This document shows positions 1 to 64,000 of a DNA stretch of 64,000 nt, piece after piece (within the stretch, counting starts at the first letter, position 1; the number at the start of each line of letters is the position of its first letter). Both the position numbers and the translations under genes were made by a program. The DNA is taken from assembly GCA_965649265.1 (NCBI GenBank), contig CBFGKC010000006.1, positions 64,001 through 128,000 on the forward strand, read 5' to 3'. Under the pieces are notes generated by a model, which was given only the letters and a program-made list of their open reading frames with translations, was not told where the DNA came from and searched no databases. This DNA is from a candidate division WOR-3 bacterium. Its GTDB lineage: Bacteria > Hydrothermota > Tepidihabitantia > B3-TA06.

Positions 1-113
1 CTCAGCCCGGTCCTGATGCCGCCGGTCCAGGTACGTCCGATGCCTCTCCGAATAAAGATAAAGAAGACGTGCAGGCCGACTACAAGGTCATCGACGAGGA
101 AGAAGGCAAGTAG
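1..113 (+). CDS. dnaK: 3' end of chaperone DnaK (partial)
   Basis: Frame from nt 3 reads QPGPDAAGPGTSDASPNKDKEDVQADYKVIDEEEGK*, a typical DnaK tail; lies directly upstream of dnaJ. Confidence 0.8.
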   Translation, partial: QPGPDAAGPGTSDASPNKDKEDVQADYKVIDEEEGK

Positions 114-234
114 GATGCAGTTTTCCCGGTCGCAGGGTAGAACCTCCAAGGGATCAAGAATTACTTTAAAGTTTCCACTGCTTTCGATTGTAAGAGGAGA
201 CTTGTCATAATCAGTTTCTCAAAGGTCGCAGAAA

Positions 235-1347
235 ATGGCCGATAAGAAGGATTTCTATGAGGTTTTGGGTGTTCCCAGGAACGCCACGGAAGAGGAAATA
301 AAGAAGGCCTACCGCAAGCTTGCCAGACAGCACCATCCGGATGCCAATCCTGACAATCGCGACGAATCCCGTGAGAAGTTCAAGGAAATAAGCGAGGCCT
401 ACGACGTCCTCTCCGATTCTGAAAAGAAAAGACTTTACGACCAGTTCGGGCACGAGGGTGTAAATCGGCGATACGGTCCCCAGGGCTTCGACATGAATGA
501 CTTCTTCCGCCAGCACCAGACGGATTTCGAGGGCGATTCCATCTTCGGTGACCTCTTTTCCAATCTCTTCGAGGGATTCTTCGGCTTCGGCGGTCAGACG
601 GCGGTCAACCCGAGACGGCGTATGGGCGGAGACATTCGAATCAGAATATCTCTAACCCTTGAGGAGATCGCGTCCGGAACCAAGAAAACGGTCGAAGTAT
701 CGCGCCACGAGGAGTGCGACGAGTGCAAGGGCAAGGGAGGTTTCAATGCCGAGACCTGTTCGACCTGCCAGGGCAGGGGCCAGGTTACTACCGTCTCACG
801 TTCCTTTTTCGGAAGCATTCAGCAGCGTCAGACGTGCCCTTCGTGCGGCGGGACAGGGGAGACATTCAAGGAATCCTGTAAGGCGTGCAACTCAACAGGC
901 AGAGTAAAAAAACAAAAGAAGATAGAATTGAACATACCATCCGGCGTTACGAGCGGAAACTACATGAGGCTTCGTAATGAAGGACATTGGGGACCCGGCG
1001 GGAGGGGTGATATGATCGTGGAGTTCGACGAAAAGCGGCACTCGCTTTTCTTAAGACAAGGCGACGATATAATCGTCGACGTACCCATCTCATTTACGAT
1101 TGCCGCCCTCGGCGGTTCAATCGAAGTTCCTACCCTTAACGGCAAGAAGAAGATTAAGGTTTCGGCAGGCACTCAGTCAGGGACCCTTCAGCGGATTAGA
1201 GGTCAGGGGATAGGCCACCTGAACGGCGGCAGGGGTGACGAACTTGTACGTCTCATCGTTCACACTCCTGAGAAGCTTTCGGCAAGCCAGCGCAAGCTTA
1301 TGGAGGAACTCGATTACAAAGTTCCTGCACCAGGAAGGCCCAAGTAA
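235..1347 (+). CDS. dnaJ: Chaperone DnaJ
   Basis: J-domain with HPD, G/F-rich region, four CxxC zinc-finger repeats. Confidence 0.97.
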
Positions 1348-1351
1348 TTTC

Positions 1352-2077
1352 ATGAAGGAACTCTTCTACACACCTTCCAGGACGGTCTCAGGCGGCAGGC
1401 TGGTAATACACGGCGAAGAGGCTCACCATATATTCAAGGTCAAGCGCCACAGACAGGGCGAGCGAATCCTTGTAACGGACGGCGAGGGCTCCGAGTACCA
1501 TGTTCTAATCACTTCCGCCACGGAGAGCACCATCGAAGGCCAGATTATCTCCACGAAACGCAAGCCTACAGAGGCGCTTCTAGAGGTTACCCTAGCGTTC
1601 GGCATCGTTAAAGCACCTCGCATCGAGATCATCTTCGAGAAATGTACGGAGATGGGCGTCACCGCTTTTCAGCCGCTTGTCACCGCTCACACGGTGCCTG
1701 AATGGGAGGAGGGGGAGAAGAAATTCGACCGATTCGAAAGAATAATTATATCCGCTATGAAACAGTCGCTTAGATCGGTCATTCCCCGCGTAATGCCTTT
1801 GCTTGACCTGAGGGAATTTATCACTACAATACCTAATTATGATCATGCCCTGGTGGCATGGGAAGAAGCCCGTCATCAACTTCGAGAAAGGTTGACCACA
1901 AAGCGCGTCAGGAGAATAGCCTTGGTTATCGGTCCTGAGGGTGGTTTTGCACCTGATGAGATAGAAAACCTCATAACAGCCGGTGCAAAGCCTTTTTCAT
2001 TGGGACTCAGAAGACTGCGCGCCGAAACGGCTTCCATAGCCGCGTTGGCTAACGTGTATAATCTATATGATGTTTGA
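1352..2077 (+). CDS. rsmE: 16S rRNA m3U1498 methyltransferase RsmE
   Basis: HIFKVKR, EKCTEMG, IGPEGGF and LRAETA motifs; ATG at 1352 just after the dnaJ stop. Confidence 0.93.
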   Translation: MKELFYTPSRTVSGGRLVIHGEEAHHIFKVKRHRQGERILVTDGEGSEYHVLITSATESTIEGQIISTKRKPTEALLEVTLAFGIVKAPRIEIIFEKCTEMGVTAFQPLVTAHTVPEWEEGEKKFDRFERIIISAMKQSLRSVIPRVMPLLDLREFITTIPNYDHALVAWEEARHQLRERLTTKRVRRIALVIGPEGGFAPDEIENLITAGAKPFSLGLRRLRAETASIAALANVYNLYDV

Positions 2078-2112
2078 AACTTGTAAAAGCCTCATGAAAG
2101 GAGGTGAATTGA

Positions 2113-2313
2113 TTGGCAACTATAAACGTTCGCGATGGTGAATCTTACGAAAGCTTCATGCGGCGTTTCCGCAGGGCCTGCGAGAAGGCAGGCATTTTGC
2201 GTGACTACAAGCGTCACGAGTTCTACGAGAAACCGAGCGAGAAACGTAAGCGCAAGCTCATAGAGGCGCGGCGCAAGACATGGCGCAGGCGCCACAAGGA
2301 TCAGCAGTACTGA
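2113..2313 (+). CDS. rpsU: 30S ribosomal protein S21
   Basis: RRFRR...EFYEKPSEKRKRK; TTG start after a strong SD (AAGGAGGTG). Confidence 0.95.
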   Translation: MATINVRDGESYESFMRRFRRACEKAGILRDYKRHEFYEKPSEKRKRKLIEARRKTWRRRHKDQQY

Positions 2314-2314
2314 A

Positions 2315-4618
2315 GTGATTCTCGAAGAGACGTTTGAGCGTCTCGATTTTGCGCGTGTTCGTGGATTGTTGGCCGATGCCTGTGCGACGGCCGGAGCAAA
2401 AAAGCGAGCTTTGGCGCTTGTTCCGTGTGCAAATGCGGAACAAGCTAAAAGGCGTTTTGCGGAAACAGAAGAGGCCTTTTGTTTTAAACAAGGCCTGCCT
2501 TTTGGTATGTGTTCTGTGGCAGAGGAGTTGCTTGAATCGATCGAAAGAGAGCGTTACCTTGTACCAAAGGAATTTCTCAAGCTTGCCGAGGTTCTTGAAG
2601 GGTTCATGCTGATCGAAAAGAGGACCAGAGCGGTGCGGAGGGAGGAGTTCCCGCTCCTTAAAGAGGCTGCAGAAGGCGTTAAGCCGATAGAAGATCTTCG
2701 AATGCGTATAATCGAGGCCGTTGACGAAGAAGGAGTGAAGGAGTCCGCTTCCCCTCTCCTTGCCGAAATAAGGCGGTCAATGGCATCAGAGCGCCGTGCC
2801 GTGATGAAAGGACTTGAATCGATGATTGCCGCAAGGCCGGAGATATTCCAGGAATCTGCCATTCATTTCCGCGAGGGCAGGCTTGTGCTTGCCGTACGCA
2901 GGGAGCGCGAACAGGAGCTTTCAGGCATTATGCATGGAGTATCGGGTGCAGGTGCAACAAGTTTCATTGAACCTTTTGAGAGCGTCTCAGGCAATAATAA
3001 ACTCCGTGCTCTCCGCGACGAGGAGCGTGAGGAGTTGGAGAGAATCCTTCTGGAACTCGCCGGAGCCGTCCGCGAAAAAACCTCGGAGATTCGCTCTTCC
3101 CTCGATGCCGTAGAGGAACTGGATTTTATCTTCGCGCGCGCAGACTGGGCAGAGCGTTTGCGAGCTTCGGCAGTCGATCCCGATTCGAAATCCCTTGAGA
3201 TATTGAGCGCACGTCATCCTATTCTGGAGCTACGGCGCAAGGTAATCCCGCTCGATCTAAAGGTGTCGCCCGGTACAAAGGTTCTTCTCATCTCCGGTCC
3301 AAATGCGGGAGGCAAGTCGGTTGTCCTCAAGACGGTGGGTCTTTCGGCGCTTCTTGCAGTTTCCGGGATACACGTTCCAGCATCTGCCGATACAAGAATC
3401 CCTTTCTTCAAGAAGGTTTTCATCGATATCGGTGACGAACAATCCATTGACGATAATCTTTCGAGCTTTACCGCGCATCTTGCCAATCTGAAGACCATCC
3501 TCGAAGAGGCCGACGAGGAATCGCTCGTACTTCTCGATGAACTTGGTTCCTCCACGTCACCGGAGGAGGGGGGAGCGCTTGGAATGGCGGTGCTTTCCGC
3601 TCTAGCTGAAAAGGGGACGACCGTCATTGCAACTACTCATCTTGAGTCCCTTAAGTACTTCGTCGAGCAGCACGAGTCCATGGAGAACGCCGGAATGGAA
3701 TTTCTCGGCCACCCAACCTACAGGCTTATCATGGGTATTCCGGGTATGTCCAACGCCCTTGAGGTGGCGGATGAGGCGGGGTTCCCGAGCCGGATAACGG
3801 AAATGGCCAGGGGGTATTTGCGTCCCGAGCTTGTCGAGATGTCGGAGATGATCTCCCGGATTTCGGAAGAACGACGCAAAGCGCAGATGCTGCGCGTCGA
3901 ACTCGAAAAAGAGCTTGGCGAACTCAAGGAAAAAGAAGCGCGATACGAAGTGCTCGAAAGTGAGCTCGCGTTGCGCCGCAAAAGGTTTGATTCAGAGATG
4001 CTCTCCGAAAGAAAAAAGCTCATCACCGACGCGCGGCGCGAGGTTGAAAACCTCGTGAAATCAATAAAAGAAAGCAAGGCCACAAGGGAATCGGTCGTTG
4101 CCGCACAAAGATATCTAAAGGAAAAGGACAAGGAGTTGAGTTCAGCCTTGAGGGAAGAGACCCCCATTATCTCGACAGACCTGGATGAAGGTATGAGGGT
4201 CAGGTCTTCCAGATTAGGGAGAGAAGGAACGATCGTCGAAATTAATGAACGTTCCGGTGAGGCGCTTGTTGAGTTCGGAACCCTCAAAATGGCTTTGAGC
4301 CTTTCGGATCTTGAACCCTGCGCGGACGAGCGTCCCCGCAAGGCGGTCTCGCGCGTAGATGAAGAAGCCGTTTTCAATCCCAGGCTTCATCTGCGGGGGA
4401 TGTACGCTGAGGAGGCCTACGAGCGCCTTGTCGCTTACGTCTCCGAGGCTGTTGCCCTGGGTGTGTCCGAGCTGTTCATCGTGCACGGGAAGGGAACCGG
4501 TGTTTTAAAGAATCTTGTCATGGAATTCGCAAGAACGGACCGCAGGGTCGCCTCATACCGTGTAGGTGAGCCCTTCGAGGGCGGTGACGGCGTTACCGTT
4601 TTGAGGTTGGCGGTATGA
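2315..4618 (+). CDS. mutS2: MutS2 (MutS ATPase plus Smr domain)
   Basis: Walker A ISGPNAGGKS, DIGDEQS, LLDELG, coiled coil, C-terminal Smr (VHGKGTG...GGDG). Confidence 0.93.
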   Translation: MILEETFERLDFARVRGLLADACATAGAKKRALALVPCANAEQAKRRFAETEEAFCFKQGLPFGMCSVAEELLESIERERYLVPKEFLKLAEVLEGFMLIEKRTRAVRREEFPLLKEAAEGVKPIEDLRMRIIEAVDEEGVKESASPLLAEIRRSMASERRAVMKGLESMIAARPEIFQESAIHFREGRLVLAVRREREQELSGIMHGVSGAGATSFIEPFESVSGNNKLRALRDEEREELERILLELAGAVREKTSEIRSSLDAVEELDFIFARADWAERLRASAVDPDSKSLEILSARHPILELRRKVIPLDLKVSPGTKVLLISGPNAGGKSVVLKTVGLSALLAVSGIHVPASADTRIPFFKKVFIDIGDEQSIDDNLSSFTAHLANLKTILEEADEESLVLLDELGSSTSPEEGGALGMAVLSALAEKGTTVIATTHLESLKYFVEQHESMENAGMEFLGHPTYRLIMGIPGMSNALEVADEAGFPSRITEMARGYLRPELVEMSEMISRISEERRKAQMLRVELEKELGELKEKEARYEVLESELALRRKRFDSEMLSERKKLITDARREVENLVKSIKESKATRESVVAAQRYLKEKDKELSSALREETPIISTDLDEGMRVRSSRLGREGTIVEINERSGEALVEFGTLKMALSLSDLEPCADERPRKAVSRVDEEAVFNPRLHLRGMYAEEAYERLVAYVSEAVALGVSELFIVHGKGTGVLKNLVMEFARTDRRVASYRVGEPFEGGDGVTVLRLAV

Positions 4619-6366
4619 TATCGCACGAAATCGTCGAGCGCGTCAGAACCGAAACCGACATAGTCGGGCTCATCGGCGAGTACGTCACTCTCAAGCGCTC
4701 GGGACGCAGTTTTACAGGGCTTTGCCCTTTTCACCAGGAGAAGACGCCTTCGTTTAACGTCAGCCCTGAAAGGCAGGCCTACCACTGCTTCGGCTGCGGG
4801 GCAGGCGGAAACGCCTTGACATTCATAATGAATTACGAAAACGTAACTTTCCCCGAAGCCGTAAAGAAACTCGCCGAAAGACTCGGGATAAAGATCGAAT
4901 ACACCGCCGAGGACGATCCTACAAAGCCTCTTTCCGACGCACTCGAGATCGTCCACAAGCTTTACCAGGATACCTTGTGGTCGCAGGACGGGTTAGAGGC
5001 CCAGCGCTATCTTGCCTCACGCGGTCTAAAAAAAGAAACAATTAAGAACTTCGGGCTGGGACTTGTTCCCCAGGACGTATCATTGCTCATCCACCGAGCG
5101 CGCGAGGCCAAACTCAGCACGAATACACTTGCGGAAGCCGGGGTTCTGGGAACCCGCTCCGGCAGTCACTATCCGTTTCTTGGGGGCAGGATTGTTTTTC
5201 CTATCCGTACTTCATCCGGCAAACTCGTAGGCTTTTCCGGTCGCATCTATGGCGAGGACTCCAATCCTGCCAAGTACGTCAACACCCCCGAGACCAGGCT
5301 CTTCAAGAAGGGGCAGCTTCTTTACGGGCTTTCCGAGGCAAGGCCTTATCTGAGGCGTGACGGTGCATTGATCGTCGAGGGTCAGATGGACGTCTTAAGG
5401 CTCAGTCAGGATGGTTTTCACAACGCAGTAGCTCCTCTGGGAACGGCATTCACCAACGACCATGCGAAGCTGCTCACACGCTACGCCGATTCCTGTATCC
5501 TTCTTTTTGACGGCGACGAGGCGGGACGCAAGGCGGCGCTGCGAACCCTGGGTGAGGTACTTGCTTCGGATCTTGATACAAGGCTTGTTCTACTTCCTGA
5601 GGGGGAGGACCCGGCGAGCTTTCTTTCAGGACACCAGGCAGGCGAGCTTGCAGAAATCATAAAGAACGCGGAAGAGCCCGTAGGCTTTCTTTACAAGCTT
5701 CTGGCTCCTGAGGGTACAGGCGCGACCAGACGGACGGCAGAGCTGATGATATCTATAATTCGTCGGGTTCCTGACAGGTTAAGGCGTGAGCTGTACATAG
5801 ACGAGGCGGCCAAATTCATTGGTGTGGACAGGAAGATCATAGCGGAAAGGATTTCTGCATCGAGCCCGGACGCACACAGGGTTTCGGGTACTAGATCTAC
5901 AAGAAACGTTACGGGTATGGGTGTTACGGGTGTTACGGGTGGGTTAAGATTCTCGGAATCTGAGGATGTGCTTTTCCGAATGATGGTAGCGAGTTCGGAG
6001 TTCGTTCGCATGGCTTCTGAACATCTTCCTTCTTCTCTTTTTGAAGAAGCGGAGAAGAGGGAGCTTTTGGAGAAGCTTTACGAGACGGCCAGGGAGCGCG
6101 AGCAATTCACCCCGGGGGACATACTTGATTCTTTGTCTCCCGAAATGCAGCGCAGGGTTTCAGCCTGGAGTCTTTCGGAATTACGTTATTCGAGAGAAGA
6201 GTTCGCGAGGGCTCTTGCTCACTATATATTTCAGCGCACGCGTGACAGGCTGCGCAGCGACCTCAAGGAGGCCGAACGCGCGGGTGATGCGGAGCGTGCA
6301 AAGAGTCTGCTCGGTCAGTTGAATTCATTGGTTAAAGAAAGCAACAAAATCTATCAGGGCATATGA
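4615..6366 (+). CDS. dnaG: DNA primase
   Basis: CPFH...CFGC zinc finger, [14 protein letters not shown] motifs EGQMDV and FDGDEAG. Confidence 0.97.
5908..5945 (-). repeat. Irregular CCCGTAAC(AC) tandem repeat inside dnaG
   Basis: gttacgggtatgggtgttacgggtgttacgggtgggtt, encoding [12 protein letters not shown] in the primase linker. Confidence 0.85.
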
Positions 6367-8006
6367 AGAAGAATAAAAACAATTCACCCGCTGCCGCGCC
6401 TTTGCGCGGCAAGGAGATCGCTGAGGAGATTCTCAAGCAACTCAACGATCGGCAAACGATAACTTACAAGGAACTTGAGACCCATCTTCCGGAGACATAC
6501 GTTTCATCGGACGAGGTAGACGAGATAATCGTCAGGCTTCGCGATGGGGGGGTAATGCTCGTTTCCGACGGCGAGGAACGTCCGGAGGAGTCAAAAGAAA
6601 AAACGGGCAAACTGCCCAAAGTAAAGGGTCGCAAGGATTCGACTCGTTCGTATTTCAAAGAACTCAACAAATTCGGACTTCTCACGAAGGATGATGAAGT
6701 CAAGTACTCTAAGCAGATGGAGGAGGGATATTCGACACTTCAGCGAGAGATATTTTCTGCAACAGGAGTAGTCGATCAGCTTATCCTGCATTGCAGAGAG
6801 ATTGAAACCGGTGAGAGACCGGTTGACCAGATAGCCAAACCCGACATAGATTCAGTACTTGACAAAAAACTCTATTTACGCTGGAAGCAGCAATTTTTAA
6901 GGACAACAGCCAAGGTCGCGGAATACAACGAGATGATTCGCGAGGTAACCAAGCGCAGAAACCGGACAAAGGAGGAGGAGGAGGCTCTGGGCAAGTTTCG
7001 CGACAAACTATATCAAAAGATACTTGGGCTTTCTTTGCAAATGGAAGTCGTGAAAGACTACTCCGAAAGGTATAGAAGAGAGGTAGAAGAGCTTATAAAG
7101 ATAGATTCACAGGCTTTAAAAATAAAAGCAAAGGCCGAAACCGACTCCAAGGTGCGTGAAGAATACCAGGAGCTTCGCAACGAGCTCCGTCGTGCCGAGC
7201 GTAACTTCGGCAGACCCCTTGACGAAGCACGTGCAAGTCTTGCACACGTTCTGGAAATTGAGAAGGTGATTCTTGGAGCCCGTGATCATATGATCGAGGG
7301 TAACGTACGCCTCGTTATCTCCATTGCGAAGCGCTATACAAACCGCGGGCTCGAATTCATCGATTTGATTGCCGAAGGAAACTGCGGTCTTATAAAAGCC
7401 GTCGAGAAGTTCGACTACAAAAAAGGGTACAAGTTTTCTACATACGCGACATGGTGGATCAAGCAGGCCATCACGAGAGCGATTGCCGACCAGTCGCGTA
7501 CGGTTCGCGTTCCCGCGCACATCATTGATGCCATCAACAAGATAACTCGCGTGTCAAGGCGTTTTATTCAAAAACACGGGCGTCTTCCCGGCCCGAACGA
7601 GATTGCACACTATCTTCCCTCGTTCAGCGAGGACAAGGTGAAGTTCCTCACGAACATTGCCCAGTACCATGTCTCTCTGGATAAATCCATAGACGACGAC
7701 AACTCTTCCTTCGTCGGTGATTTCATCTCCGACGACAAGACACCTGTTCCTACCTACCATGCGGCCCGGTCGGTTCTGGAAACCAAGATCGATGACGCAC
7801 TAGGAACGCTCTCGAAGCGCGAGGAGACCGTCCTCAGGCTTCGCTTCGGCGTGGACGACGGTGTGCAGCGCACTCTCGAAGAAGTCGGTCAGATATTCAA
7901 CGTCACCCGCGAACGAATCCGTCAGATTGAGGCAAAGGCGATCAAGAAGCTGCGTGACCCGTCGCGTCGAAAGATATTCGACCCCCTCAAGGAATTGCTC
8001 AGATAA
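6363..8006 (+). CDS. rpoD: Primary sigma factor RpoD (sigma70)
   Basis: Region 1.1, non-conserved region, [22 protein letters not shown]...TRERIRQIE; follows dnaG. Confidence 0.96.
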
Positions 8007-8262
8007 CGCACGTATCCTTTCGTCTCTCTTTCGGTTCTTCTATTCTGAAGATTTTGATAACGGTCATTCGATAAGCCTTTCTTAGTTGATTATTAAATTG
8101 AACAGGATGTTTAATTATGATGAAGCTTTCCAGGGGGACATGATTCAAGTTTTTTTCGCAATCGCAGACGCTTAGATCTATTGAACTTGATGCGCTGTAA
8201 CCATGTGAAAGATACGGGATTTGCGTTTCTCTTTGCATCAGAGGAAAGGGACATTTCACATG

Positions 8263-8290
8263 TTGACAGGCTCGCTTTGCGCCTTATAAT
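8263..8290 (+). promoter_or_regulatory. Consensus sigma70 promoter TTGACA-16-TATAAT
   Basis: TTGACA at 8263-8268 and TATAAT at 8285-8290. Confidence 0.8.
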
Positions 8291-8327
8291 TTGTTAGAAT
8301 GTATACTTGTTCTTCAAGGAGGAAAAA

Positions 8328-9449
8328 TTGGCACATGCATATACGCCCGGTTTAAAGGTTACTGCCAAGACAAAAATAATAAAGGAACGCAGATTACCCC
8401 TTCAGGGAGAAGTGCTGGTTTCGAAGGGTGAGGTTCTGGACGGCGATACAATTGTCGCTAAAACGCTGCTTCCCGGAAACGTTACAACCGTCAATGTTGC
8501 CGGACTTCTAGGTGTGCTGCCTCAGGATGCGCCCGAACACATGCTTAAAAAGCCTGGTGACGAGGTTCGTTCAGGTGAATCCCTGGCCGAGAGCAAAGGT
8601 CTTTTCGGGATGTTCAAGTCCAAGGTGGAATCTCCAATCAGTGGAATAATAGAGAGTGTATCTCCAATAACAGGTCAGGTTATACTACGTGAACCGCCCG
8701 AACCGGTCCAGGTCGATGCGTACGTGGACGGCAAGGTTGTGGAAGTCTACGATAAGGAAGGCGTCTCGGTGGAAACCACCGGAAGCTTCATACAAGGTAT
8801 TTTCGGATTCGGCGGTGAGCGCCGGGGCATCATAAAGATGATTGCCAAAAGTTCTGACGAGGTCATTGACGAACAGAAGCTTGACGAAAGCATGAAAGGT
8901 GCCGTAGTTGTGGGTGGTGCCCTGGTAACGGCGGGAGCTATCAAAAAAGGCATCGAGTATGGTATTAAGGGCATAGTAGTCGGCGGAATCGAGGACTCGA
9001 CCATAAAAGAGGTCCTGGGTTATGATATAGGCGTGGCCATTACCGGTTCCGAACCTATTCCTCTGACCGTCATTGTTACCGAAGGCTTCGGCAAGATGCG
9101 GATGGCAGGTCGCACTTTTGATCTCCTAAAGGAGCTTGACGGAATGAAGGCCTCGATCAACGGCGCGACTCAGATTCGTGCCGGAGTCATAAGGCCTGAG
9201 ATAATCGTGACGCGCGAGACCAAGGAAATGCGTCGTTCACAGGATTCCTTGGAAGAAGGACTCAAGGTCGGAACGCAGGTCCGAATCATCCGGGAGCCGC
9301 ATTTCGGCGGTATCGGAAAGGTAGTAGACCTGCCTGTCGACCTTGAGAATATAGAAACCGAATCAAAGGTGAGGGTTCTTGTTGTTGAACTTGAAGACAA
9401 AGAACACGTTCGTTTGCCGCGAGCAAACGTTGAAATCATCGAGGCTTAA
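8328..9449 (+). CDS. Conserved hypothetical protein (barrel-sandwich-hybrid-like N-terminal part, KOW-like C-terminus)
   Basis: TTG after SD AAGGAGG; AHAYTPGLKV start, ATQIRAGVIRPE, VRIIREPHFG...RANVE tail. Confidence 0.75.
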   Translation: MAHAYTPGLKVTAKTKIIKERRLPLQGEVLVSKGEVLDGDTIVAKTLLPGNVTTVNVAGLLGVLPQDAPEHMLKKPGDEVRSGESLAESKGLFGMFKSKVESPISGIIESVSPITGQVILREPPEPVQVDAYVDGKVVEVYDKEGVSVETTGSFIQGIFGFGGERRGIIKMIAKSSDEVIDEQKLDESMKGAVVVGGALVTAGAIKKGIEYGIKGIVVGGIEDSTIKEVLGYDIGVAITGSEPIPLTVIVTEGFGKMRMAGRTFDLLKELDGMKASINGATQIRAGVIRPEIIVTRETKEMRRSQDSLEEGLKVGTQVRIIREPHFGGIGKVVDLPVDLENIETESKVRVLVVELEDKEHVRLPRANVEIIEA

Positions 9450-9456
9450 GAAGATT

Positions 9457-10401
9457 TTGGGCATCTTTGAGAGTATAAAGCGCACCGCGCTGCTATTACT
9501 GGTGAGTGCGGTGGCTACTTCTGCATGGGCTTCTCAGGGATATGCTTCCTTAAAAATAACTTCTGGAGCTCGCGAATCGGCGATGGGTGAGAGCGGCGTT
9601 GCCGGGGCTGTATCGGCGACGTCAATCAGATGGAATCCCGCTCTTCTTGCCGGAGGCAGCACATTAGAGGCGGCAGCCCATTACACAAGCTGGCTTGTCG
9701 GAACTTCGCAAGGCGGGCTCTTCGTTAAGCGCAGGCTTGGGCCCGCGGCCATCGGCGTGGGAGTCTTGTACTTCTCAGGAGGGGAGATAGAGCTGCGTGA
9801 CAGCGTCCCTTCCGAGAATCCCCTTTCCACCTACTCCTTTTCCGATCTCTCCCTCGCATTCGGCGGAGCGGTTGAACTCGTCAAAGGTACAAAAGTAGGG
9901 CTGGTCGCCAGATATTTTTCCGAGCGCCTTTGGAATTACTCGGGTTCAAGCTGGGGGCTGGATGCGGGGTTGAGTTTTGAACCCCTTAAAGGGCTGAACT
10001 TCGGATTTTCGATTGTAGATCTCGGATTCGACACACGCCTCAAAGGACAGGTTTTCAAGCCGCCGATGACGATGCGCGTAGGTGGTTCTTTTACGCATGG
10101 CTGGAACAAGAATTTCGCGACAAGTCTTAATCTCGATGTTCTTTACAGGCCTTATGACCAGGAGCCTGGAATACGAACCGGTCTTGAGGTAAAGCTTTTT
10201 GATCTCCTGGCTCTCCGGGCGGGCGTCAAGATGTTGTACCTTGACGGTGATAAACTTGAGATTCTTCCTCCGACCGAATTTCTGACTTTCGGCATAGGCG
10301 TTGTTCATAAGGGTATTTCTGTGGATTACGCTCTTGTGCCTTACGAGCGGATGGATTTGGGTCTCACTCACCGTATAAGTCTTAACTTTGCTTTCGATTG
10401 A
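9457..10401 (+). CDS. PorV/PorQ-family outer-membrane beta-barrel protein (start uncertain)
   Basis: Signal peptide, LKITSGARESAMGE...WNPA motif, C-terminal LGLTHRISL. Confidence 0.8.
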   Translation: MGIFESIKRTALLLLVSAVATSAWASQGYASLKITSGARESAMGESGVAGAVSATSIRWNPALLAGGSTLEAAAHYTSWLVGTSQGGLFVKRRLGPAAIGVGVLYFSGGEIELRDSVPSENPLSTYSFSDLSLAFGGAVELVKGTKVGLVARYFSERLWNYSGSSWGLDAGLSFEPLKGLNFGFSIVDLGFDTRLKGQVFKPPMTMRVGGSFTHGWNKNFATSLNLDVLYRPYDQEPGIRTGLEVKLFDLLALRAGVKMLYLDGDKLEILPPTEFLTFGIGVVHKGISVDYALVPYERMDLGLTHRISLNFAFD

Positions 10402-11348
10402 TGGCTGAAATTCTTCTGGATTTCGAGAAACCTATCGCCGAACTCGAAAAGAGAATAGAAGCCCTAAGCGGGCTTTCAGGTGTCGATGAAGAGATATCCA
10501 GGCTTCAGAAGCAGGTTGAAAGACTCAGGGAAAAGGTGTATTCAAAGCTGTCCCGATGGCAAATAGTCCAGCTTGCACGCCATCCCCGCAGGCCTTATAC
10601 ACTTGATCTTGCCCCGTACATGTTCTCGGATTTCGTTGAACTCCACGGGGACAGGTTCTTTGCAGACGATGAGGCCATTGTGGCAGGTCTTGCCCGATTC
10701 AGGGGCCGCTCTGTAGTCGTGGTCGGCCATCAGAAAGGCCACGAGACTAAAGAAAAAATCAAGCGCAATTTCGGCATGGTCCACCCGGAGGGGTGTCGCA
10801 AGGCGTTGCGTGTGTATAAGCTTGCCGAAAGGTTCGGCATGCCTGTGATAAACTTCGTCGACATCATGGGAGCCTATCCGGGTGTAGGTGCCGAGGAGCG
10901 CGGTATCTCCGAGGCTATCGCCCGGAATCTTGAGGAACTTGCAGTACTGAGAGTTCCGATAATAGTTGTTATTACGGGCGAGGGCGGGTCGGGCGGTGCT
11001 TTAGCAATTGCTGTCGGCGACCGGTTATACATGATGGAATATTCGTACTATTCGGTAATAACACCGGAGGGCTGTGCCTCGATTCTCTGGCGCGACAGTT
11101 CCAAGGCACCACAGGCTGCGGAGGCCCTTCAGTTCACGAGTCGTGACAATCTCGCTCATGGTATCATTGACGGTGTCATTGAGGAACCACCGGGCGGCGC
11201 GCACAGAGACTGGGCAAAAGCGGCAAGACTTATCAGCGATCAGATAGAAAAGGGTTTGAAGGAGCTCGAGTCGCTTTCAGCAGAAGAGCTTATTGCGAAG
11301 CGCATCGGCAAGCTCCGTTCGATTGGCAAGTATAAGGTCTCCTCTTGA
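10401..11348 (+). CDS. accA: Acetyl-CoA carboxylase carboxyltransferase alpha subunit
   Basis: LDFEKPI, ARHPRRP, GEGGSGGALA, YSVITPEGCASILW. Confidence 0.97.
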   Translation: MAEILLDFEKPIAELEKRIEALSGLSGVDEEISRLQKQVERLREKVYSKLSRWQIVQLARHPRRPYTLDLAPYMFSDFVELHGDRFFADDEAIVAGLARFRGRSVVVVGHQKGHETKEKIKRNFGMVHPEGCRKALRVYKLAERFGMPVINFVDIMGAYPGVGAEERGISEAIARNLEELAVLRVPIIVVITGEGGSGGALAIAVGDRLYMMEYSYYSVITPEGCASILWRDSSKAPQAAEALQFTSRDNLAHGIIDGVIEEPPGGAHRDWAKAARLISDQIEKGLKELESLSAEELIAKRIGKLRSIGKYKVSS

Positions 11349-11381
11349 TTCTTAGGCAGAGAGGTATTCTAAGGAGATATC

Positions 11382-11924
11382 ATGAGGCTAGATGGAACAC
11401 TGAATGATTATCCGCTGTCCGATATCTTTCAGCTGATTTTTCTGGGAAAGAGGTCCGGAACGCTGCACATATACTCGGGTGGAGATGAGGGGAAAATAGT
11501 AATCGCAGACAACCTGCTGAGATTTGCAAACACCAAGAAAATAAAGGGTCTGCAGGCGGTAAGGGATATCCTCGGCTGGTCGACGGGCAAGTTCGTTTTT
11601 GATACCGAAGAAATGAACGATCTCGAGGAGGGAACGAGGATTGACCTTCCGATTCAACAATTCATACTGGCGCTTTCAACCGAGAAGGACGAATGCGAGG
11701 ATCTCAGGACCAAGGTGGGGGGCCCCTCCAAGAGGCTTTTTCTTGTTTCGGTCGCACCCGGCAACAAGCCCATAACCCTTTCGGCGATGGAATGGCAAGT
11801 CGTCACCCATCTGGGTGATTCGCCAACAGTCAAGGATCTTGAAGCGAGGCTGGCGCTTCCGGAGCGCGATCTTTTGCGTGTAGTGGTCGAACTCTGCGGC
11901 CGCGGACTTCTGACCATAGAGTAG
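11382..11924 (+). CDS. DUF4388-domain protein
   Basis: LDGTLNDYPLSDIFQLI...SGTL...WSTGKFVF pattern and a C-terminal winged-helix-like tail. Confidence 0.75.
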   Translation: MRLDGTLNDYPLSDIFQLIFLGKRSGTLHIYSGGDEGKIVIADNLLRFANTKKIKGLQAVRDILGWSTGKFVFDTEEMNDLEEGTRIDLPIQQFILALSTEKDECEDLRTKVGGPSKRLFLVSVAPGNKPITLSAMEWQVVTHLGDSPTVKDLEARLALPERDLLRVVVELCGRGLLTIE

Positions 11925-11931
11925 TCCGAAC

Positions 11932-11964
11932 AAAAAAAGAGGCCAACCGTCGCGGTTGACCTCT
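11932..11964 (-). terminator. Rho-independent terminator of the minus-strand ABC operon
   Basis: Minus strand agaggtcaaccg-cga-cggttggcctct followed by a T run. Confidence 0.75.
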
Positions 11965-12000
11965 AGAGGTTCATGCGTAAATGCAATAATGTCCGGTTTG

Positions 12001-12747
12001 TTACTTCCTCTCCAGATACTTGACAGTGAACACTTCAGCAGGGAATGAGGAGCCTATTTCCACGTCACTCAGCACGAACTCTGTCCAGGTGTCCTTTCTC
12101 AGCTTGTTTTCCATTTTTACGTGTGTCGGGTAGTACTGGGTACCGATTTTTCTGGATTCCAGGACATCGATTGTCTTCAGAAGAGTAACGCTCTTGGAGT
12201 AGTACTCGGCCTTGAGGTAGCTGTAATCATTTTTCGAGACCCATATCCTGCGCATGAAGTAACTGCCTTCCTTGTCAGGCTTCAGGGTGAGCTTGAGGAT
12301 GTAGCACTTTACTCCCCTTATGGCTTCTTCGCCGTCCAGGGTAACGTAGTAGTCTTCCGCAAGCTTCTCGTTCTCCACCGCGTCGCCGTAAGAAAAGTCC
12401 GAACCCATGAATGAGCCTTTTGCGGCCGTTCCCGAAAACCTGGTTGCTTTTCCCACCGACGGCAGGTACATCCACAGGGTATCCTTTATCTTCAAGAACC
12501 GTTTGCCGGAATCCTCCTTGGGTGAGATGAACTCCATGTATGCCTTGTCCCGGCCCTGCACATAGCCTTTGAATTCCTTCTTGATGAGTTTTCCGGAGAT
12601 GCTTATCTGGAGTTGTGCCGTGTACCTTATCGAGGAAGTAAAGGTGTTGCGGTCGAGCTTTGAGAGTATCTCTTCAGGTGTTGCGGCTTCGAGTGTACCT
12701 ATCGCCAAAAACATCAGTGCAAAAATTGGATAAAGAATCCTTTTCAT
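12001..12747 (-). CDS. Outer-membrane lipoprotein-sorting (LolA-like) protein
   Basis: Signal peptide MKRILYP..., WMYLPS, SFMGSDFSYGD. Confidence 0.85.
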   Translation of the reverse strand: MKRILYPIFALMFLAIGTLEAATPEEILSKLDRNTFTSSIRYTAQLQISISGKLIKKEFKGYVQGRDKAYMEFISPKEDSGKRFLKIKDTLWMYLPSVGKATRFSGTAAKGSFMGSDFSYGDAVENEKLAEDYYVTLDGEEAIRGVKCYILKLTLKPDKEGSYFMRRIWVSKNDYSYLKAEYYSKSVTLLKTIDVLESRKIGTQYYPTHVKMENKLRKDTWTEFVLSDVEIGSSFPAEVFTVKYLERK

Positions 12748-12757
12748 GTTTCTCCTT

Positions 12758-13984
12758 TCATATCCTGCGCAGCGCGGAGGCAGGCTCAACCTTGGTCCCC
12801 TGGCGGGCGGGATAAAGCGCAGTCAAAGTGGCGACGAACCAGCCGAACAGGAAACAGCCGACAACGGCCGCGGCAGATAGATCGAGCCGGATTATCGGGT
12901 CGAAGTATATTGTTCCAAGGTCCTGTCCTGCCAGCGATGAAAAGTTCACCACCGGCGCGGCAAGGGCGAGGAGTAATCCGAACACGGTGCCGACTACGGC
13001 GCCGAAAAATCCTATCATCGACGCCTCGACGGTCAGGAGCCAGAGAATGCTCGAAGAGCGCATGCCCATTGCCTTGAGGATCCCTATCTCCTTGATGCGT
13101 TCGAATACCGCCATGAGCATCGTGTTAATTATCGTAGCCGATGCGATAAGGAGGATGACGAAGTAGATTACCCAGAAGACCTTGAAGACCATGCTCATCA
13201 TTCCCAGAAAGTCGTCGTTTTTCCACGGTATGAAATCGAGCCCGAGCGTTTCGCCCGCATCTTTCTGCCATTTGGCGGCCACCCTGTCGGCGTTTTCCCT
13301 GGAATCGAGAAGGACCAGCGCCTCGGCGGCCCTGCCCTGAAGACCCAGGAGCTCCTGTGCGGCGGCAAGCGGAACGTAGAAGACCTTTTCGTCGAGATTG
13401 GGTTGACCGAGTTCTATTATTCCCTTGACGGTGAGGTTTATTCCTGAAGGCGAGCCGTAAGCGTCGGACGTAATCACGACAAGGGAATCGCCGACCTTGA
13501 ATCCCAGATCCTCGGCAAGGCCCTTGCCTATGAGTATCCCCTTATCGTTTGGCGCGAGATAGGAGCCTTCCTTCAGATATTTCCCGGTTGATAAATCAAG
13601 AAATCCCTTCTCGCGCTCGACGTCGATGGCGTTACCGAACGCGGGTTTGGAGATATTGCCGTTAGAAAGCAGAACCCCGAACGGGATGCGATATGTAAAG
13701 GCCCTGACCTGGGGGGTATTTTCGATCATCCGCTCAAGCTCCGGCGTTATGTAGAGGGCCTCCCCCAGGGGGTAGAGGCTTTTACGACGCTCGAACTCGT
13801 GGGTTACGATCCGTATGTGACCGGTTTTTATGCGGGCGGTGTTTTCTATCATGTTCCCTATCATTCCAGAGATGAAACCCTGGGAGTAGATAAGGAGCGC
13901 CACTGCTATGATTATTCCGAGCGCGGTCAGGATGGAGCGGCGCTTGTTGCGCATTACGTTGCGAAGAGCCAAGTTGAAAAGCAT
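12758..13984 (-). CDS. ABC transporter permease (LolC/E, FtsX-like)
   Basis: RNKRRSILT, ERIKEIGILKAMG, four TM segments plus a periplasmic domain. Confidence 0.9.
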   Translation of the reverse strand: MLFNLALRNVMRNKRRSILTALGIIIAVALLIYSQGFISGMIGNMIENTARIKTGHIRIVTHEFERRKSLYPLGEALYITPELERMIENTPQVRAFTYRIPFGVLLSNGNISKPAFGNAIDVEREKGFLDLSTGKYLKEGSYLAPNDKGILIGKGLAEDLGFKVGDSLVVITSDAYGSPSGINLTVKGIIELGQPNLDEKVFYVPLAAAQELLGLQGRAAEALVLLDSRENADRVAAKWQKDAGETLGLDFIPWKNDDFLGMMSMVFKVFWVIYFVILLIASATIINTMLMAVFERIKEIGILKAMGMRSSSILWLLTVEASMIGFFGAVVGTVFGLLLALAAPVVNFSSLAGQDLGTIYFDPIIRLDLSAAAVVGCFLFGWFVATLTALYPARQGTKVEPASALRRI

Positions 13985-13993
13985 TCTTTCCTC

Positions 13994-15232
13994 CTAGACG
14001 TGGCGTAGCGCTTCTGAAGGTTCTATCTTCGTCGCCTTGCGCGTAGGTATCAGGGTTATGAGAGTCGAGATCGCCCAGCCCAGAAAGAACGTGAAAGCCA
14101 TGTAGTCGAAGTTGTACTCGCCTCTGAAACGCAAATCCATGGGCATGGGCATCTTGAAGTCACCCATCATGGAGGTCAGGTCTATGCCTACCTCGGTCAT
14201 GTATGTGACCACTGCCAGACCCATCAATACGCCGAACAGCCCGCCGAGAAAGCCTATAAAAGAGCCTTCCATGAGCATCATCCATCTTATATTACCTTTA
14301 GTGAAACCCATCGCTCTCATCGTTCCAAGCTCCGGTATGCGTTCGTATATCGACAAAAGCATGGTGTTCACGATTCCCACGAGCGCGATGACGATTACGA
14401 TGAGCGCGATCAGATATCCTATCGATTGCTTCTGGCCTGCAATCTCGAATAGCCCGGAGTTAAGATCGTACCAGGTATAGGTCTCGAAAGAATCGCCGTA
14501 GTCCTTGCGAATCTTTGCACCCAGGCCGTTGAGCCTGTCTGTGTCCCTTGGTTTTCCTTTCACGTGCAGGTCTATTTCCGATGCCGCACCGGGCGCTTCG
14601 AGAATCTCCTGGGCTTCCGCGAGCGAGATGAAGAGGGCATTTGAATTGATCATGGGGTTGGATGTGTTGAGAATCCCTGAAATTTCATACTCCCGGACGT
14701 CGGTGACGCCCCGCCTGGACCTCGTTTGAACGAGAAGCAAGTCGCCGACCTTCACGTTCAGTTCCTTGGCGAGTCCTGAGCCGACGATAAGGTCGCCCTT
14801 TTCTTTCAGGAACCGGCCCGCGGATATGTACTTTTTTAGTTTGAACACTTGCTGGTCCTTTACAGGATCAATCCCGACGCCGAAGGCGAAAAGCTCGGCC
14901 TGGGGACCGATGACCATCGAGCTGAAGCGAAGCCTGGGTGTCGCCGAGGATACATCGGGATTTTCCTTGACGAGCTTCTGGCTTAACGCCGACGCACCCT
15001 CAATCAGAGAGTCGAGAGGGAAAAGGAAGCGGTTCTCGAAGAACCCCCGGGGGTATACGACGAGTTCGGAGTTGTCGGTTTCGAGTATATTGCGTATGCT
15101 CTGATTCTCTATTCCTGCGAACATGGAGTCGATAAGTATCATGAACGTGAGCCCGATGGATATCGCAAAAGCCGTGATCAGCGTCCGGCGAGTATGGCGG
15201 AAGACATTTCTTACAGCCAACTTGAACAACAT
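13994..15232 (-). CDS. ABC transporter permease (LolC/E, FtsX-like)
   Basis: RHTRRTLIT, ERIPELGTMRAMG. Confidence 0.9.
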   Translation of the reverse strand: MLFKLAVRNVFRHTRRTLITAFAISIGLTFMILIDSMFAGIENQSIRNILETDNSELVVYPRGFFENRFLFPLDSLIEGASALSQKLVKENPDVSSATPRLRFSSMVIGPQAELFAFGVGIDPVKDQQVFKLKKYISAGRFLKEKGDLIVGSGLAKELNVKVGDLLLVQTRSRRGVTDVREYEISGILNTSNPMINSNALFISLAEAQEILEAPGAASEIDLHVKGKPRDTDRLNGLGAKIRKDYGDSFETYTWYDLNSGLFEIAGQKQSIGYLIALIVIVIALVGIVNTMLLSIYERIPELGTMRAMGFTKGNIRWMMLMEGSFIGFLGGLFGVLMGLAVVTYMTEVGIDLTSMMGDFKMPMPMDLRFRGEYNFDYMAFTFFLGWAISTLITLIPTRKATKIEPSEALRHV

Positions 15233-15291
15233 GATTTACGCCCTCCTCTTGAAATCCGAGGCCGTTCTATATTGCGTTTTCAACTGCATGA

Positions 15292-15981
15292 TTACTTCCT
15301 TTTTCTCGTGTCTGAAGTCACGAGACCGTCCTTGAGGAGAACGAGCCTGTCCGCGAAATCCATAACCATCCTGTCGTGGGTGGAGAATATGAACGTCGAG
15401 TGCTTTTCCCTGTTCAGTTTTTTCATGAGGTCGAGTATCTCCTGGCCGGTGGTGGAATCGAGATTCGCGGTCGGTTCATCGGCAAGCACGAGCTTCGGTT
15501 CTTTTACGAGAGCCCTGGCAATGGCCACACGCTGCTGCTGGCCGCCCGACATCTCGGTGGGTCGTCGGTGTATGTAGTCCCTTAATCCGACTTCTATGAG
15601 GATACCTTCCACTACTTCCTTGCGCTTTGCCTTTTCCCAGTGAAGAAGAATCAAGGGTATCTCGACGTTCTCGAACGCCGTCAGCACAGGTATCAGGTTG
15701 AAGGACTGGAAGATGAAGCCTATGGAGTCCTTGCGCAGGATCGCCCGGCTTTTCTTGTTCAATGAAAGCAGGTCGGAGCCGTTCAATGAAACGTTACCCG
15801 ATGTGGGTACGTCAAGGCATCCGATGATGTTCAAAAGGGTGGTTTTGCCGGAGCCCGACGGGCCGGCAATGGACATGAACTCACCCTCGGTTATCTCAAG
15901 ATCGATACCGCGCAGGGCGTGAGTGACCACCCTTCCTGTCTTGTAGTCTTTCACGAGATTTTTGACGCTCAAAAGAGCCAT
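15292..15981 (-). CDS. ABC transporter ATP-binding protein (LolD/MacB-like)
   Basis: GPSGSGKT, MSGGQQQRVAIARAL, LADEPTANLD. Confidence 0.95.
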   Translation of the reverse strand: MALLSVKNLVKDYKTGRVVTHALRGIDLEITEGEFMSIAGPSGSGKTTLLNIIGCLDVPTSGNVSLNGSDLLSLNKKSRAILRKDSIGFIFQSFNLIPVLTAFENVEIPLILLHWEKAKRKEVVEGILIEVGLRDYIHRRPTEMSGGQQQRVAIARALVKEPKLVLADEPTANLDSTTGQEILDLMKKLNREKHSTFIFSTHDRMVMDFADRLVLLKDGLVTSDTRKRK

Positions 15982-16012
15982 GTGTTCTCCTTTTTTCTCA
16001 TGTCGAATCGGG

Positions 16013-17002
16013 TTACTTTCTTTCGAGCCCTTTCATAATAAGATCTACGAACTCCTCGATTTCTTCGTCGGACATGGGCTCGCGGTTCTTGATGAATTGC
16101 GTGATGAACTTCGATCCGTGAACGAACGAGAGGCTTATGAGATATAATACACCTATCTTCGGATTGATGGGTTTTATCTCGCCCTTTTTGGCCGCCACGG
16201 AGATCATGTCCTCCAGGTACTTCAGGCCGGTTTGCATTGCGTTTGCCAGCGATGGAGTCAATCCCGGGGAAGTTATCCCGCTCGAGATCATTTCCTTGAT
16301 GAATAGCTCTATGGAGGCGTTTTTCTGTCCGGCCATGCGCATTTTGGCTTTCCCTAGCGCAATGAACCGGTCGCGGAAGGAAGCCTCTGGATCGTCGAGC
16401 TTCGTAAGAATCTCCATCAAATCGGAAACCGTATCGTTCAGTACTGCCTGGTAAAGTCCCTCCTTGTCCTTGAAGTAATAGTAAATGTTGGGCAGCGTCA
16501 CGCCGGCCTTGTCGGCGATATCCCTTATCGACGCACCTTCGTAGCCCTTTGCAGAGAAGCACTCAAGCGCGGCATTCAATATCTTTTTCCTCACCTCGCC
16601 CTTCACTCGCCTCGTTTTTTCAAGTTCCTCCCTGGCGTTTGTGATAGTGGCAATAACGTCAACCGAATCCACATCCTCCTCGAATAAGTTCTCTCTCGGA
16701 TCGGTGACCCAGTAGCGCGAACCGTCGCGGGGTCTTGAGATGAAACCTTCGTCTACCAGTTCCCTCCTTAGTGTAACGTGGTCGAGCCTTTTTGACGCGT
16801 TTGCTTTTTCAAGCCATTCCCTGATCAGATCGTTGATCTCCGCTTCCTTGTATTCCCTCGATGAATTCAAAGAGAGCGAGAGTGCCTTAAGCAGCACCGC
16901 CTTGTCTCTGCGCCTCTTGGGTAGGCCTTCAAGACGTTTCCCGGCGAAAAGCTCGATTATCCTTTTTTCAAAATCATTCCTGGTTATTAACTTGTTCTGC
17001 AT
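16013..17002 (-). CDS. TetR-family regulator with an N-terminal DUF2087-like domain
   Basis: N-terminal LPKRRRDK...YKEAEIN...DHVTLRRELVD; TetR HTH ILNAALECFSAKGY...IYYYFKDKE. Confidence 0.85.
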   Translation of the reverse strand: MQNKLITRNDFEKRIIELFAGKRLEGLPKRRRDKAVLLKALSLSLNSSREYKEAEINDLIREWLEKANASKRLDHVTLRRELVDEGFISRPRDGSRYWVTDPRENLFEEDVDSVDVIATITNAREELEKTRRVKGEVRKKILNAALECFSAKGYEGASIRDIADKAGVTLPNIYYYFKDKEGLYQAVLNDTVSDLMEILTKLDDPEASFRDRFIALGKAKMRMAGQKNASIELFIKEMISSGITSPGLTPSLANAMQTGLKYLEDMISVAAKKGEIKPINPKIGVLYLISLSFVHGSKFITQFIKNREPMSDEEIEEFVDLIMKGLERK

Positions 17003-17023
17003 TGATTCTCCAAATTCAACATC

Positions 17024-17089
17024 TTAACTAACGTTAAAATAATTATAGGAAAACAGAGTGCTTTGTCAAGTATTTTTAACTATCGATAA
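17024..17089 (-). promoter_or_regulatory. Promoter TTGACA-16-TATAAT flanked by two imperfect palindromes (candidate TetR operators)
   Basis: -35 at 17064-17069, -10 at 17042-17047; TTAACTAACGTTAA at 17024-17037 and TTAACTATCGATAA at 17076-17089. Confidence 0.7.
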
Positions 17090-17226
17090 ATAAAATTGAC
17101 TATTTTGGGGTGTGTGATGCTTTCTTATCCTGCGTTAAGTAATCAGGAGTTCTGCGTTTGTTTTGTGTTTCTACTATGACTGATTTCTCACAATACCCCA
17201 GGTCTATGCGCCTCGCTCTTGAGGGA

Positions 17227-18288
17227 TTACGGGGAACGCCTTTCCCACAGCACGGTTCCCTTTGAATCCTCCTCGCGCGTTAACTTGCCCTCCGAATCGA
17301 ATACTTTCCTTGAATTCCAGGATTTTCCCGATACGTTCTCAGTGCCCGGCTCGTTGAACCTGTAAGTGTAATGGGGAGTATCTGTGCCGGGCCAGTACTC
17401 AATCTCGTCCACCGCCCAGATGGGTGAGGCCGCCTGCGGGCGGTCGGGCGAGGAGGGCGAGGAGGGCGAGGTTCGATAGAATACCTGCTTTCTTAACAGA
17501 CCAATCTCGTATATGTAGCGCCATTTGACAACGCCGACCTGGGTCATGAAAAGATATCCCCGCGAATTGACCGGGTAGAGGACGTCCACCATGTCATTGC
17601 CGAAAGCGTAGAACTCGCCTCCGTCAGGATAAGGTGCCGTGATCCATATATATTCGATTTTACCTTCTTTTCTCCATATTTTCACGAATCCTTTGACAGA
17701 ATCTCCGTCCGCAACCACTTTCAATCCCTTTGACCATTCCTCGGGGGCAGGTTTAGAGTAAAGGAGCGGCGGAAATGAATCGTAAGCGTAAGTGCCGATC
17801 GTGGAATTGAAGCCTGCCAGGTCGGGGAAATACTGGTAAAGCGTGTTCGCAATGAGATCGACGAAAGGAGCCTTTGACCGCGAAACGGAAATGAGTTCCC
17901 AGTAGTTGCCGTGAGAATCCCTGAATCCGGGAGGGGGGCCGTACCTTCTTTCAGGATTGAGTGTAAAGGTCATTTTCAGGTCGTGGTACTTTTTGAAGGA
18001 AAGCAGGAGGTCGTCGTAGAGCTGGACCGTTGCGTATACCGAAAGGCCGAATACGCTGTCCTCCAGCTCTCCGTGAATCACATCCTTGACCTTGCAGCTG
18101 AATACGTGACCCCAGCCGTGCGACATCTTGTAGTCGGCGTCGACCAGCACGACCAGTGTGGAATCGGTAACCGCTTCGCCGTCGTCATTGATATCTGTTG
18201 TCTTGCCTGCGGCCTTCATCGTGCGGCACCCTAATATCACAATAACGCTCAAAAACACCAAGAAACCACTCTTTGTTTTATTCATCAT
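17227..18288 (-). CDS. Hypothetical lipoprotein
   Basis: Lipobox-like VILGC after a hydrophobic stretch; SD GGAGG. Confidence 0.65.
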   Translation of the reverse strand: MMNKTKSGFLVFLSVIVILGCRTMKAAGKTTDINDDGEAVTDSTLVVLVDADYKMSHGWGHVFSCKVKDVIHGELEDSVFGLSVYATVQLYDDLLLSFKKYHDLKMTFTLNPERRYGPPPGFRDSHGNYWELISVSRSKAPFVDLIANTLYQYFPDLAGFNSTIGTYAYDSFPPLLYSKPAPEEWSKGLKVVADGDSVKGFVKIWRKEGKIEYIWITAPYPDGGEFYAFGNDMVDVLYPVNSRGYLFMTQVGVVKWRYIYEIGLLRKQVFYRTSPSSPSSPDRPQAASPIWAVDEIEYWPGTDTPHYTYRFNEPGTENVSGKSWNSRKVFDSEGKLTREEDSKGTVLWERRSP

Positions 18289-18979
18289 TTCCTCCAGTTT
18301 GAAAACCGACCAGCTTCACGTTTACCTCAGACACCGTTCCGTGATGGATGTAGGAGTATCCGGTGATGCCGACGCCGGGAACGAAGTCGACTATCGTATG
18401 ATCGGGCAAGGTTACCAGGGCCAGACGATAACGAGTGAAGTGGGGCAGAGGCAACTCCCTTATCAACCAGGGATCGAGGCTGTCAACCTCGATAACCTGC
18501 CAGTGATAGCTGCCGTCCAATCCTCCAAAGGTCTTGTTAATGGAAAGCGGAAGATCAAGAAAAAGCTCGGATTTATCGAACAGCCCGTCAAGTGAATCAT
18601 TCTCATCCAGCAGTCTCTTCAGAATGTTGTCCACCCGCGAAGCGTTTACCAGATAGTACTTGTTTTCACCGGTCCTTGCAATCAGGTAATCCCCGGGCTG
18701 CCGGTTTTCGTCATACCAGGCCAGATCCCCGGGGTACCCCTTAACTCGCGCGGCCTTTATCCCGTCCCTTTCGAACGTTTTGACTATTTCCATCCTCCAA
18801 GTTATCGTATCTTCCGCTACATCCGGTGAGCCGGGGACGCTCCATTTTACCGGACCTTCGTAAACCCAGTACGTTCCCACGCTCATGGGAAAACCATCTT
18901 CCCTGCTTGAGCCTTTGGCTGAAGGAGCACAAAGAAAAACCAGAACCGGAACGATTACGGTCAAATGTGTTTTTTTCAA
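18278..18979 (-). CDS. Hypothetical exported protein
   Basis: TTG at 18979 after GGAGG; signal peptide; FPMSVGTYWVYEG and FVPGVGI motifs. Confidence 0.65.
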   Translation of the reverse strand: MKKTHLTVIVPVLVFLCAPSAKGSSREDGFPMSVGTYWVYEGPVKWSVPGSPDVAEDTITWRMEIVKTFERDGIKAARVKGYPGDLAWYDENRQPGDYLIARTGENKYYLVNASRVDNILKRLLDENDSLDGLFDKSELFLDLPLSINKTFGGLDGSYHWQVIEVDSLDPWLIRELPLPHFTRYRLALVTLPDHTIVDFVPGVGITGYSYIHHGTVSEVNVKLVGFQTGGNDE

Positions 18980-19004
18980 CGCATTCCTCCAACAAAAATG
19001 TACG

Positions 19005-19180
19005 CTACCGTTTCCAGCCGTAAATCCTTCGTTCGGCAGTCTCGAGGAGCCTCTCTGGGGAGCCGTCTTCGGGCACGAACCAGAGTTCGAATCTCGCCGG
19101 ATACTCGTGCTTGCAATCATTGTCTTTCCACTGACTGAAAATGATCCGATTTTGTATGTCTGCCTGGTCGAAAGACCAGG
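19005..19180 (-). pseudogene. Truncated paralogous 3' end of the 20002-21105 gene
   Basis: EYPARFELWFVPEDGSPERLLETAERRIYGWKR is nearly identical to the C-terminus of the 367-aa ORF. Confidence 0.75.
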
Positions 19181-19335
19181 TCGAACTGAGAGTCACGTCC
19201 GGTGCAGTGATTGACTTCTTTACTTTTCTAAAAAAACGGAGTTCCAACTGACAGTTCCGATCTCGCACGTCTGTGGGCAGGTAGATGTGTCCGGCTGGAT
19301 CGCAGGATTCCCATCGAGTTCTGGATCACGGTGCT

Positions 19336-19830
19336 CTATTTCTTTTGTTTCCACAGTTCCTCGTTCAATGTGAGTTCACCTGGATTATCAGGATTCTTAT
19401 TTGTGAACCCCAAGCATTTTAGAGGGGCAACTTGAGCTTCGTGCCCCGGTGCGTTGTGGGTGATGATCGACAGTGCACCCCTGACGTTGAAACAGTGCTG
19501 AACTATCGCTTGAAGGGCTTCTCTGTCATGGTCGTTGTCCTGGTATTTTGAAAGGATCACGTGCCCCAAATCCGCCTGTTTTGCCTTGTCTATTCCGTTG
19601 ATCGCCAGGAGGCCAATGAGCTTTCCCGATTTCTTCAGACACGCCGCGAAGTAGTTATCCATGCCTGACATGTACTGAACGGATTTCTGGCAGGTTTCAA
19701 TAGAGGTTTCCCATTTATCAAACGCGGGACCAGGAGCCATTCTCCAGTCAACGGCAAGTTCATGGAAATCTCGCCAGTCATCAGCAGTAAATGATCGCAG
19801 AACTAGTCGCTTCGTCTCAATTCGTTGCAT
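19336..19830 (-). CDS. GNAT acetyltransferase (RimJ/RimL-like)
   Basis: IETKRLVLRSFT start, GKLIG, LGHVIL, CLGF. Confidence 0.75.
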   Translation of the reverse strand: MQRIETKRLVLRSFTADDWRDFHELAVDWRMAPGPAFDKWETSIETCQKSVQYMSGMDNYFAACLKKSGKLIGLLAINGIDKAKQADLGHVILSKYQDNDHDREALQAIVQHCFNVRGALSIITHNAPGHEAQVAPLKCLGFTNKNPDNPGELTLNEELWKQKK

Positions 19831-20001
19831 AAGGTTTTTCCTTTTTAGCTGTTACTTCTTGGTTACGAAACCCGGCAATATACCTCATGAATGCACGTAA
19901 AGCTAGCCGGATTCTCAATCGTTCCTTCAAGTCATCCCCAACGTGTTGTTTTTGTAAAGTCTTCGTAAAAAACTCTCGTCGATTTCCAGCATAAGCGTTG
20001 T

Positions 20002-21105
20002 TTAGCGCTCCCAGCCGTAGATCCTTCTCTCGGCAGTCTCAAGGAGCCTCTCTGGGGAGCCGTCCTCGGGCACGAACCACAGCTCGAAACGCGCCGGATA
20101 CTCTTGCTCCCAGTCTCCCTCCTTGCACCAGACCTCGCAGTTAAAGAAAAATTTCTCCTTCAGGTCGCTAGACCAGCCCACGTACTCTATCGTTCTTTTC
20201 TGCTCCATTTCGTACATTACTTCCGCTCCCGTCTCCGTGTTATAGACCTTGAAGTATGTCCACCCCGGTTTGCCTGGGTTCACGTATCCCGAGGCCATGT
20301 ATATGCCGGGCTGCATGCCGTCACCTACAAAGATCAGGGATTTGTCAGAAATCTTTGTTGAACCCTTGGGCAACAGAGCCGGTGAGAAGCCCTTTTCCAA
20401 CAGCCATCTCAGCTCCGCATCGATCTCGTCTATAGTCTTTTGTGTGAATTTTCTCCATTTACTTTTGGACTGCTCAAAGATTTCTACCCACACTCCTTCG
20501 CCCTTCTCACCCTCCGCTCCCTCGAGAACGAGATATGACTCAAAGCCGGGTTGTTCGTAATCGGGTTTGTAGACGTTGAGTTCGACCGCTGCATCTCCGA
20601 TGACGCCCTTGTCGTACCAGTTGTTGCGTATCCAGCCGTCTTCGCTGCGCGGTTTGTAGTGCTCGAGTCTTATCATCACCCTCGACTGCAGAAGCGTGTC
20701 CGCGTTGAAGTCGGCAACGTATCCGTGCAAGGTCGTATACCAACAGCCCTCTTCAGTCTTTCCGTCTTCCCCGGCCTCATCGCCCGACATTGGGCTGAAG
20801 TTTTCCGGGTTGCCCCTTGCCCTTTTTATCGCAACCAAGGTGCCTTTGATAGCGGGCGTTTCGCCGAAACGAGTCACTCTCCATTCCGCGCTCGAACAGA
20901 GATAGCGCAAGAGAAGCTCCCTCTTATCCCCGACAAAAAGATCGAGGGTCGTATCGTTTGCATCAATCCTGCATGTGCCGATTTTCTCGCGCCACTCTTT
21001 CTTTTCCGTGAGTTCGTTTATGATTGTGCCGCAGCAGCTTCCAGTGATGACTGCGGTAAGGACTGCGCCGAGAAGGAAAATAAGTTTTGAAAGGGACTTA
21101 CTCAT
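20002..21105 (-). CDS. Hypothetical lipoprotein or exported protein
   Basis: Hydrophobic N-terminus ending ITGSCC; 367-aa ORF with host-like composition. Confidence 0.65.
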   Translation of the reverse strand: MSKSLSKLIFLLGAVLTAVITGSCCGTIINELTEKKEWREKIGTCRIDANDTTLDLFVGDKRELLLRYLCSSAEWRVTRFGETPAIKGTLVAIKRARGNPENFSPMSGDEAGEDGKTEEGCWYTTLHGYVADFNADTLLQSRVMIRLEHYKPRSEDGWIRNNWYDKGVIGDAAVELNVYKPDYEQPGFESYLVLEGAEGEKGEGVWVEIFEQSKSKWRKFTQKTIDEIDAELRWLLEKGFSPALLPKGSTKISDKSLIFVGDGMQPGIYMASGYVNPGKPGWTYFKVYNTETGAEVMYEMEQKRTIEYVGWSSDLKEKFFFNCEVWCKEGDWEQEYPARFELWFVPEDGSPERLLETAERRIYGWER

Positions 21106-21149
21106 ACACTAACTATGACGAACGAGAGCGGCGATTGGTTGCTCCGGGT

Positions 21150-21995
21150 TCATTTTATCGAGAGCTCAAGGCCGAGGTTGTCGATGTCGAAAAGTATGCT
21201 TTCACTGAAATATTCCGGATCTCGCACATAAGCAATATACTCATCAAACACGCCCCTTTTTATAAATCCCGGATCGCCCACGTCGTGCGCGAGAACGAAA
21301 GCGCCCGGCGAAAGCTTGGAGTAGAGCGCTTTCAAAAGATCCAGATAAATTTCCTTGCCTTTTTCCTTTCCGTCCGCGTCGAGATGGAGGAAGTCGATTT
21401 GACCTTCAAAACGCTCTGCGAATACGAGTCCGTCCTCGGCAATCAATTCGACGTGTCCGGAGTCCTCTACTGTCGTGAAATTCTTGCGAGCGCCCTCGAT
21501 CGCTTCCGGGTTGATGTCTATCCCGTACACCTTTTCCGCCTTGTATGACCTGTCTTTGCCGCAGCCGGGTGCGGCGCTCCAGAGAAGCGTGTAACCGTAG
21601 AAGATGCCGATGCCGGCGGCAACCCTTGGTTTTCTGACCGATGAGAGCATGAAAAAAAGCCTGCGCATCACCCTCGTGAACGTCGTAAATGGAAAGAACC
21701 ATTTATTCCTGGTGAGCGTCACGAACCTTTCGTACGCGTCCTTGCGATACGAGGCCTCTGCAGGGACAAGACCTTTCTCCTTGAGCATCAATAAAATCGA
21801 ATCCACCACCCGCTCGTCCTGGGTCGATGAAAGGTGGTTGAGGAAATCCTCGTCCCGGAAGCAGACCTCCCTGCGAAGACCGTCAGGGGCGTCGTGGTTG
21901 AATCGGGCGTCCGGCGCTACGTGACTGCCTCGCTCCTTCAGAGTCTCGAGCGTTCTTTCGATAATCTCTTTATCAGGCCTGAAAACGAAAGCCAT
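21150..21995 (-). CDS. Class I SAM-dependent methyltransferase
   Basis: GIGIFYG, YGIDIN, AEDG, IDFLHLDAD, PGAFVLAHD. Confidence 0.8.
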   Translation of the reverse strand: MAFVFRPDKEIIERTLETLKERGSHVAPDARFNHDAPDGLRREVCFRDEDFLNHLSSTQDERVVDSILLMLKEKGLVPAEASYRKDAYERFVTLTRNKWFFPFTTFTRVMRRLFFMLSSVRKPRVAAGIGIFYGYTLLWSAAPGCGKDRSYKAEKVYGIDINPEAIEGARKNFTTVEDSGHVELIAEDGLVFAERFEGQIDFLHLDADGKEKGKEIYLDLLKALYSKLSPGAFVLAHDVGDPGFIKRGVFDEYIAYVRDPEYFSESILFDIDNLGLELSIK

Positions 21996-21997
21996 TG

Positions 21998-22990
21998 TTA
22001 AATCCTTGTAAAATCGATATCGACGAGCGGCACGTCGTTCTCAATGTTCGATCTGTAACGGGCCAGAACCGCCCTGCCGCGTTCGTCCAGGTGATGAACG
22101 TCGAACTTCTTGTAGATGAAGACGTAGGTGACCATTTCCCTGAGCTTCAGGAAATCGTGATAGGTTTCCTTCCACCAGTCGTCCAGCCGGTTCTCCCTTT
22201 CATAGCCTTTCCAGAAATTCCTTAAGAAGAAGCGCACGAAATCAGCCATGTCCGCTTCGGTCCCACCCAGCCAGCGCGAGTAGAAGAGCAGCGTTGCGAT
22301 GTCGCCGGCGAACCAGATGTGGTAGGCGTCGTCGAAATCGATAACAGTTAATCTCTTACCATCCACCAGCAGATTGCTCTGGTGCATATCGGTGTGGACG
22401 AGCCCGTAGGTCTCCCGGCCGAGGGGCAGTCTTTTTAGTCTCTCGACAAGCGCCTTGCATTTCTCCAGCACCTTGATCTGATCGGCCGGGATGTAGTGAT
22501 CCCATCGGAGATAATCGAACTCGTGCCAGTGCTCGCGTCTTTTCTCATCACCCGGGTCAGGGTAATCCTTGGTCAGCCGGTGCGTCATCCCGACAATTCT
22601 GCCCCATTCCTCGATAAGATCGGACGTCCACTCACCCGGTCCTAAAAGCTTTCCAGGAGCCTTCTCGAAGGACACGACTAAAAAGTATGAGCCATCCTCC
22701 GCGTCCACCCTTTCAACCAGATTCCCCCGAGGCGAATCGTACGCCCTTGCGGCAGGCACGTCGTTATCGGCAAGATAGTTGAGCCAGTCAATCTCTCCGC
22801 GAATCTCTCCTTCGGTTCTGTGCGAGGAATGGGTCACGCGGAGAATCCTCTCCTCCCCGTCATAAGGGTAGGAGTAGACAAAGTTCTCTATGTCGCCCAG
22901 GAGTTTCAACCCCTCTGCTTTTATTCCGTAGAGCTTTGAGGCCTGAGCCCTTATATTGTCCGTGAAGAGTTCTAAAACTTTCTTTTCCAT
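21998..22990 (-). CDS. APH/homoserine-kinase-type-II family phosphotransferase
   Basis: ILRVTH, YGLVHTDMHQSN, VIDFDD. Confidence 0.85.
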   Translation of the reverse strand: MEKKVLELFTDNIRAQASKLYGIKAEGLKLLGDIENFVYSYPYDGEERILRVTHSSHRTEGEIRGEIDWLNYLADNDVPAARAYDSPRGNLVERVDAEDGSYFLVVSFEKAPGKLLGPGEWTSDLIEEWGRIVGMTHRLTKDYPDPGDEKRREHWHEFDYLRWDHYIPADQIKVLEKCKALVERLKRLPLGRETYGLVHTDMHQSNLLVDGKRLTVIDFDDAYHIWFAGDIATLLFYSRWLGGTEADMADFVRFFLRNFWKGYERENRLDDWWKETYHDFLKLREMVTYVFIYKKFDVHHLDERGRAVLARYRSNIENDVPLVDIDFTRI

Positions 22991-23010
22991 CCCGACTCCA
23001 GGTTGATTGT

Positions 23011-24087
23011 TTACGTCTGCAGTGCCTGCCGAGTGCGGTCAAAATCACTCAGGTAGCTTTCCTTCTCGGCAGCGGGCAGGAACGAATGCCTGAATCCGTT
23101 TCTCATTATCCCTAGAATAGACTGCAAATCAAGTCCTCGCTCGAGAACGTGCACGTACTCGTCCACGAGCGAGGTGGAAAAGAAAGTAGGGTCATCCGAA
23201 TTCAGCGTAACCGGAACGCCGGCGTCTACGAACCTTTTCAAGGGGTGACTTTCGTATGAGTCGTAAAGACCCGTCATAAGGTTGCTCGTGGGGCATATAT
23301 CGAGAGGTATTTGGTGTTCGGCCAGATAGCCAACGAGCGACGCGTCCTCTATGGCTCGGACCCCGTGGCCGATTCTCTCCACGCCCAGGATTCTTAAGGC
23401 GTCCCATACACTCTCTGGACCAAGCCCTTCGCCTGCATGTACCGAGAGACGGAAGCCTTCCTCCCTCGCCAGTTCATAAACATCCTTGAACAGGGAGGGG
23501 GGATACAGATGCTCGCTTCCACCTATCGTGATGCCCACTATCTCCTCGCATCCCAAATCCATGATCTGTCTCAACAACTCCATCGCTCGGCCGGGGCCGA
23601 TATCCCTTACAAGATCGACAATCCAGTTTACCTTGATTCCGGGAAGTTTCGCCTTCCTGATGCAGGCAGCAATTTCCTCAAGGCTGATACCGTTCCATGT
23701 GTGTTCGATCGCGGAGATGCTTATCTCTGCATAAACCACGCTCTGTACTCGCAGCGCCTCGATAACACCGGTCATGACTTGCGATAGATCGTCTTTGTCC
23801 CTTATGAAGTAGCTGGAGAAGCAGTACGTGGCAAGGAAGTCGTCGAAGTCTTTGTAACGAAACAATTCCTTGACCTCGTCCTCGCTCCATCTTGCCGGTT
23901 CGAGAAAGGGCTTGATGTTCTCGTGCGACTCGAACATTCGTACGTGTCTTTGGGGGGCATGTTTCATGAGTTCTGACGCGGGATATTTGTTCATAAGGTT
24001 CGCAAACACTTCTACCGGCATCGCACCGTTGAGGTGAATGTGAAGCTCGGCCTTGGGAAGCCTTGATATCAGCGCTGCCGGGTTCAC
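23011..24087 (-). CDS. add: Adenosine/adenine deaminase
   Basis: LPKAELHIHL, HAGE, RIGHG, CPTSN, NSDDP. Confidence 0.9.
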   Translation of the reverse strand: MNPAALISRLPKAELHIHLNGAMPVEVFANLMNKYPASELMKHAPQRHVRMFESHENIKPFLEPARWSEDEVKELFRYKDFDDFLATYCFSSYFIRDKDDLSQVMTGVIEALRVQSVVYAEISISAIEHTWNGISLEEIAACIRKAKLPGIKVNWIVDLVRDIGPGRAMELLRQIMDLGCEEIVGITIGGSEHLYPPSLFKDVYELAREEGFRLSVHAGEGLGPESVWDALRILGVERIGHGVRAIEDASLVGYLAEHQIPLDICPTSNLMTGLYDSYESHPLKRFVDAGVPVTLNSDDPTFFSTSLVDEYVHVLERGLDLQSILGIMRNGFRHSFLPAAEKESYLSDFDRTRQALQT

Positions 24088-24106
24088 CCTGGACCGAACC
24101 TGACTG

Positions 24107-24406
24107 TCATCCGCAGCACGATGACGAATCGTCCGGGCCGCAAGTCGCTTCCTTTTTACCCGTTAGCGCCGCCCTTATCATGGCCGCTGCGCAGCCCACT
24201 CCCGAGTCGACGCGTATAGCCTTCGACGGGCAGTTACGCTCGCATGCCCCGCACTCCATGCAAGCGTTGGGTCGAACCAATTTTGCTTTAGGGCTACCGA
24301 CAGGAGGTGTGTTACGGGAGAATACTCTATGCGGACAGACGATAGAACACATGCCGCAGCCCGAACACTTCTCCGGAAAGTATTCGAGTGTGTTGGTCGC
24401 CTTCAT
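24107..24406 (-). CDS. hgcB: Mercury methylation ferredoxin HgcB
   Basis: Two CxxCxxCxxxCP motifs, CMECGAC, GVGCAAA, C-terminal CC; ATG overlaps the hgcA stop (ATGA). Confidence 0.93.
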   Translation of the reverse strand: MKATNTLEYFPEKCSGCGMCSIVCPHRVFSRNTPPVGSPKAKLVRPNACMECGACERNCPSKAIRVDSGVGCAAAMIRAALTGKKEATCGPDDSSSCCG

Positions 24407-25416
24407 TTCCAAATCCCCGCTATCTTGACCACCACGTCGAATACGGTCACGATGAGACCTGCACCGAATAACCATGCCATTACCGGTATGTAGGTGAACA
24501 TCTCTCTGCGAACACCTGTTTTGGATGTGAACGTAGTCGAGCCTGTGAAGTTGAGCGCAAGAAACGCCGTTACCGGCGGCATCAGCATCAGGTAAATCAA
24601 CGAGTTTGCGATACGCATCCACCACGCGGCGTCCGTCCGCGTAAAGAAAACGGCAATCGTGAATCCCAGCGCGACGAGTCCGCCGAGTATGAAACCCTTT
24701 GAGCTGAAATCCCTTGTGGGTATCCACGGAAGGAGGAGGGGGAAGAGCACAGTGCCCGCAAGAAAAGCACTGGCAACGGCGATCGAAGCGAGCCATCCTC
24801 CGATAAAGAAGAATGCGACTGCGGCCCCTAGCATGTAAAGGGAAGAGGCGACCAATTCCACCGGAATCAGAACCGCTCTGTCACCGAGGTTGAAACGAAC
24901 CGACCGCATCCTCTCGTCGGCCTTGCCCAGCCTCATGTATTCAGGTATGTCCTCGGACCTTATGGGTCCGTACTCGACCGAGAAACCGGTCCTGCGCTTG
25001 ACCTCGTGGGCGGATACGCCTGTAGCGCCGAGCTGCGGAAGTATCAGCTTGCGGTGATTCACCACCTCATCCAGTTCGGTCTCCCTGATGTAGTAGCAGA
25101 GCATCGCCGTACCGAACGTCCCCTTGCCGGCCGCGCACCAGACGTTAATCCCCCTGGTGTTCAGAACTAAAATCCATGCGTCCATTCCGGCGATATCTTT
25201 TCTGAGCGCGTCGAAACTCAGGGTATAGTTTGCCGTGACGAAAACGGGGGAGGAGGGGGAGGGGGTTCCGAGCGCGTAAAGTCCGGGTTCAACCCTGTGT
25301 CCCATGCGGTTGACGCCCCAGCGCGCCAGAAAGTGATCCCGGCGATTGGCGGAGGTGATTGAGGAATCCGTCTTTTTGACCTGCGACTTCTCCGCGTCAT
25401 TTAATTGTAAACCCAT
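24403..25416 (-). CDS. hgcA: Mercury methylation corrinoid protein HgcA
   Basis: PGLYALG, VTANYTLSFD, cap helix NVWCAAGKGTF, LILPQLGA, C-terminal TM helices with NFTGST. Confidence 0.96.
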   Translation of the reverse strand: MGLQLNDAEKSQVKKTDSSITSANRRDHFLARWGVNRMGHRVEPGLYALGTPSPSSPVFVTANYTLSFDALRKDIAGMDAWILVLNTRGINVWCAAGKGTFGTAMLCYYIRETELDEVVNHRKLILPQLGATGVSAHEVKRRTGFSVEYGPIRSEDIPEYMRLGKADERMRSVRFNLGDRAVLIPVELVASSLYMLGAAVAFFFIGGWLASIAVASAFLAGTVLFPLLLPWIPTRDFSSKGFILGGLVALGFTIAVFFTRTDAAWWMRIANSLIYLMLMPPVTAFLALNFTGSTTFTSKTGVRREMFTYIPVMAWLFGAGLIVTVFDVVVKIAGIWK

Positions 25417-25421
25417 ATTTC

Positions 25422-25509
25422 AGTCTACGCAGTCCATTCGATTAGTCAACGCGCGTAAACAGGAGACCTGGGTAATTCCTCTTGACTCCGCGCCCGGTCT
25501 GCATATAGT
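25422..25509. promoter_or_regulatory. Divergent promoter pair (hgcA: TTGACT-16-TAGACT; membrane gene: TTGACT-16-TATAGT)
   Basis: Minus strand -35 at 25444-25449 and -10 at 25422-25427; plus strand -35 at 25482-25487 and -10 at 25504-25509. Confidence 0.6.
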
Positions 25510-25516
25510 CCAATCC

Positions 25517-25993
25517 ATGCTTGAACTCATAGGACTTTTCTTTTTCGCACGCTATATGGGCCGCAGAACCTTTTCCAAGGGATTCTCGAAAGGCAGGGGC
25601 ATAGGCATCTCTGTCGGCTTCTGGCTCGGTCTCGAGCTTCTGGCCGGTTTCATCGGCAGCTCAATCGTGCTGGCATCCGGATACAACGAAAACTCCCTCA
25701 TAATCGTCACATTGCCTTTCGCGGTCGCAGGCATAGGAATCTCCATTCTTATCTCCCTCCTTCTTATCAGGGCGCTGCCTGTACGTAAAGACGAGATAAT
25801 CGAACGTCTCAACTCCCGTGTCGGAACCGACGACGACTGGTGCCTTTACGTCAAGGGGCTTGCCACGCTCGGCCTGCAGGCTTTGCCCGTACTTGAGGAG
25901 TTCCACGAACGCGAGCTCAACTGGCCGCGCTCCGATCGCTTTCGTCAGGCGCTCTCGGACGCTATAGTCAAACTCAGAGCGTCCCCAAAATGA
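25517..25993 (+). CDS. Hypothetical membrane protein
   Basis: MLELIGLFFFARYMGRR..., 2-3 hydrophobic segments. Confidence 0.6.
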   Translation: MLELIGLFFFARYMGRRTFSKGFSKGRGIGISVGFWLGLELLAGFIGSSIVLASGYNENSLIIVTLPFAVAGIGISILISLLLIRALPVRKDEIIERLNSRVGTDDDWCLYVKGLATLGLQALPVLEEFHERELNWPRSDRFRQALSDAIVKLRASPK

Positions 25994-25997
25994 ATCT

Positions 25998-26936
25998 TTA
26001 GTGCCGCAAGTAATCCTCGTATGACATGTTGACCGGGTGTATTTCAGGTTTTTGAGCTGCACGCTCTTTTGAGGTGTGGGTCAGCTTCTCGCTTATCTCC
26101 CAGAGCCTCCACCAGTCAGCTATCCTGTAGGAAGCCTTGTTAGAAGTCTTTGGTCTGCACTTGTCGAAGTATTTGCCGGTCACTCCGTCAACCTCCTGTG
26201 AGGATGCGAGGTAGATGCTTGTCCGTGCCCCTTGCTTCGCAGGAATCCCGAAAAAGGTCTTCATAACGAATGCATTTACCTTCATGAAACCAGTACAACC
26301 GTTTCCCAGATTGGTATTCACGAGTCCGGGATTCAGGGCGTTCACGGTAACGCCTGTTCCCTCGAGTCGTTTTGCAAGTTCGTATGTGAACATGAGCATT
26401 GCGAGTTTCGATTCCCCGTAGACCTGCATTGTCGGGAAACGACCTTTACGCCTATCGAGATTTTCGAAATCGATTGAATTGATCATCCGGTGAACGAAGG
26501 AGGAGACGTTGACTATCCGTGAAGGTGCGGATTTCTTCAAGAGACCCAGCAGGAGATCCGTCAAAAGAAATGGTCCGAGGTAGTTGGTGGCAAAGACCAG
26601 TTCGTACCCGTCAACACTCTCTTGACGTCTGTCAATGGAGATACCGGCATTGTTGATGAGAACGTCCAGCCGCGGAAAGCGCTTCTTGTACCTCTGGGTA
26701 AGCTCCCTCACGTCACGCTGCGATGAAAGGTCCGCTATCTCCAGATATACATGTGGGTTCCCGCTCGCGGCCACTATCTCGCGTCTTGCCCCTTCGCCCC
26801 TGTCGTGGTTCCTTGCGACCATGACGACGACCGAGCCCATTTGCGCAAGACCCCTGGCGGTCTCGTATCCTATTCCCGAGTTCGCTCCTGTTACTATCGA
26901 GAATTTGCCCTCCATAAGGCATGAAGTTTCCATCAT
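25998..26936 (-). CDS. Short-chain dehydrogenase/reductase (retinol-dehydrogenase-like)
   Basis: TGANSGIG, NNAG, YGESK. Confidence 0.92.
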   Translation of the reverse strand: MMETSCLMEGKFSIVTGANSGIGYETARGLAQMGSVVVMVARNHDRGEGARREIVAASGNPHVYLEIADLSSQRDVRELTQRYKKRFPRLDVLINNAGISIDRRQESVDGYELVFATNYLGPFLLTDLLLGLLKKSAPSRIVNVSSFVHRMINSIDFENLDRRKGRFPTMQVYGESKLAMLMFTYELAKRLEGTGVTVNALNPGLVNTNLGNGCTGFMKVNAFVMKTFFGIPAKQGARTSIYLASSQEVDGVTGKYFDKCRPKTSNKASYRIADWWRLWEISEKLTHTSKERAAQKPEIHPVNMSYEDYLRH

Positions 26937-27883
26937 GAGAGTTCTCCTTCATTGTAGGAATCCAGGGAAGTATCGGTCAATGGGTGTATCTTCCGGTTTT
27001 GAGCCACGCGTTCGTTTGCTCTTCCCGTAATGCCTTCACTTATCATCCAAAGCCTTTGCCAGTCACGAGTATTACGTGAAGCCTTGTTTGAAGTCTTTGG
27101 TCTGCACTTGTCGAAGTATTTGCCTGTTACTCCGGCGACCTCGGGAGAACTTGCAAGGTAGATGCTTGTCCGTGCTCCTCGCTCAGAAGAAATAGCGAAT
27201 AGTTTCATCAAAACGACTGCGTTAAGCTTCAGGAAGCCTGTAGTATTCTTTCCAAGATTTGTCTTTACGAGGCCGGGATTCAGGGCGTTTACCGTGACGC
27301 CTGTTCCCCCGAGTCGTTTCGCGAGTTCGTAGGAGAACATAAGGACCGCAAGTTTTGATTCACAGTAGGTTTTGACTGCCGAAAACCTGCCTTTCTTTCT
27401 CTCGAGATCATCGAAATCGATCCCGTGCGTCGTCTTGTGAGCGAATGATGAAACGTTTATGATCCTTGAGGGCGCAGAAGCCTTGAGCATATCGAGCAAA
27501 AGATCCGTCAAAAGAAACGGCGCGAGGTAGTTGGTGGCAAAGGTAAGCTCGAAACCGTCCACACTCTCTTGACGCTTGCCAATCATTATTCCCGCATTGT
27601 TTATAAGAACGTCGAGCCGCGGAAAACGCTGCCTGTACCTCTCCGCGAGATACCTTGCCTCCCCCTGCGAGGAAAGATCAGCAAACATCATGTAAACGTG
27701 CGGATTCCCGCTCGCGGCGACTATCTCTTTTCTTGCGCGCTCACCTCGGTCAGGGTCCTTCGCGACTCCAACCACAACCGAGCCCATCCGCGCCAGTCCG
27801 AGCGCGGTCTGGTATCCTATTCCCGAGTTCGCTCCTGTAACGATCGAGAACTTGCCCTCCATTCGGCACGAGCTCTCTCTCAT
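26933..27883 (-). CDS. Short-chain dehydrogenase/reductase, tandem paralog
   Basis: TGANSGIG, NNAG, YCESK; upstream TTGACG-16-TATAAT. Confidence 0.92.
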   Translation of the reverse strand: MRESSCRMEGKFSIVTGANSGIGYQTALGLARMGSVVVGVAKDPDRGERARKEIVAASGNPHVYMMFADLSSQGEARYLAERYRQRFPRLDVLINNAGIMIGKRQESVDGFELTFATNYLAPFLLTDLLLDMLKASAPSRIINVSSFAHKTTHGIDFDDLERKKGRFSAVKTYCESKLAVLMFSYELAKRLGGTGVTVNALNPGLVKTNLGKNTTGFLKLNAVVLMKLFAISSERGARTSIYLASSPEVAGVTGKYFDKCRPKTSNKASRNTRDWQRLWMISEGITGRANERVAQNRKIHPLTDTSLDSYNEGELS

Positions 27884-28207
27884 ATGAAGCCTCCTTGGTC
27901 CATACTTTGATTTAAAAAACCTGTATTTATTATAGAAAGGTAAACGTATGCGTCAAGGATTAATTCCCCATAAAGGTTCAAAGAACCTTTATGGGGACCT
28001 CAGCGTTACAGAAATTGTCTCTGATTTGTCTGAGTTGTGCCGAGCGGAAACGAGGTTTTGCATTCAAACGCGGAATTCCATTCCGCGCATGCGCCTCCGG
28101 CGCTCGCTTCCATTAGCTCTCCTTGATTCAGGCTGGCCAGGGGGATACTCTGTGTCCCTTTGGGGCGTCACTTGACCTTTTCGTTTTTCCGACTAATCTA
28201 TATCTAA

Positions 28208-29512
28208 ATGAAAGCTTGTCTCAGAACAATCATCCTTGCCGGTTTTCTTGCTCTGCCGTTGCTTGCGAGAGCTGCAGCTTCCACCTATGCCGTGCTCGAA
28301 TTCGACGGCGCAATCGGCCCTGTTGCCGAGCGCTATATATCCAACGGAATAGACCGCGCGGTAGGGGAGGGGGTCTCGTTCATCCTCCTCGAACTCGATA
28401 CGCCCGGCGGACTCGACGAGTCCATGCGCGCCATAGTCAAAAAGATCCTCGCCTCGCCCGTGCCCGTCGTCGGCTACGTCTATCCCCAGGGTGCACGCGC
28501 GGCTTCGGCGGGCGTCTTCATCATGCTTGCTTGCAACGTGACGGCGATGGCACCCGGAACCAACATGGGCGCCGCACACCCGGTTAACCTGGGCGGGCAG
28601 CAGCCCGACTCGGTCATGATGGGCAAAATCGAGAACGATGCGGTGGCGTTCATTCGTTCGATAGCCGAGAGACGCGGCCGCGACGCGGACTGGGCGGAAA
28701 AATCCGTCCGCAAATCGGTATCCGTCTCAGCAGAGGAGGCCAAAAGGCTCGGCCTCGCCGATTATATCGCCTCGTCGCCCGAAGAACTCGTAAGGGCGCT
28801 CGACGGCCGCGTCGTCGAAACGTCCTCAGGCAAAGTAAAGCTAGAGACCGCCTACGCCCGCGAGGTAAAGGTCGGCATGCGCTGGTTCGAAAAACTCCTC
28901 GGAGTTCTCTCCAATCCCAACCTCGTCTACATCCTCATGATGATAGGCATCTACGGACTCATCGCGTGGGTGCAGAACCCCGGCTCGATATTCCCGGGTG
29001 TCATAGGCTTCATCGCGCTCGTGTTCGCGCTTTACGGGCTCCAGGTCCTGCCCGTCAATTACGCGGGACTGGCCCTCATAGGTCTTGCAATATTGCTCTT
29101 TATCCTGGAGGTGAAGGTCACCTCGCATGGAATGCTCGCAGTAGGAGGCATTGTGTCGTTGATTCTTGGAACCGTTATCATGTTTCAATCTGTCCCGGCA
29201 GCGTTCGGGATCTCGTGGCCGGTCATCATCATCGTCATCGCGATAGTAGCCGCGCTTCTGGCGCTCATCGTCTACCTTGCCGCGCGCGCGCACGTCCGCA
29301 GACCCACGACGGGAGAGCAGGGAATGATAGGCTGGACCGGCGAGGCTCGTTCCGACCTTTCCTTATCCGTCGAAGGCTCCGTCTACGTTCACGGCGAGTA
29401 CTGGACTGCGGTGCCCGCCGACTCGTCCACCAAAATCAAAAAGGGCGAGCGCGTCAAGGTCGTCGCCATGGACGGCATGGTGCTAAAAGTCGAGCCCGTA
29501 ACACACCCTTAG
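28208..29512 (+). CDS. nfeD: NfeD-family membrane-bound serine protease (long form)
   Basis: LDTPGG, AASAG, GTNMGAAHPV, TM region, C-terminal OB fold VYVHGEYWTA. Confidence 0.9.
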   Translation: MKACLRTIILAGFLALPLLARAAASTYAVLEFDGAIGPVAERYISNGIDRAVGEGVSFILLELDTPGGLDESMRAIVKKILASPVPVVGYVYPQGARAASAGVFIMLACNVTAMAPGTNMGAAHPVNLGGQQPDSVMMGKIENDAVAFIRSIAERRGRDADWAEKSVRKSVSVSAEEAKRLGLADYIASSPEELVRALDGRVVETSSGKVKLETAYAREVKVGMRWFEKLLGVLSNPNLVYILMMIGIYGLIAWVQNPGSIFPGVIGFIALVFALYGLQVLPVNYAGLALIGLAILLFILEVKVTSHGMLAVGGIVSLILGTVIMFQSVPAAFGISWPVIIIVIAIVAALLALIVYLAARAHVRRPTTGEQGMIGWTGEARSDLSLSVEGSVYVHGEYWTAVPADSSTKIKKGERVKVVAMDGMVLKVEPVTHP

Positions 29513-29596
29513 GGCAAACACAACGGCGCTTTTCTGTTTTGAGGATGAGGGGACGTCAATAAATTTTTGTCTCAAGAAGCTTCAATAGCGGAAAAC

Positions 29597-29826
29597 ACCC
29601 TCTCCTTTCGGGAGAGGTGCGCTCCAAAGGAGCGCTGGGTGAGGGAAGCCCCCCTTTATTAAGGGGGGGAGGGGGTTAGCACACCTTGTCATTGCGAGGC
29701 TTCCCTGGGAAGACAAAGCAATCTATTCCCGGAGGGAATGTACATTATAAGGAGCATTCACTTCGTACCCCAGGGGTACTCGTGAATAGATTGCTTCGGT
29801 CGCTCACAGCGACACTCGCAACGACA
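29597..29826. repeat. Cluster of REP-like palindromic elements
   Basis: CCCTCTCC..GGGTGAGGG; CCCCC-TTTATTAA-GGGGG; GTCATTGCGAG..GCAATCT..AGATTGCTTCG..CTCGCAACGAC. Confidence 0.75.
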
Positions 29827-29846
29827 AACGAGGGAGTTGTCAAGGT

Positions 29847-31613
29847 TCAGGAACGATAAACATGCTCAGACAGTTTGTCTAGGGTAGGAATAATGTCATA
29901 CCACTCTTTCGTATTAGCAAGATGATAAAGAATCGAAATAACCGTATTTAGCCTTTTATGGAATCTGTCAGATGTTCTGTAATCCTTATTTTCAAATTCT
30001 CTGAGACTTTTCTCGAAAGCACTGACTATTGCAATAACAAGTTTTCTGTCGAAGAGACCTTCGTCTTTTTGGAGGAGTATCCTTGCCAGATAGGCTAAAT
30101 AGAAAGATAATTCTTTAAGTGCTTTTAAAGGTATTGGACATTGGTTATAAACAATGGCGTTTGAGAATTCTTGCACAGCATTTTTAACGGCATTAAATTT
30201 TTCGTGTTTGATAAGAAGAAATGCGAAGATGTATGACTGAAGATACAATTTCCTAGCATCTTCATCCCAAACATCTCCAAAAAGTTGTGGATCAACAAAG
30301 CTAAGGCAACGGTTTCCGAATCTTATTAGACTCTCCAAAAACCACCCTTGGTTCCTAGGAAGATTATCTGTATCTTTCAGGAACTTCATAAGGTATTTTA
30401 ATGTATTGATTGCGTTAAAGGTTTTAGTCAAATGCACTTTTTTGGGTCCATCGTCTTTCTTTATGCAGGCTGATAATAATTCAATAAAAGTGGAAGTAAT
30501 ATTACCTTCATAGCTCTCTCTAATGAAGCCTAGCAGAAGAAGCTCTGTTCGATCCAGAAACGCGTTTAAGTGTTCGTGCCACCCTCTTTCTATGTGATTG
30601 TTATAAATCCTCAACTCGGTAGACAAGAACATATATCTTGCCGTTTTAGCATTCTTATCATCTTCCGTCTCGTTTTCTAATTTATAATCAGTTAAATTAA
30701 CACAAGCACGAGCACAGTGCATAGAAAGGTCTTCTAATTTGTCACTAGTGCAGAATATTTCAATTTCTGAGATTAAAAATGCGACATCTTCACAAGTCTG
30801 ATAAAAATGCCTATCAAATGCTTCCTTGGCGATTCTTTCGCTTTGATCAACGATAATACGAGGTGCGCGGCGATTCTGCAAGACTTCTTCGCATACTTCT
30901 ATGAATCTTTCTCTCATCTTAGATTTATATTTATTCCATAAAGGAAGTGAAATTTTTCCAGCAGTACCGTACTCTTCAAGCGATAATGTAAAATCCATAA
31001 GTGCTTTTTGAACTATCTCGAAAGCCTCAAAGTTGAGGTCATTGAACGCGCCCATGCCAATATTTTCTAATACGTTTATAAGTTCATCAGTTTTTCCTTC
31101 CCGTTCTTTTTCTCTGTGCTTGACGTTGGATATTTCCTTAAGTGCCTTATCCTTGAGTTTAACAATAACCTGCCCAATGTTCATGCGCTTCTTCAAATCA
31201 AGGAAGAAGGGAATTAATAAAACAACCATCACTGAACCATAGGCGAATGAAATAAATGACCCCAAACCATTTGGTTTACTAAGGAATGCCAAAGGGATAA
31301 TGATAGAAGCAGCAAAGAGGATCATGTAGCCGATTACCCATTTGTTAAAGATGATCTGCATTGTTCTATGGGTGTACTTAGTTACGAATTGAGTGGCAAT
31401 CAGGGTAATTGAAAAAACAAGGGCAAACAACGCCGCAAGCACCTGAGCGGTTGCGCTAAGAAGGTATTTGTGAGTATCAGGAAATTCAGCTTTCGTATTT
31501 AGCCAAGCCCACAAGCTGTGACGAGTCAGGAAGACGACGACTGCAATCATAAGGATTGCAATAACCCCTATCCCGATCAAAAACGCTTTGTTGAACCTCC
31601 TGCCGTTACTCAT
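29847..31613 (-). CDS. AT-rich membrane protein with a DUF2254-like N-terminus
   Basis: YLLSATAQVLAALFALVFSITLIATQ...KYT; ATG 5 nt after TTGACA-16-TATCAT; visibly low GC. Confidence 0.7.
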   Translation of the reverse strand: MSNGRRFNKAFLIGIGVIAILMIAVVVFLTRHSLWAWLNTKAEFPDTHKYLLSATAQVLAALFALVFSITLIATQFVTKYTHRTMQIIFNKWVIGYMILFAASIIIPLAFLSKPNGLGSFISFAYGSVMVVLLIPFFLDLKKRMNIGQVIVKLKDKALKEISNVKHREKEREGKTDELINVLENIGMGAFNDLNFEAFEIVQKALMDFTLSLEEYGTAGKISLPLWNKYKSKMRERFIEVCEEVLQNRRAPRIIVDQSERIAKEAFDRHFYQTCEDVAFLISEIEIFCTSDKLEDLSMHCARACVNLTDYKLENETEDDKNAKTARYMFLSTELRIYNNHIERGWHEHLNAFLDRTELLLLGFIRESYEGNITSTFIELLSACIKKDDGPKKVHLTKTFNAINTLKYLMKFLKDTDNLPRNQGWFLESLIRFGNRCLSFVDPQLFGDVWDEDARKLYLQSYIFAFLLIKHEKFNAVKNAVQEFSNAIVYNQCPIPLKALKELSFYLAYLARILLQKDEGLFDRKLVIAIVSAFEKSLREFENKDYRTSDRFHKRLNTVISILYHLANTKEWYDIIPTLDKLSEHVYRS

Positions 31614-31653
31614 GGTTGATGATAGGCTGGGGGAGTGGGATGTCAAGAAACTC

Positions 31654-31862
31654 CACCCCGCAAATCTGCTCCGCATACGTTCGGGGACCTCAACACCCCC
31701 ACCCTACCCTCCCCCGTCAAAGGGGAGGTAATTAAGGAGCATTTTCGTCTTGACGAAAATAGATGGCTCCCTTCGTTCGCCCCTCGGACTCATGTCGCTT
31801 CGCTCCTCAGAATGACATTTTTCCCCTCGGCGGCGTCCGATCCCCCCTTATTAAGGGGGGCG
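31654..31862. repeat. Cluster of REP-like palindromic elements
   Basis: Inverted copy of the 42-kb 46-mer, CCCACCCTACCCTCCCC..GGGGAGG, TAAGGAGC-hairpin..CTCCTCAGAATGACA, CCCCCTTATTAAGGGGG. Confidence 0.75.
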
Positions 31863-31962
31863 TAATACACCCCAAAAACACCCGAAAAAGCCCAAAAATG
31901 ACCCAAAATCTGCGGAATTGGTTTTTGGCTCCTAATCCTCGAACCCGCTCAGTTTATCTCAA

Positions 31963-32092
31963 TTTGTCCCACTTTTTTGGGGATTTTTTTGTCCCACTTT
32001 TGTCCTACTTAGTTATCCACATTTTTGACGCGGTTCGTTAAACCTGACCTCACTTTCACCCAAGTTTTGTCCCACTTTTGTCCAGCTTTTTT
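31963..32092 (+). repeat. TTTTGTCCCAC-type 11-bp repeat cluster (copy 1)
   Basis: Five near-copies; the same string recurs at 55485-55691. Confidence 0.75.
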
Positions 32093-32217
32093 CATCCCGC
32101 GAATCTACTTCGCAGTCTTCTGGGGCATAAATGGAGTTCCATGAAAAAAGTCCGGGCATTTTTTCAGGGATTGTTTTAGCTTGACATAACGCCTATTCTC
32201 TGTTATGCTTGCAGCTT

Positions 32218-32931
32218 ATGCGAGAACTTAGCGTCAACGTCGATCATGTGGCTACACTGCGACAGGCAAGGCGTGAGCGGTTTCCCGATCCCGTTCATTT
32301 TGCACTGCTTGCGGAGGCCGGCGGTGCTTCCGGCATCACGTGCCACCTGCGCTCGGACCGCCGCCACATCCAGGACGATGACGTACACCGTCTCAAGTCC
32401 GCCATCAAGGGCGAGTTGAATCTTGAGATGGCGGCTACTGAAGAGATGGCGAGCATCGCTCTCGCAGTAAAGCCGCATCAGGTGAGTCTTGTGCCCGAGC
32501 GTCCGGAGGAGGTCACGACCGAGGGCGGGCTCGATCTTAAGTCCCGCTTCGACGCGGTTAAGCCTTATGCGGAACGAATCGCGGCGGCAGGCATTCGTAT
32601 CTCCTGCTTTATTGAGGCGGAGGAGGAGATGATCGCGCGCGCAAAAGATTTGGGGGCGAAACGCGTTGAATTCAACACCGATGCTTATGCCAAAGAGCCT
32701 GAACGCCGTTCGGAGTTCATCGTGTTATTTAAAGGGATGGCCGTATATGCCGCCTCCCTTGGTCTCGAGGTTCATATCGGTCATGCCCTCGATTACGAGA
32801 ACCTTCCTCCACTGATGGGGATAACTGAAATTCGAGGCGCGTCGATAGGCTTCTCTATAATCGCGCGCGCACTCGAGGTGGGTATGAAGGAAGCGGTTAG
32901 AGAGATGGTCAAACTTATTGGAAAGGAATAA
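32218..32931 (+). CDS. pdxJ: Pyridoxine 5'-phosphate synthase
   Basis: LSVNVDHVATLRQAR, HLRSDRRHI, LNLEMA, TTEGG. Confidence 0.95.
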   Translation: MRELSVNVDHVATLRQARRERFPDPVHFALLAEAGGASGITCHLRSDRRHIQDDDVHRLKSAIKGELNLEMAATEEMASIALAVKPHQVSLVPERPEEVTTEGGLDLKSRFDAVKPYAERIAAAGIRISCFIEAEEEMIARAKDLGAKRVEFNTDAYAKEPERRSEFIVLFKGMAVYAASLGLEVHIGHALDYENLPPLMGITEIRGASIGFSIIARALEVGMKEAVREMVKLIGKE

Positions 32932-32973
32932 TTGTGAATTTTAAAAATACAACAAGCCTTGCGAGGAGGTTTG

Positions 32974-34515
32974 ATGAAGCGTAGTTTGTGGATCAAAGTG
33001 ATCCTTTTTGCTGCTTTCCTGGTCGTGGGAGTTGTATTGCTTTATCCGACGATCCAGTTGTGGACAACTCCTGATCTTACCGAGGACGAGCGTATAGAAC
33101 TTGAAAAACATTCATTGCATCTTGGACTGGATATAGTCGGAGGCATGCATCTTGTGCTTGAGGCGGATACCTCTGGCCGGGGATATGGTGCAGCGGACGT
33201 GGCCAGTGCAACGGACAATGCCGTTCGTATTATCCGCAAGCGTGTTGACGATCTAGGTGTTTCCGAGCCGAGCATCCAGAAGGTGGGCAAGAACCGCATT
33301 CAGGTACAGCTTCCAGGCATTGCCGATCGCGCACGTGCACTGGATATACTGGGTAAGACAGGTCTTCTGGAGTTCCGAATGCTCGCGGATCCTGCTGCGA
33401 CGGCAGCGGTCTACAAAAGCATGAACTCTTTACTCTCCGGGGATACCACCAACGCCCAGACCCCGTTGAGTAAATACTTTATTGCGGTTGAAGGCGATAC
33501 CGGCATACTTGATCGCGACTACAAGGATGTCAAGGAACTGATACTTAAGGCAAAGGGTGTGGTTCCTTCGGACGTGGAGGTGCTCTTCGGCCCTGATGAG
33601 GATGTAGGCAACCAGAAGGTAAGGCGCTTGTATATTGTAAAAAAACAGGTTGCCATAACCGGAGGTGATATAAGCGAAAAGGATGTTCAGGCGCAGTTGT
33701 ACCAGGGCAGGGAGCCCGGGCTTGCCGGAAGCTGGACAGTTGAGATGGGCCTTAAGCGCAGTGGACAGTACAGGTTTGCAGAGATTACGGGCTCAAACGT
33801 CGGCAAGAGACTCGCCATAGTGCTCGACGGCATCGTGATGTCCGCGCCCGTCATAAAGGAAAGGATTCCTGCTGGATCTAAACCCGTGATTACCACTCAG
33901 GACAGGGAGGGTACGGAGGCGCGTGATCTTGCGAACGTCATCCGTCACGGCGCCCTGCCGGTTCCCCTCCGCATAGCGGAGGAGCGCACGGTGAGCCCTA
34001 CGCTCGGCCGGGACTCAGTCAACGCGGGCGTTCTTGCCCTTCTCGTCGGTTTTGCGGCGGTCATTCTCTTCATGATGATTTACTATACCGGTGCGGGCCT
34101 TGCGTCGGTCGTATCCCTGATACTCAATATCTTCGGTCTTATGGCCGTACTTGCAGGCATCAGAGCGACTATTACGCTGCCGGGCATTGCAGGCATTGCC
34201 CTGACCATCGGAATGGCCGTGGACGCGAATGTGCTGATATTCGAACGAATACGAGACGAACTGCGAATGGGAAAATTCACTCGGACGGCCGTGGAGGCCG
34301 GATACCACTCCGCGTGGTACGTGATTCTCGACTCCAACATAACCACGATACTCATGGCGGCGATTCTGTTCATCATCAACTCCGGGCCGGTGCGCGGGTT
34401 TGCGATTACCCTGAGCATCGGTCTTTTGATAAACATGGTAACGGCTGTGTACTTCTCCAGAGGCATATTCGACCTGTATCTCGCAAAGAATCCAGCCCGC
34501 AAACTTTACATATAG
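32974..34515 (+). CDS. secD: Protein translocase subunit SecD
   Basis: LGLDIVGG, LAIVLDG, GMAVDANVLIFERIRDE, ILDSNITT. Confidence 0.96.
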   Translation: MKRSLWIKVILFAAFLVVGVVLLYPTIQLWTTPDLTEDERIELEKHSLHLGLDIVGGMHLVLEADTSGRGYGAADVASATDNAVRIIRKRVDDLGVSEPSIQKVGKNRIQVQLPGIADRARALDILGKTGLLEFRMLADPAATAAVYKSMNSLLSGDTTNAQTPLSKYFIAVEGDTGILDRDYKDVKELILKAKGVVPSDVEVLFGPDEDVGNQKVRRLYIVKKQVAITGGDISEKDVQAQLYQGREPGLAGSWTVEMGLKRSGQYRFAEITGSNVGKRLAIVLDGIVMSAPVIKERIPAGSKPVITTQDREGTEARDLANVIRHGALPVPLRIAEERTVSPTLGRDSVNAGVLALLVGFAAVILFMMIYYTGAGLASVVSLILNIFGLMAVLAGIRATITLPGIAGIALTIGMAVDANVLIFERIRDELRMGKFTRTAVEAGYHSAWYVILDSNITTILMAAILFIINSGPVRGFAITLSIGLLINMVTAVYFSRGIFDLYLAKNPARKLYI

Positions 34516-34524
34516 GAGGCCGGC

Positions 34525-35463
34525 ATGCTGCAACTTATTAAAGACGCAAAGATTCCCTTTACCAGAATCCGCTACTGGGGATACATCTTCTCGGGAGCGA
34601 CTCTGCTCATGACCGCCGTTCTACTTATAGTAAACAAGGGTCCCAACTACGGCATTGACTTTACGGGCGGAACAAGAATCGGGCTCGAGTTATCAGGAGA
34701 CGTCAAGACCGCCGAGGTTCGCAAAGTGCTTACAAGTCTTGGTGAAACAGACGTGAAGATATTCCGGATTCAGTCTCCCAATTCAAAAAAAGTAGGCTAT
34801 GACATTCAGGTCCCGCCGCACACGGGCATCGTGAAAACCGGTGAGGAGACATTCAGCCAAAGGCTCGTGAACAAAATAAAGGAGATGCGGCCCGGCATTG
34901 AGGTTACACTTACCGGCGAGGAGAACGTATCAGCCGCTTTCGGTAAGGAATTGCAGAATAGGGCTATAATAGCCATGCTTATCGGTATACTCTTGATGCT
35001 CGTTTATCTTGGTATTCGAATAAACTTCCGTTTCTCTTCCGGTATCGCGATATCGGTTTTTCACGACGTTTTCTTTACCTTAGGTATCATAACTCTTACA
35101 GGAATCAAGATAGACGTCACGGTTGTCGCTGCTCTGCTTACCCTCATCGGCTACTCGGTGAACGACTCCATTGTCGTTTCCAAGCGTATCCAGGAACTCA
35201 TGAAACTCAGACGCGGTGCAACCCTTGAAGAAAACATCAACGACGGCATCAATAACACGCTTTCGAGAACCATCATTACCGCGGCAACGACTCTGTTTAC
35301 CGCGCTCGCGCTCGTCATCTTTGCATCCAAAACCGCCGTTTTTCCGTTCGCATTCACCATGTCGATCGGGATAGTCGTCGGGACTTATTCCTCAATATTT
35401 GTGGTTGCGCCGCTCGTTGTCGAGTGGGAAAAAATCGTTCCTTCGCGCAGACGCAGGCGCTAG
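34525..35463 (+). CDS. secF: Protein translocase subunit SecF
   Basis: GIDFTGG, GYSVNDSIVV, TLSRTIIT, GTYSSIF. Confidence 0.96.
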   Translation: MLQLIKDAKIPFTRIRYWGYIFSGATLLMTAVLLIVNKGPNYGIDFTGGTRIGLELSGDVKTAEVRKVLTSLGETDVKIFRIQSPNSKKVGYDIQVPPHTGIVKTGEETFSQRLVNKIKEMRPGIEVTLTGEENVSAAFGKELQNRAIIAMLIGILLMLVYLGIRINFRFSSGIAISVFHDVFFTLGIITLTGIKIDVTVVAALLTLIGYSVNDSIVVSKRIQELMKLRRGATLEENINDGINNTLSRTIITAATTLFTALALVIFASKTAVFPFAFTMSIGIVVGTYSSIFVVAPLVVEWEKIVPSRRRRR

Positions 35464-35481
35464 TTAAATCTGGGAGATTTT

Positions 35482-35976
35482 ATGGCCGGTTCTCAACCAT
35501 CACTGGTTCTGAGAATCGGCCTCTCCTTTTTCGGTACCGGTTATATCGGGAAAGGGGGAGGAACCCTTGCGAGTGCGGTTGCCGCTTTAGGCTGTTTCTT
35601 CCTGTGGCCCTATCCGCTCGTTTCATCAGGCATCCTTCTCGTGCTTTCCGCGTTTGGGATATGGGCAAGCTCCTATGCTGAGAAGAGAGGGTGGGGGTAC
35701 GACGATCCGCGAATAACGATAGACGAGGTGTGCGGCATGCTTGCCGCATCCATACTGCTTCCCCGCCCACCCACCCTTTGGGGGGCCCTGCTCGTTCTCG
35801 GTCTGGCGTTTCTCCTCTTCCGGCTTCTCGATATCATCAAGCCCCCTCCAGTTTCCTTGATGGAGCGTCTTCCAGGGGGCTGGGGCGTGATGGGTGACGA
35901 CCTGGTTGCCGGCATAATCGCGAACGGCCTTGTGCAGCTAGTAAGACTCTTGCCGCAGGGGTGGTTGGGTGGCTAG
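35482..35976 (+). CDS. pgpA: Phosphatidylglycerophosphatase A
   Basis: DDPRITIDEVCG, FRLLDIIKP, GVMGDDLVAG. Confidence 0.92.
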   Translation: MAGSQPSLVLRIGLSFFGTGYIGKGGGTLASAVAALGCFFLWPYPLVSSGILLVLSAFGIWASSYAEKRGWGYDDPRITIDEVCGMLAASILLPRPPTLWGALLVLGLAFLLFRLLDIIKPPPVSLMERLPGGWGVMGDDLVAGIIANGLVQLVRLLPQGWLGG

Positions 35977-37216
35977 TAAACTGGAATCCGCCGAACTCGT
36001 AATCATCGGCGACGAACTCCTTGCGGGTACGGTCAATGATGTAAATATCGGCTACCTTACCTCAAAACTCTTAGAGATAGGCCTTTCCATATCACGCGTA
36101 ACCGTCACCGGGGACGCCCCGGTAACGCTCGAAGGCGTTCTCTCCGAAGCACTCCAGCGTTCGCGCCTGGTCATCTCGTCGGGCGGGCTCGGTCCGACAT
36201 CAGACGACCCAACGCGAGCGGTGGCCGCTCGCCTCTTCGGCAGCGAGCTTTACTCTAATAAGTCCCTCCTTACCCTTATCCGTAAACGCTACGCCAGGCT
36301 CGGCCGCAAACTGAGCGCCCTCGGTGCGACCCAGGCGCTCGTGCCCCGCGGGGCGATACTACTCAGAAACCCTGTAGGTGCCGCGCCCGGAATCGTCCTC
36401 GCTCGCGATACCGGTACGCTTATTATGCTTCCAGGTGTGCCTTCGGAGGTCAGAGCCATTACCGAGCCGGGACTGCTAGCGTACCTTTCAGAAAACTTCC
36501 AGCTTCCCAAACCTCACATCCTTCTCGTCCGGACATCCAGCAAAGTTGAAACCGAGCTACAAGAGCTTCTTACACCCTTTCTCTCCTCCCAGAAGGGTTT
36601 GAAGGTTTCCTATTTGCCCAAACGCGGCACCGTCGATCTGAGGTTAGAAACATCATCTGAAAGAAGGCTCGGTCTTGCTCTGAAGGAAATAAGAAAAATA
36701 CTCGGCCAGGCCATTTACGCGACGGGGGAGAAGAGCCTTGCAGAGGCGGTCGGTGAACTACTCCTCAATCAGAACGCTACACTTTCGGTTGCAGAAAGCT
36801 GCACCGGAGGCATGCTTGCATCCGCAATCGTCGACGTTGCGGGCAGTTCCCGATATTTCCTCGGCGGCGTCGTGAGCTACTCCAACGAGACAAAAGAAAC
36901 CCTCCTGGGTGTGTCGCATACGCTCATTACCAGATACGGCGCAGTCAGCCCAGAGGTCGCCCAGGCCATGGCCGAGGGCGCGCGTGAACGCTTCGGCTCG
37001 ACTTACGCCGTCTCGATCACCGGCGTCGCTGGACCTGGAGGGGGCACGAAAGCTAAACCGGTCGGTCTCGTGTATATATGCGCAGCAGGGCCGGGCGTTG
37101 TGAAAGTCGAACGTACTTTTTTTCCTTCCTCTCGTACCATTATCCGCGAACGGAGCGCCGTGCTCGCCCTCGCCCTCCTCAGAGCCCTTCTTTTACCCCA
37201 CGAATCTACTTTGTAG
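35969..37216 (+). CDS. cinA: CinA (NMN deamidase / competence-damage protein)
   Basis: IGDELLAG, GGLGPTSDD, AESCTGG, GAVS, KPVGLV. Confidence 0.93.
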   Translation: MASKLESAELVIIGDELLAGTVNDVNIGYLTSKLLEIGLSISRVTVTGDAPVTLEGVLSEALQRSRLVISSGGLGPTSDDPTRAVAARLFGSELYSNKSLLTLIRKRYARLGRKLSALGATQALVPRGAILLRNPVGAAPGIVLARDTGTLIMLPGVPSEVRAITEPGLLAYLSENFQLPKPHILLVRTSSKVETELQELLTPFLSSQKGLKVSYLPKRGTVDLRLETSSERRLGLALKEIRKILGQAIYATGEKSLAEAVGELLLNQNATLSVAESCTGGMLASAIVDVAGSSRYFLGGVVSYSNETKETLLGVSHTLITRYGAVSPEVAQAMAEGARERFGSTYAVSITGVAGPGGGTKAKPVGLVYICAAGPGVVKVERTFFPSSRTIIRERSAVLALALLRALLLPHESTL

Positions 37217-37285
37217 CTTTGCGGGGACCCCTCAGCCCTCCTTAGTAACACCACCCTTCACTGAAAATTATCCAGGGACCTTCCG

Positions 37286-37461
37286 GTCGAACGAAGTTCG
37301 ACAAGCGACATCCTCTGCAGAATTCAATTCTGCCAATGCGCCTCCGGCGCTCCTCATTGGAGAGTAGATGTAAAATGGCAGAAGCGAAGTTTTGCCTCCA
37401 AACGATGTTATTCATGCAAAACTTCTCATGCGCCTTCCAGGCGCTCGCCCTCCCTCAGAGC
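37286..37461 (+). repeat. Dispersed ~170-bp intergenic element (copy A)
   Basis: Inverted near-copy at 44441-44602; fragments at 28073-28105 and 41934-41955. Confidence 0.8.
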
Positions 37462-37781
37462 GCATCTTTTCTCTACGAATCTACTTTGTAGCTCCGCGGG
37501 GATCCCGTAATCGTTCTCGTCCTTTATCAGTAGAGTTCTGTTGCGTTCAACACCTCCTGCACCAGCAATAACTCAGTTCTCATAAGATCCTTTTAGAGAA
37601 TAGCATATGTATCCTGATTGCGTAAGTTACGTGCTGTTTTAAAGATGTCGTTCAGGTGTTGTCTTTACCATGAGTCTTTGAATCAACCCCGAATCGTGAA
37701 GGGATCTTGATTTACATTAGTCAGAGCATTCGTTCGGTCGGTTTTCTTGACATCCACGACTAAAAAGTTATACTCCCGACG

Positions 37782-38324
37782 ATGCGCCTTTTTTTCGGAG
37801 TCGGGTTGCCAATGGGTGTAAGGAAGGAGGTCTGGAATTTTTGCTCCACAATAAAGGAAAAACTCCCGAGAATGAAATGGGTCGAAGAGGGGAACTTGCA
37901 CATAACCCTGCGGTTTCTGGGCGAGGTGGAAAAAGAAAAACTAGCCACGCTCGTTCGGCTTTCCGATGAAGCATCCCGTGACACAAAAGCATTCCCCGTG
38001 ACACTCGGAAGTCTAGGTGCTTTTCCCAATCATAAACGGGCCAGGGTCTTCTGGTGGGGACTTTCCGAAGGAGGAGAGGAGTGTGTTCAATTGTTTCGAA
38101 AACTGGAGGCGCGGCTTGTAGATTCAGGCTTTACTCCCGAAGACAAGGCCTTCCATCCTCATATTACACTTTCTCGTCTTAATCCCCCATCAACCCTTGC
38201 GATCGAAGATTATACCACCCCGAAAGGGTCGTCCTTTACATGTGACAGATTTACCCTTTACGAGAGCGTACTAAGGCCGCAGGGGCCCCTCTATAAAACG
38301 ATAAAGGAGTTCGATCTTGCCTAA
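37782..38324 (+). CDS. thpR: RNA 2',3'-cyclic phosphodiesterase
   Basis: MRLFFG start and two HITL (HxT) motifs. Confidence 0.92.
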   Translation: MRLFFGVGLPMGVRKEVWNFCSTIKEKLPRMKWVEEGNLHITLRFLGEVEKEKLATLVRLSDEASRDTKAFPVTLGSLGAFPNHKRARVFWWGLSEGGEECVQLFRKLEARLVDSGFTPEDKAFHPHITLSRLNPPSTLAIEDYTTPKGSSFTCDRFTLYESVLRPQGPLYKTIKEFDLA

Positions 38325-39474
38325 GACTCCACCGAAACCCGAGGGACCGGTTACACCTGTCAAACGTGCCCTGAATATCGCCCTGTTCGTAGTATCCCTG
38401 TATGTGTTTCTTCTGAGCATAGAGATGATCTCGGGCACGCTTTCCGGCTTTAAGGATTTCGCCCGGTTTCTTCTCACTCTAACCAACAATCCGATAGTAG
38501 GTCTTTTCATCGGTATCCTTACGACCGCCATTATCCAGAGTTCTTCGGCCACCACCTCGCTTGTCGTCTGCCTTGTGGCATCGGGAGCGATATCGGTCAA
38601 TCATGCCATTCCCATAATCATGGGCGCCAATATCGGAACGACCATCACCAACATGATAGTTTCCCTCTTCCATATCTCCAGGAAAGAGGAGTTTGCCAAG
38701 GCATTCCCTGGCGCAATCGTGCATGACATGTTCAACATCCTCACCGTCATCGTCCTTTTCCCGATTGAGATATTCCTTCATCCCCTCGAGATTGTTTCAA
38801 ACTTTATGGCAAAGGGATTCACCGGCATCGGCGGATTCAAGGTACTCTCTCCCCTGAAATTTATAGTCGAACCGGTGTGGAAACTAATCCATGCGGGTGT
38901 AAATGCCCTTGTTAAACTCGTCATCCCTCCCTCAAAATTCCAGGGCACCCTTATAATACTCGTGTGTCTAGTGATCGCGATGGTGCTTTTGTTTTTCGGT
39001 CTTTCCTTCATGGTCAAGGGTATGCGCAGGCTTACCGGTTCAAAAACCGAGGTTTTCATAGACCGCTATCTTTTCGGTGGACCCATCAGGGCATTTCTCG
39101 TGGGTATGATTGTTACATCGGTAATACAATCATCCTCGGTAACCACATCATTCGTCGTTCCCCTTGTCGGTGCCGGTCTCGTAACCCTTGAGCAGATATT
39201 CCCTTATACCCTTGGAGCCAACATTGGAACCACCATCACGGCAATACTTGCGTCGCTCGTCACAGGTTCCCCCCTCGCGATACAAGTCGCGTTTGCGCAT
39301 TCGCTTTTCAATATCTTCGGAACCGTTCTCTGGTATCCTTTGAGAATTGTACCCATAACGTTTGCCAAAAGCCTCGGCAAGCTTGTTGCCTGGAAGCGCT
39401 GGATGGCGTTTGTATATATCGCAGTTGTGTTTATAATTATTCCTGTGGGACTTATACTCTTGCTTAGGAGGTAA
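38317..39474 (+). CDS. Na/Pi cotransporter family protein
   Basis: Two QSSS...GANIGTT repeats. Confidence 0.92.
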   Translation: MPKTPPKPEGPVTPVKRALNIALFVVSLYVFLLSIEMISGTLSGFKDFARFLLTLTNNPIVGLFIGILTTAIIQSSSATTSLVVCLVASGAISVNHAIPIIMGANIGTTITNMIVSLFHISRKEEFAKAFPGAIVHDMFNILTVIVLFPIEIFLHPLEIVSNFMAKGFTGIGGFKVLSPLKFIVEPVWKLIHAGVNALVKLVIPPSKFQGTLIILVCLVIAMVLLFFGLSFMVKGMRRLTGSKTEVFIDRYLFGGPIRAFLVGMIVTSVIQSSSVTTSFVVPLVGAGLVTLEQIFPYTLGANIGTTITAILASLVTGSPLAIQVAFAHSLFNIFGTVLWYPLRIVPITFAKSLGKLVAWKRWMAFVYIAVVFIIIPVGLILLLRR

Positions 39475-39476
39475 GA

Positions 39477-40142
39477 ATGTACTATGGTGAACTGATCAAA
39501 TCGTGGGAAGGTTCGGGTCTTTTAAAACTTTGCATGCAGGACATGTTCAAGATGCTCGACATCTCCGAGAAGATGTTCGAGGCGGCATGGGAGATGATTA
39601 CGGGCACCGGTGAAATAACCGACCTCTACAAGATGGACAAACAGCTCAACGAATTGCAGATAGCCATCCGTCGCCGGATTCTCGAACACATGGCTATTAA
39701 TCCCGGCCAGGATATCAACGCATCCTTCGTTCTGGGGGTACTTGTAATAGATCTCGAGCGCATCGGCGACTATGCCAAGAATTTCGACGACATCGCGCGT
39801 CATTACCCCGAACCCATCTCGGGCGGTGTCTTCGATATATTGCATGAAATGGCCAAAAAGGTCAAGGCGATGTTTGATGAGACCAGGGATGCGCTCGTCA
39901 AGAACGATTCCAAGCTTGCTCGTAAGCTTATGCAGGATCAGGCTGATATGGCGAAAGAAGCAGACAGGTTTATGGATCAGCTCATGGAATCCAAGGATTT
40001 GACCGTTAAGCAGGGAATCGTTGCCGCGATGCTTGCCCGTTACATAAAGCGCGTAAGCGCTCATCTTAAAAACGTGGTGTCGAGTGTGGTCAATCCTTAT
40101 CACAGAATTGGCTACAGGCCTAACGAAAAAGAAGATGATTGA
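39477..40142 (+). CDS. PhoU-domain protein
   Basis: DLERIGDYAKN and KRVSAHLKN; directly follows the Na/Pi symporter. Confidence 0.85.
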   Translation: MYYGELIKSWEGSGLLKLCMQDMFKMLDISEKMFEAAWEMITGTGEITDLYKMDKQLNELQIAIRRRILEHMAINPGQDINASFVLGVLVIDLERIGDYAKNFDDIARHYPEPISGGVFDILHEMAKKVKAMFDETRDALVKNDSKLARKLMQDQADMAKEADRFMDQLMESKDLTVKQGIVAAMLARYIKRVSAHLKNVVSSVVNPYHRIGYRPNEKEDD

Positions 40143-40192
40143 GTTATTCTCAAGGTACTTGACAAACTTCGAAATTCGACTATCATTAGTCA

Positions 40193-40318
40193 TATACAAC
40201 CAGGGACGATATTTGAAGGCTGCGGAGATGCGTCTTTAAAGAGATTCCCGTAACACACCTCCCTTCCCTCACCCCCTCCCCTGGAGAGTGCGTCCATGCC
40301 TCTCCAGGGGTTTTTTTT
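40193..40318 (+). ncRNA. Candidate stand-alone small RNA (family unknown)
   Basis: TTGACA(40159)-16-TATCAT(40181); 5' hairpin; C/U-rich tract; strong terminator; no ORF longer than a few codons. Confidence 0.55.
40278..40318 (+). terminator. Rho-independent terminator
   Basis: CCCCTGGAGAG...CTCTCCAGGGG followed by T8. Confidence 0.85.
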
Positions 40319-40529
40319 GAGCGATGATTTGGCATGCCTCTTCAGGATTTTTTTAGGAACGATTTGCCGGGTTCATCCACGTCCTTCATGAATTTTCTAT
40401 TGTCCCCAAATGATTTCTGAGGCAGTCGTTTGAGGTGCTACTCCCTTTGTCATACGCAAAAGGACCGCGATTCCGAACTTGCAATCTAGCTAATATTGAC
40501 ATGCACTCTTCCGTATCTATACTCACACC

Positions 40530-41003
40530 ATGCGCGTAGGCTTGGGTTTCGACTCTCACCCGTTCTCAAAAGAAAGAGCGCTCGTCATTGGCGGGGTGAA
40601 GATTCCCCATGAGCGGGGACTTTCCGGCCACTCCGATGCCGACGTGCTCCTGCATGCCGTCTGTGATGCCCTTATCGGCGCGGCAGGGCTTTCGAGCATC
40701 GGCGAGCTCTTCCCGGATACCGACCCTCATTACAAGGACGCCGACAGCGCTTTTTTGCTTCAGGAAGTATTCAATCGCATACAAAAACTCGGCTATCGCG
40801 TAGTAAACCTCGACTGCACTATTCTTGCCGAAGAGCCCATGCTCGTTCCCTATCGCGACCGGATGCGCGACCGGATCGCAGAGATACTCGAGATAGAGAT
40901 ATCCCAAATCGCAATAAAACCGAAAAGGGGAGAGGGTATGGGGTTCGTCGGCCGGGCCGAAGGCATTGCCGCATTTGCCGTCGTGCTCCTTGATATCGAA
41001 TGA
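40530..41003 (+). CDS. ispF: 2-C-methyl-D-erythritol 2,4-cyclodiphosphate synthase
   Basis: MRVGLGFDSH, GHSDADVLLHA, GEGMGFVGR. Confidence 0.96.
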   Translation: MRVGLGFDSHPFSKERALVIGGVKIPHERGLSGHSDADVLLHAVCDALIGAAGLSSIGELFPDTDPHYKDADSAFLLQEVFNRIQKLGYRVVNLDCTILAEEPMLVPYRDRMRDRIAEILEIEISQIAIKPKRGEGMGFVGRAEGIAAFAVVLLDIE

Positions 41004-41692
41004 TTCCTCTTCGCGACGAGATTCGACCTAAGAGGCGTCCTTACGTGGTTTACGTTCTTATCGGTCTGAACGTAGCCGTTTACCTCATCGAGTTACTCCT
41101 CTACCTCTCGAATCGCTCCTCATTCGGAGAATTCATCTACTCCTGGGGGCTTGTTCCGCGAAGGCTTTTCTTTGAAACCTCATGGACCGATATCGCCTCG
41201 ATATTCACCTCCATGTTCCTTCACGACGCGCCCAGCCCCTTGCACGTAGGTGCCAATATGCTCTTTCTATGGGTCTTCGGCGATAACATCGAGGACGCAA
41301 TGGGCCACTGGCTCTTTATCCCGTTTTATCTCGTTTGCGGAGCTGCGGGTGCGCTTTTGCACGCGGTCATTACCCCCTCATCACCGGTGGTCATGATAGG
41401 CGCTTCAGGCGCAATATCCGGGATACTGGGCGCTTACGTGGTTCTCCATCCCCGGTCAAAGGTGCTCTCGCTCGTCATCTTCTACTTCATAAGGATCATG
41501 TACATACCCGCATGGGTATTCATCGGCATCTGGTTCGGCTACCAGCTCTTGTACGGTATTCTCACACTCGGAAGCGGGGGAGGAGGGGTCGCGTTCCTTG
41601 CCCATATCGGCGGGTTTGTTGCAGGTCTCATCGTTGCCCTCATATTCCGCAAGAGGCTCCTAAGGGATTACTACATTGAAATCCACCCGTAA
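41000..41692 (+). CDS. Rhomboid intramembrane serine protease
   Basis: MIPLRD, TSMFLH, NMLFLWVFGDNIED, GASGAI, AHIGGF. Confidence 0.93.
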   Translation: MIPLRDEIRPKRRPYVVYVLIGLNVAVYLIELLLYLSNRSSFGEFIYSWGLVPRRLFFETSWTDIASIFTSMFLHDAPSPLHVGANMLFLWVFGDNIEDAMGHWLFIPFYLVCGAAGALLHAVITPSSPVVMIGASGAISGILGAYVVLHPRSKVLSLVIFYFIRIMYIPAWVFIGIWFGYQLLYGILTLGSGGGGVAFLAHIGGFVAGLIVALIFRKRLLRDYYIEIHP

Positions 41693-41752
41693 CACCCGTA
41701 ACACCCGTAACACCCACCCGTAACACCCATCTGTAATACCCACCAGTAATAC
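41685..41752 (+). repeat. Irregular ACCCGTAAC tandem array
   Basis: Three perfect 9-mers, an ACCC stutter, a fourth copy, then degenerate copies; supplies the rhomboid stop codon. Confidence 0.9.
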
Positions 41753-41891
41753 ATCCCTTTTCCTACTGTCCGTGATCTGGAAGGATGTCGTTCAGATTAT
41801 CTTAATGTAAGAGACCGATGTAGAGGTGCTTCTGAATGTAAAACCTCGTTTATGCGCTGTAAAACTCAGCCGAATTATAGACAATCTCTAA

Positions 41892-41918
41892 AAGGGTTCT
41901 AAGGGTTCTAAGGGTTCT
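41892..41918 (+). repeat. (AAGGGTTCT)3 microsatellite
   Basis: Three perfect 9-mers. Confidence 0.85.
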
Positions 41919-42014
41919 GAGGTGGGCGGCACCGGATGTCGCTTGTCGAACTTCGCTCGGTCGTACTGATTGGTCGAATCTGTTCGTGCAAAATCAGGAA
42001 GTTTTTTTGACATG

Positions 42015-42120
42015 AATGCGGGGTCCCCAAACGGATGCGGAGCAGACGCTTGGGGTAAAAAATGCGGGGTCCCCAAACGGATGTAGAGCAGACGCTTGGG
42101 GTGAAAAATGTGGGATACCT
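42015..42120 (+). repeat. 46-bp tandem direct repeat with internal palindrome
   Basis: AATGCGGGGTCCCCAAACGGATG..GAGCAGACGCTTGGGGT at 42015 and 42061, with a degenerate third start. Confidence 0.85.
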
Positions 42121-42155
42121 AAAAAGACTATGTGACTTTTGGGTCAAAAAGAGGG

Positions 42156-42902
42156 TTAATCGTCCGAATGGCCCCGGTTTATCATCTCCCACTCCTTTTG
42201 CTCGTCGACGAGAATGGGTTCTTCATCATTCTCATCGTAATCGGCCTCTGCGTAGTCGTGCAGTCTGAGACAGAGCTTTGCGTAGCTCTCGTCCTCGAAC
42301 CTCAGGCAGCACAACAGCCTGCCGCACATGCCCGAAATCTTGTCCGGGTTCACGTAAAGGTTCTGCCTGCGGGCCGAGCGAAGGCTTATAGGCCTCAATT
42401 CAGCCAAAAAGGCCGTGCAGCAGAGCGGCCTTCCGCATGGGCCAAGCCCGCCCACCAGCCTTGCATGATCCCTTATGCCTATTTGTTTTATGACTACCCT
42501 GCAGCCCAGAACCAGACTCACCTCCTTGTGCAGCTTGCGGAAATCCAGGCGGTGCTCGGAAAGAAAGTAGAACGCTATTTTCTGGCGGTCAATCCAGCCG
42601 TGAACGTCCACCACCCTCATGGGCATCTCGTACTCCTTGACTATTGCCTTGAACGTATTGAGGGCTTCGGCTTCCCATGAGCGCTGTTCCTTCAGAAGAA
42701 ACAGGTCATCTTCGGTGGCTTTTCTTATCGCGATGGCTTTTGGCTGGGCGTCGTCCGATTGGGCTTTTACGACACCGATGTCATCGCAGCCCTTGAAACG
42801 AAGTATGACCATGTCTCCAGGTAACAAATCAAGTCCCACCGCTGCGGTGGCGACCACGCGCATGAGCGAGTGACATTCTACTATGTAGTGCTTCTCACTC
42901 AT
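42156..42902 (-). CDS. PSP1/RicT (YaaT)-family protein
   Basis: RLDFRKL, QIGIRD, GGLGPCGRPLCC, KISGMCGRLLCCLRFE. Confidence 0.88.
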   Translation of the reverse strand: MSEKHYIVECHSLMRVVATAAVGLDLLPGDMVILRFKGCDDIGVVKAQSDDAQPKAIAIRKATEDDLFLLKEQRSWEAEALNTFKAIVKEYEMPMRVVDVHGWIDRQKIAFYFLSEHRLDFRKLHKEVSLVLGCRVVIKQIGIRDHARLVGGLGPCGRPLCCTAFLAELRPISLRSARRQNLYVNPDKISGMCGRLLCCLRFEDESYAKLCLRLHDYAEADYDENDEEPILVDEQKEWEMINRGHSDD

Positions 42903-42906
42903 CCGG

Positions 42907-44055
42907 TTATCCCGAGCCGGGCAGATATCCTGCGGGTGAAACCAGGACATACTGTCCGAATCCGAGCTTGTCCTCGAAGATGAACTCGGAACCGCCGTTG
43001 TAGGTCCATACGATATAAGGATTCTGGTTCATCTCGAAGGGATGTTCCTCGACCTGATCGGGCGGGCCGAAGCGCATGTATATCTTCGCCCTGTCCGAAA
43101 GGTATCCCTTGTCGCCGTGCCCGAAGCTGCGTTCGCAGTAGTTTATCTTCTCAAAGTAATTCTCGAGAGTTTCGTTGTAGTCGGTCTGGGGGGTGGGGTC
43201 CTTGGTTTTCCAGAAACTGTCCCAGACAGACTGCCTCATTTCTGGCGCGACTTTTTTCATGTACTCGCGTTCGTCGGTAGTCGTTATGTAGATGAGCTTG
43301 TCAACGAGTTCATTGTAACGGCCTGGATCGAGTTTGAATGGCTTTTGAATGCGGAAGAAGGCCTCCTCTTCATCCAGCATCTTTCCCTTGCCGAATGCCT
43401 TTATCGAAATCTTGTACTCCTCGGTGGGAAACTTTTCGAGACCCACTATCCACTTTGCTTCGTCCGGAGGCTTTTCGATGTTTTCCTTTTGGGTGAAACC
43501 CGAGGATTCCTTGAATGTGATAGTCAACAGCGCGGAGTCGAGCTCTTGCTCGTATACGGGCACGCTCACGACGAGCGTGTCGTTGCCTGTGAAGGGTTTC
43601 GAGAGCATCCTTTGTCCCTGCCCGTCCGCGATTTCAGGAGTTCCGAGCGCTTTATGGTAGATATCCATCTCGAAATCCTTGCTGAGCCTGCGGGTTGCGC
43701 CCAGCATTCGCACGCTTACATTGCCCTGGTAGTGTCCTTTGGGAAGAAAGACCTCGAGCGTTTCGGACACCGTCTTCATGCGTGAGGCAGCGTCCTCGGT
43801 GGACCACACAACAACGTCTCCGAAACTTTCAGTGCCGTATACCTCCTTCTTTTTGTCCGTCAGCTGCAAGACAGTCTGATACGATGCCTTGTACTCGTTG
43901 CCGGACTTAGTGAACTGAAGGCTCGAGTATGGCAGCGAAAGGTAAACTCTTACGAAGAATTTTCCATCCGCCTCGCCTCGTTCGATGGAGGTCTGAAAAT
44001 CGTACTCCACCGACCCTGGTTGACCAAGCAAAGATATAATTAATAGTAACTGCAT
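42907..44055 (-). CDS. GWxTD-domain protein
   Basis: FWKTKDPTPQTDYNE...GYLSDRAKIYMRFGPPD. Confidence 0.85.
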   Translation of the reverse strand: MQLLLIISLLGQPGSVEYDFQTSIERGEADGKFFVRVYLSLPYSSLQFTKSGNEYKASYQTVLQLTDKKKEVYGTESFGDVVVWSTEDAASRMKTVSETLEVFLPKGHYQGNVSVRMLGATRRLSKDFEMDIYHKALGTPEIADGQGQRMLSKPFTGNDTLVVSVPVYEQELDSALLTITFKESSGFTQKENIEKPPDEAKWIVGLEKFPTEEYKISIKAFGKGKMLDEEEAFFRIQKPFKLDPGRYNELVDKLIYITTTDEREYMKKVAPEMRQSVWDSFWKTKDPTPQTDYNETLENYFEKINYCERSFGHGDKGYLSDRAKIYMRFGPPDQVEEHPFEMNQNPYIVWTYNGGSEFIFEDKLGFGQYVLVSPAGYLPGSG

Positions 44056-44440
44056 CACTATATCATAACCGCATAGAGTGAGATGTCAAGAAGGAGGTTT
44101 GCTCCTTTGCCGAAAAGATCGCAAGAGAAGGGTTCCGGACAGAAGCTCATTCGGTTTTAAGCCTGCAGTTTTGCCAGTACAGTCTTACGACTCTGAAGTA
44201 ACTTCCGTAAGACCCATCGGTCGAACTTCGTTCGAGAAAGACGTTGTAAGATCAGGGTGTTTTGGACAAGGAGCTAACTGATTCAGATAAGAGAATCTCT
44301 GGGCAAGCTTGGCTGTCACTATTACGAATCTCAGGTAGTGTCGGAGGTGCTGCAACCTCCTGAAGGCGTAAGTAAAGCCAATCAATAACCTCGTTCACTT
44401 TGTTTATCTTTTCTTGCCGAAAGACAAGAAGCTAGGGAAG

Positions 44441-44602
44441 GCTCTGAGTGAGGGCGAGCGCCTCGAAGGCGCTGGGCGCAAGCTTCACTTCCGCCATTTT
44501 ACATCTACTCTCTAATGAGGAGCGCCGGAGGCGCATGAGCAGAATGGAATTCTACAACTGAGGGCGTCGACATCGAATGTCGCTTGTCGAACTTCCTTCG
44601 AC
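44441..44602 (-). repeat. Dispersed ~170-bp intergenic element (copy B)
   Basis: Reverse complement aligns by eye with 37286-37461. Confidence 0.8.
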
Positions 44603-44659
44603 AGATTATTCCATGGAAAGATCAGAGGGAAAATCTGAGAGGGGGGCTCTGAGTAGTGC

Positions 44660-44717
44660 CCCGTAACACACCCGTAACACACCCGTAACACACCCGTAAC
44701 ACGACCGTAACACGACC
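44660..44717 (+). repeat. CCCGTAACACA 11-bp tandem array
   Basis: Three perfect units plus two variants. Confidence 0.9.
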
Positions 44718-44787
44718 TCGTTCGACTTTGTTCGTAATTGAGGGAAAGCTGCTCAGATTGTCTTATCAGTGTCGTTGAATATGGTTC

Positions 44788-44817
44788 TGAGGAGGGCTGA
44801 GGAGGGCTGAGGAGGGC
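44788..44817 (+). repeat. (TGAGGAGGGC)3 microsatellite
   Basis: Three perfect 10-mers. Confidence 0.85.
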
Positions 44818-46577
44818 TACCACTCGATCATGTAAATAGCATTATTCCAATCGGAAAGTACTGCCTGGGTCTTACCTAAATAGCTCCGTACCCAGATATC
44901 TGTGATGAGAGTGCCCACTTTCTTTCTCTTGATGAGTGACGGATTGGCAGGGCTTGAAACATCAAGAACCCTAAGTCCGCATACTCCGTCGGCCAGATAA
45001 GCCGTATTTCCCGAGAAGTAAAAACCTCTGGTATCGCTTCCCTGATCCCCGACCCATGTCGCCAGTTGTTTGGGTTTCTGGGGATTGGTTACGTCAAGAA
45101 CAATAAACCCTTGAGTACCGGCTGCAACGTAAGCACACTGTTGCGCGACGAATACCTTGTAAACCGCGTCACTTGTCGGAAATATGCTTGCATGCTGTAT
45201 CGGGTCGTTTGCAACCGGATTCCAACTGAGGATTTGCACGCCCGCATTACCTTCGGAAACGTATATGTAGTTGTCGGCCACAAAAATGCTCTGAGGTATG
45301 TCGTAAATGGTGTCAACACAAAGAGTGGTATCGGTGTTGTAGTCGAAATACACGATGGTGCTTGTGGAAGTAGCTGGATTGGTGCAACCTATAAAGATTG
45401 CGCTTCCCAGATTGTATACCGCTCTTGCTTCCCCGCCCAGGGTTGATGCGTCAATAGAAATAACTTCCTCTGGCGAGTATGGGTCCGAAACATGGTATGC
45501 GTGGTAACCTTCCTTGCCGAAAGCCACATGCAGAAGGTTTGCCGGGAGGTAAAGATCGTAGGCGTAGGCGTCAGGGTTGCCGTGAGGAGTACGTATGACG
45601 GTTCCGGGGTTCAGCCCGGCGTCGAAAACCTGAAAGCCTTGCACGCTCTTTTCACGTGCGGCACAGAAAATGTGGTCTGCGGTATTGGCCAGGCGGACGC
45701 CGTGACCTCCGTCAAGATCAAGTGTTCCTGAGAGGCTGTCAGTAGTGGTAAAGATTCTATTCGAGTAAACCCTTTTGTTGTCGGAGTCAACTATCGCTAC
45801 AACGTAATAGTATCCGGTTCCAGGGGTCAGAGAAACGTCCGTCCATGTCGTGTCCGTCTGGTTGAATATTACCTCAACAGCCGAACCGATTGTGTTGGTA
45901 TCGGGCGCGACAGAGCGGTAAATTTCGTAGCAAAACCATCTGGCGTAGGTGCTGGCAGTCCAGGTGAGTGTCAGTTGTCTGGTCGTAACATTTGTGGCCG
46001 GCAAGAGGGTTACTGGTTTGAGGGTATCTTTTTCAACGGTCACAACCAGAGAATCATAAGCAACCCCGCCTTTACCGTCTGAAACCGTCAGGCAAAAAAG
46101 GTATTCTTTAGGATCCCAGGGAGCCTTCCACGTAAAGGATTGTCCTGAATAGATCGTATCCTCATCCACGGATGCCCATTCGAAGGTCAAAGAATCGCCG
46201 TCGGGATCCTCTGCGGCGGTCTGGATGAGAGTGGTATGGCCGGTCTTTAAGGGATTTACGGAAGCGGATACCGATGTTATTACGGGTTGGTTATTTCCTT
46301 TAATGAGTTCGGCCGTCGTGTCGAAAGAAGGGAGTTGCATGGTTAAATCAATCTCATGTTTCCACTCCACATAATCCGTGAGCGCCAACCTCAATTCGTG
46401 ATGGCCGAAAGGCACGTCCTCGAGTACGCAATCCGTCTTTGCTCCTGTAAGGCTGTCGTCGAGGAAAATATCTGCGCCCGAAGGTACCGACTTGATATCT
46501 ACCGTTCCCGTTTGAGGCAGGCAAGAAATTGTCGCGATCAAAGCCGGATAAAATAACCTCAGCAAACCCTTTTGCAT
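44817..46577 (-). CDS. Lipoprotein with PEGA, Ig/FN3-like and LVIVD-repeat domains
   Basis: ATISC lipobox; SVPSGADIFLD (PEGA); DPDGDSLTFEW; AYLADGVCGLRVLDVSSP. Confidence 0.8.
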   Translation of the reverse strand: MQKGLLRLFYPALIATISCLPQTGTVDIKSVPSGADIFLDDSLTGAKTDCVLEDVPFGHHELRLALTDYVEWKHEIDLTMQLPSFDTTAELIKGNNQPVITSVSASVNPLKTGHTTLIQTAAEDPDGDSLTFEWASVDEDTIYSGQSFTWKAPWDPKEYLFCLTVSDGKGGVAYDSLVVTVEKDTLKPVTLLPATNVTTRQLTLTWTASTYARWFCYEIYRSVAPDTNTIGSAVEVIFNQTDTTWTDVSLTPGTGYYYVVAIVDSDNKRVYSNRIFTTTDSLSGTLDLDGGHGVRLANTADHIFCAAREKSVQGFQVFDAGLNPGTVIRTPHGNPDAYAYDLYLPANLLHVAFGKEGYHAYHVSDPYSPEEVISIDASTLGGEARAVYNLGSAIFIGCTNPATSTSTIVYFDYNTDTTLCVDTIYDIPQSIFVADNYIYVSEGNAGVQILSWNPVANDPIQHASIFPTSDAVYKVFVAQQCAYVAAGTQGFIVLDVTNPQKPKQLATWVGDQGSDTRGFYFSGNTAYLADGVCGLRVLDVSSPANPSLIKRKKVGTLITDIWVRSYLGKTQAVLSDWNNAIYMIEW

Positions 46578-46744
46578 CTCTCGTCCTTTCTGAAAGTTAA
46601 TTTAGTATAACCTCGTAATGGGGTATGTCAAGGCAAACAAAACGCGGGGTCGAAGTTCCGTAAAACTTGTTTCATCATCTTGCTAATGCATCAATCCGGT
46701 TTTCTGATTGTCTGCTCCAGGCTTGGGCTAGGGGGAGGAGGCAA

Positions 46745-46874
46745 GGCCTGGACAATCTGGAGTGTAAAATGTCCATTTCTTCGCAGCATATCGATATCCT
46801 CACGTTCCTTCAGACTCAAGTGATAGTATTCCTTGTGCATACTTATAGCAACGAAATTCCACTCACTTTTCAAG
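46745..46874 (-). pseudogene. IS30-family transposase N-terminal HTH remnant
   Basis: YYHLSLKEREDIDMLRRNGHFTLQIVQAL resembles IS30 HTH starts; no DDE domain follows. Confidence 0.5.
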
Positions 46875-46975
46875 GTCTTGAAAATCATTGTTTGTACTTA
46901 CTTCATTCTACTTGACAAAGCTAGGAATGTTATTAATCTTGACGTATATATCAACAATATAATCAAAGGAGAGAG

Positions 46976-47866
46976 ATGGAAAAAACCACAGTCCTTGCAA
47001 AGCTTCGGGTGTCAATGAAATTCTCAGAAGAAGCCCAAGATTGGTTAAGGGAGGTATCGAAAAAGGATATTTGGTTTACGAAAGAAGCAGGAACTCCTTT
47101 CTTTTTGGAATTCAGAGGGTGGTGGAAAAAAGCCCTGATTTCTTCAAGTGAACCAATAATATGTGAGTATTTTCTTGGTCTTGGTTTGCCTGAAGATAAG
47201 CTCCCTCATATTGAGCTATATGAAACTTATCCGGGATCATGGAATATGGATGCATCTCTGGTGATTGTTGGAGCAGTAGGGATGGCATATAAGATTCTGA
47301 AGGGTCTTTCTGAACTCCCCAAGATTGCAGATGGTCTAATGAAATTAAGGGATCGATTAAAACAAGCGTTCACAAAAGAAGCAAATCAAAAAGCAACCGA
47401 AGCCCTTACAACTCAGGTAAAACAGAATAATTTACCTTCTCCTCCATCCAATCCGATTCGGACTGATTACGTTATAGATGCTCGTCCCATCGTTGCGTTA
47501 ACTTCCGTGACTTCTTCCCATGGGCTTCACATGAGTGTTGCTGTAACTCGAGGTGCCTTAACACTTGAGAATCTCGGAGATGAGCCACTAAGGGATATAA
47601 GGATAGGTATATTCAAGAGTAATTCCCCTCAAAATGAATGGAGGTATGCAGATTCTTACATGGGTGAAGTGGCTATGTTGTCCTCAAAGCAAACAATTAC
47701 GAAGGAATTAGCTGACTTTAGAGATTCCGATGATATACCTTTGGACCTTTCCGATGATATTCCCTTTTATGTAGATTGTTGGATTCAAGATATTCACGGT
47801 ATCTACCTTTTTATATTCTACCTAGAAAAAGAAAATCCTAAAGAACAACGTAGGGGCCGACCTTAA
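46976..47866 (+). CDS. AT-rich hypothetical protein
   Basis: 296-aa ORF with SD AAGGAG and upstream TTGACA-16-TAATCT. Confidence 0.65.
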   Translation: MEKTTVLAKLRVSMKFSEEAQDWLREVSKKDIWFTKEAGTPFFLEFRGWWKKALISSSEPIICEYFLGLGLPEDKLPHIELYETYPGSWNMDASLVIVGAVGMAYKILKGLSELPKIADGLMKLRDRLKQAFTKEANQKATEALTTQVKQNNLPSPPSNPIRTDYVIDARPIVALTSVTSSHGLHMSVAVTRGALTLENLGDEPLRDIRIGIFKSNSPQNEWRYADSYMGEVAMLSSKQTITKELADFRDSDDIPLDLSDDIPFYVDCWIQDIHGIYLFIFYLEKENPKEQRRGRP

Positions 47867-47875
47867 GGTCGGCCC
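47850..47875. repeat. GTAG-type REP palindrome or bidirectional terminator
   Basis: GTAGGGGCCGACCTTAAGGTCGGCCC at the junction of convergent genes. Confidence 0.65.
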
Positions 47876-47905
47876 GCGATTTCTCTCGAGAAAGATTTTA
47901 ACCGG

Positions 47906-49453
47906 TTAAAATCTCTCCGTTATTGATTTTCCCTGCATGAACAGCAACAAGTAGTCGCGTCCGCCGGCCTTGGAGTCGGTGCCGGACATGTTGAAACCGC
48001 CGAACGGCTGCACGTCAACGAGCGCCCCCGTGCACTTGCGGTTGATGTACATGTTGCCGACGTGGAAGAGCCTCTTGGCCTTCTCTATCTTTGCTCTGTC
48101 GCGTGTGAACACCGCGCCGGTCAGGCCGTACTCGGTCGAGTTCACTATCCTGAGGCCGTCTTCAAAGTCCTTGCACTTTATCAACGCAAGAACCGGAGCG
48201 AATATCTCCTCCTGCGCGATGCGGGCGTCCCAGGCGATATCGCCGAATACGGTGGGTTCGATAAAGAAGCCCTTGTCGCCGGCGCGGCCGCCGCCCGTCA
48301 GGAGCTTGCCTTCCTTTTTGCCAATCTCGATGTAGGCGAGCGTGTTCTTCATTGACTTCTCGTTGATAACGGGGCCCATCCAGTACTGCTGGTCCTTGGT
48401 GGGGCCGACCGTGATCTTCTGCACGCGCGGCACGAGCTTTTTCACGAACTCGTCGTAGACCTTCTCTGAGATTATCGCGCGCGAGCAGGCCGAGCACTTC
48501 TGACCCTGGAACCCGAACGCCGATATCGCGACCGCTTCCACCGCGGCGTCTATATCGGAATCCTCGTCCACAAGGATGCAGTCCTTGCCTCCCATCTCGG
48601 CGACCACGCGCTTTATCCAAATCTGGCCCTTCTGCGTTTTGGCCGCGTTCTCGATTATCCGCAGACCAACTTCCTTGGAGCCCGTGAAGCTGATGAACCG
48701 CGTCTTGGGATGGTTCACGAGGTACTCGCCCGCTATCGAGCCCGGGCCGGTCAAAAAGTTAAGCACCCCCCCGGGGAGTCCGGCTTCCTTCATTATCTCT
48801 AAAAATAGCTGACCCATCATGGGCGAATCTGAGGAGGGCTTGAGGATTATCGTGTTGCCCGTGACCATGGCGGCCGTGCTCATGCCGACGAGGATCGCCC
48901 AGGGGAAGTTCCACGGCGGAATAATCAATCCGACTCCGAGTGCGATGTAGCGCAGTTCGTTGTTCTCGCCAGGGAAAGGTGTTACGCCCTGATTGGGGCC
49001 CAGTCTCAGCATCTCGCGTGCGTAGAAGTCGAGAAAGTCTATGCCCTCGGCGGTGTCCGCGTCCGCCTCGAGCCAGTTCTTGCCTTCCTCGAGAACCATC
49101 GCGGCGTTTATCTCGTAGCGGCGGCGGCGCGAAATCTCGGCGGCCTTGAGAAAGATGTTCGCGCGCTCGCGGTAGTCAAAGAAGCGCCACCACTCGAACG
49201 CCTCGAGTGCCGCCTGCATTGCCTGCTCGGCCAGCTTCTCGTCGGCTTTCTGGAAGTTGCCGATGACCTGCTCGGGATTCGCGGGATTGATTGACGCAAA
49301 GGTTTCCTTAGCCTTCACGTCCTTTCCGCCGATGTACAGGGGATAGGTCTGGCCAAGCTTCGCCTCGAGCGCGGCAATGGCCTCAAGCTGCTTTTTCTTG
49401 CAGCCCTCGCACGAAAAGTCCTTGTAAGTTTCGTTCTTGAACGGAAGAACCAC
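47906..49453 (-). CDS. pruA: 1-pyrroline-5-carboxylate dehydrogenase (RocA/PruA type)
   Basis: PWNFP, FTGSKEVG, AEMGGK, GQKCSACS, EEIF, GTDSKAGG. Confidence 0.93.
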   Translation of the reverse strand: MVLPFKNETYKDFSCEGCKKKQLEAIAALEAKLGQTYPLYIGGKDVKAKETFASINPANPEQVIGNFQKADEKLAEQAMQAALEAFEWWRFFDYRERANIFLKAAEISRRRRYEINAAMVLEEGKNWLEADADTAEGIDFLDFYAREMLRLGPNQGVTPFPGENNELRYIALGVGLIIPPWNFPWAILVGMSTAAMVTGNTIILKPSSDSPMMGQLFLEIMKEAGLPGGVLNFLTGPGSIAGEYLVNHPKTRFISFTGSKEVGLRIIENAAKTQKGQIWIKRVVAEMGGKDCILVDEDSDIDAAVEAVAISAFGFQGQKCSACSRAIISEKVYDEFVKKLVPRVQKITVGPTKDQQYWMGPVINEKSMKNTLAYIEIGKKEGKLLTGGGRAGDKGFFIEPTVFGDIAWDARIAQEEIFAPVLALIKCKDFEDGLRIVNSTEYGLTGAVFTRDRAKIEKAKRLFHVGNMYINRKCTGALVDVQPFGGFNMSGTDSKAGGRDYLLLFMQGKSITERF

Positions 49454-49531
49454 ATTTCCTCCTTGGGTTGGATTTTGATTTTGAATTTTGAGATAATCTT
49501 ACCGATTAGGGAAGGAAAGTCAAACGGGGAA

Positions 49532-49567
49532 GCCCCCTCGCCCGTCGGGGAAGGGGAAGGGTGAGGG
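49532..49567. repeat. REP-like CCCCTC..GGGTGAGGG element
   Basis: Same family as the elements at 29597, 31696 and 50410. Confidence 0.6.
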
Positions 49568-49695
49568 TTACCGGGGTTCCCTCGGACGTGCCTGGTTCGT
49601 TCGTGAGGAAAAGAAAAGTCAAATGAAAATACTGTTGACATTTTAGGCGTGATATGTACAATATCTTACAGGCTTTTTTTAACAGAGGAGGATTC

Positions 49696-50064
49696 ATGCC
49701 AAGATTCAAATGCCCTCATTGTGGTTTTCCATTCGATGCTCCAGCAGCTAAAACTGTGTTTTGTCCAAGATGCAGAGGACCAGTTGCTCAATTCAAAGGG
49801 GGTGGTTGTTTTATTGCGAGTGAAGTGTATGGGGCAAACGCTACTCAAACTAATACTCTTCGATTGTATCGCGATCAAATTCTTCTTAAATCAAAAATCG
49901 GCTGTATTACAGTTGCTTTGTATTACCTCACATCTCCGAAAGTTGCGCAATTCCTTTATACTCATAGATCTTACTCTGTATTTGTTCGTCAGTCTTTTTT
50001 AGATTCTTTTGTGAATTACGCAGAAATATGTCTTAAACAACATGAGAGAAAACTGAAGGTCTAG
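49696..50064 (+). CDS. Zinc-ribbon plus CFI-box-CTERM protein (AT-rich)
   Basis: CPHC...CPRC then GGGCFIASEVYG...LRLYRD...YYLTSP; SD GAGGAGG. Confidence 0.75.
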   Translation: MPRFKCPHCGFPFDAPAAKTVFCPRCRGPVAQFKGGGCFIASEVYGANATQTNTLRLYRDQILLKSKIGCITVALYYLTSPKVAQFLYTHRSYSVFVRQSFLDSFVNYAEICLKQHERKLKV

Positions 50065-50183
50065 ACCGTATAAGTTTATTTTTCAAGTCAGCTGTGTAAT
50101 TCTCGGGCCGGTCTACGCGAAGCGGATGCCACAGGTGTCAACATAGGCCCCTACAATTTATTCGATTCTACTGGGGGGTAGCC

Positions 50184-50434
50184 TAAGGAGCATTCCCTTC
50201 GGGAATAGATTCTCACGTCGCAGGCTTTAACTGAAAGCCTGCTCCTCAGAATGACATATTTAACTTGGGCCAAGTCATCCTGAGGACGCGTAGCGTCCGT
50301 GAGGATCTCACTAAATGAAAGCGGATGTTCATTTACTCGTGCCCTCAAACAGGCGATTGCTTCAATTGCTCGATGCTAGCTCGCCAAAGATTTTTTCCCT
50401 CCTTTTTTTTCCCTCCCCGCAGTGGGGGAGGGGG
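50184..50434. repeat. Cluster of REP-like palindromic elements
   Basis: TAAGGAGC-hairpin..CTCCTCAGAATGACA, GTCATCCTGAGG..GGATCTC, CCCTCCCC..GGGGAGGGG. Confidence 0.7.
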
Positions 50435-51889
50435 CTACCTCAACGCGATAATCTTCCTCGTGACCTGCTTTCCGTTCGCGCGGAGGGTGCAGAAGTAGAC
50501 ACCACTACCCTCAGCGCCCCCCTCCCTCAACGCGATGCGGTGGGAGCCTTTGCCCATCCACCCTTGCGCGAGCGTGGCCACCCTGCGGCCCGCCGGGTCG
50601 TAGAGCGCGAGCTCAACCTCAGCCGCTTCGGGAAGGTAGAAGCTTAAGACCGGCCTGGCAAAGCCGCTTTGCTCCACATCGAAAAGTAATCCCAGGTGCT
50701 TGCGTTCCTCACCCACACCCGGGACGGGCTTGACCGGGATGCGGCCGCGCAGGTAGAGTATCTCGCTGTTGCCGGGCGCAAGGTCGTGGTAAATCAAATT
50801 GACGAACGAATCCGTCAGCGCCACGAACGGGCTGTAAGAAGCGGTCAAGGTCTGCGAGAGATTCGTGTCCGCGTTCCACGTCGCGCCGAGGTCGTGTGAC
50901 TCCGCGAAGTAGATTTCGAAATTGCCGTCGCGAGTGTCGTGCCACGAGACGTAGATGCTTGAGTCTCTCGCCGCAAGCGACGGGTTCATGGAGTACCCGG
51001 CCGCGTTCGAAACGCGCGATGGGCTCGACCAGGTCTCGCCGCGGTCCAGTGAATACTCGGTGAATATCTCGAAGTTATAGTCAAACCGCCTGTCCATCCA
51101 CGCGAGATAGATCACCGAATCCTGGACCTCTATCGTCGGCATCCACGAGCTTGCCGGGTCGTCCGTGAGGCGTGTATCCTCGCTCCAGGTCATGCCCGCA
51201 TCCGCCGAGCGCTTGAAATAAATCTCCCTCGAGCCCGAGCGCGCGTCCGACCAGACCACGTAGACGTTGGAATCCTTTACCGCCACGCAGGGGAAGCATG
51301 AATCCGAAGGAATCTGTACGAGCCGCACATCCGCGTCCCAGGTCTGACCGGCATCCACCGATCGCTTGTAGTAAACCTCGTCCGTGGCGTTGCGGTTGTC
51401 CTCCCACACGACGTGGACGAAGGTGCCCGAAGCCGCCATCGAGCCGAAGCGCGAGCGCGCGGGGTCCGTCGTAAGGCGGACCTCATCATCCCATGTCTGG
51501 CCGTCGTCCGAAGACCGGCGGAAGTACATCTCCAGGTTGCCGTCGCGCCAGTCCTGCCACAGGACGTACACGAGGGAATCCTCGACCGCGATTGAAGGAT
51601 ATGCCGACCCGCTTGGCGTGAGGCTGACCTTCATTGCGTCGTTCCAGGTCACACCCTTATCGGCGGACCTGATGTAGTAGAGGTTGTTCGGGGCCTCGGC
51701 CTCACCCCAGATGACGTGAACGGTTGCGTCCCATACCGCCATGCAGCGGGAGTTGTTGTATCCCAGGTACGACCATGTCGGTGTCTCGGAGAGCTGTTGT
51801 AACGGTTCCCAAAGAACCTCCGCGTCGAGTGTTCCGGTTCCTGAGATCGCGATAAGCAGCGAAATCATGACTGAAAAGAAAGTCTTCAT
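50435..51889 (-). CDS. Secreted BNR/Asp-box (sialidase-like) repeat protein with T9SS-type C-terminal domain
   Basis: Repeated YxxSxDxGxTW; C-terminal LYDPAGRRV...GVYF...RKIIALR. Confidence 0.85.
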   Translation of the reverse strand: MKTFFSVMISLLIAISGTGTLDAEVLWEPLQQLSETPTWSYLGYNNSRCMAVWDATVHVIWGEAEAPNNLYYIRSADKGVTWNDAMKVSLTPSGSAYPSIAVEDSLVYVLWQDWRDGNLEMYFRRSSDDGQTWDDEVRLTTDPARSRFGSMAASGTFVHVVWEDNRNATDEVYYKRSVDAGQTWDADVRLVQIPSDSCFPCVAVKDSNVYVVWSDARSGSREIYFKRSADAGMTWSEDTRLTDDPASSWMPTIEVQDSVIYLAWMDRRFDYNFEIFTEYSLDRGETWSSPSRVSNAAGYSMNPSLAARDSSIYVSWHDTRDGNFEIYFAESHDLGATWNADTNLSQTLTASYSPFVALTDSFVNLIYHDLAPGNSEILYLRGRIPVKPVPGVGEERKHLGLLFDVEQSGFARPVLSFYLPEAAEVELALYDPAGRRVATLAQGWMGKGSHRIALREGGAEGSGVYFCTLRANGKQVTRKIIALR

Positions 51890-51951
51890 CCATTCCTCCT
51901 GAATGTTATTTTAAATCGAATCTGTAGAGAGACCACGGCCGTTGAAGCCAG

Positions 51952-53391
51952 TCAGCGTAAAACAATCAACTTGCGCGAAAGAATCCTGTCTCCGGATTCA
52001 AGAATGCACAAGTAGACGCCTTCCGGAGCCATGCTTCCGGTGATGTCGGTTCCGTCCCACGAGACCGTATGGCTGCCTTCGGGCACTCGCTCGCACAAGA
52101 GCGTCTTCACGAGTCTTCCGGAAGCGTCAAGCAGCTTCAACCGCACGCTGCCTGCCGCCGGTATGTCAAAGTACACCAGCGCCACGCCTGAATTTATGAG
52201 CGATATCTTTAACGCCGGTCCATCTGCGTGGGGTTTCTCGCTTGTCCCCGGTTCAGGCTTATGGGGGATTAGCGCTTTTTTGTAGTATATCTCGTGGTTG
52301 CCGCTTTCGTTGTCCTGCAGGATCATATGCAGGACAGAATCCGAGAGTGCAAGAAAAGGGCTGTAAGAAGTAGCGGTGTTATTGCTGAGATTGGTATCGG
52401 CGCTCCAGGTCGCGCCGAGGTCGGTCGAGTACTTGAAATAAATTTCGGCGTTGCCGTCGCGGAAATCGTACCAGGCGAGGTAGACGGCCGAATCGGACGT
52501 TACCATATACGGGGTGCGGGAGTGACCGGCGGCATCCGTGAGTCTTTGGTCAGGGCTCCAGGTTGTACCCGCATCCAGCGAATGCTTGTAGTATATCTCG
52601 TGGTTGTTCCACGGGTCGTTGCGGTCGTCAGTCCATGCAACGTGAATGTTTGAGCCGTTGACCGCAATGGCAGGATGCTCCGAGTTCTTGGGATCGTCCT
52701 CGATGCTTGCATTTTTATCCCAGCTTTGGCCTTTGTTTCCGGAATGCTTGTAGTAAATCTGTGTGCCTTCTACCCATACGATATAGACGTCTGAACCCTG
52801 TGATCGAACGGCGGGGAACGAAGAGCGGAGAACGGTTCCTGAAAGATTCGTGTCCGCACTCCACGTGGTTCCGTTATCGGTCGAACGCTTGTAATATACC
52901 TCCATGTTGCCGTCGCGGAAGTCCTGCCAGACAAGATGGAGCACCGAATCCGAAACCGCTATCGATGGATACAGCGAGGAGTCGGCGTCGAATGTCAGCC
53001 GCTGCTCTTCCGTCCAGGTGCTTCCGGAGTCCTCGGAGCGCGTGTAGTATATCTCGTTCCACGCGTTCTGCCATACCACGTGAACGAGCGCTCCCTCTGT
53101 CGCGATTGCAGGGTAGTCGGCGGCGCCCGGCGCGTGAGAGAGCACCGTATCCCCGAGCCACGTTTGGCCTTCGTCGAGCGAGCGGGCGTAGCGGATGTTA
53201 TATGGACCGTACGCCTCGCCCCACACCGCGTGAAGGACCTTGCCCGAACGGACGAGCGACTGCGTGTTGTTGTAGCTGAGGTATGACCATGAGGGCGTGT
53301 TCGATATCTTTTGGCCGGGCTGCCACTGCGGCTGCGCCGCGAGCGTTGCCGCGAACACTAAAGCGATGACTGCTGAAAGAAGGTATTTCAT
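51952..53391 (-). CDS. Secreted BNR/Asp-box repeat protein with FlgD-Ig/T9SS-type C-terminal domain (paralog)
   Basis: Signal peptide MKYLLSAV; SxDxGxTW repeats; WDGTD...GVYL...RKLIVLR. Confidence 0.85.
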   Translation of the reverse strand: MKYLLSAVIALVFAATLAAQPQWQPGQKISNTPSWSYLSYNNTQSLVRSGKVLHAVWGEAYGPYNIRYARSLDEGQTWLGDTVLSHAPGAADYPAIATEGALVHVVWQNAWNEIYYTRSEDSGSTWTEEQRLTFDADSSLYPSIAVSDSVLHLVWQDFRDGNMEVYYKRSTDNGTTWSADTNLSGTVLRSSFPAVRSQGSDVYIVWVEGTQIYYKHSGNKGQSWDKNASIEDDPKNSEHPAIAVNGSNIHVAWTDDRNDPWNNHEIYYKHSLDAGTTWSPDQRLTDAAGHSRTPYMVTSDSAVYLAWYDFRDGNAEIYFKYSTDLGATWSADTNLSNNTATSYSPFLALSDSVLHMILQDNESGNHEIYYKKALIPHKPEPGTSEKPHADGPALKISLINSGVALVYFDIPAAGSVRLKLLDASGRLVKTLLCERVPEGSHTVSWDGTDITGSMAPEGVYLCILESGDRILSRKLIVLR

Positions 53392-53631
53392 CCGGACCTC
53401 CAGTTTTTTTCTCCGCCGTCCGGCGAAGTCCACAAAGATTGAGATAAGGATAATGTATGTCGAAAAGGCTCATTGTCAAGAGGGGGGAGGGGGCAGTGCC
53501 TGGAAGTTTGTTGCATCCGGTATTGACAACGCTTGGTCTCGGCCTATATTAAAGATGTAAACTTTGACTCCCCACGGGGTCCCCACGCAGACGCGAAGTG
53601 GATGCGCAGGGTATAACATTCGGAGGTGAAC

Positions 53632-55314
53632 GTGAAACGGTTAGTGCTTTTAATAGTAATCCCAATGATAATCTTTGCAGGGGATGGATGGGTGAGGACA
53701 TATGGTGGAGGTGGAGGATGTTGTGTACAATTGACTGATGATGGTGGCTATATTATTGTTGGGGTAAATAGTGAGCATCTCTCGATTCTTAAAACTGATG
53801 GAAACGGTGATACATTGTGGACGAGTTTTTTTCCTGAAGGAATTTGGAGTATCGGGAAGAGCATTACAGAAACAAGTGATGGATGTTATATTGTAACTGG
53901 GTTATTACATGGTTCGGGGATAAATGAAGTCGGTCTTTGGTTAATTAAGGTGGATTCCGTAGGCAAAACATTGTGGTCATATGTCTACGGAAGTGAGGAA
54001 GGAGCTGACGGTGAGTGTGTACAAAAAACAAACGATGGAAACTATATAATTACTGGTATTGTTAAAGGTGATCTTTGGTTGCTTAAAGCCAACCCTCAAG
54101 GTGATACCATTTGGACGAAAAGATATGGCAGAGAGGGTTACGAGGATATCGGTTTATTCCTCGAACAAACAAAGGACGGTGGTTTCGTAATTACAGGCTA
54201 TAAAGATTATTCTGTTGCTCTGGGAAGCGAACCTAATTTGTGGTTATTAAGGACTAATTCTCAAGGTGATACCCTGTGGACAAAAAACTATGGTGGTTTG
54301 GGTATTTGTAAAGGGACCTGTGTTCGTCAAACCGAAGATGAGGGGTTCATAGTTACTGGTATAAACCGTTCACTCAATGACCTATGGTTAATCAAAACCA
54401 ATAACGCAGGAAACATTGTTTGGTCTAAGATATATGACTGCGGTGTTAACTGGGATGCATCACCTTGTATTCAGAAAACTATTGACGGGGGGTATATTTT
54501 AATAACTATGACTCTTGCTTTTGGTGCAGGTTCCGTAGATTTCTGGTTAGCTAGAACGAATATTGACGGCGACACTTTATGGACACGAACCTATGGAGGA
54601 ACCGGTATAGATTGGCCGTATTATGTACAACAAACAAATGACGAAGGGTACATTCTCGTAGGTTCGGGGATGGGAGGGCTTATTGTGATTAAGACAGATT
54701 CTTTAGGAGATATCGCGGTGGCTGTTTCTCCCACCGATATCGGTCGACCAGACAACGGTGGCGATTATTACGGGGTTAGACCAGGTGCATATTTTACAAA
54801 TTGGGGAACATTTGAAGAAGCAAAAGGCTTCTATTGTCATTGTGAAATTGCAGATATCAATGATTCAACTTTATTCTACCATGACAGCGTTTTAATCGCT
54901 GCTCCCATTAAACCTTGGGAAACAAGATACGTATCATTTGTTCAGTGGATTGCACCTGCGATATCCAGTTTCACGGCAACATTCTATACAACAAAAGCCA
55001 ATAATCCACAGAGAAAGTCAGTTTCCTTTCGTTGGAGCGGTATCGCTGAACCCGTAACACCCGTAAGGTACCAGGCTTCTCCAGAAATGGAGATATCCTC
55101 ATCAATCGGTTCGACCATCACCCTTCGCTACTCGAACTGCGCCGACGGTTTCCGGGCGTCCGTCTACGACGCGTCTGGAAGAGAAATTGACGAGATAGAA
55201 TCGTCCTCAACCTCAGGCACACTAGAATGGGGGGAGTGTTACGGGCCTGGAATGTACTTTATACTTGCCGAGGGCTCGAATAGAAGCCCGACAAAGGTCG
55301 TGCTGGTCAGGTAG
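53632..55314 (+). CDS. Secreted beta-propeller protein with short T9SS-like C-terminal domain
   Basis: Repeats TxDGGYIxxG...WLIKTxxxGDTLWxxxYG; C-terminal VYDASGR...GMYFI...KVVLVR. Confidence 0.85.
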   Translation: MKRLVLLIVIPMIIFAGDGWVRTYGGGGGCCVQLTDDGGYIIVGVNSEHLSILKTDGNGDTLWTSFFPEGIWSIGKSITETSDGCYIVTGLLHGSGINEVGLWLIKVDSVGKTLWSYVYGSEEGADGECVQKTNDGNYIITGIVKGDLWLLKANPQGDTIWTKRYGREGYEDIGLFLEQTKDGGFVITGYKDYSVALGSEPNLWLLRTNSQGDTLWTKNYGGLGICKGTCVRQTEDEGFIVTGINRSLNDLWLIKTNNAGNIVWSKIYDCGVNWDASPCIQKTIDGGYILITMTLAFGAGSVDFWLARTNIDGDTLWTRTYGGTGIDWPYYVQQTNDEGYILVGSGMGGLIVIKTDSLGDIAVAVSPTDIGRPDNGGDYYGVRPGAYFTNWGTFEEAKGFYCHCEIADINDSTLFYHDSVLIAAPIKPWETRYVSFVQWIAPAISSFTATFYTTKANNPQRKSVSFRWSGIAEPVTPVRYQASPEMEISSSIGSTITLRYSNCADGFRASVYDASGREIDEIESSSTSGTLEWGECYGPGMYFILAEGSNRSPTKVVLVR

Positions 55315-55484
55315 AACCGGATGTTCGCTCGCATTGAGTGGGGGAGAGGGCTTTTGTGAAGGCGAAGAAGGTGGTTCTAGTCAGTTAAACTTCACCGCCC
55401 CCTCCCCCTCCGGATACCGGTGGAATTTTTTGTGCCCGGGACGAATGAGGCGATTGCCTCGGCCCATGCGCCTCCCAGTCGCTG

Positions 55485-55691
55485 TTTGTCCCACTTCTGA
55501 CCCACACTTTGACCGACTGCCGTAAGGGGCGGCTGACCCTCCTTCGGAGTGTTTGAAGTTTGCCTCGATTTCATTTTTCAGTAGGCATACTTCCCCGCAA
55601 TAATCGAAATTTCGCCCTGAATATGCCATGAAAAAAACCCAAAATTGGCCATTTTGTCCATCTTTTGTCCCACTTTTGTCCAGCTTTTTTT
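55485..55691 (+). repeat. TTTTGTCCCAC-type 11-bp repeat cluster (copy 2)
   Basis: ttttgtccatc-ttttgtcccac-ttttgtccagc-ttttttt plus an upstream cluster. Confidence 0.75.
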
Positions 55692-55859
55692 ACCCCAAAA
55701 TAGTCGCATTTTCCTCAAGAACGGACTACAATTTTGTGGGGATTCCCGTTTTTTCACCCCGGACGTCCACTTCGCCTCGCTCGTATCAAGCGGACTCCCC
55801 GTTTACCCAGTTATAAAATGAGATTCCACAAGATTAAGCCTGACTTGTGCTTATGAACG

Positions 55860-58127
55860 TTATCTCAAAATCACGAGCTTGGTTTTGTAGCGGAACGAGC
55901 TGCCTTTTGCTTCAACGAAATACACGCCGCCGGGCATAGGACGGTTGAGGTTGTCCTTCGTGTCCCAGGTGTAACTTACGTTATTCGAATAGATTACGGA
56001 AAGAGGAACCTGTCTTACCACTTGTCCTGCGATGTTGTAAATCGTCAGATTGACCGTTTGTCCCGGATCGGCTGAAAACAAAATCTCGGTTTGATTATTG
56101 GTAATATTCGGAATACATTCGAGCCCGTCGATTGTCGAGGTCACACCTGTTTTAAGTATCGGTACTGTAACGACATGCGAATCGTTGTTCGAATGAGGCA
56201 GAATGATAAAAATACGTTTTCCCCTGATCTCATAACTTTGCAGTTTAACCCCGTCCATCCATAAGTTACCATTAATTTTGTACTTGTCTGGATCGAATTC
56301 GATGACCAGGGTTTCGTCCCTGCTGAGTTTCCCGTTAAAGGAAAAGACCAGACCTATATATTTTGAATATGAGTAACTTATGTTGTGTATGTCCCGAAGC
56401 TCATCCATGAAATCGCCGTATTCGTCAGGAAACAGGTAATCGAGATGGGGAAAATCGGTTTCCATAGCGGTGAAAACCTTATTGATTTTATCGTATGCCG
56501 TATCAGAACCACCATCGAACCATGCCCATGGATGTCCAGCAGTCAGCACATATTTTCCTTTCTGCAATAATATCTTGACGGAATCATAATTATCTGGTGT
56601 ATCGCCCGACCACGTTGAGGAAAGGAGCCATAGTCGATTACTAGGTGAATAAACGGGGCACACAAAAGTATTCACTTTGGATTTCGCTCTTACGAAGGAA
56701 TAATCACTGACTTTAAAACCGTGGCGGAGCAGTGAAGAAGTAAGGGAAGCGCACGTTTTGAATCCGGGGGGACGAATGAAACGCAAGGATTTGTTCGTCA
56801 GACCTAAGGAGTCGTACATCTTTTCGATTCTTACGAAAGTGGATTCAGCACCTATCGAATCGTTGTGCTCAAACTCCCAGCCTGGCCCCAGAGAATCCGG
56901 CGTCGGATAGTCAGGCTCGCTGTCACTTGGGGTGTGGTGCAGACCGTGGCTGCCCAAACGCGCCTGGTCTTCGTAGCCGTAAATCAAGTTTGCGTTTTCT
57001 ATGTTGCGCAGCCAGGCCCTGTATTCTTCAGTTGAATGGTAGAGGACATTCCTGTACTTACCGTTTACTCGCCACCACCGGGTTTCTTCAGGGTTTTCTA
57101 CCCAGGAGCTGTCCCTGACATAATTAAGCAAGATCAGCCATCCCTGTTTCATGCGAGGATGATCTTCCAACAATCTTACCATGCAATGACTTATTGGAGT
57201 TGTCGTATCCTGTCCGGATTTAGGCACGAACCATGTGGGCGGCGATCCTGGTTTTTTAGGAACCTCAAAGGGGATGTTGTCAAACATCATCATTACGATT
57301 TGCTCGTTCCCGTTGGGGAACGGGGAGAAGTATGCGAGAGGGCATTCGAGTGCTGTTTGAATTTCTTCTGAGGCGTTGCCTAAGACAAGTTCATAACTGC
57401 ATTCGAGAACATCACCAGGGCCAAGAATGGAGTAAGATGCCGGGCCGGTCCATGAATTTATTTTTCTCAACAACTCACTTTTTAGAGTCCATTCCTTTGA
57501 GTGTGAAATGTGGTTAAGATTCCACAATCCCCAATAAGGGTTTCTTGAGATTACCCATAACGTGGAGTAAAGATTTCGGAATTCTAGTATAGGGAAAACA
57601 CTCAAGGGAGATTTTTTTAAAGTATCAGTGTCGGAAAAAGAGTAGACTTCGCCTGTATGATTATAAGTCTTGAAAGATTCGAAAGTCGGTATCTTCGATG
57701 TGAGATCAAGCCCTTCGGGAAATTTTACCGTGTCGAGTGCCTCGAAGCGGTATTTCAAGAACAGATGATTTTCCACAAGCGTCATTTCAATTTCTGTGGA
57801 GAGGTTAAGCGGGGTAGCACTCGAATTGGTGAATTGCGGAGAAAATATTTTAATCTTATTTGTGTCCAGTATTACGACTTCTCCCGATGAAGGAAAGTAG
57901 TCGCCCGCCCTGAGGGCAAAAAAATCATTTGTTCCGTCAACGATCTTTTTTTCTCCGGCGGTAAGATTCAGGATAGAACCGACAGGGGTTTTCAATTTCG
58001 TAACACTCGTAGTGACTTCAAATGAAGATGATCTTATTGACCATGTGCCGTCGAGATTATTGATTACTGTTGCGAAACCAAATCCACGGATCAATAAAAA
58101 CGAAATTAAAACAAGAAAACGTTTCAT
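55860..58127 (-). CDS. Secreted protein with polysaccharide-deacetylase-like domain and FlgD-Ig/T9SS C-terminal domain
   Basis: Signal peptide MKRFLVL; GSHGLHH, FIRPPG, AGHPW; IYNIAGQVV...WDTKD...GVYF...KLVILR. Confidence 0.7.
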   Translation of the reverse strand: MKRFLVLISFLLIRGFGFATVINNLDGTWSIRSSSFEVTTSVTKLKTPVGSILNLTAGEKKIVDGTNDFFALRAGDYFPSSGEVVILDTNKIKIFSPQFTNSSATPLNLSTEIEMTLVENHLFLKYRFEALDTVKFPEGLDLTSKIPTFESFKTYNHTGEVYSFSDTDTLKKSPLSVFPILEFRNLYSTLWVISRNPYWGLWNLNHISHSKEWTLKSELLRKINSWTGPASYSILGPGDVLECSYELVLGNASEEIQTALECPLAYFSPFPNGNEQIVMMMFDNIPFEVPKKPGSPPTWFVPKSGQDTTTPISHCMVRLLEDHPRMKQGWLILLNYVRDSSWVENPEETRWWRVNGKYRNVLYHSTEEYRAWLRNIENANLIYGYEDQARLGSHGLHHTPSDSEPDYPTPDSLGPGWEFEHNDSIGAESTFVRIEKMYDSLGLTNKSLRFIRPPGFKTCASLTSSLLRHGFKVSDYSFVRAKSKVNTFVCPVYSPSNRLWLLSSTWSGDTPDNYDSVKILLQKGKYVLTAGHPWAWFDGGSDTAYDKINKVFTAMETDFPHLDYLFPDEYGDFMDELRDIHNISYSYSKYIGLVFSFNGKLSRDETLVIEFDPDKYKINGNLWMDGVKLQSYEIRGKRIFIILPHSNNDSHVVTVPILKTGVTSTIDGLECIPNITNNQTEILFSADPGQTVNLTIYNIAGQVVRQVPLSVIYSNNVSYTWDTKDNLNRPMPGGVYFVEAKGSSFRYKTKLVILR

Positions 58128-58411
58128 AGACTGTGTTAAAGGGCTTTGTTCAGCCAGGCAAGGAAAATTCCCGCCCTTCATGATTTTTAAAAGTAACCCG
58201 CACGGTTGATGGTATAAATATCACCACTACTACCTCTGAACAATACCCTTACCTCCTTTCATAAACAAATTATAATATGAGGTGCGTGTTTGTCAAGGAC
58301 TTATCGGAAAGAAGCATTTGTACTTTATATAGATAAGTTTGTTGTCCTTCATTCATGTCTTTTGTATTTTCTCTTGAAGCGGCACATATGATTTTTTTTG
58401 CAATGTACGAA

Positions 58412-59830
58412 TTAGCGTGTGACGGTAGACAAGTCAAAACGGGAAAACCCGGCGTCAGTGGCAATCCAGAGATAACGATCTTGCAGAGCTACTGCGGTGA
58501 CATTATCCGAAAGCAAACCGTCCTTTGATGTGAGGGAAAGCTGGTAGTTGGTTTCCGGATTGTATATGGTAACTCCGCCCTTGCCGCCGATTATTATGAG
58601 GCTGTCCGTTCCGGTTACCGAACGCTGCGGAACCGGCATAAATCCTGGGGTTACGTAATATGACCAGCCTGACCGCGATTGCTTGACCACAAGGGAGCCG
58701 GTCCAGAAATAGCGAGCGTTTTTGCCCCTAACTATCGCAAGTACGTCGTTTCGAACGAGTTTCATGCGTTCATCCTCAAGTGGAGCAGGAGAGCCTTTTG
58801 GTATTATTGCAAGCGTTATCCCATCCTCAGACGCAACGAAAAGCGAGTCTTTGTGAAAATCGACATCGTAAATTGTTTTTTGGGTGGTAATTGTTGACAG
58901 GGTTCTCGCCCCGAGATTATAAACGTCAATTTTCAGAGGGGCAAGAAGAAAGAGGTTTCCTTCTATAAGTCGAGCCTTATCATAGGTTGTCAGGCGGAGG
59001 TTCCCGGCGATGCCGTCGCTCCAGGCGGGCTGAGGACTGGTCGTGGTTCCCCAACGTGAAAATGCCCGAAATACAGTACTTCCGTTTCTCTGAACTAACT
59101 GATCTACTCCGTTCGTACCGAAGGCGTAAAGCGAGGTATCCGAACTGAAAAAAGAACTTACATCTACAGCTCCAGGGCTTTGGTATCGTAAGAGCTCGCG
59201 CCAGGAGAGCGCGTCAAATACCAGATATCCATACCCCGGTACTGATACGTAGGCCCTGTTCCTGAATTTGAAAACCATGGTGTAGGAGCGCTGCATGAGG
59301 GCATCATCGGTAAAAAACCACGGATTTAAATAAGGGTAACTGCGTGGTTTACTCTCAGGGGTATTCGGCCCGAACCAGTGAGTTGTCGAATCAGGTTCAA
59401 CGTTTTTCTCCTGGCCGGAGAGCTTCTCGACAGGCTGTACAAACGAGCCGTGGTCCAGAAACAGGTATTCGTTCGAGAGTCCAATTTTTGAGACAGGTGA
59501 GACTTTTGAAAGAATTATAGAACTTGTAATTCCACTCTGCGGTTGGAAAGTGTAAAGCCTGCCTTCTGTCGTGACGACCCAAAACCCGATAATGCTGCGG
59601 TCGTATATCGCCATTGATATGTTTTGAGGCAGCCCCCTCTCTGCTCCAAATGTCTCTCCGGGCAGGTTAGTGGAGGCGTCAAGTGTTAGTATTGACGTCC
59701 TGGTTACGGCGTATACGCTGCCGAAGACGTCATCGGCCGTGAAATTTCTTATTTCGTACAGCTTCGGATACTGCTGCCAGTCCGAGGGATTAAAGAAGTA
59801 TGCCAGAATCGAGAGCAGGATTGCGTTCAT
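58412..59830 (-). CDS. Hypothetical exported beta-propeller protein (Reg_prop/PorZ-like repeats)
   Basis: GLPQNI..., DGLLSDNVTAV...LWIATDAGFSRF; coupled to nnr by an ATGA overlap. Confidence 0.65.
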   Translation of the reverse strand: MNAILLSILAYFFNPSDWQQYPKLYEIRNFTADDVFGSVYAVTRTSILTLDASTNLPGETFGAERGLPQNISMAIYDRSIIGFWVVTTEGRLYTFQPQSGITSSIILSKVSPVSKIGLSNEYLFLDHGSFVQPVEKLSGQEKNVEPDSTTHWFGPNTPESKPRSYPYLNPWFFTDDALMQRSYTMVFKFRNRAYVSVPGYGYLVFDALSWRELLRYQSPGAVDVSSFFSSDTSLYAFGTNGVDQLVQRNGSTVFRAFSRWGTTTSPQPAWSDGIAGNLRLTTYDKARLIEGNLFLLAPLKIDVYNLGARTLSTITTQKTIYDVDFHKDSLFVASEDGITLAIIPKGSPAPLEDERMKLVRNDVLAIVRGKNARYFWTGSLVVKQSRSGWSYYVTPGFMPVPQRSVTGTDSLIIIGGKGGVTIYNPETNYQLSLTSKDGLLSDNVTAVALQDRYLWIATDAGFSRFDLSTVTR

Positions 59831-61419
59831 TTTTCATCCTTACAATGGCATTCATCACACTCTTCTTCATTATCATCCTCTTCCAGTGACGCGAAGGCCT
59901 GAGGAAGATAGCGAAGCAGGTCGCCGGCAAGCAAGGAGTGTTCGCCGATGTCCTCTATCGCTATATCAGCCGCTTTACCGTGAAGCCAGACGCCGAGCCG
60001 CGCGGCGGGGGAGAGGGGCATTTTTTGTGCAACAAGGCCGGCTATTATCCCTGTCAGAACGTCGCCGGTTCCTCCCGATGCGAGTCCCGAGTTTCCGGTC
60101 GAGTTAACCCAGGTTTCTGAGGGGCATCCGGTAACCGTCGGCGCGCCTTTGAGTGCAAGCACCGTTCCCCATTTTTTTGCATACTCCTCTGAAAGATCAA
60201 GTCTTTTCGAATCCACTTGCTTCGCATCCATGTCGGTCAGTCTTCCGAACTCTCCGGGATGCGGTGTCAGAATAAGTGGGGGCTTCTTTCCTTCGAGTAA
60301 TCCAGGCTCCGAGGCAATGGCGTTGATTCCGTCAGCATCGATAATCAACGGTTTCTTCCACTGCTTGAAGAGTTTCTTGACAAGTTCCACCGTTTCAGGA
60401 TGAGTGCCGAGTCCTGGACCAATTGCCAGAACGTTCACGTCCTCCACCATTGACATTATTTCCTCTAGCGCTTTCGATGAGATGTGGCCGTCGCCTGTAT
60501 CTGCCAATGGTTTTTTGACGACCTCCAGGAGAGAGGAATCGAATACGCCGCTCATGGTTGCCGGGAATCCGAGGTAAACGATTCCGGCGCCGGACCTTCC
60601 TGCCGCCTCGCAGGCAAGCCGCGCGGCGCCGCTCATGCCCTGGGAACCTGCAACAACGAGAACCTTGCCGAAGGTCGCCTTGTTTCCCCAGGGGACGCGA
60701 GAAGGAACTAGGAGGGAGGCGTCTTCGGACGTCATAAGTCGCAAATGCCCCTCGCCATCAAAGATCGCGCCAGGTATACCGATATCTGCAACCCACACCT
60801 CGCCGCAGTATTCCATGGTTGGATAAAGCACATGGCAGGGTTTCAGGTAAGCCATTGTGACCGTTACATCCGCTTGAACCGCAGTCCCTGGTTTTTCAAG
60901 CATGCCGTCAGCCTCGATTCCTGACGGCAAGTCGACGCTCACGACGAAACCCTCAGACTCGTTTACGAGTTCTATCGCCTTTTGAGCGAGTTCATCAGGC
61001 TTACCCTTGAATCCTGTGCCGAGAATCGCGTCCACGACCACGTCAAACGAATCGATATCGTCAATCCACGAAGCCAGGCCGTCCTCATCCAAGACCTCGT
61101 CTATGGGCAATCCCATCTTCTCGGCTATTCTCGCATTGGTAAGGGCATCGCCTTTCAGGTCGTCCACCCTGGCAAGCAGAATGATTTCGACGAACGCACC
61201 CCTGTTGGCCAGGTGGCGGGCCACGACGAATCCGTCGCCGCCGTTGTTACCTTTTCCGCAAACCATAAGAGCCCTTAAGCCGTCCGTGCCCAGGTACTCC
61301 TCGATGGTTTCGGCGACCGCACGGCCCGCGTTTTCCATGAGTAAAATTGTGGGTATCCCGAACTCGCTGGACGCGCGTTCATCTATTCCGCGCATCTCGT
61401 CGCGTCTCACAATACGCAT
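59827..61419 (-). CDS. nnr: Bifunctional NAD(P)H-hydrate epimerase/dehydratase
   Basis: LMENAG, GKGNNGGDG, DAILGTG, GPGLG, LTPHPGE, GGTGDVL. Confidence 0.95.
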   Translation of the reverse strand: MRIVRRDEMRGIDERASSEFGIPTILLMENAGRAVAETIEEYLGTDGLRALMVCGKGNNGGDGFVVARHLANRGAFVEIILLARVDDLKGDALTNARIAEKMGLPIDEVLDEDGLASWIDDIDSFDVVVDAILGTGFKGKPDELAQKAIELVNESEGFVVSVDLPSGIEADGMLEKPGTAVQADVTVTMAYLKPCHVLYPTMEYCGEVWVADIGIPGAIFDGEGHLRLMTSEDASLLVPSRVPWGNKATFGKVLVVAGSQGMSGAARLACEAAGRSGAGIVYLGFPATMSGVFDSSLLEVVKKPLADTGDGHISSKALEEIMSMVEDVNVLAIGPGLGTHPETVELVKKLFKQWKKPLIIDADGINAIASEPGLLEGKKPPLILTPHPGEFGRLTDMDAKQVDSKRLDLSEEYAKKWGTVLALKGAPTVTGCPSETWVNSTGNSGLASGGTGDVLTGIIAGLVAQKMPLSPAARLGVWLHGKAADIAIEDIGEHSLLAGDLLRYLPQAFASLEEDDNEEECDECHCKDEK

Positions 61420-61496
61420 GTTACCTCTCCCTTTGTGTATCTATTTTTTCTTCTTGTCCTGAAAATTCTTGCCTGTGCCGGATAGTGCAGAAAGGC

Positions 61497-62561
61497 TCAT
61501 CCGTAGAAGTACTGGTAAGAGAGCGAGCGTATTACGTCTCCGGAACGATCCTTGCTTATCTCCTCCAGAATATGTCCCTTGTCATCGTAGCGTAGATCGA
61601 CGAATCCGTAAGGCTTGTTGCGCTCGTCGTGCCAGATTATCTTTATAGGCTCCTTTCCTTCTTTATCGTACTTGTACTCCCATGATTTCGTACGCCTTTT
61701 GTTGCTGTCGTGCCATTCCTTTTTAAGAAGGCGGCCTTTGCGGTCGTACTGGAATTCAATCGTATTTAAAATCTCGTTCTGGGAGTTACGGGTAATTTCC
61801 TTGGTAATCTTTCCGTCCTTGCTTACTTCCCTGTCGAAAACCTGCAGGGTGACACCCGAACGATCTATGTGTATTTCCTGAACCAGGACCCCGTCCTTGT
61901 CGTAAATCATCTGTTGTGTGCGGACAGGCTGTCCTGCGGTGTCGAAGAAAACCATTCTCGTGAGACGATCCCCGTCGTACTCGTAGCGGCATATCTCGTT
62001 TACGCGATCGTTGAGAACCGTGCGGCGTTCGACCAGTCGGTTGCCCGATCCCTTTGGAGGAGGGGGAGGGGGTGCTGAAAAAGAAGCCTGGCCTTGAGGC
62101 TGGGGTTGTGGAGAAGCGGTTCTTGTGTCCTTTGCTTGCGTTTTGGCCTGCGGCTGCAGCTGAGGCTCCGGAGCGCGCTGTTTGGCGGCAATGGCGGGCG
62201 AAAGCGTCGGCATGGCATCCCTGCGCGGATGTTCGTCTCCCTGTTTGAGCGATAAGCGAAGTCTGGATTCCAGATGTGTTTCAAGATGATCTATGAGCTT
62301 TACGGCCTTTTCGAGGTCGTTGGACTCGATAACGGCCAGCGTAATTTCGTTAAGTATCTCGACCTGGAATTCGTGAGCGGCAATCTTGATAAGCTCGGGA
62401 GAAATGGATTCGCGCGCGGCCGCAAGATGCACTTCCACCCTCTGGCTGAGCTTGCGGTTTTCCTCAAGAAGATCCGCAATGCGTTTGGCCAGTTCTTCCT
62501 GTTCTTTTGCCAGGTCCTGGTACTTTAAATAATCTTTTTCGGGATCGTACTTAGAAGCCAT
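61497..62561 (-). CDS. Hypothetical protein: coiled coil, Pro/Gln linker, YD-like repeats (alternative GTG start at 62573)
   Basis: Repeated YDxxG units (YDKDG, YDRKG, YDKEG, YDDKG). Confidence 0.7.
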   Translation of the reverse strand: MASKYDPEKDYLKYQDLAKEQEELAKRIADLLEENRKLSQRVEVHLAAARESISPELIKIAAHEFQVEILNEITLAVIESNDLEKAVKLIDHLETHLESRLRLSLKQGDEHPRRDAMPTLSPAIAAKQRAPEPQLQPQAKTQAKDTRTASPQPQPQGQASFSAPPPPPPKGSGNRLVERRTVLNDRVNEICRYEYDGDRLTRMVFFDTAGQPVRTQQMIYDKDGVLVQEIHIDRSGVTLQVFDREVSKDGKITKEITRNSQNEILNTIEFQYDRKGRLLKKEWHDSNKRRTKSWEYKYDKEGKEPIKIIWHDERNKPYGFVDLRYDDKGHILEEISKDRSGDVIRSLSYQYFYG

Positions 62562-62662
62562 GGATTGTCTCACTGGTTGTTGTCATACGCTAACTATACC
62601 AAGCTTAAGTGCCCTTGTCAAGCTAAATAAAATGCCCCCTAAAAGTCGAATGACGACATTTA

Positions 62663-62701
62663 GGGATCCCGAGAAGTCAGTTTCGGACTTCTCGGGGTCC
62701 C
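62663..62701. terminator. Long hairpin downstream of the 62706 gene
   Basis: GGGATCCCGAGAAGTC...GACTTCTCGGGGTCCC. Confidence 0.55.
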
Positions 62702-62705
62702 GGAT

Positions 62706-64000
62706 TCATTTCACAATTATAACCTTGCAGATTCGGCAAGGATCTACATCGGGGACTATGAAATACACGCCTGCCTCGTGTCCTTTACCCCATTTGAAAG
62801 TGCCTTGTGTTTGAGATGGTTTTATTTTGTCCACCTTGCGGCCGGATGCGTCGTATACATCGGCTTGAAAACCGCTGGGATGTCCCGAGTATTGCAGCAC
62901 TATCTCCTTACCGATGGGGGAGAGGAGTTGCCAGGCTGTTATTTGCTCGACAGCAGGTTTTTCCGCGACTCCTACGTTGCCAAGGGAATCGGTCTTAATA
63001 AGACAGATTTTGTAAATACCGCTTTCCGAGGTCATAACCTCTCCGGTAATAATAAAACCCTTATCCTGGGTTTCCTGGACACTGAATCCTCTGTTCCATG
63101 AGTTTTCGCCGAATTGTTTTGTCCACTGAAAGTTTCCATTTTTATCTAACTTAAGGAGGAGCAGAAAAGTTCCGTGATCGGTCCTGAAAATTCCGGTTGC
63201 GGCTAAACCGCCGTCATATGTCTCATCACAATCATAGGCCTGCAGAGAATCTCTTGCAAAAGACCAGACTGTATCCCCCAGTTCATCGAGCTTGAGTATC
63301 CATAAAGCCTGCCCGCCGTTTTTCCAGCCTGCAACATAGTACCCACCTTCGGTCTGGTGTATGGAGTAGCCCTTTTCTCCTTCCGTGGACAAGCCATGGC
63401 TTTTTGCCCAAAGGAGATTGCCCTTATCATCGGTCTTGACAACGCCCAGATGAAAGGCTGAATCTCTGCCTGTTACAATAAAACCGTTATCTTCAGTTTT
63501 TGCGATACACAAACCTTCCAGCCCATACTGGTGCGTCCAGACCGTATCGCCGTTCTTGTCGAACTTCATGATAGTCCAGGGGGTGCCTGTTGCAGCATAT
63601 CCGTCTGCCGTTTCGATTACACATTCGCCATAAGAAAAACCACTATTATTGCCAATCGCCTGAGTCCATAAAGTGTCGCCATAAGGGTTCGTTTTTATCA
63701 ACCACAAATGAACCGTCTGCCAGCCACCCGCACAACTACCCACGAGCGTATATCCTTCGTCAGTTGTTTGGATGACAGAAAGGCCTTTACCGCCGTAAGC
63801 TTTTGAATCCTTGTATGTTTTAGACCATTGGATTTCGCCCAAAGGATCGGTTTTCAGGAGGCAGGTTCCGGCTACTATATATCCTCCATCCTTTGTTTGC
63901 TTGACGGAGTATCCTGAATTGAAATCAGCGTCACCGTAAGTTTTCATCCAGCCGGCAACACTCGACAGAGGGAATATCAGCAACCCAAGAACCGTCAAGA
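62706..64000 (-). CDS. Secreted beta-propeller protein with short T9SS-like C-terminal domain (5' end runs off the window)
   Basis: Same repeat family as 53632-55314; C-terminal VYDASGRKV...GVYFI...KVIIVK. Confidence 0.85.
   Translation of the reverse strand, partial: LTVLGLLIFPLSSVAGWMKTYGDADFNSGYSVKQTKDGGYIVAGTCLLKTDPLGEIQWSKTYKDSKAYGGKGLSVIQTTDEGYTLVGSCAGGWQTVHLWLIKTNPYGDTLWTQAIGNNSGFSYGECVIETADGYAATGTPWTIMKFDKNGDTVWTHQYGLEGLCIAKTEDNGFIVTGRDSAFHLGVVKTDDKGNLLWAKSHGLSTEGEKGYSIHQTEGGYYVAGWKNGGQALWILKLDELGDTVWSFARDSLQAYDCDETYDGGLAATGIFRTDHGTFLLLLKLDKNGNFQWTKQFGENSWNRGFSVQETQDKGFIITGEVMTSESGIYKICLIKTDSLGNVGVAEKPAVEQITAWQLLSPIGKEIVLQYSGHPSGFQADVYDASGRKVDKIKPSQTQGTFKWGKGHEAGVYFIVPDVDPCRICKVIIVK

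Follow-up and report, generated by a model that had tools for sequence, protein, structure and literature searches.

Several kinds of short repetitive DNA in bacteria provide points of comparison for the repeat analyzed here. DNA uptake sequences of Neisseriaceae and Pasteurellaceae are exact 9-12-mers, conserved within the family and present in hundreds to thousands of copies. REP/REPIN sequences with RAYT and the IS200/IS605-derived PATEs are short intergenic hairpin repeats that lie preferentially behind genes, are oriented with them and show compensatory changes in their stems. The BIMEs of E. coli form mosaics similar to the NIMEs introduced below, i.e. a short repeat separates modules and the arrays vary between close genomes. 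STRR heptamer repeats occur in heterocystous cyanobacteria. MacGregor (2015, PMC4679880) describes direct repeats of the heptamer TAACTGA, which are found in Beggiatoaceae from marine sites as well as in some Cyanobacteria and Bacteroidetes. In the NIMEs, 20-bp dRS3 repeats flank RS elements of 50-150 bp (Bentley et al. 2007, PMC1797815).

The repeat described in this study was noticed in the window, a stretch of 64,000 nucleotides from a candidate division WOR-3 bacterium. Its unit is the ten-base word CCCGTAACAC, with the core CCGTAACAC. A preliminary description had listed this word at eight or more loci; all listed sites exist, and the window contains 15 exact matches at 8 loci (Table 1), compared with a mean of 0.04 and a maximum of 1 in 100 dinucleotide-preserving shuffles. 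In the whole genome (2.74 Mb, 96% complete), CCCGTAACAC is the commonest 10-mer. Its 361 matches confirm the presumed excess over a Markov background, under which 2.6-5.5 matches are expected for orders 0-4, 11 for order 5 and 52 for order 6. The suspected lineage-wide distribution is equally clear: all 11 genomes of the family, from four genera, contain between 36 and 361 copies each, and 50 out of 50 relatives outside the family are at chance level (0-5 copies each). Of 41 genomes searched for the dimer of CCCGTAACAC, only the 11 members of the family contain it. The word is identical in the four genera, between which coding sequences diverge by 20-35%. Members of the family are uncultured bacteria. 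Separate assemblies of 11 genomes all contain the word in abundance, which rules out an origin of the arrays as artefacts of assembly.

Table 1. Positions in the window of the repeat units, their host genes and the candidate small RNA gene.
Feature	Position	Strand	Context
CCCGTAACAC, exact sites	5921, 5930, 24309, 55236	-	
CCCGTAACAC, exact sites	29495, 40247, 41686/41695/41704/41717, 44660/44671/44682/44693, 55051	+	
dnaG	4615-6366	+	linker array antisense, read V-T-G
Three-unit array (10-mers at 5921 and 5930; shorter unit upstream)	5908..5945	-	dnaG variable linker
Single unit plus six bases matching the small RNA's continuation	24309..24324	-	
Single unit in the last codons of nfeD (28208-29512)	29495..29504	+	read P-V-T
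Small RNA gene, sigma-70-type promoter (TTGACA, 16 nt, TATCAT)	40159..40186	+	11/12 matches
Candidate trans-acting small RNA, ~118 nt	40195..40312	+	between phoU-like and ispF genes
Four exact units, then degenerate ones	41686..41750	+	at rhomboid gene end
Intergenic array, 11-base period, four exact and one or two decaying units	44660..44713	+	
Secreted protein gene holding both 55-kb matches	53626-55314		
Single unit	55051..55060	+	linker before C-terminal sorting-type domain, read P-V-T
Antisense match	55236..55245	-	inside C-terminal domain of the secreted protein, read (E)CYG

In our judgment, the chances are about even that CCCGTAACAC is a family-specific mosaic repeat at the DNA level, of the STRR/TAACTGA and NIME kind, which spreads by slippage and microhomology-primed copying and possibly has a reader at the RNA level. 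The arrays are best read as the junctions of a larger mosaic that consists of arrays and hairpin modules.

Intragenic copies are found in variable linkers, where they are inserted in frame. The insertion of 14-15 codons in the dnaG linker is not found in DnaG of genomes G001, G002 and G004, and the same linker contains one unit each in G003 and G006. The unit at 24309 lies in gene sense within an HgcB-like 4Fe-4S ferredoxin gene, which follows a CdhD/HgcA-like gene, and is read R-N-T; compared with G001, the gene in G000 has 15 extra bases (5 codons), in frame, at the unit. Orthologs, whose comparison had been named as a check, show motif-bounded in-frame indels. The earlier statements that genes contain the word in several reading frames and in either orientation (V-T-G, R-N-T, P-V-T, C-Y-G and stop) and that it acts at the nucleotide level also hold. 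At the end of nfeD, G000, G001, G002 and G006 possess a unit or an array and G003 has none; both G002 and G006 use the unit's TAA as the nfeD stop codon. The rhomboid gene (41000-41692) likewise ends with the TAA (41690-41692) of the first unit of the following array, which is missing in G001 (spacer of 42 nt there vs 493 nt here). No counterpart in G001 exists for the 3.7-kb stretch with the array at 44660, which is flanked by other dispersed modules, e.g. CTGAGGAGGG three times at 44787-44818. For the C-terminal domain of the secreted protein, TIGR04183 yields 19.1 bits, under the 23-bit cut-off; as judged by eye, this domain is also present in most of the genes in which a sense unit stands 190-300 nt ahead of the stop (14 of 20). 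The antisense match in this domain recurs in a paralog on another contig (C6:119236 and C12:59670, both 70 nt from the stop). Because the paralog carries the match at the same position, this copy probably spread via gene duplication or is a chance match, rather than an insertion.

Genome-wide, the word forms 217 arrays, 126 of them with a single unit and 91 with two to seven units. The arrays are irregular, as described before: successive units (n=170) are spaced by 9 nt in 53 cases, 10 nt in 21, 11 nt in 23, 12 nt in 14 and 13 nt in 15, with the others at up to 30 nt. They are also polar. Exact units stand at the 5' end of the C-rich strand, and degenerate units together with a C-rich, G-poor tail follow on the 3' side; degenerate units lie downstream in 71 out of 215 arrays and upstream in 27, and the 20 nt directly downstream consist of 43% C and 15% G. 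The term telomere-like suits only the look of the arrays: an array lies near 11 of 54 contig ends (6.4 expected), as repeats at which assemblies break would be, and beyond this proximity no association with replicon ends was seen.

On a gene map from a custom ORF caller, which is crude and uncertain in its start codons, 129 of the 217 arrays are intergenic, though intergenic DNA makes up 12.5% of the genome (p = 1e-59). On the same map, the arrays follow gene direction: 47 gene-sense vs 6 antisense arrays are located within 100 nt past a stop codon, and 49 sense vs 23 antisense inside ORF calls; in the 100 nt ahead of start codons, 18 arrays have the G-rich and 7 the C-rich strand in sense (p = 0.04). 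Array heads abut functional boundaries, chiefly the TAA stops of a same-strand gene. Where the head lies at a same-strand stop (n=35), this stop is TAA in 27 cases, compared with 919 out of 2376 genome-wide, and in 15 of the 35 the unit's own TAA serves as the stop codon. The prefix AAC... precedes the head in 59 of 217 arrays vs 3.8% in the control, and may simply be a truncated first unit.

The second component of the mosaic are hairpin modules of about 60-115 nt, which are inserted inside arrays in a fixed orientation. An nhmmer search gave 62 hits, 22 of them full length; 15 of the 22 have a same-strand unit within 25 nt (7 of them on both sides), and only 2 of the 62 have an antisense unit nearby. 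Both-sided changes occur in 7 of 11 base pairs of two module helices (covariation), and on the C-rich strand the helices contain 12 G-U type cells vs 2 A-C type. Modules behind a same-strand gene account for 39 of the 62 hits.

Turnover is rapid enough to be visible between G003 and G006, for which eight loci with 88-97% identical flanks could be anchored on both sides (7 of 15 arrays in G006 and 8 of 15 in G003 are not anchorable and were excluded from the count). None of the eight arrays is identical: unit number or order differs at three loci, a hairpin module is present inside the array in one genome only at two, and three arrays exist in just one genome. The proposed proneness to slippage is thus supported, as unit numbers vary between close genomes. 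Among the empty sites (n=3), two hold CCCCCCGT or AACACC at the junction. At least two sites with the word are shared between genera, namely the nfeD end (three genera) and the dnaG linker (two), where the same-genus genome G001 lacks it; such sites fit selection or hot spots as well as neutral persistence.

According to the model that we prefer, new arrays would be seeded where the DNA already contains part of a unit (TAA-C at stops, CCCGT, AACACC), the likely route being microhomology-primed copying from another array, by template switching or ectopic conversion; this seeding is deduced from only three pairs of filled and empty sites with ambiguous alignments. Arrays would grow and shrink by replication slippage, the homology of flanking arrays would move hairpin modules between them, and copies would persist where they are harmless, i.e. 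behind stops, outside promoters and in disordered linkers. Slippage and recombination alone leave the constancy of the exact word unexplained; a specific reader or a copying bias is missing from the model, and searches for RVT_1, Y1 and IS110 enzymes identified neither a dedicated enzyme nor one that tracks the repeat in the family. The bias towards gene sense, hairpins that covary in a strand-specific manner and the word's place at the head of the invariant stretch of a conserved small RNA suggest that the repeats may be transcribed into 3' untranslated regions. They also suggest that the word could have been kept constant across four genera by a reader at the RNA level, be it the small RNA or a binding protein shared by both, or by linked selection.

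The strictly conserved candidate gene for this small RNA at 40195-40312 is a new finding, predicted from sequence; judging from the position of the promoter, whose -35 and -10 boxes are conserved in all 6 genomes aligned, its transcript would start at ~40195. The 5' hairpin is variable. In contrast, the unpaired C-rich stretch of ~30 nt, which begins with the word, is the same in 11 family genomes, and the intrinsic terminator (~40275-40312) is invariant as well. Each of the 11 genomes contains one strong match (118-148 bits), i.e. the gene is single-copy. Outside the family, only 3 out of 50 genomes have weak matches (≤36 bits), and a search of Rfam returned no family. The unpaired stretch also holds a second abundant genomic 10-mer (201 copies) and the anti-Shine-Dalgarno core CACCTCC, and positions 40247-40259 form a 13-mer common to many dispersed copies. 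The strict conservation of this gene may explain the constancy of the word. This conservation had escaped the preliminary description, in which 40247 is listed as a candidate sRNA, as had the nature of the arrays as junctions of a mosaic with hairpin modules.

It is conceivable, if rather unlikely, that the word works primarily in RNA, together with the small RNA: the G-rich strand in mRNA (dnaG linker, upstream of starts) would be the pairing target, and the C-rich strand in 3' UTRs a mimic that competes for the same targets or for an RNA-binding protein. The family-wide conservation of the single-copy gene, its invariant stretch with both abundant 10-mers and CACCTCC, the G-rich strand's excess upstream of starts, and a sense bias behind stops and in ORFs as expected from selection against accidental targets all point in this direction. 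However, the co-occurrence of small RNA and repeat is one phylogenetic event and provides no independent support, and just the 13-mer is over-represented, not the 16 nt that follow. Moreover, a sister-family genome (G012) has a similar C-rich small-RNA-like gene, yet no dispersed matches to its word were found in a 400-kb sample, and neither tandem arrays nor hairpin modules are necessary for pairing.

A loading site for Rho is quite improbable. Under this hypothesis, C-rich, G-poor, unstructured RNA behind stops, with pyrimidine-C dimers phased at 9-13 nt, and hairpin pause sites would constitute factor-dependent terminators. Typical rut sites combine a phased sequence rich in C and poor in G, usually 60-80 nt long, with a pause site downstream. 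The same-strand arrays just past stops, the base composition behind them, a period of mostly 9-13 nt, hairpin modules that come after arrays in the same orientation, and a rho gene in the genome are in agreement with this. But most arrays are single-unit, the C-rich zone fades over ~20 nt and so falls far short of the usual rut length, one third of the arrays are antisense or intragenic, and generic binding of Rho does not need an exact 10-mer.

Similarly, there is a slim chance that a protein reads the word in DNA as an uptake, nucleoid/recombination or Chi-like site, which biased uptake, conversion or binding maintains while slippage makes the tandems. An exact 10-mer in hundreds of copies family-wide, its intergenic enrichment, the nearly equal use of the strands (183 on +, 204 on -), a weak link to regional GC skew (113 of 185 arrays have their C-rich strand on the strand that is C-rich in the region) and a ComEC gene would fit. 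On the other hand, copies come and go by insertion and deletion and not by substitution, and tandem polar arrays with a gene-direction bias fit poorly; to our knowledge, no known uptake or Chi sequence combines with either tandem polar arrays or a strong bias of this kind. ComEC occurs in most bacteria (10 of 14 control genomes), and no candidate reader protein was found.

The idea that the modules are non-autonomous transposons (MITE/PATE- or REP-like), moved by a transposase of the IS200/IS605 type (Y1, HUH) or a RAYT, is very improbable and weakened by this analysis. The target of IS608 is TTAC, so that an enzyme targeting TTAC in the unit's G-rich strand could turn arrays into stacked target sites. 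This would accord with the fixed orientation of modules inside arrays, with near-identical modules at different loci in G003 and G006, and with two Y1_Tnp genes (IS200-type) in this genome, one of which is flanked by its own direct repeats. Nevertheless, neither Y1 protein has a match in G001 or G004, despite 100 and 75 copies of the word; within the family the Y1 copies are patchy, with stop codons interrupting several of them, and outside the family homologs occur commonly. No unit lies within 900 nt of the Y1 genes of this genome, neither terminal inverted repeats nor regular target duplications were seen, and single intragenic units of 10-16 nt cannot be transposon insertions.

Finally, it is barely credible that the word is written into DNA ends or nicks by a reverse transcriptase or a telomerase-like enzyme with the small RNA as its template; writing by a templated polymerase or reverse transcriptase had been raised in the preliminary description. 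The polarity of the arrays, from exact units at one end to decayed ones, and a conserved RNA with the word would suit such writing, but it is largely refuted by the missing enzyme (RVT_1 not found in this genome, and found in only 3 of 11 in the family), and since the small RNA is sense for the C-rich strand, such copying would extend the G-rich strand and carry RNA flanks along, whereas the sequence upstream of array heads is unlike the RNA's and its downstream 16 nt are not carried by the dispersed copies.

Compared with the known systems, the mosaic repeat shares with uptake sequences its enrichment between genes and its tolerance in some reading frames, but its copies are tandem, polar, biased to gene sense, and gained or lost by indel. 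Its hairpin modules resemble REP/REPIN and PATEs in their location behind genes, their orientation and their compensatory stem changes; unlike those, the 10-mer is not palindromic and stands in tandem arrays, and no Y1 transposase tracks it. With NIMEs, it has in common a short conserved repeat that flanks or separates modules of 50-150 bases in arrays, variation of repeat number and length between close genomes, lineage specificity, and short-repeat recombination as the suspected driver. In contrast, the unit here is a 10-mer that is not palindromic and stands in direct tandem, whereas dRS3 is a 20-bp inverted repeat and the site where a phage recombinase integrates; none of the family genomes (0 of 11) yielded an IS110-type recombinase; from strain to strain, NIME arrays stay at the same chromosomal positions, whereas three of eight loci here are occupied in one genome only; and units here also occur singly and in frame inside genes. 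The TAACTGA and STRR repeats are similar in these features: a short non-palindromic word repeated a few times in direct tandem, at 100-200 loci of which most are intergenic, with some copies inside genes, related words not amplified, no evident mechanism of spread, and a suspected post-transcriptional reader. Differences from them are the unit of 9-10 bases with variable spacers of 0-4 bases, the location of arrays mostly behind stops in gene sense instead of a few bases upstream of starts, and a range of one family with no sign of horizontal spread in the outside relatives; further, the arrays here are polar and contain hairpin modules, and the word is held by a conserved small RNA.

The dispersed ten-base repeat (the word) is present at every site for which the preliminary description had listed it: the window contains 15 exact matches at eight loci, on both strands, while 100 dinucleotide-preserving shuffles give a mean of 0.04 and a maximum of one. 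The proposed comparison of the genome-wide count with a Markov background gives the same answer on a larger scale. The window's genome, a 2.74-Mb draft of 27 contigs that is 96% complete and has the window on contig C6, holds 361 copies; the expectation is 2.6-5.5 with models of order 0-4, 11 with order 5 and 52 with order 6. No other 10-mer of this genome is as common. Each of the 11 genomes examined from the uncultured bacterial family to which the window belongs, representing four genera, possesses between 36 and 361 copies. Outside the family, 50 relatives of the same order and class hold 0-5 copies each, no more than of a reversed control word. Furthermore, a dimer of the word is found in 11 out of 41 genomes searched, all of them members of the family, and in none of the 30 genomes outside it. 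The word is identical in the four genera, although their coding DNA is only 65-80% identical to that of the window. Because it is abundant in eleven independent assemblies, the alternative of an assembly artefact is ruled out. A full-text literature search with the word and its complement yielded, among the matches listed, only unrelated papers, and no title or abstract among the listed papers naming Stahlbacteria is about repeats; within these literature listings, we found no paper on the ten-base repeat.

Units were counted by the 9-base core CCGTAACAC, of which the genome has 387 (183 on the plus strand and 204 on the minus strand), and same-strand units at most 30 nt apart were joined, which results in 217 arrays. 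Single units account for 126 of these; the other 91 possess two to seven units each (42 doublets, 30 triplets and 19 larger arrays of four to seven). The unit lacks self-complementarity, and the copies inside an array are direct repeats. The arrays had been described as irregular, which is correct: the 170 within-array spacings vary from 9 to 13 nt and beyond (9 nt in 53 cases, 10 nt in 21, 11 nt in 23, 12 nt in 14, 13 nt in 15), although in any one array taken by itself the period is usually constant.

The position of the arrays was read from a crude gene map of our own codon-scored ORFs (2376 genes, 87.5% coding), whose start codons are uncertain. On this map, 129 of the 217 arrays are intergenic, against an intergenic share of 12.5% of the genome (p = 1e-59); 72 lie inside ORF calls, 15 cross the 3' end of a gene, in the sense of that gene, and one crosses a 5' end. 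Among the arrays that span a stop codon or lie no more than 100 nt behind one, 47 have the C-rich strand in gene sense and six have it in antisense. Inside ORF calls it is sense in 49 arrays and antisense in 23, a bias that exists although the unit brings a TAA stop in one of the three sense frames and in no antisense frame. In the 100 nt upstream of start codons, 18 arrays have the G-rich strand in sense and seven have the C-rich one. The bias with respect to the replication strand is weak (113 of 185 arrays) and unreliable owing to the draft contigs.

The two ends of an array differ as well. Of 215 arrays, 71 have degenerate units (one or two changes) in the 45 nt that follow the last exact unit, and 27 have them in the 45 nt ahead of the first. 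The 20 nt behind arrays consist of 43% C and 15% G, the composition being normal again in the following 20 nt; the C-rich word CCCTCCCC lies downstream of 11 arrays and upstream of two, and the enrichment of C-rich words behind arrays is mild only. According to a hand count, the head is about two times nearer to the neighbouring gene than the tail (medians of ~119-134 and 270-276 nt). Heads are preceded by AAC and 0-3 further A or C in 59 of the 217 arrays; other intergenic CCG triplets have such a prefix in 3.8% of cases. Either arrays begin where a partial unit pre-existed, or their first unit is usually a truncated one. Twenty-one arrays have a divergent gene start no more than 120 nt away, and by eye the head adjoins a TTGAC(A) box in 13-14 of them. 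General adjacency to promoters was rejected: GTCAA occurs no more than 30 nt from the head in 20 of 216 arrays and is contained in 8% of random intergenic 30-mers, so that a promoter box near heads is not enriched overall. Two units on contig C23 (22032-22082) are found just upstream of a TTGACA...TATAAT promoter that faces rho (match at C23:22332-22547).

Thirty-five arrays have their head between -40 and +20 nt from a same-strand stop codon, and this stop is TAA in 27 of them, compared with 919 of 2376 genes genome-wide (p = 4e-6). The unit's own TAA serves as the gene's stop codon in 15 of the 35, and in six further ones the word directly follows TAA. The nfeD genes of two other family genomes, G002 and G006, also end in the TAA of a unit. 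On contig C14 (~39720-39830), a unit stands directly behind the 3' end of an apparent tRNA gene and before a terminator-like hairpin, i.e. in the tRNA trailer. Comparison with orthologs, which the preliminary description had suggested, reveals in-frame insertions or deletions at the word in the linker of DnaG and in a 4Fe-4S ferredoxin (see table); one unit is present at the same DnaG linker in G003 and G006, two genomes of another genus. Twenty genes possess a sense unit 190-300 nt before their stop codon. By eye, 14 of these share one C-terminal domain, which appears to be of the type IX secretion sorting kind, and in the sorting-domain genes the unit encodes P-V-T in the linker immediately preceding the domain; the window's secreted protein reaches 19.1 bits with TIGR04183, under the 23-bit cut-off. 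The antisense match at 55236 lies inside a C-terminal sorting-type domain and recurs at the same place in a paralog, so that this copy was probably inherited via gene duplication.

Features of the window that carry the word (G000, the window's genome; G001, a genome of the same genus; G002-G006, other genomes of the family)
Feature	Position in window	Observation
Candidate small RNA gene	40195-40312 (+)	between phoU-like and ispF genes
Rhomboid gene, stop codon	41690-41692	supplied by the unit's TAA
DnaG		three units in variable linker; 14-15-residue insertion, not in DnaG of G001, G002, G004
4Fe-4S ferredoxin beside CdhD/HgcA-like gene		15-base in-frame extra stretch at unit relative to G001
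nfeD, end of gene		unit or array in G000, G001, G002 and G006, not in G003; frames and unit numbers vary

The turnover of arrays can be followed between G003 and G006, which share 55 kb of sequence at 88-97% identity, a stretch with 15 arrays in either genome. Anchors on both sides are available for eight of the 15 arrays of G006 and seven of the 15 of G003, giving eight loci; the other seven and eight arrays, respectively, are excluded from the count because they lie in rearranged DNA or at the end of a contig. None of the eight loci is identical in the two genomes. The number or order of units differs at three loci; at two, a hairpin module of ~60 or 114 nt is located inside the array, one in G006 only and the other in G003 only, and these two module copies are nearly identical; at the remaining three, the array exists in just one genome, and two of the three empty sites have part of the unit (CCCCCCGT; AACACC) at their junction. 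The array at 41686 of the window is absent in G001, which has 42 nt there in place of 493 nt. In three sequencing runs of one study that contain the DNA of a relative, one 3.7-kb contig matches the window up to 41686 and diverges at the array start. Given that none of the eight loci is identical despite flanks of 88-97% identity, and that the 41686 array is missing in G001, arrays change much faster than their surroundings. As a separate observation, 3.7 kb of the window (44124-47872), with genes for a PEGA/LVIVD/PKD-domain protein (44817-46577) and an ORF (46976-47866), have no equivalent in G001, which has 489 nt at the syntenic position.

An alignment of all array flanks reveals that many arrays border a structured element, ~91 model positions long. 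A profile based on 16 copies of this hairpin module detects 62 stretches in the genome, 22 of full length and the rest sub-modules. Among the full-length modules, seven have a unit within 25 nt on both sides, eight on one side and seven on neither. Module and unit almost always share their orientation (an antisense unit is near only two of the 62), and 39 of the 62 lie behind a same-strand gene. In two helices with 11 pairs, seven pairs are kept by changes on both sides. Read on the C-rich strand, the exceptions among 242 cells are 12 of the G-U type and two of the A-C type, which argues that the fold is favoured on the C-rich strand as a single strand; such a fold would agree with an RNA transcribed in the direction of the upstream gene. 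Modules of like kind occur in G002, G003 and G006, and at eight loci no Rfam family matches them with E up to 1. With regard to the imperfect palindrome with a conserved head that characterizes REP-type elements, the modules possess covarying stems, and the 10-mer itself is without a stem. The window includes further families of dispersed or tandem repeats (42015-42114, 41892-41922, 44787-44818, 31867-32090 and 55652-55688), among them a 46-base tandem pair with a GGGGTCCCC palindrome, three copies of AAGGGTTCT, three copies of CTGAGGAGGG, which is a top 10-mer of the genome (154 copies), and 11-base units of the TTTTGTCC type.

The sole strictly conserved carrier of the word is the candidate small RNA gene. 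Window positions 40159-40312 align across genera far better than the surrounding sequence. A sigma-70-type promoter with 11 of 12 matches is kept in all six aligned genomes; the parts predicted to follow it are a variable 5' hairpin, an unpaired C-rich stretch of ~30 nt and an intrinsic terminator. With a covariance model, every one of the 11 family genomes gives a single strong match (118-148 bits), and outside the family there are weak matches of at most 36 bits in three of 50 genomes. Starting three bases ahead of the word and up to the terminator stem, all 11 family genomes have the same sequence. The unpaired stretch opens with the word, holds the anti-Shine-Dalgarno core CACCTCC, and ends in another top-abundance 10-mer of the genome (201 copies). 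In Rfam, the window has no match at gathering scores, and the best E for the small RNA region is 0.9; the sequencing runs listed as holding this DNA include no RNA run. An exact 33-base stretch of the small RNA is contained in four genome-collection records (three titled Candidatus Stahlbacteria, one 'uncultured bacterium'), a count that may omit close relatives of the window. Judging from promoter, terminator, unpaired stretch and conservation, this gene is a candidate trans-acting small RNA. The possibility that the dispersed copies derive from the tail of this RNA was rejected: only the 13-mer (the word and ACC) is over-represented, its last 10-mer window having 121 copies, and the 16 nt that follow it are not over-represented in the genome. 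Hence, the dispersed copies do not represent this RNA in full.

In sequence, the invariant stretch resembles, by eye, a 3' end of 16S rRNA that lacks helix 45. Positions 40249-40267 agree with the 16S 3' end of the window's genome (contig C7, L115:1600-1655) at 17 of 19 bases in a post hoc comparison by eye, to which no statistics are attached: seven bases correspond to the strand just before helix 45, the seven-base anti-Shine-Dalgarno core comes directly after them, and of the five bases that follow, three match. C-rich small RNAs may be older than the repeat. In G012, a genome of a sister family, one locus (G012:C104:1966-2090; L056) resembles a short gene, with a consensus promoter, an unpaired C-rich stretch and a terminator, and scores 35.6 bits with the small RNA model without containing the word; in a 400-kb sample, about a quarter of this genome, the top 10-mers are only A/T-rich and of low complexity. 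The weak model matches in G018 and G034, from outside the family, were rejected as homologs; they look like a coding region and a multi-copy element.

According to these results, the ten-base repeat is a lineage-specific, hypervariable and polar short tandem repeat, whose arrays form the junctions of a mosaic that also contains hairpin modules. The repeat is tolerated after stop codons and within linkers, and the classes of mobile-element enzyme searched include none that matches its distribution. Arrays would be born by microhomology-primed copying from other arrays and would grow and disappear by slippage, and modules would pass between arrays through the homology that the arrays supply. What is more challenging is the constancy of the word. 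An RNA-level reader is the most attractive candidate to explain it, because the candidate small RNA carries the word, the arrays have a sense bias and the hairpins are strand-specific. The co-distribution of small RNA and repeat, however, is one evolutionary event.

One further explanation places the small RNA at the origin: the word would stem from it and be kept constant by it, and spread, at the DNA level, of the first 10-13 bases of the invariant stretch would have put the seed or its complement into hundreds of transcripts in every genome of the family. We consider this rather improbable. If true, it would imply a lineage-wide RNA network: transcripts of the G-rich strand would be targets, and copies in 3' untranslated regions would be decoys or sites for a shared protein. 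Such a network would parallel, in bacteria, the eukaryotic target networks of repeat-born microRNAs. Arrays as Rho loading sites would agree with the C-rich, G-poor sequence behind arrays, with the 47 same-strand arrays at or within 100 nt of stop codons and with the rho gene on C23. A Rho utilisation site is usually quoted as a stretch of ~60-80 nt; 126 of the 217 arrays are single units here, and the C-rich zone fades within ~20 nt. A signal in the DNA would resemble the DNA uptake sequence, with which the repeat shares a family-wide exact 10-mer in high copy on both strands; ComEC is present in the genome, as in most bacteria. Uptake sequences are single or inverted-pair copies born by substitution, in contrast to the direct tandem copies here, which differ by insertions and deletions. 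For an element mobilised by an HUH enzyme, REP with RAYT and the PATE of IS200-IS605 would be the models, but the Y1 transposase does not co-occur with the repeat. The genome holds two Y1_Tnp (IS200-type) genes with no unit within 900 nt, and their proteins find no match in G001 or G004; several Y1 copies of the family are broken, and homologs are common outside it. Templated writing, named in the preliminary description as one of two possible sources of the repeats, fares worst, as RVT_1 has no match in the window's genome (96% complete) and was found in only three of the 11 family genomes; repeats written by a reverse transcriptase or telomerase would call for the enzyme in every repeat-bearing genome. 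IS110/Piv-type recombinases (PF01548) are found in none of the 11. As drivers, reverse transcriptase, Y1 transposases and IS110 recombinases were thus rejected, because none of these three classes tracks the distribution of the repeat. Contig C5 contains a 184-residue Y1 gene, IS200-like and RAYT-like (115075-115626; L010/L097), with its own direct repeat on both sides, the same translated stretch lying on each side; this repeat is unrelated to the ten-base word, and gene and repeats may form a separate REP-type system.

Dispersed short tandem repeats of bacteria include the STRR, heptamers of cyanobacteria, and the TAACTGA repeats; to our knowledge, their spread has been unexplained for decades. 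The present repeat offers a clean case, with one exact word, one family, and gains, losses and module insertions visible in close genomes. The enzymes that come to mind first (reverse transcriptase, HUH and IS110 transposases) can be discounted here, and the conserved small RNA is a concrete, testable candidate for the agent that keeps the word constant. Because the repeats extend the DnaG linker, set 15 stop codons and sit before sorting domains, they are a steady source of variation in protein length, and possibly of domain shuffling.

The closest systems described are the TAACTGA repeats (PMC4679880) together with STRR for the tandem form, and the NIMEs (PMC1797815) for the mosaic form. In common with STRR and TAACTGA repeats, a short unit occurs in direct tandem sets at many loci, far above chance, and most arrays are intergenic (129 of 217 here). 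The TAACTGA repeats of the Guaymas Beggiatoa genome are reported a few bases upstream of start codons (PMC4679880); here, in contrast, 47 arrays lie behind or across same-strand stop codons and just 25 within 100 nt of a start codon. In NIMEs, short dRS3 repeats flank RS modules in dynamic, genus-specific arrays (PMC1797815). The likeness to NIMEs and BIMEs consists in a short conserved repeat that flanks modules, which here are inserted inside arrays, and in repeat numbers and array lengths that differ between close genomes (none of eight loci is identical here). Unlike in these systems, our unit is no inverted repeat or palindrome, and no Piv/IS110-type recombinase was found in any of the 11 family genomes. 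Relative to TAACTGA/STRR and to NIMEs, the ten-base repeat differs in the type of unit, the position behind stop codons, the polarity, the lack of a matching recombinase and the small RNA. New here are the mosaic of arrays and hairpin modules, the count of array turnover, the exclusion of the three enzyme classes and the small RNA.
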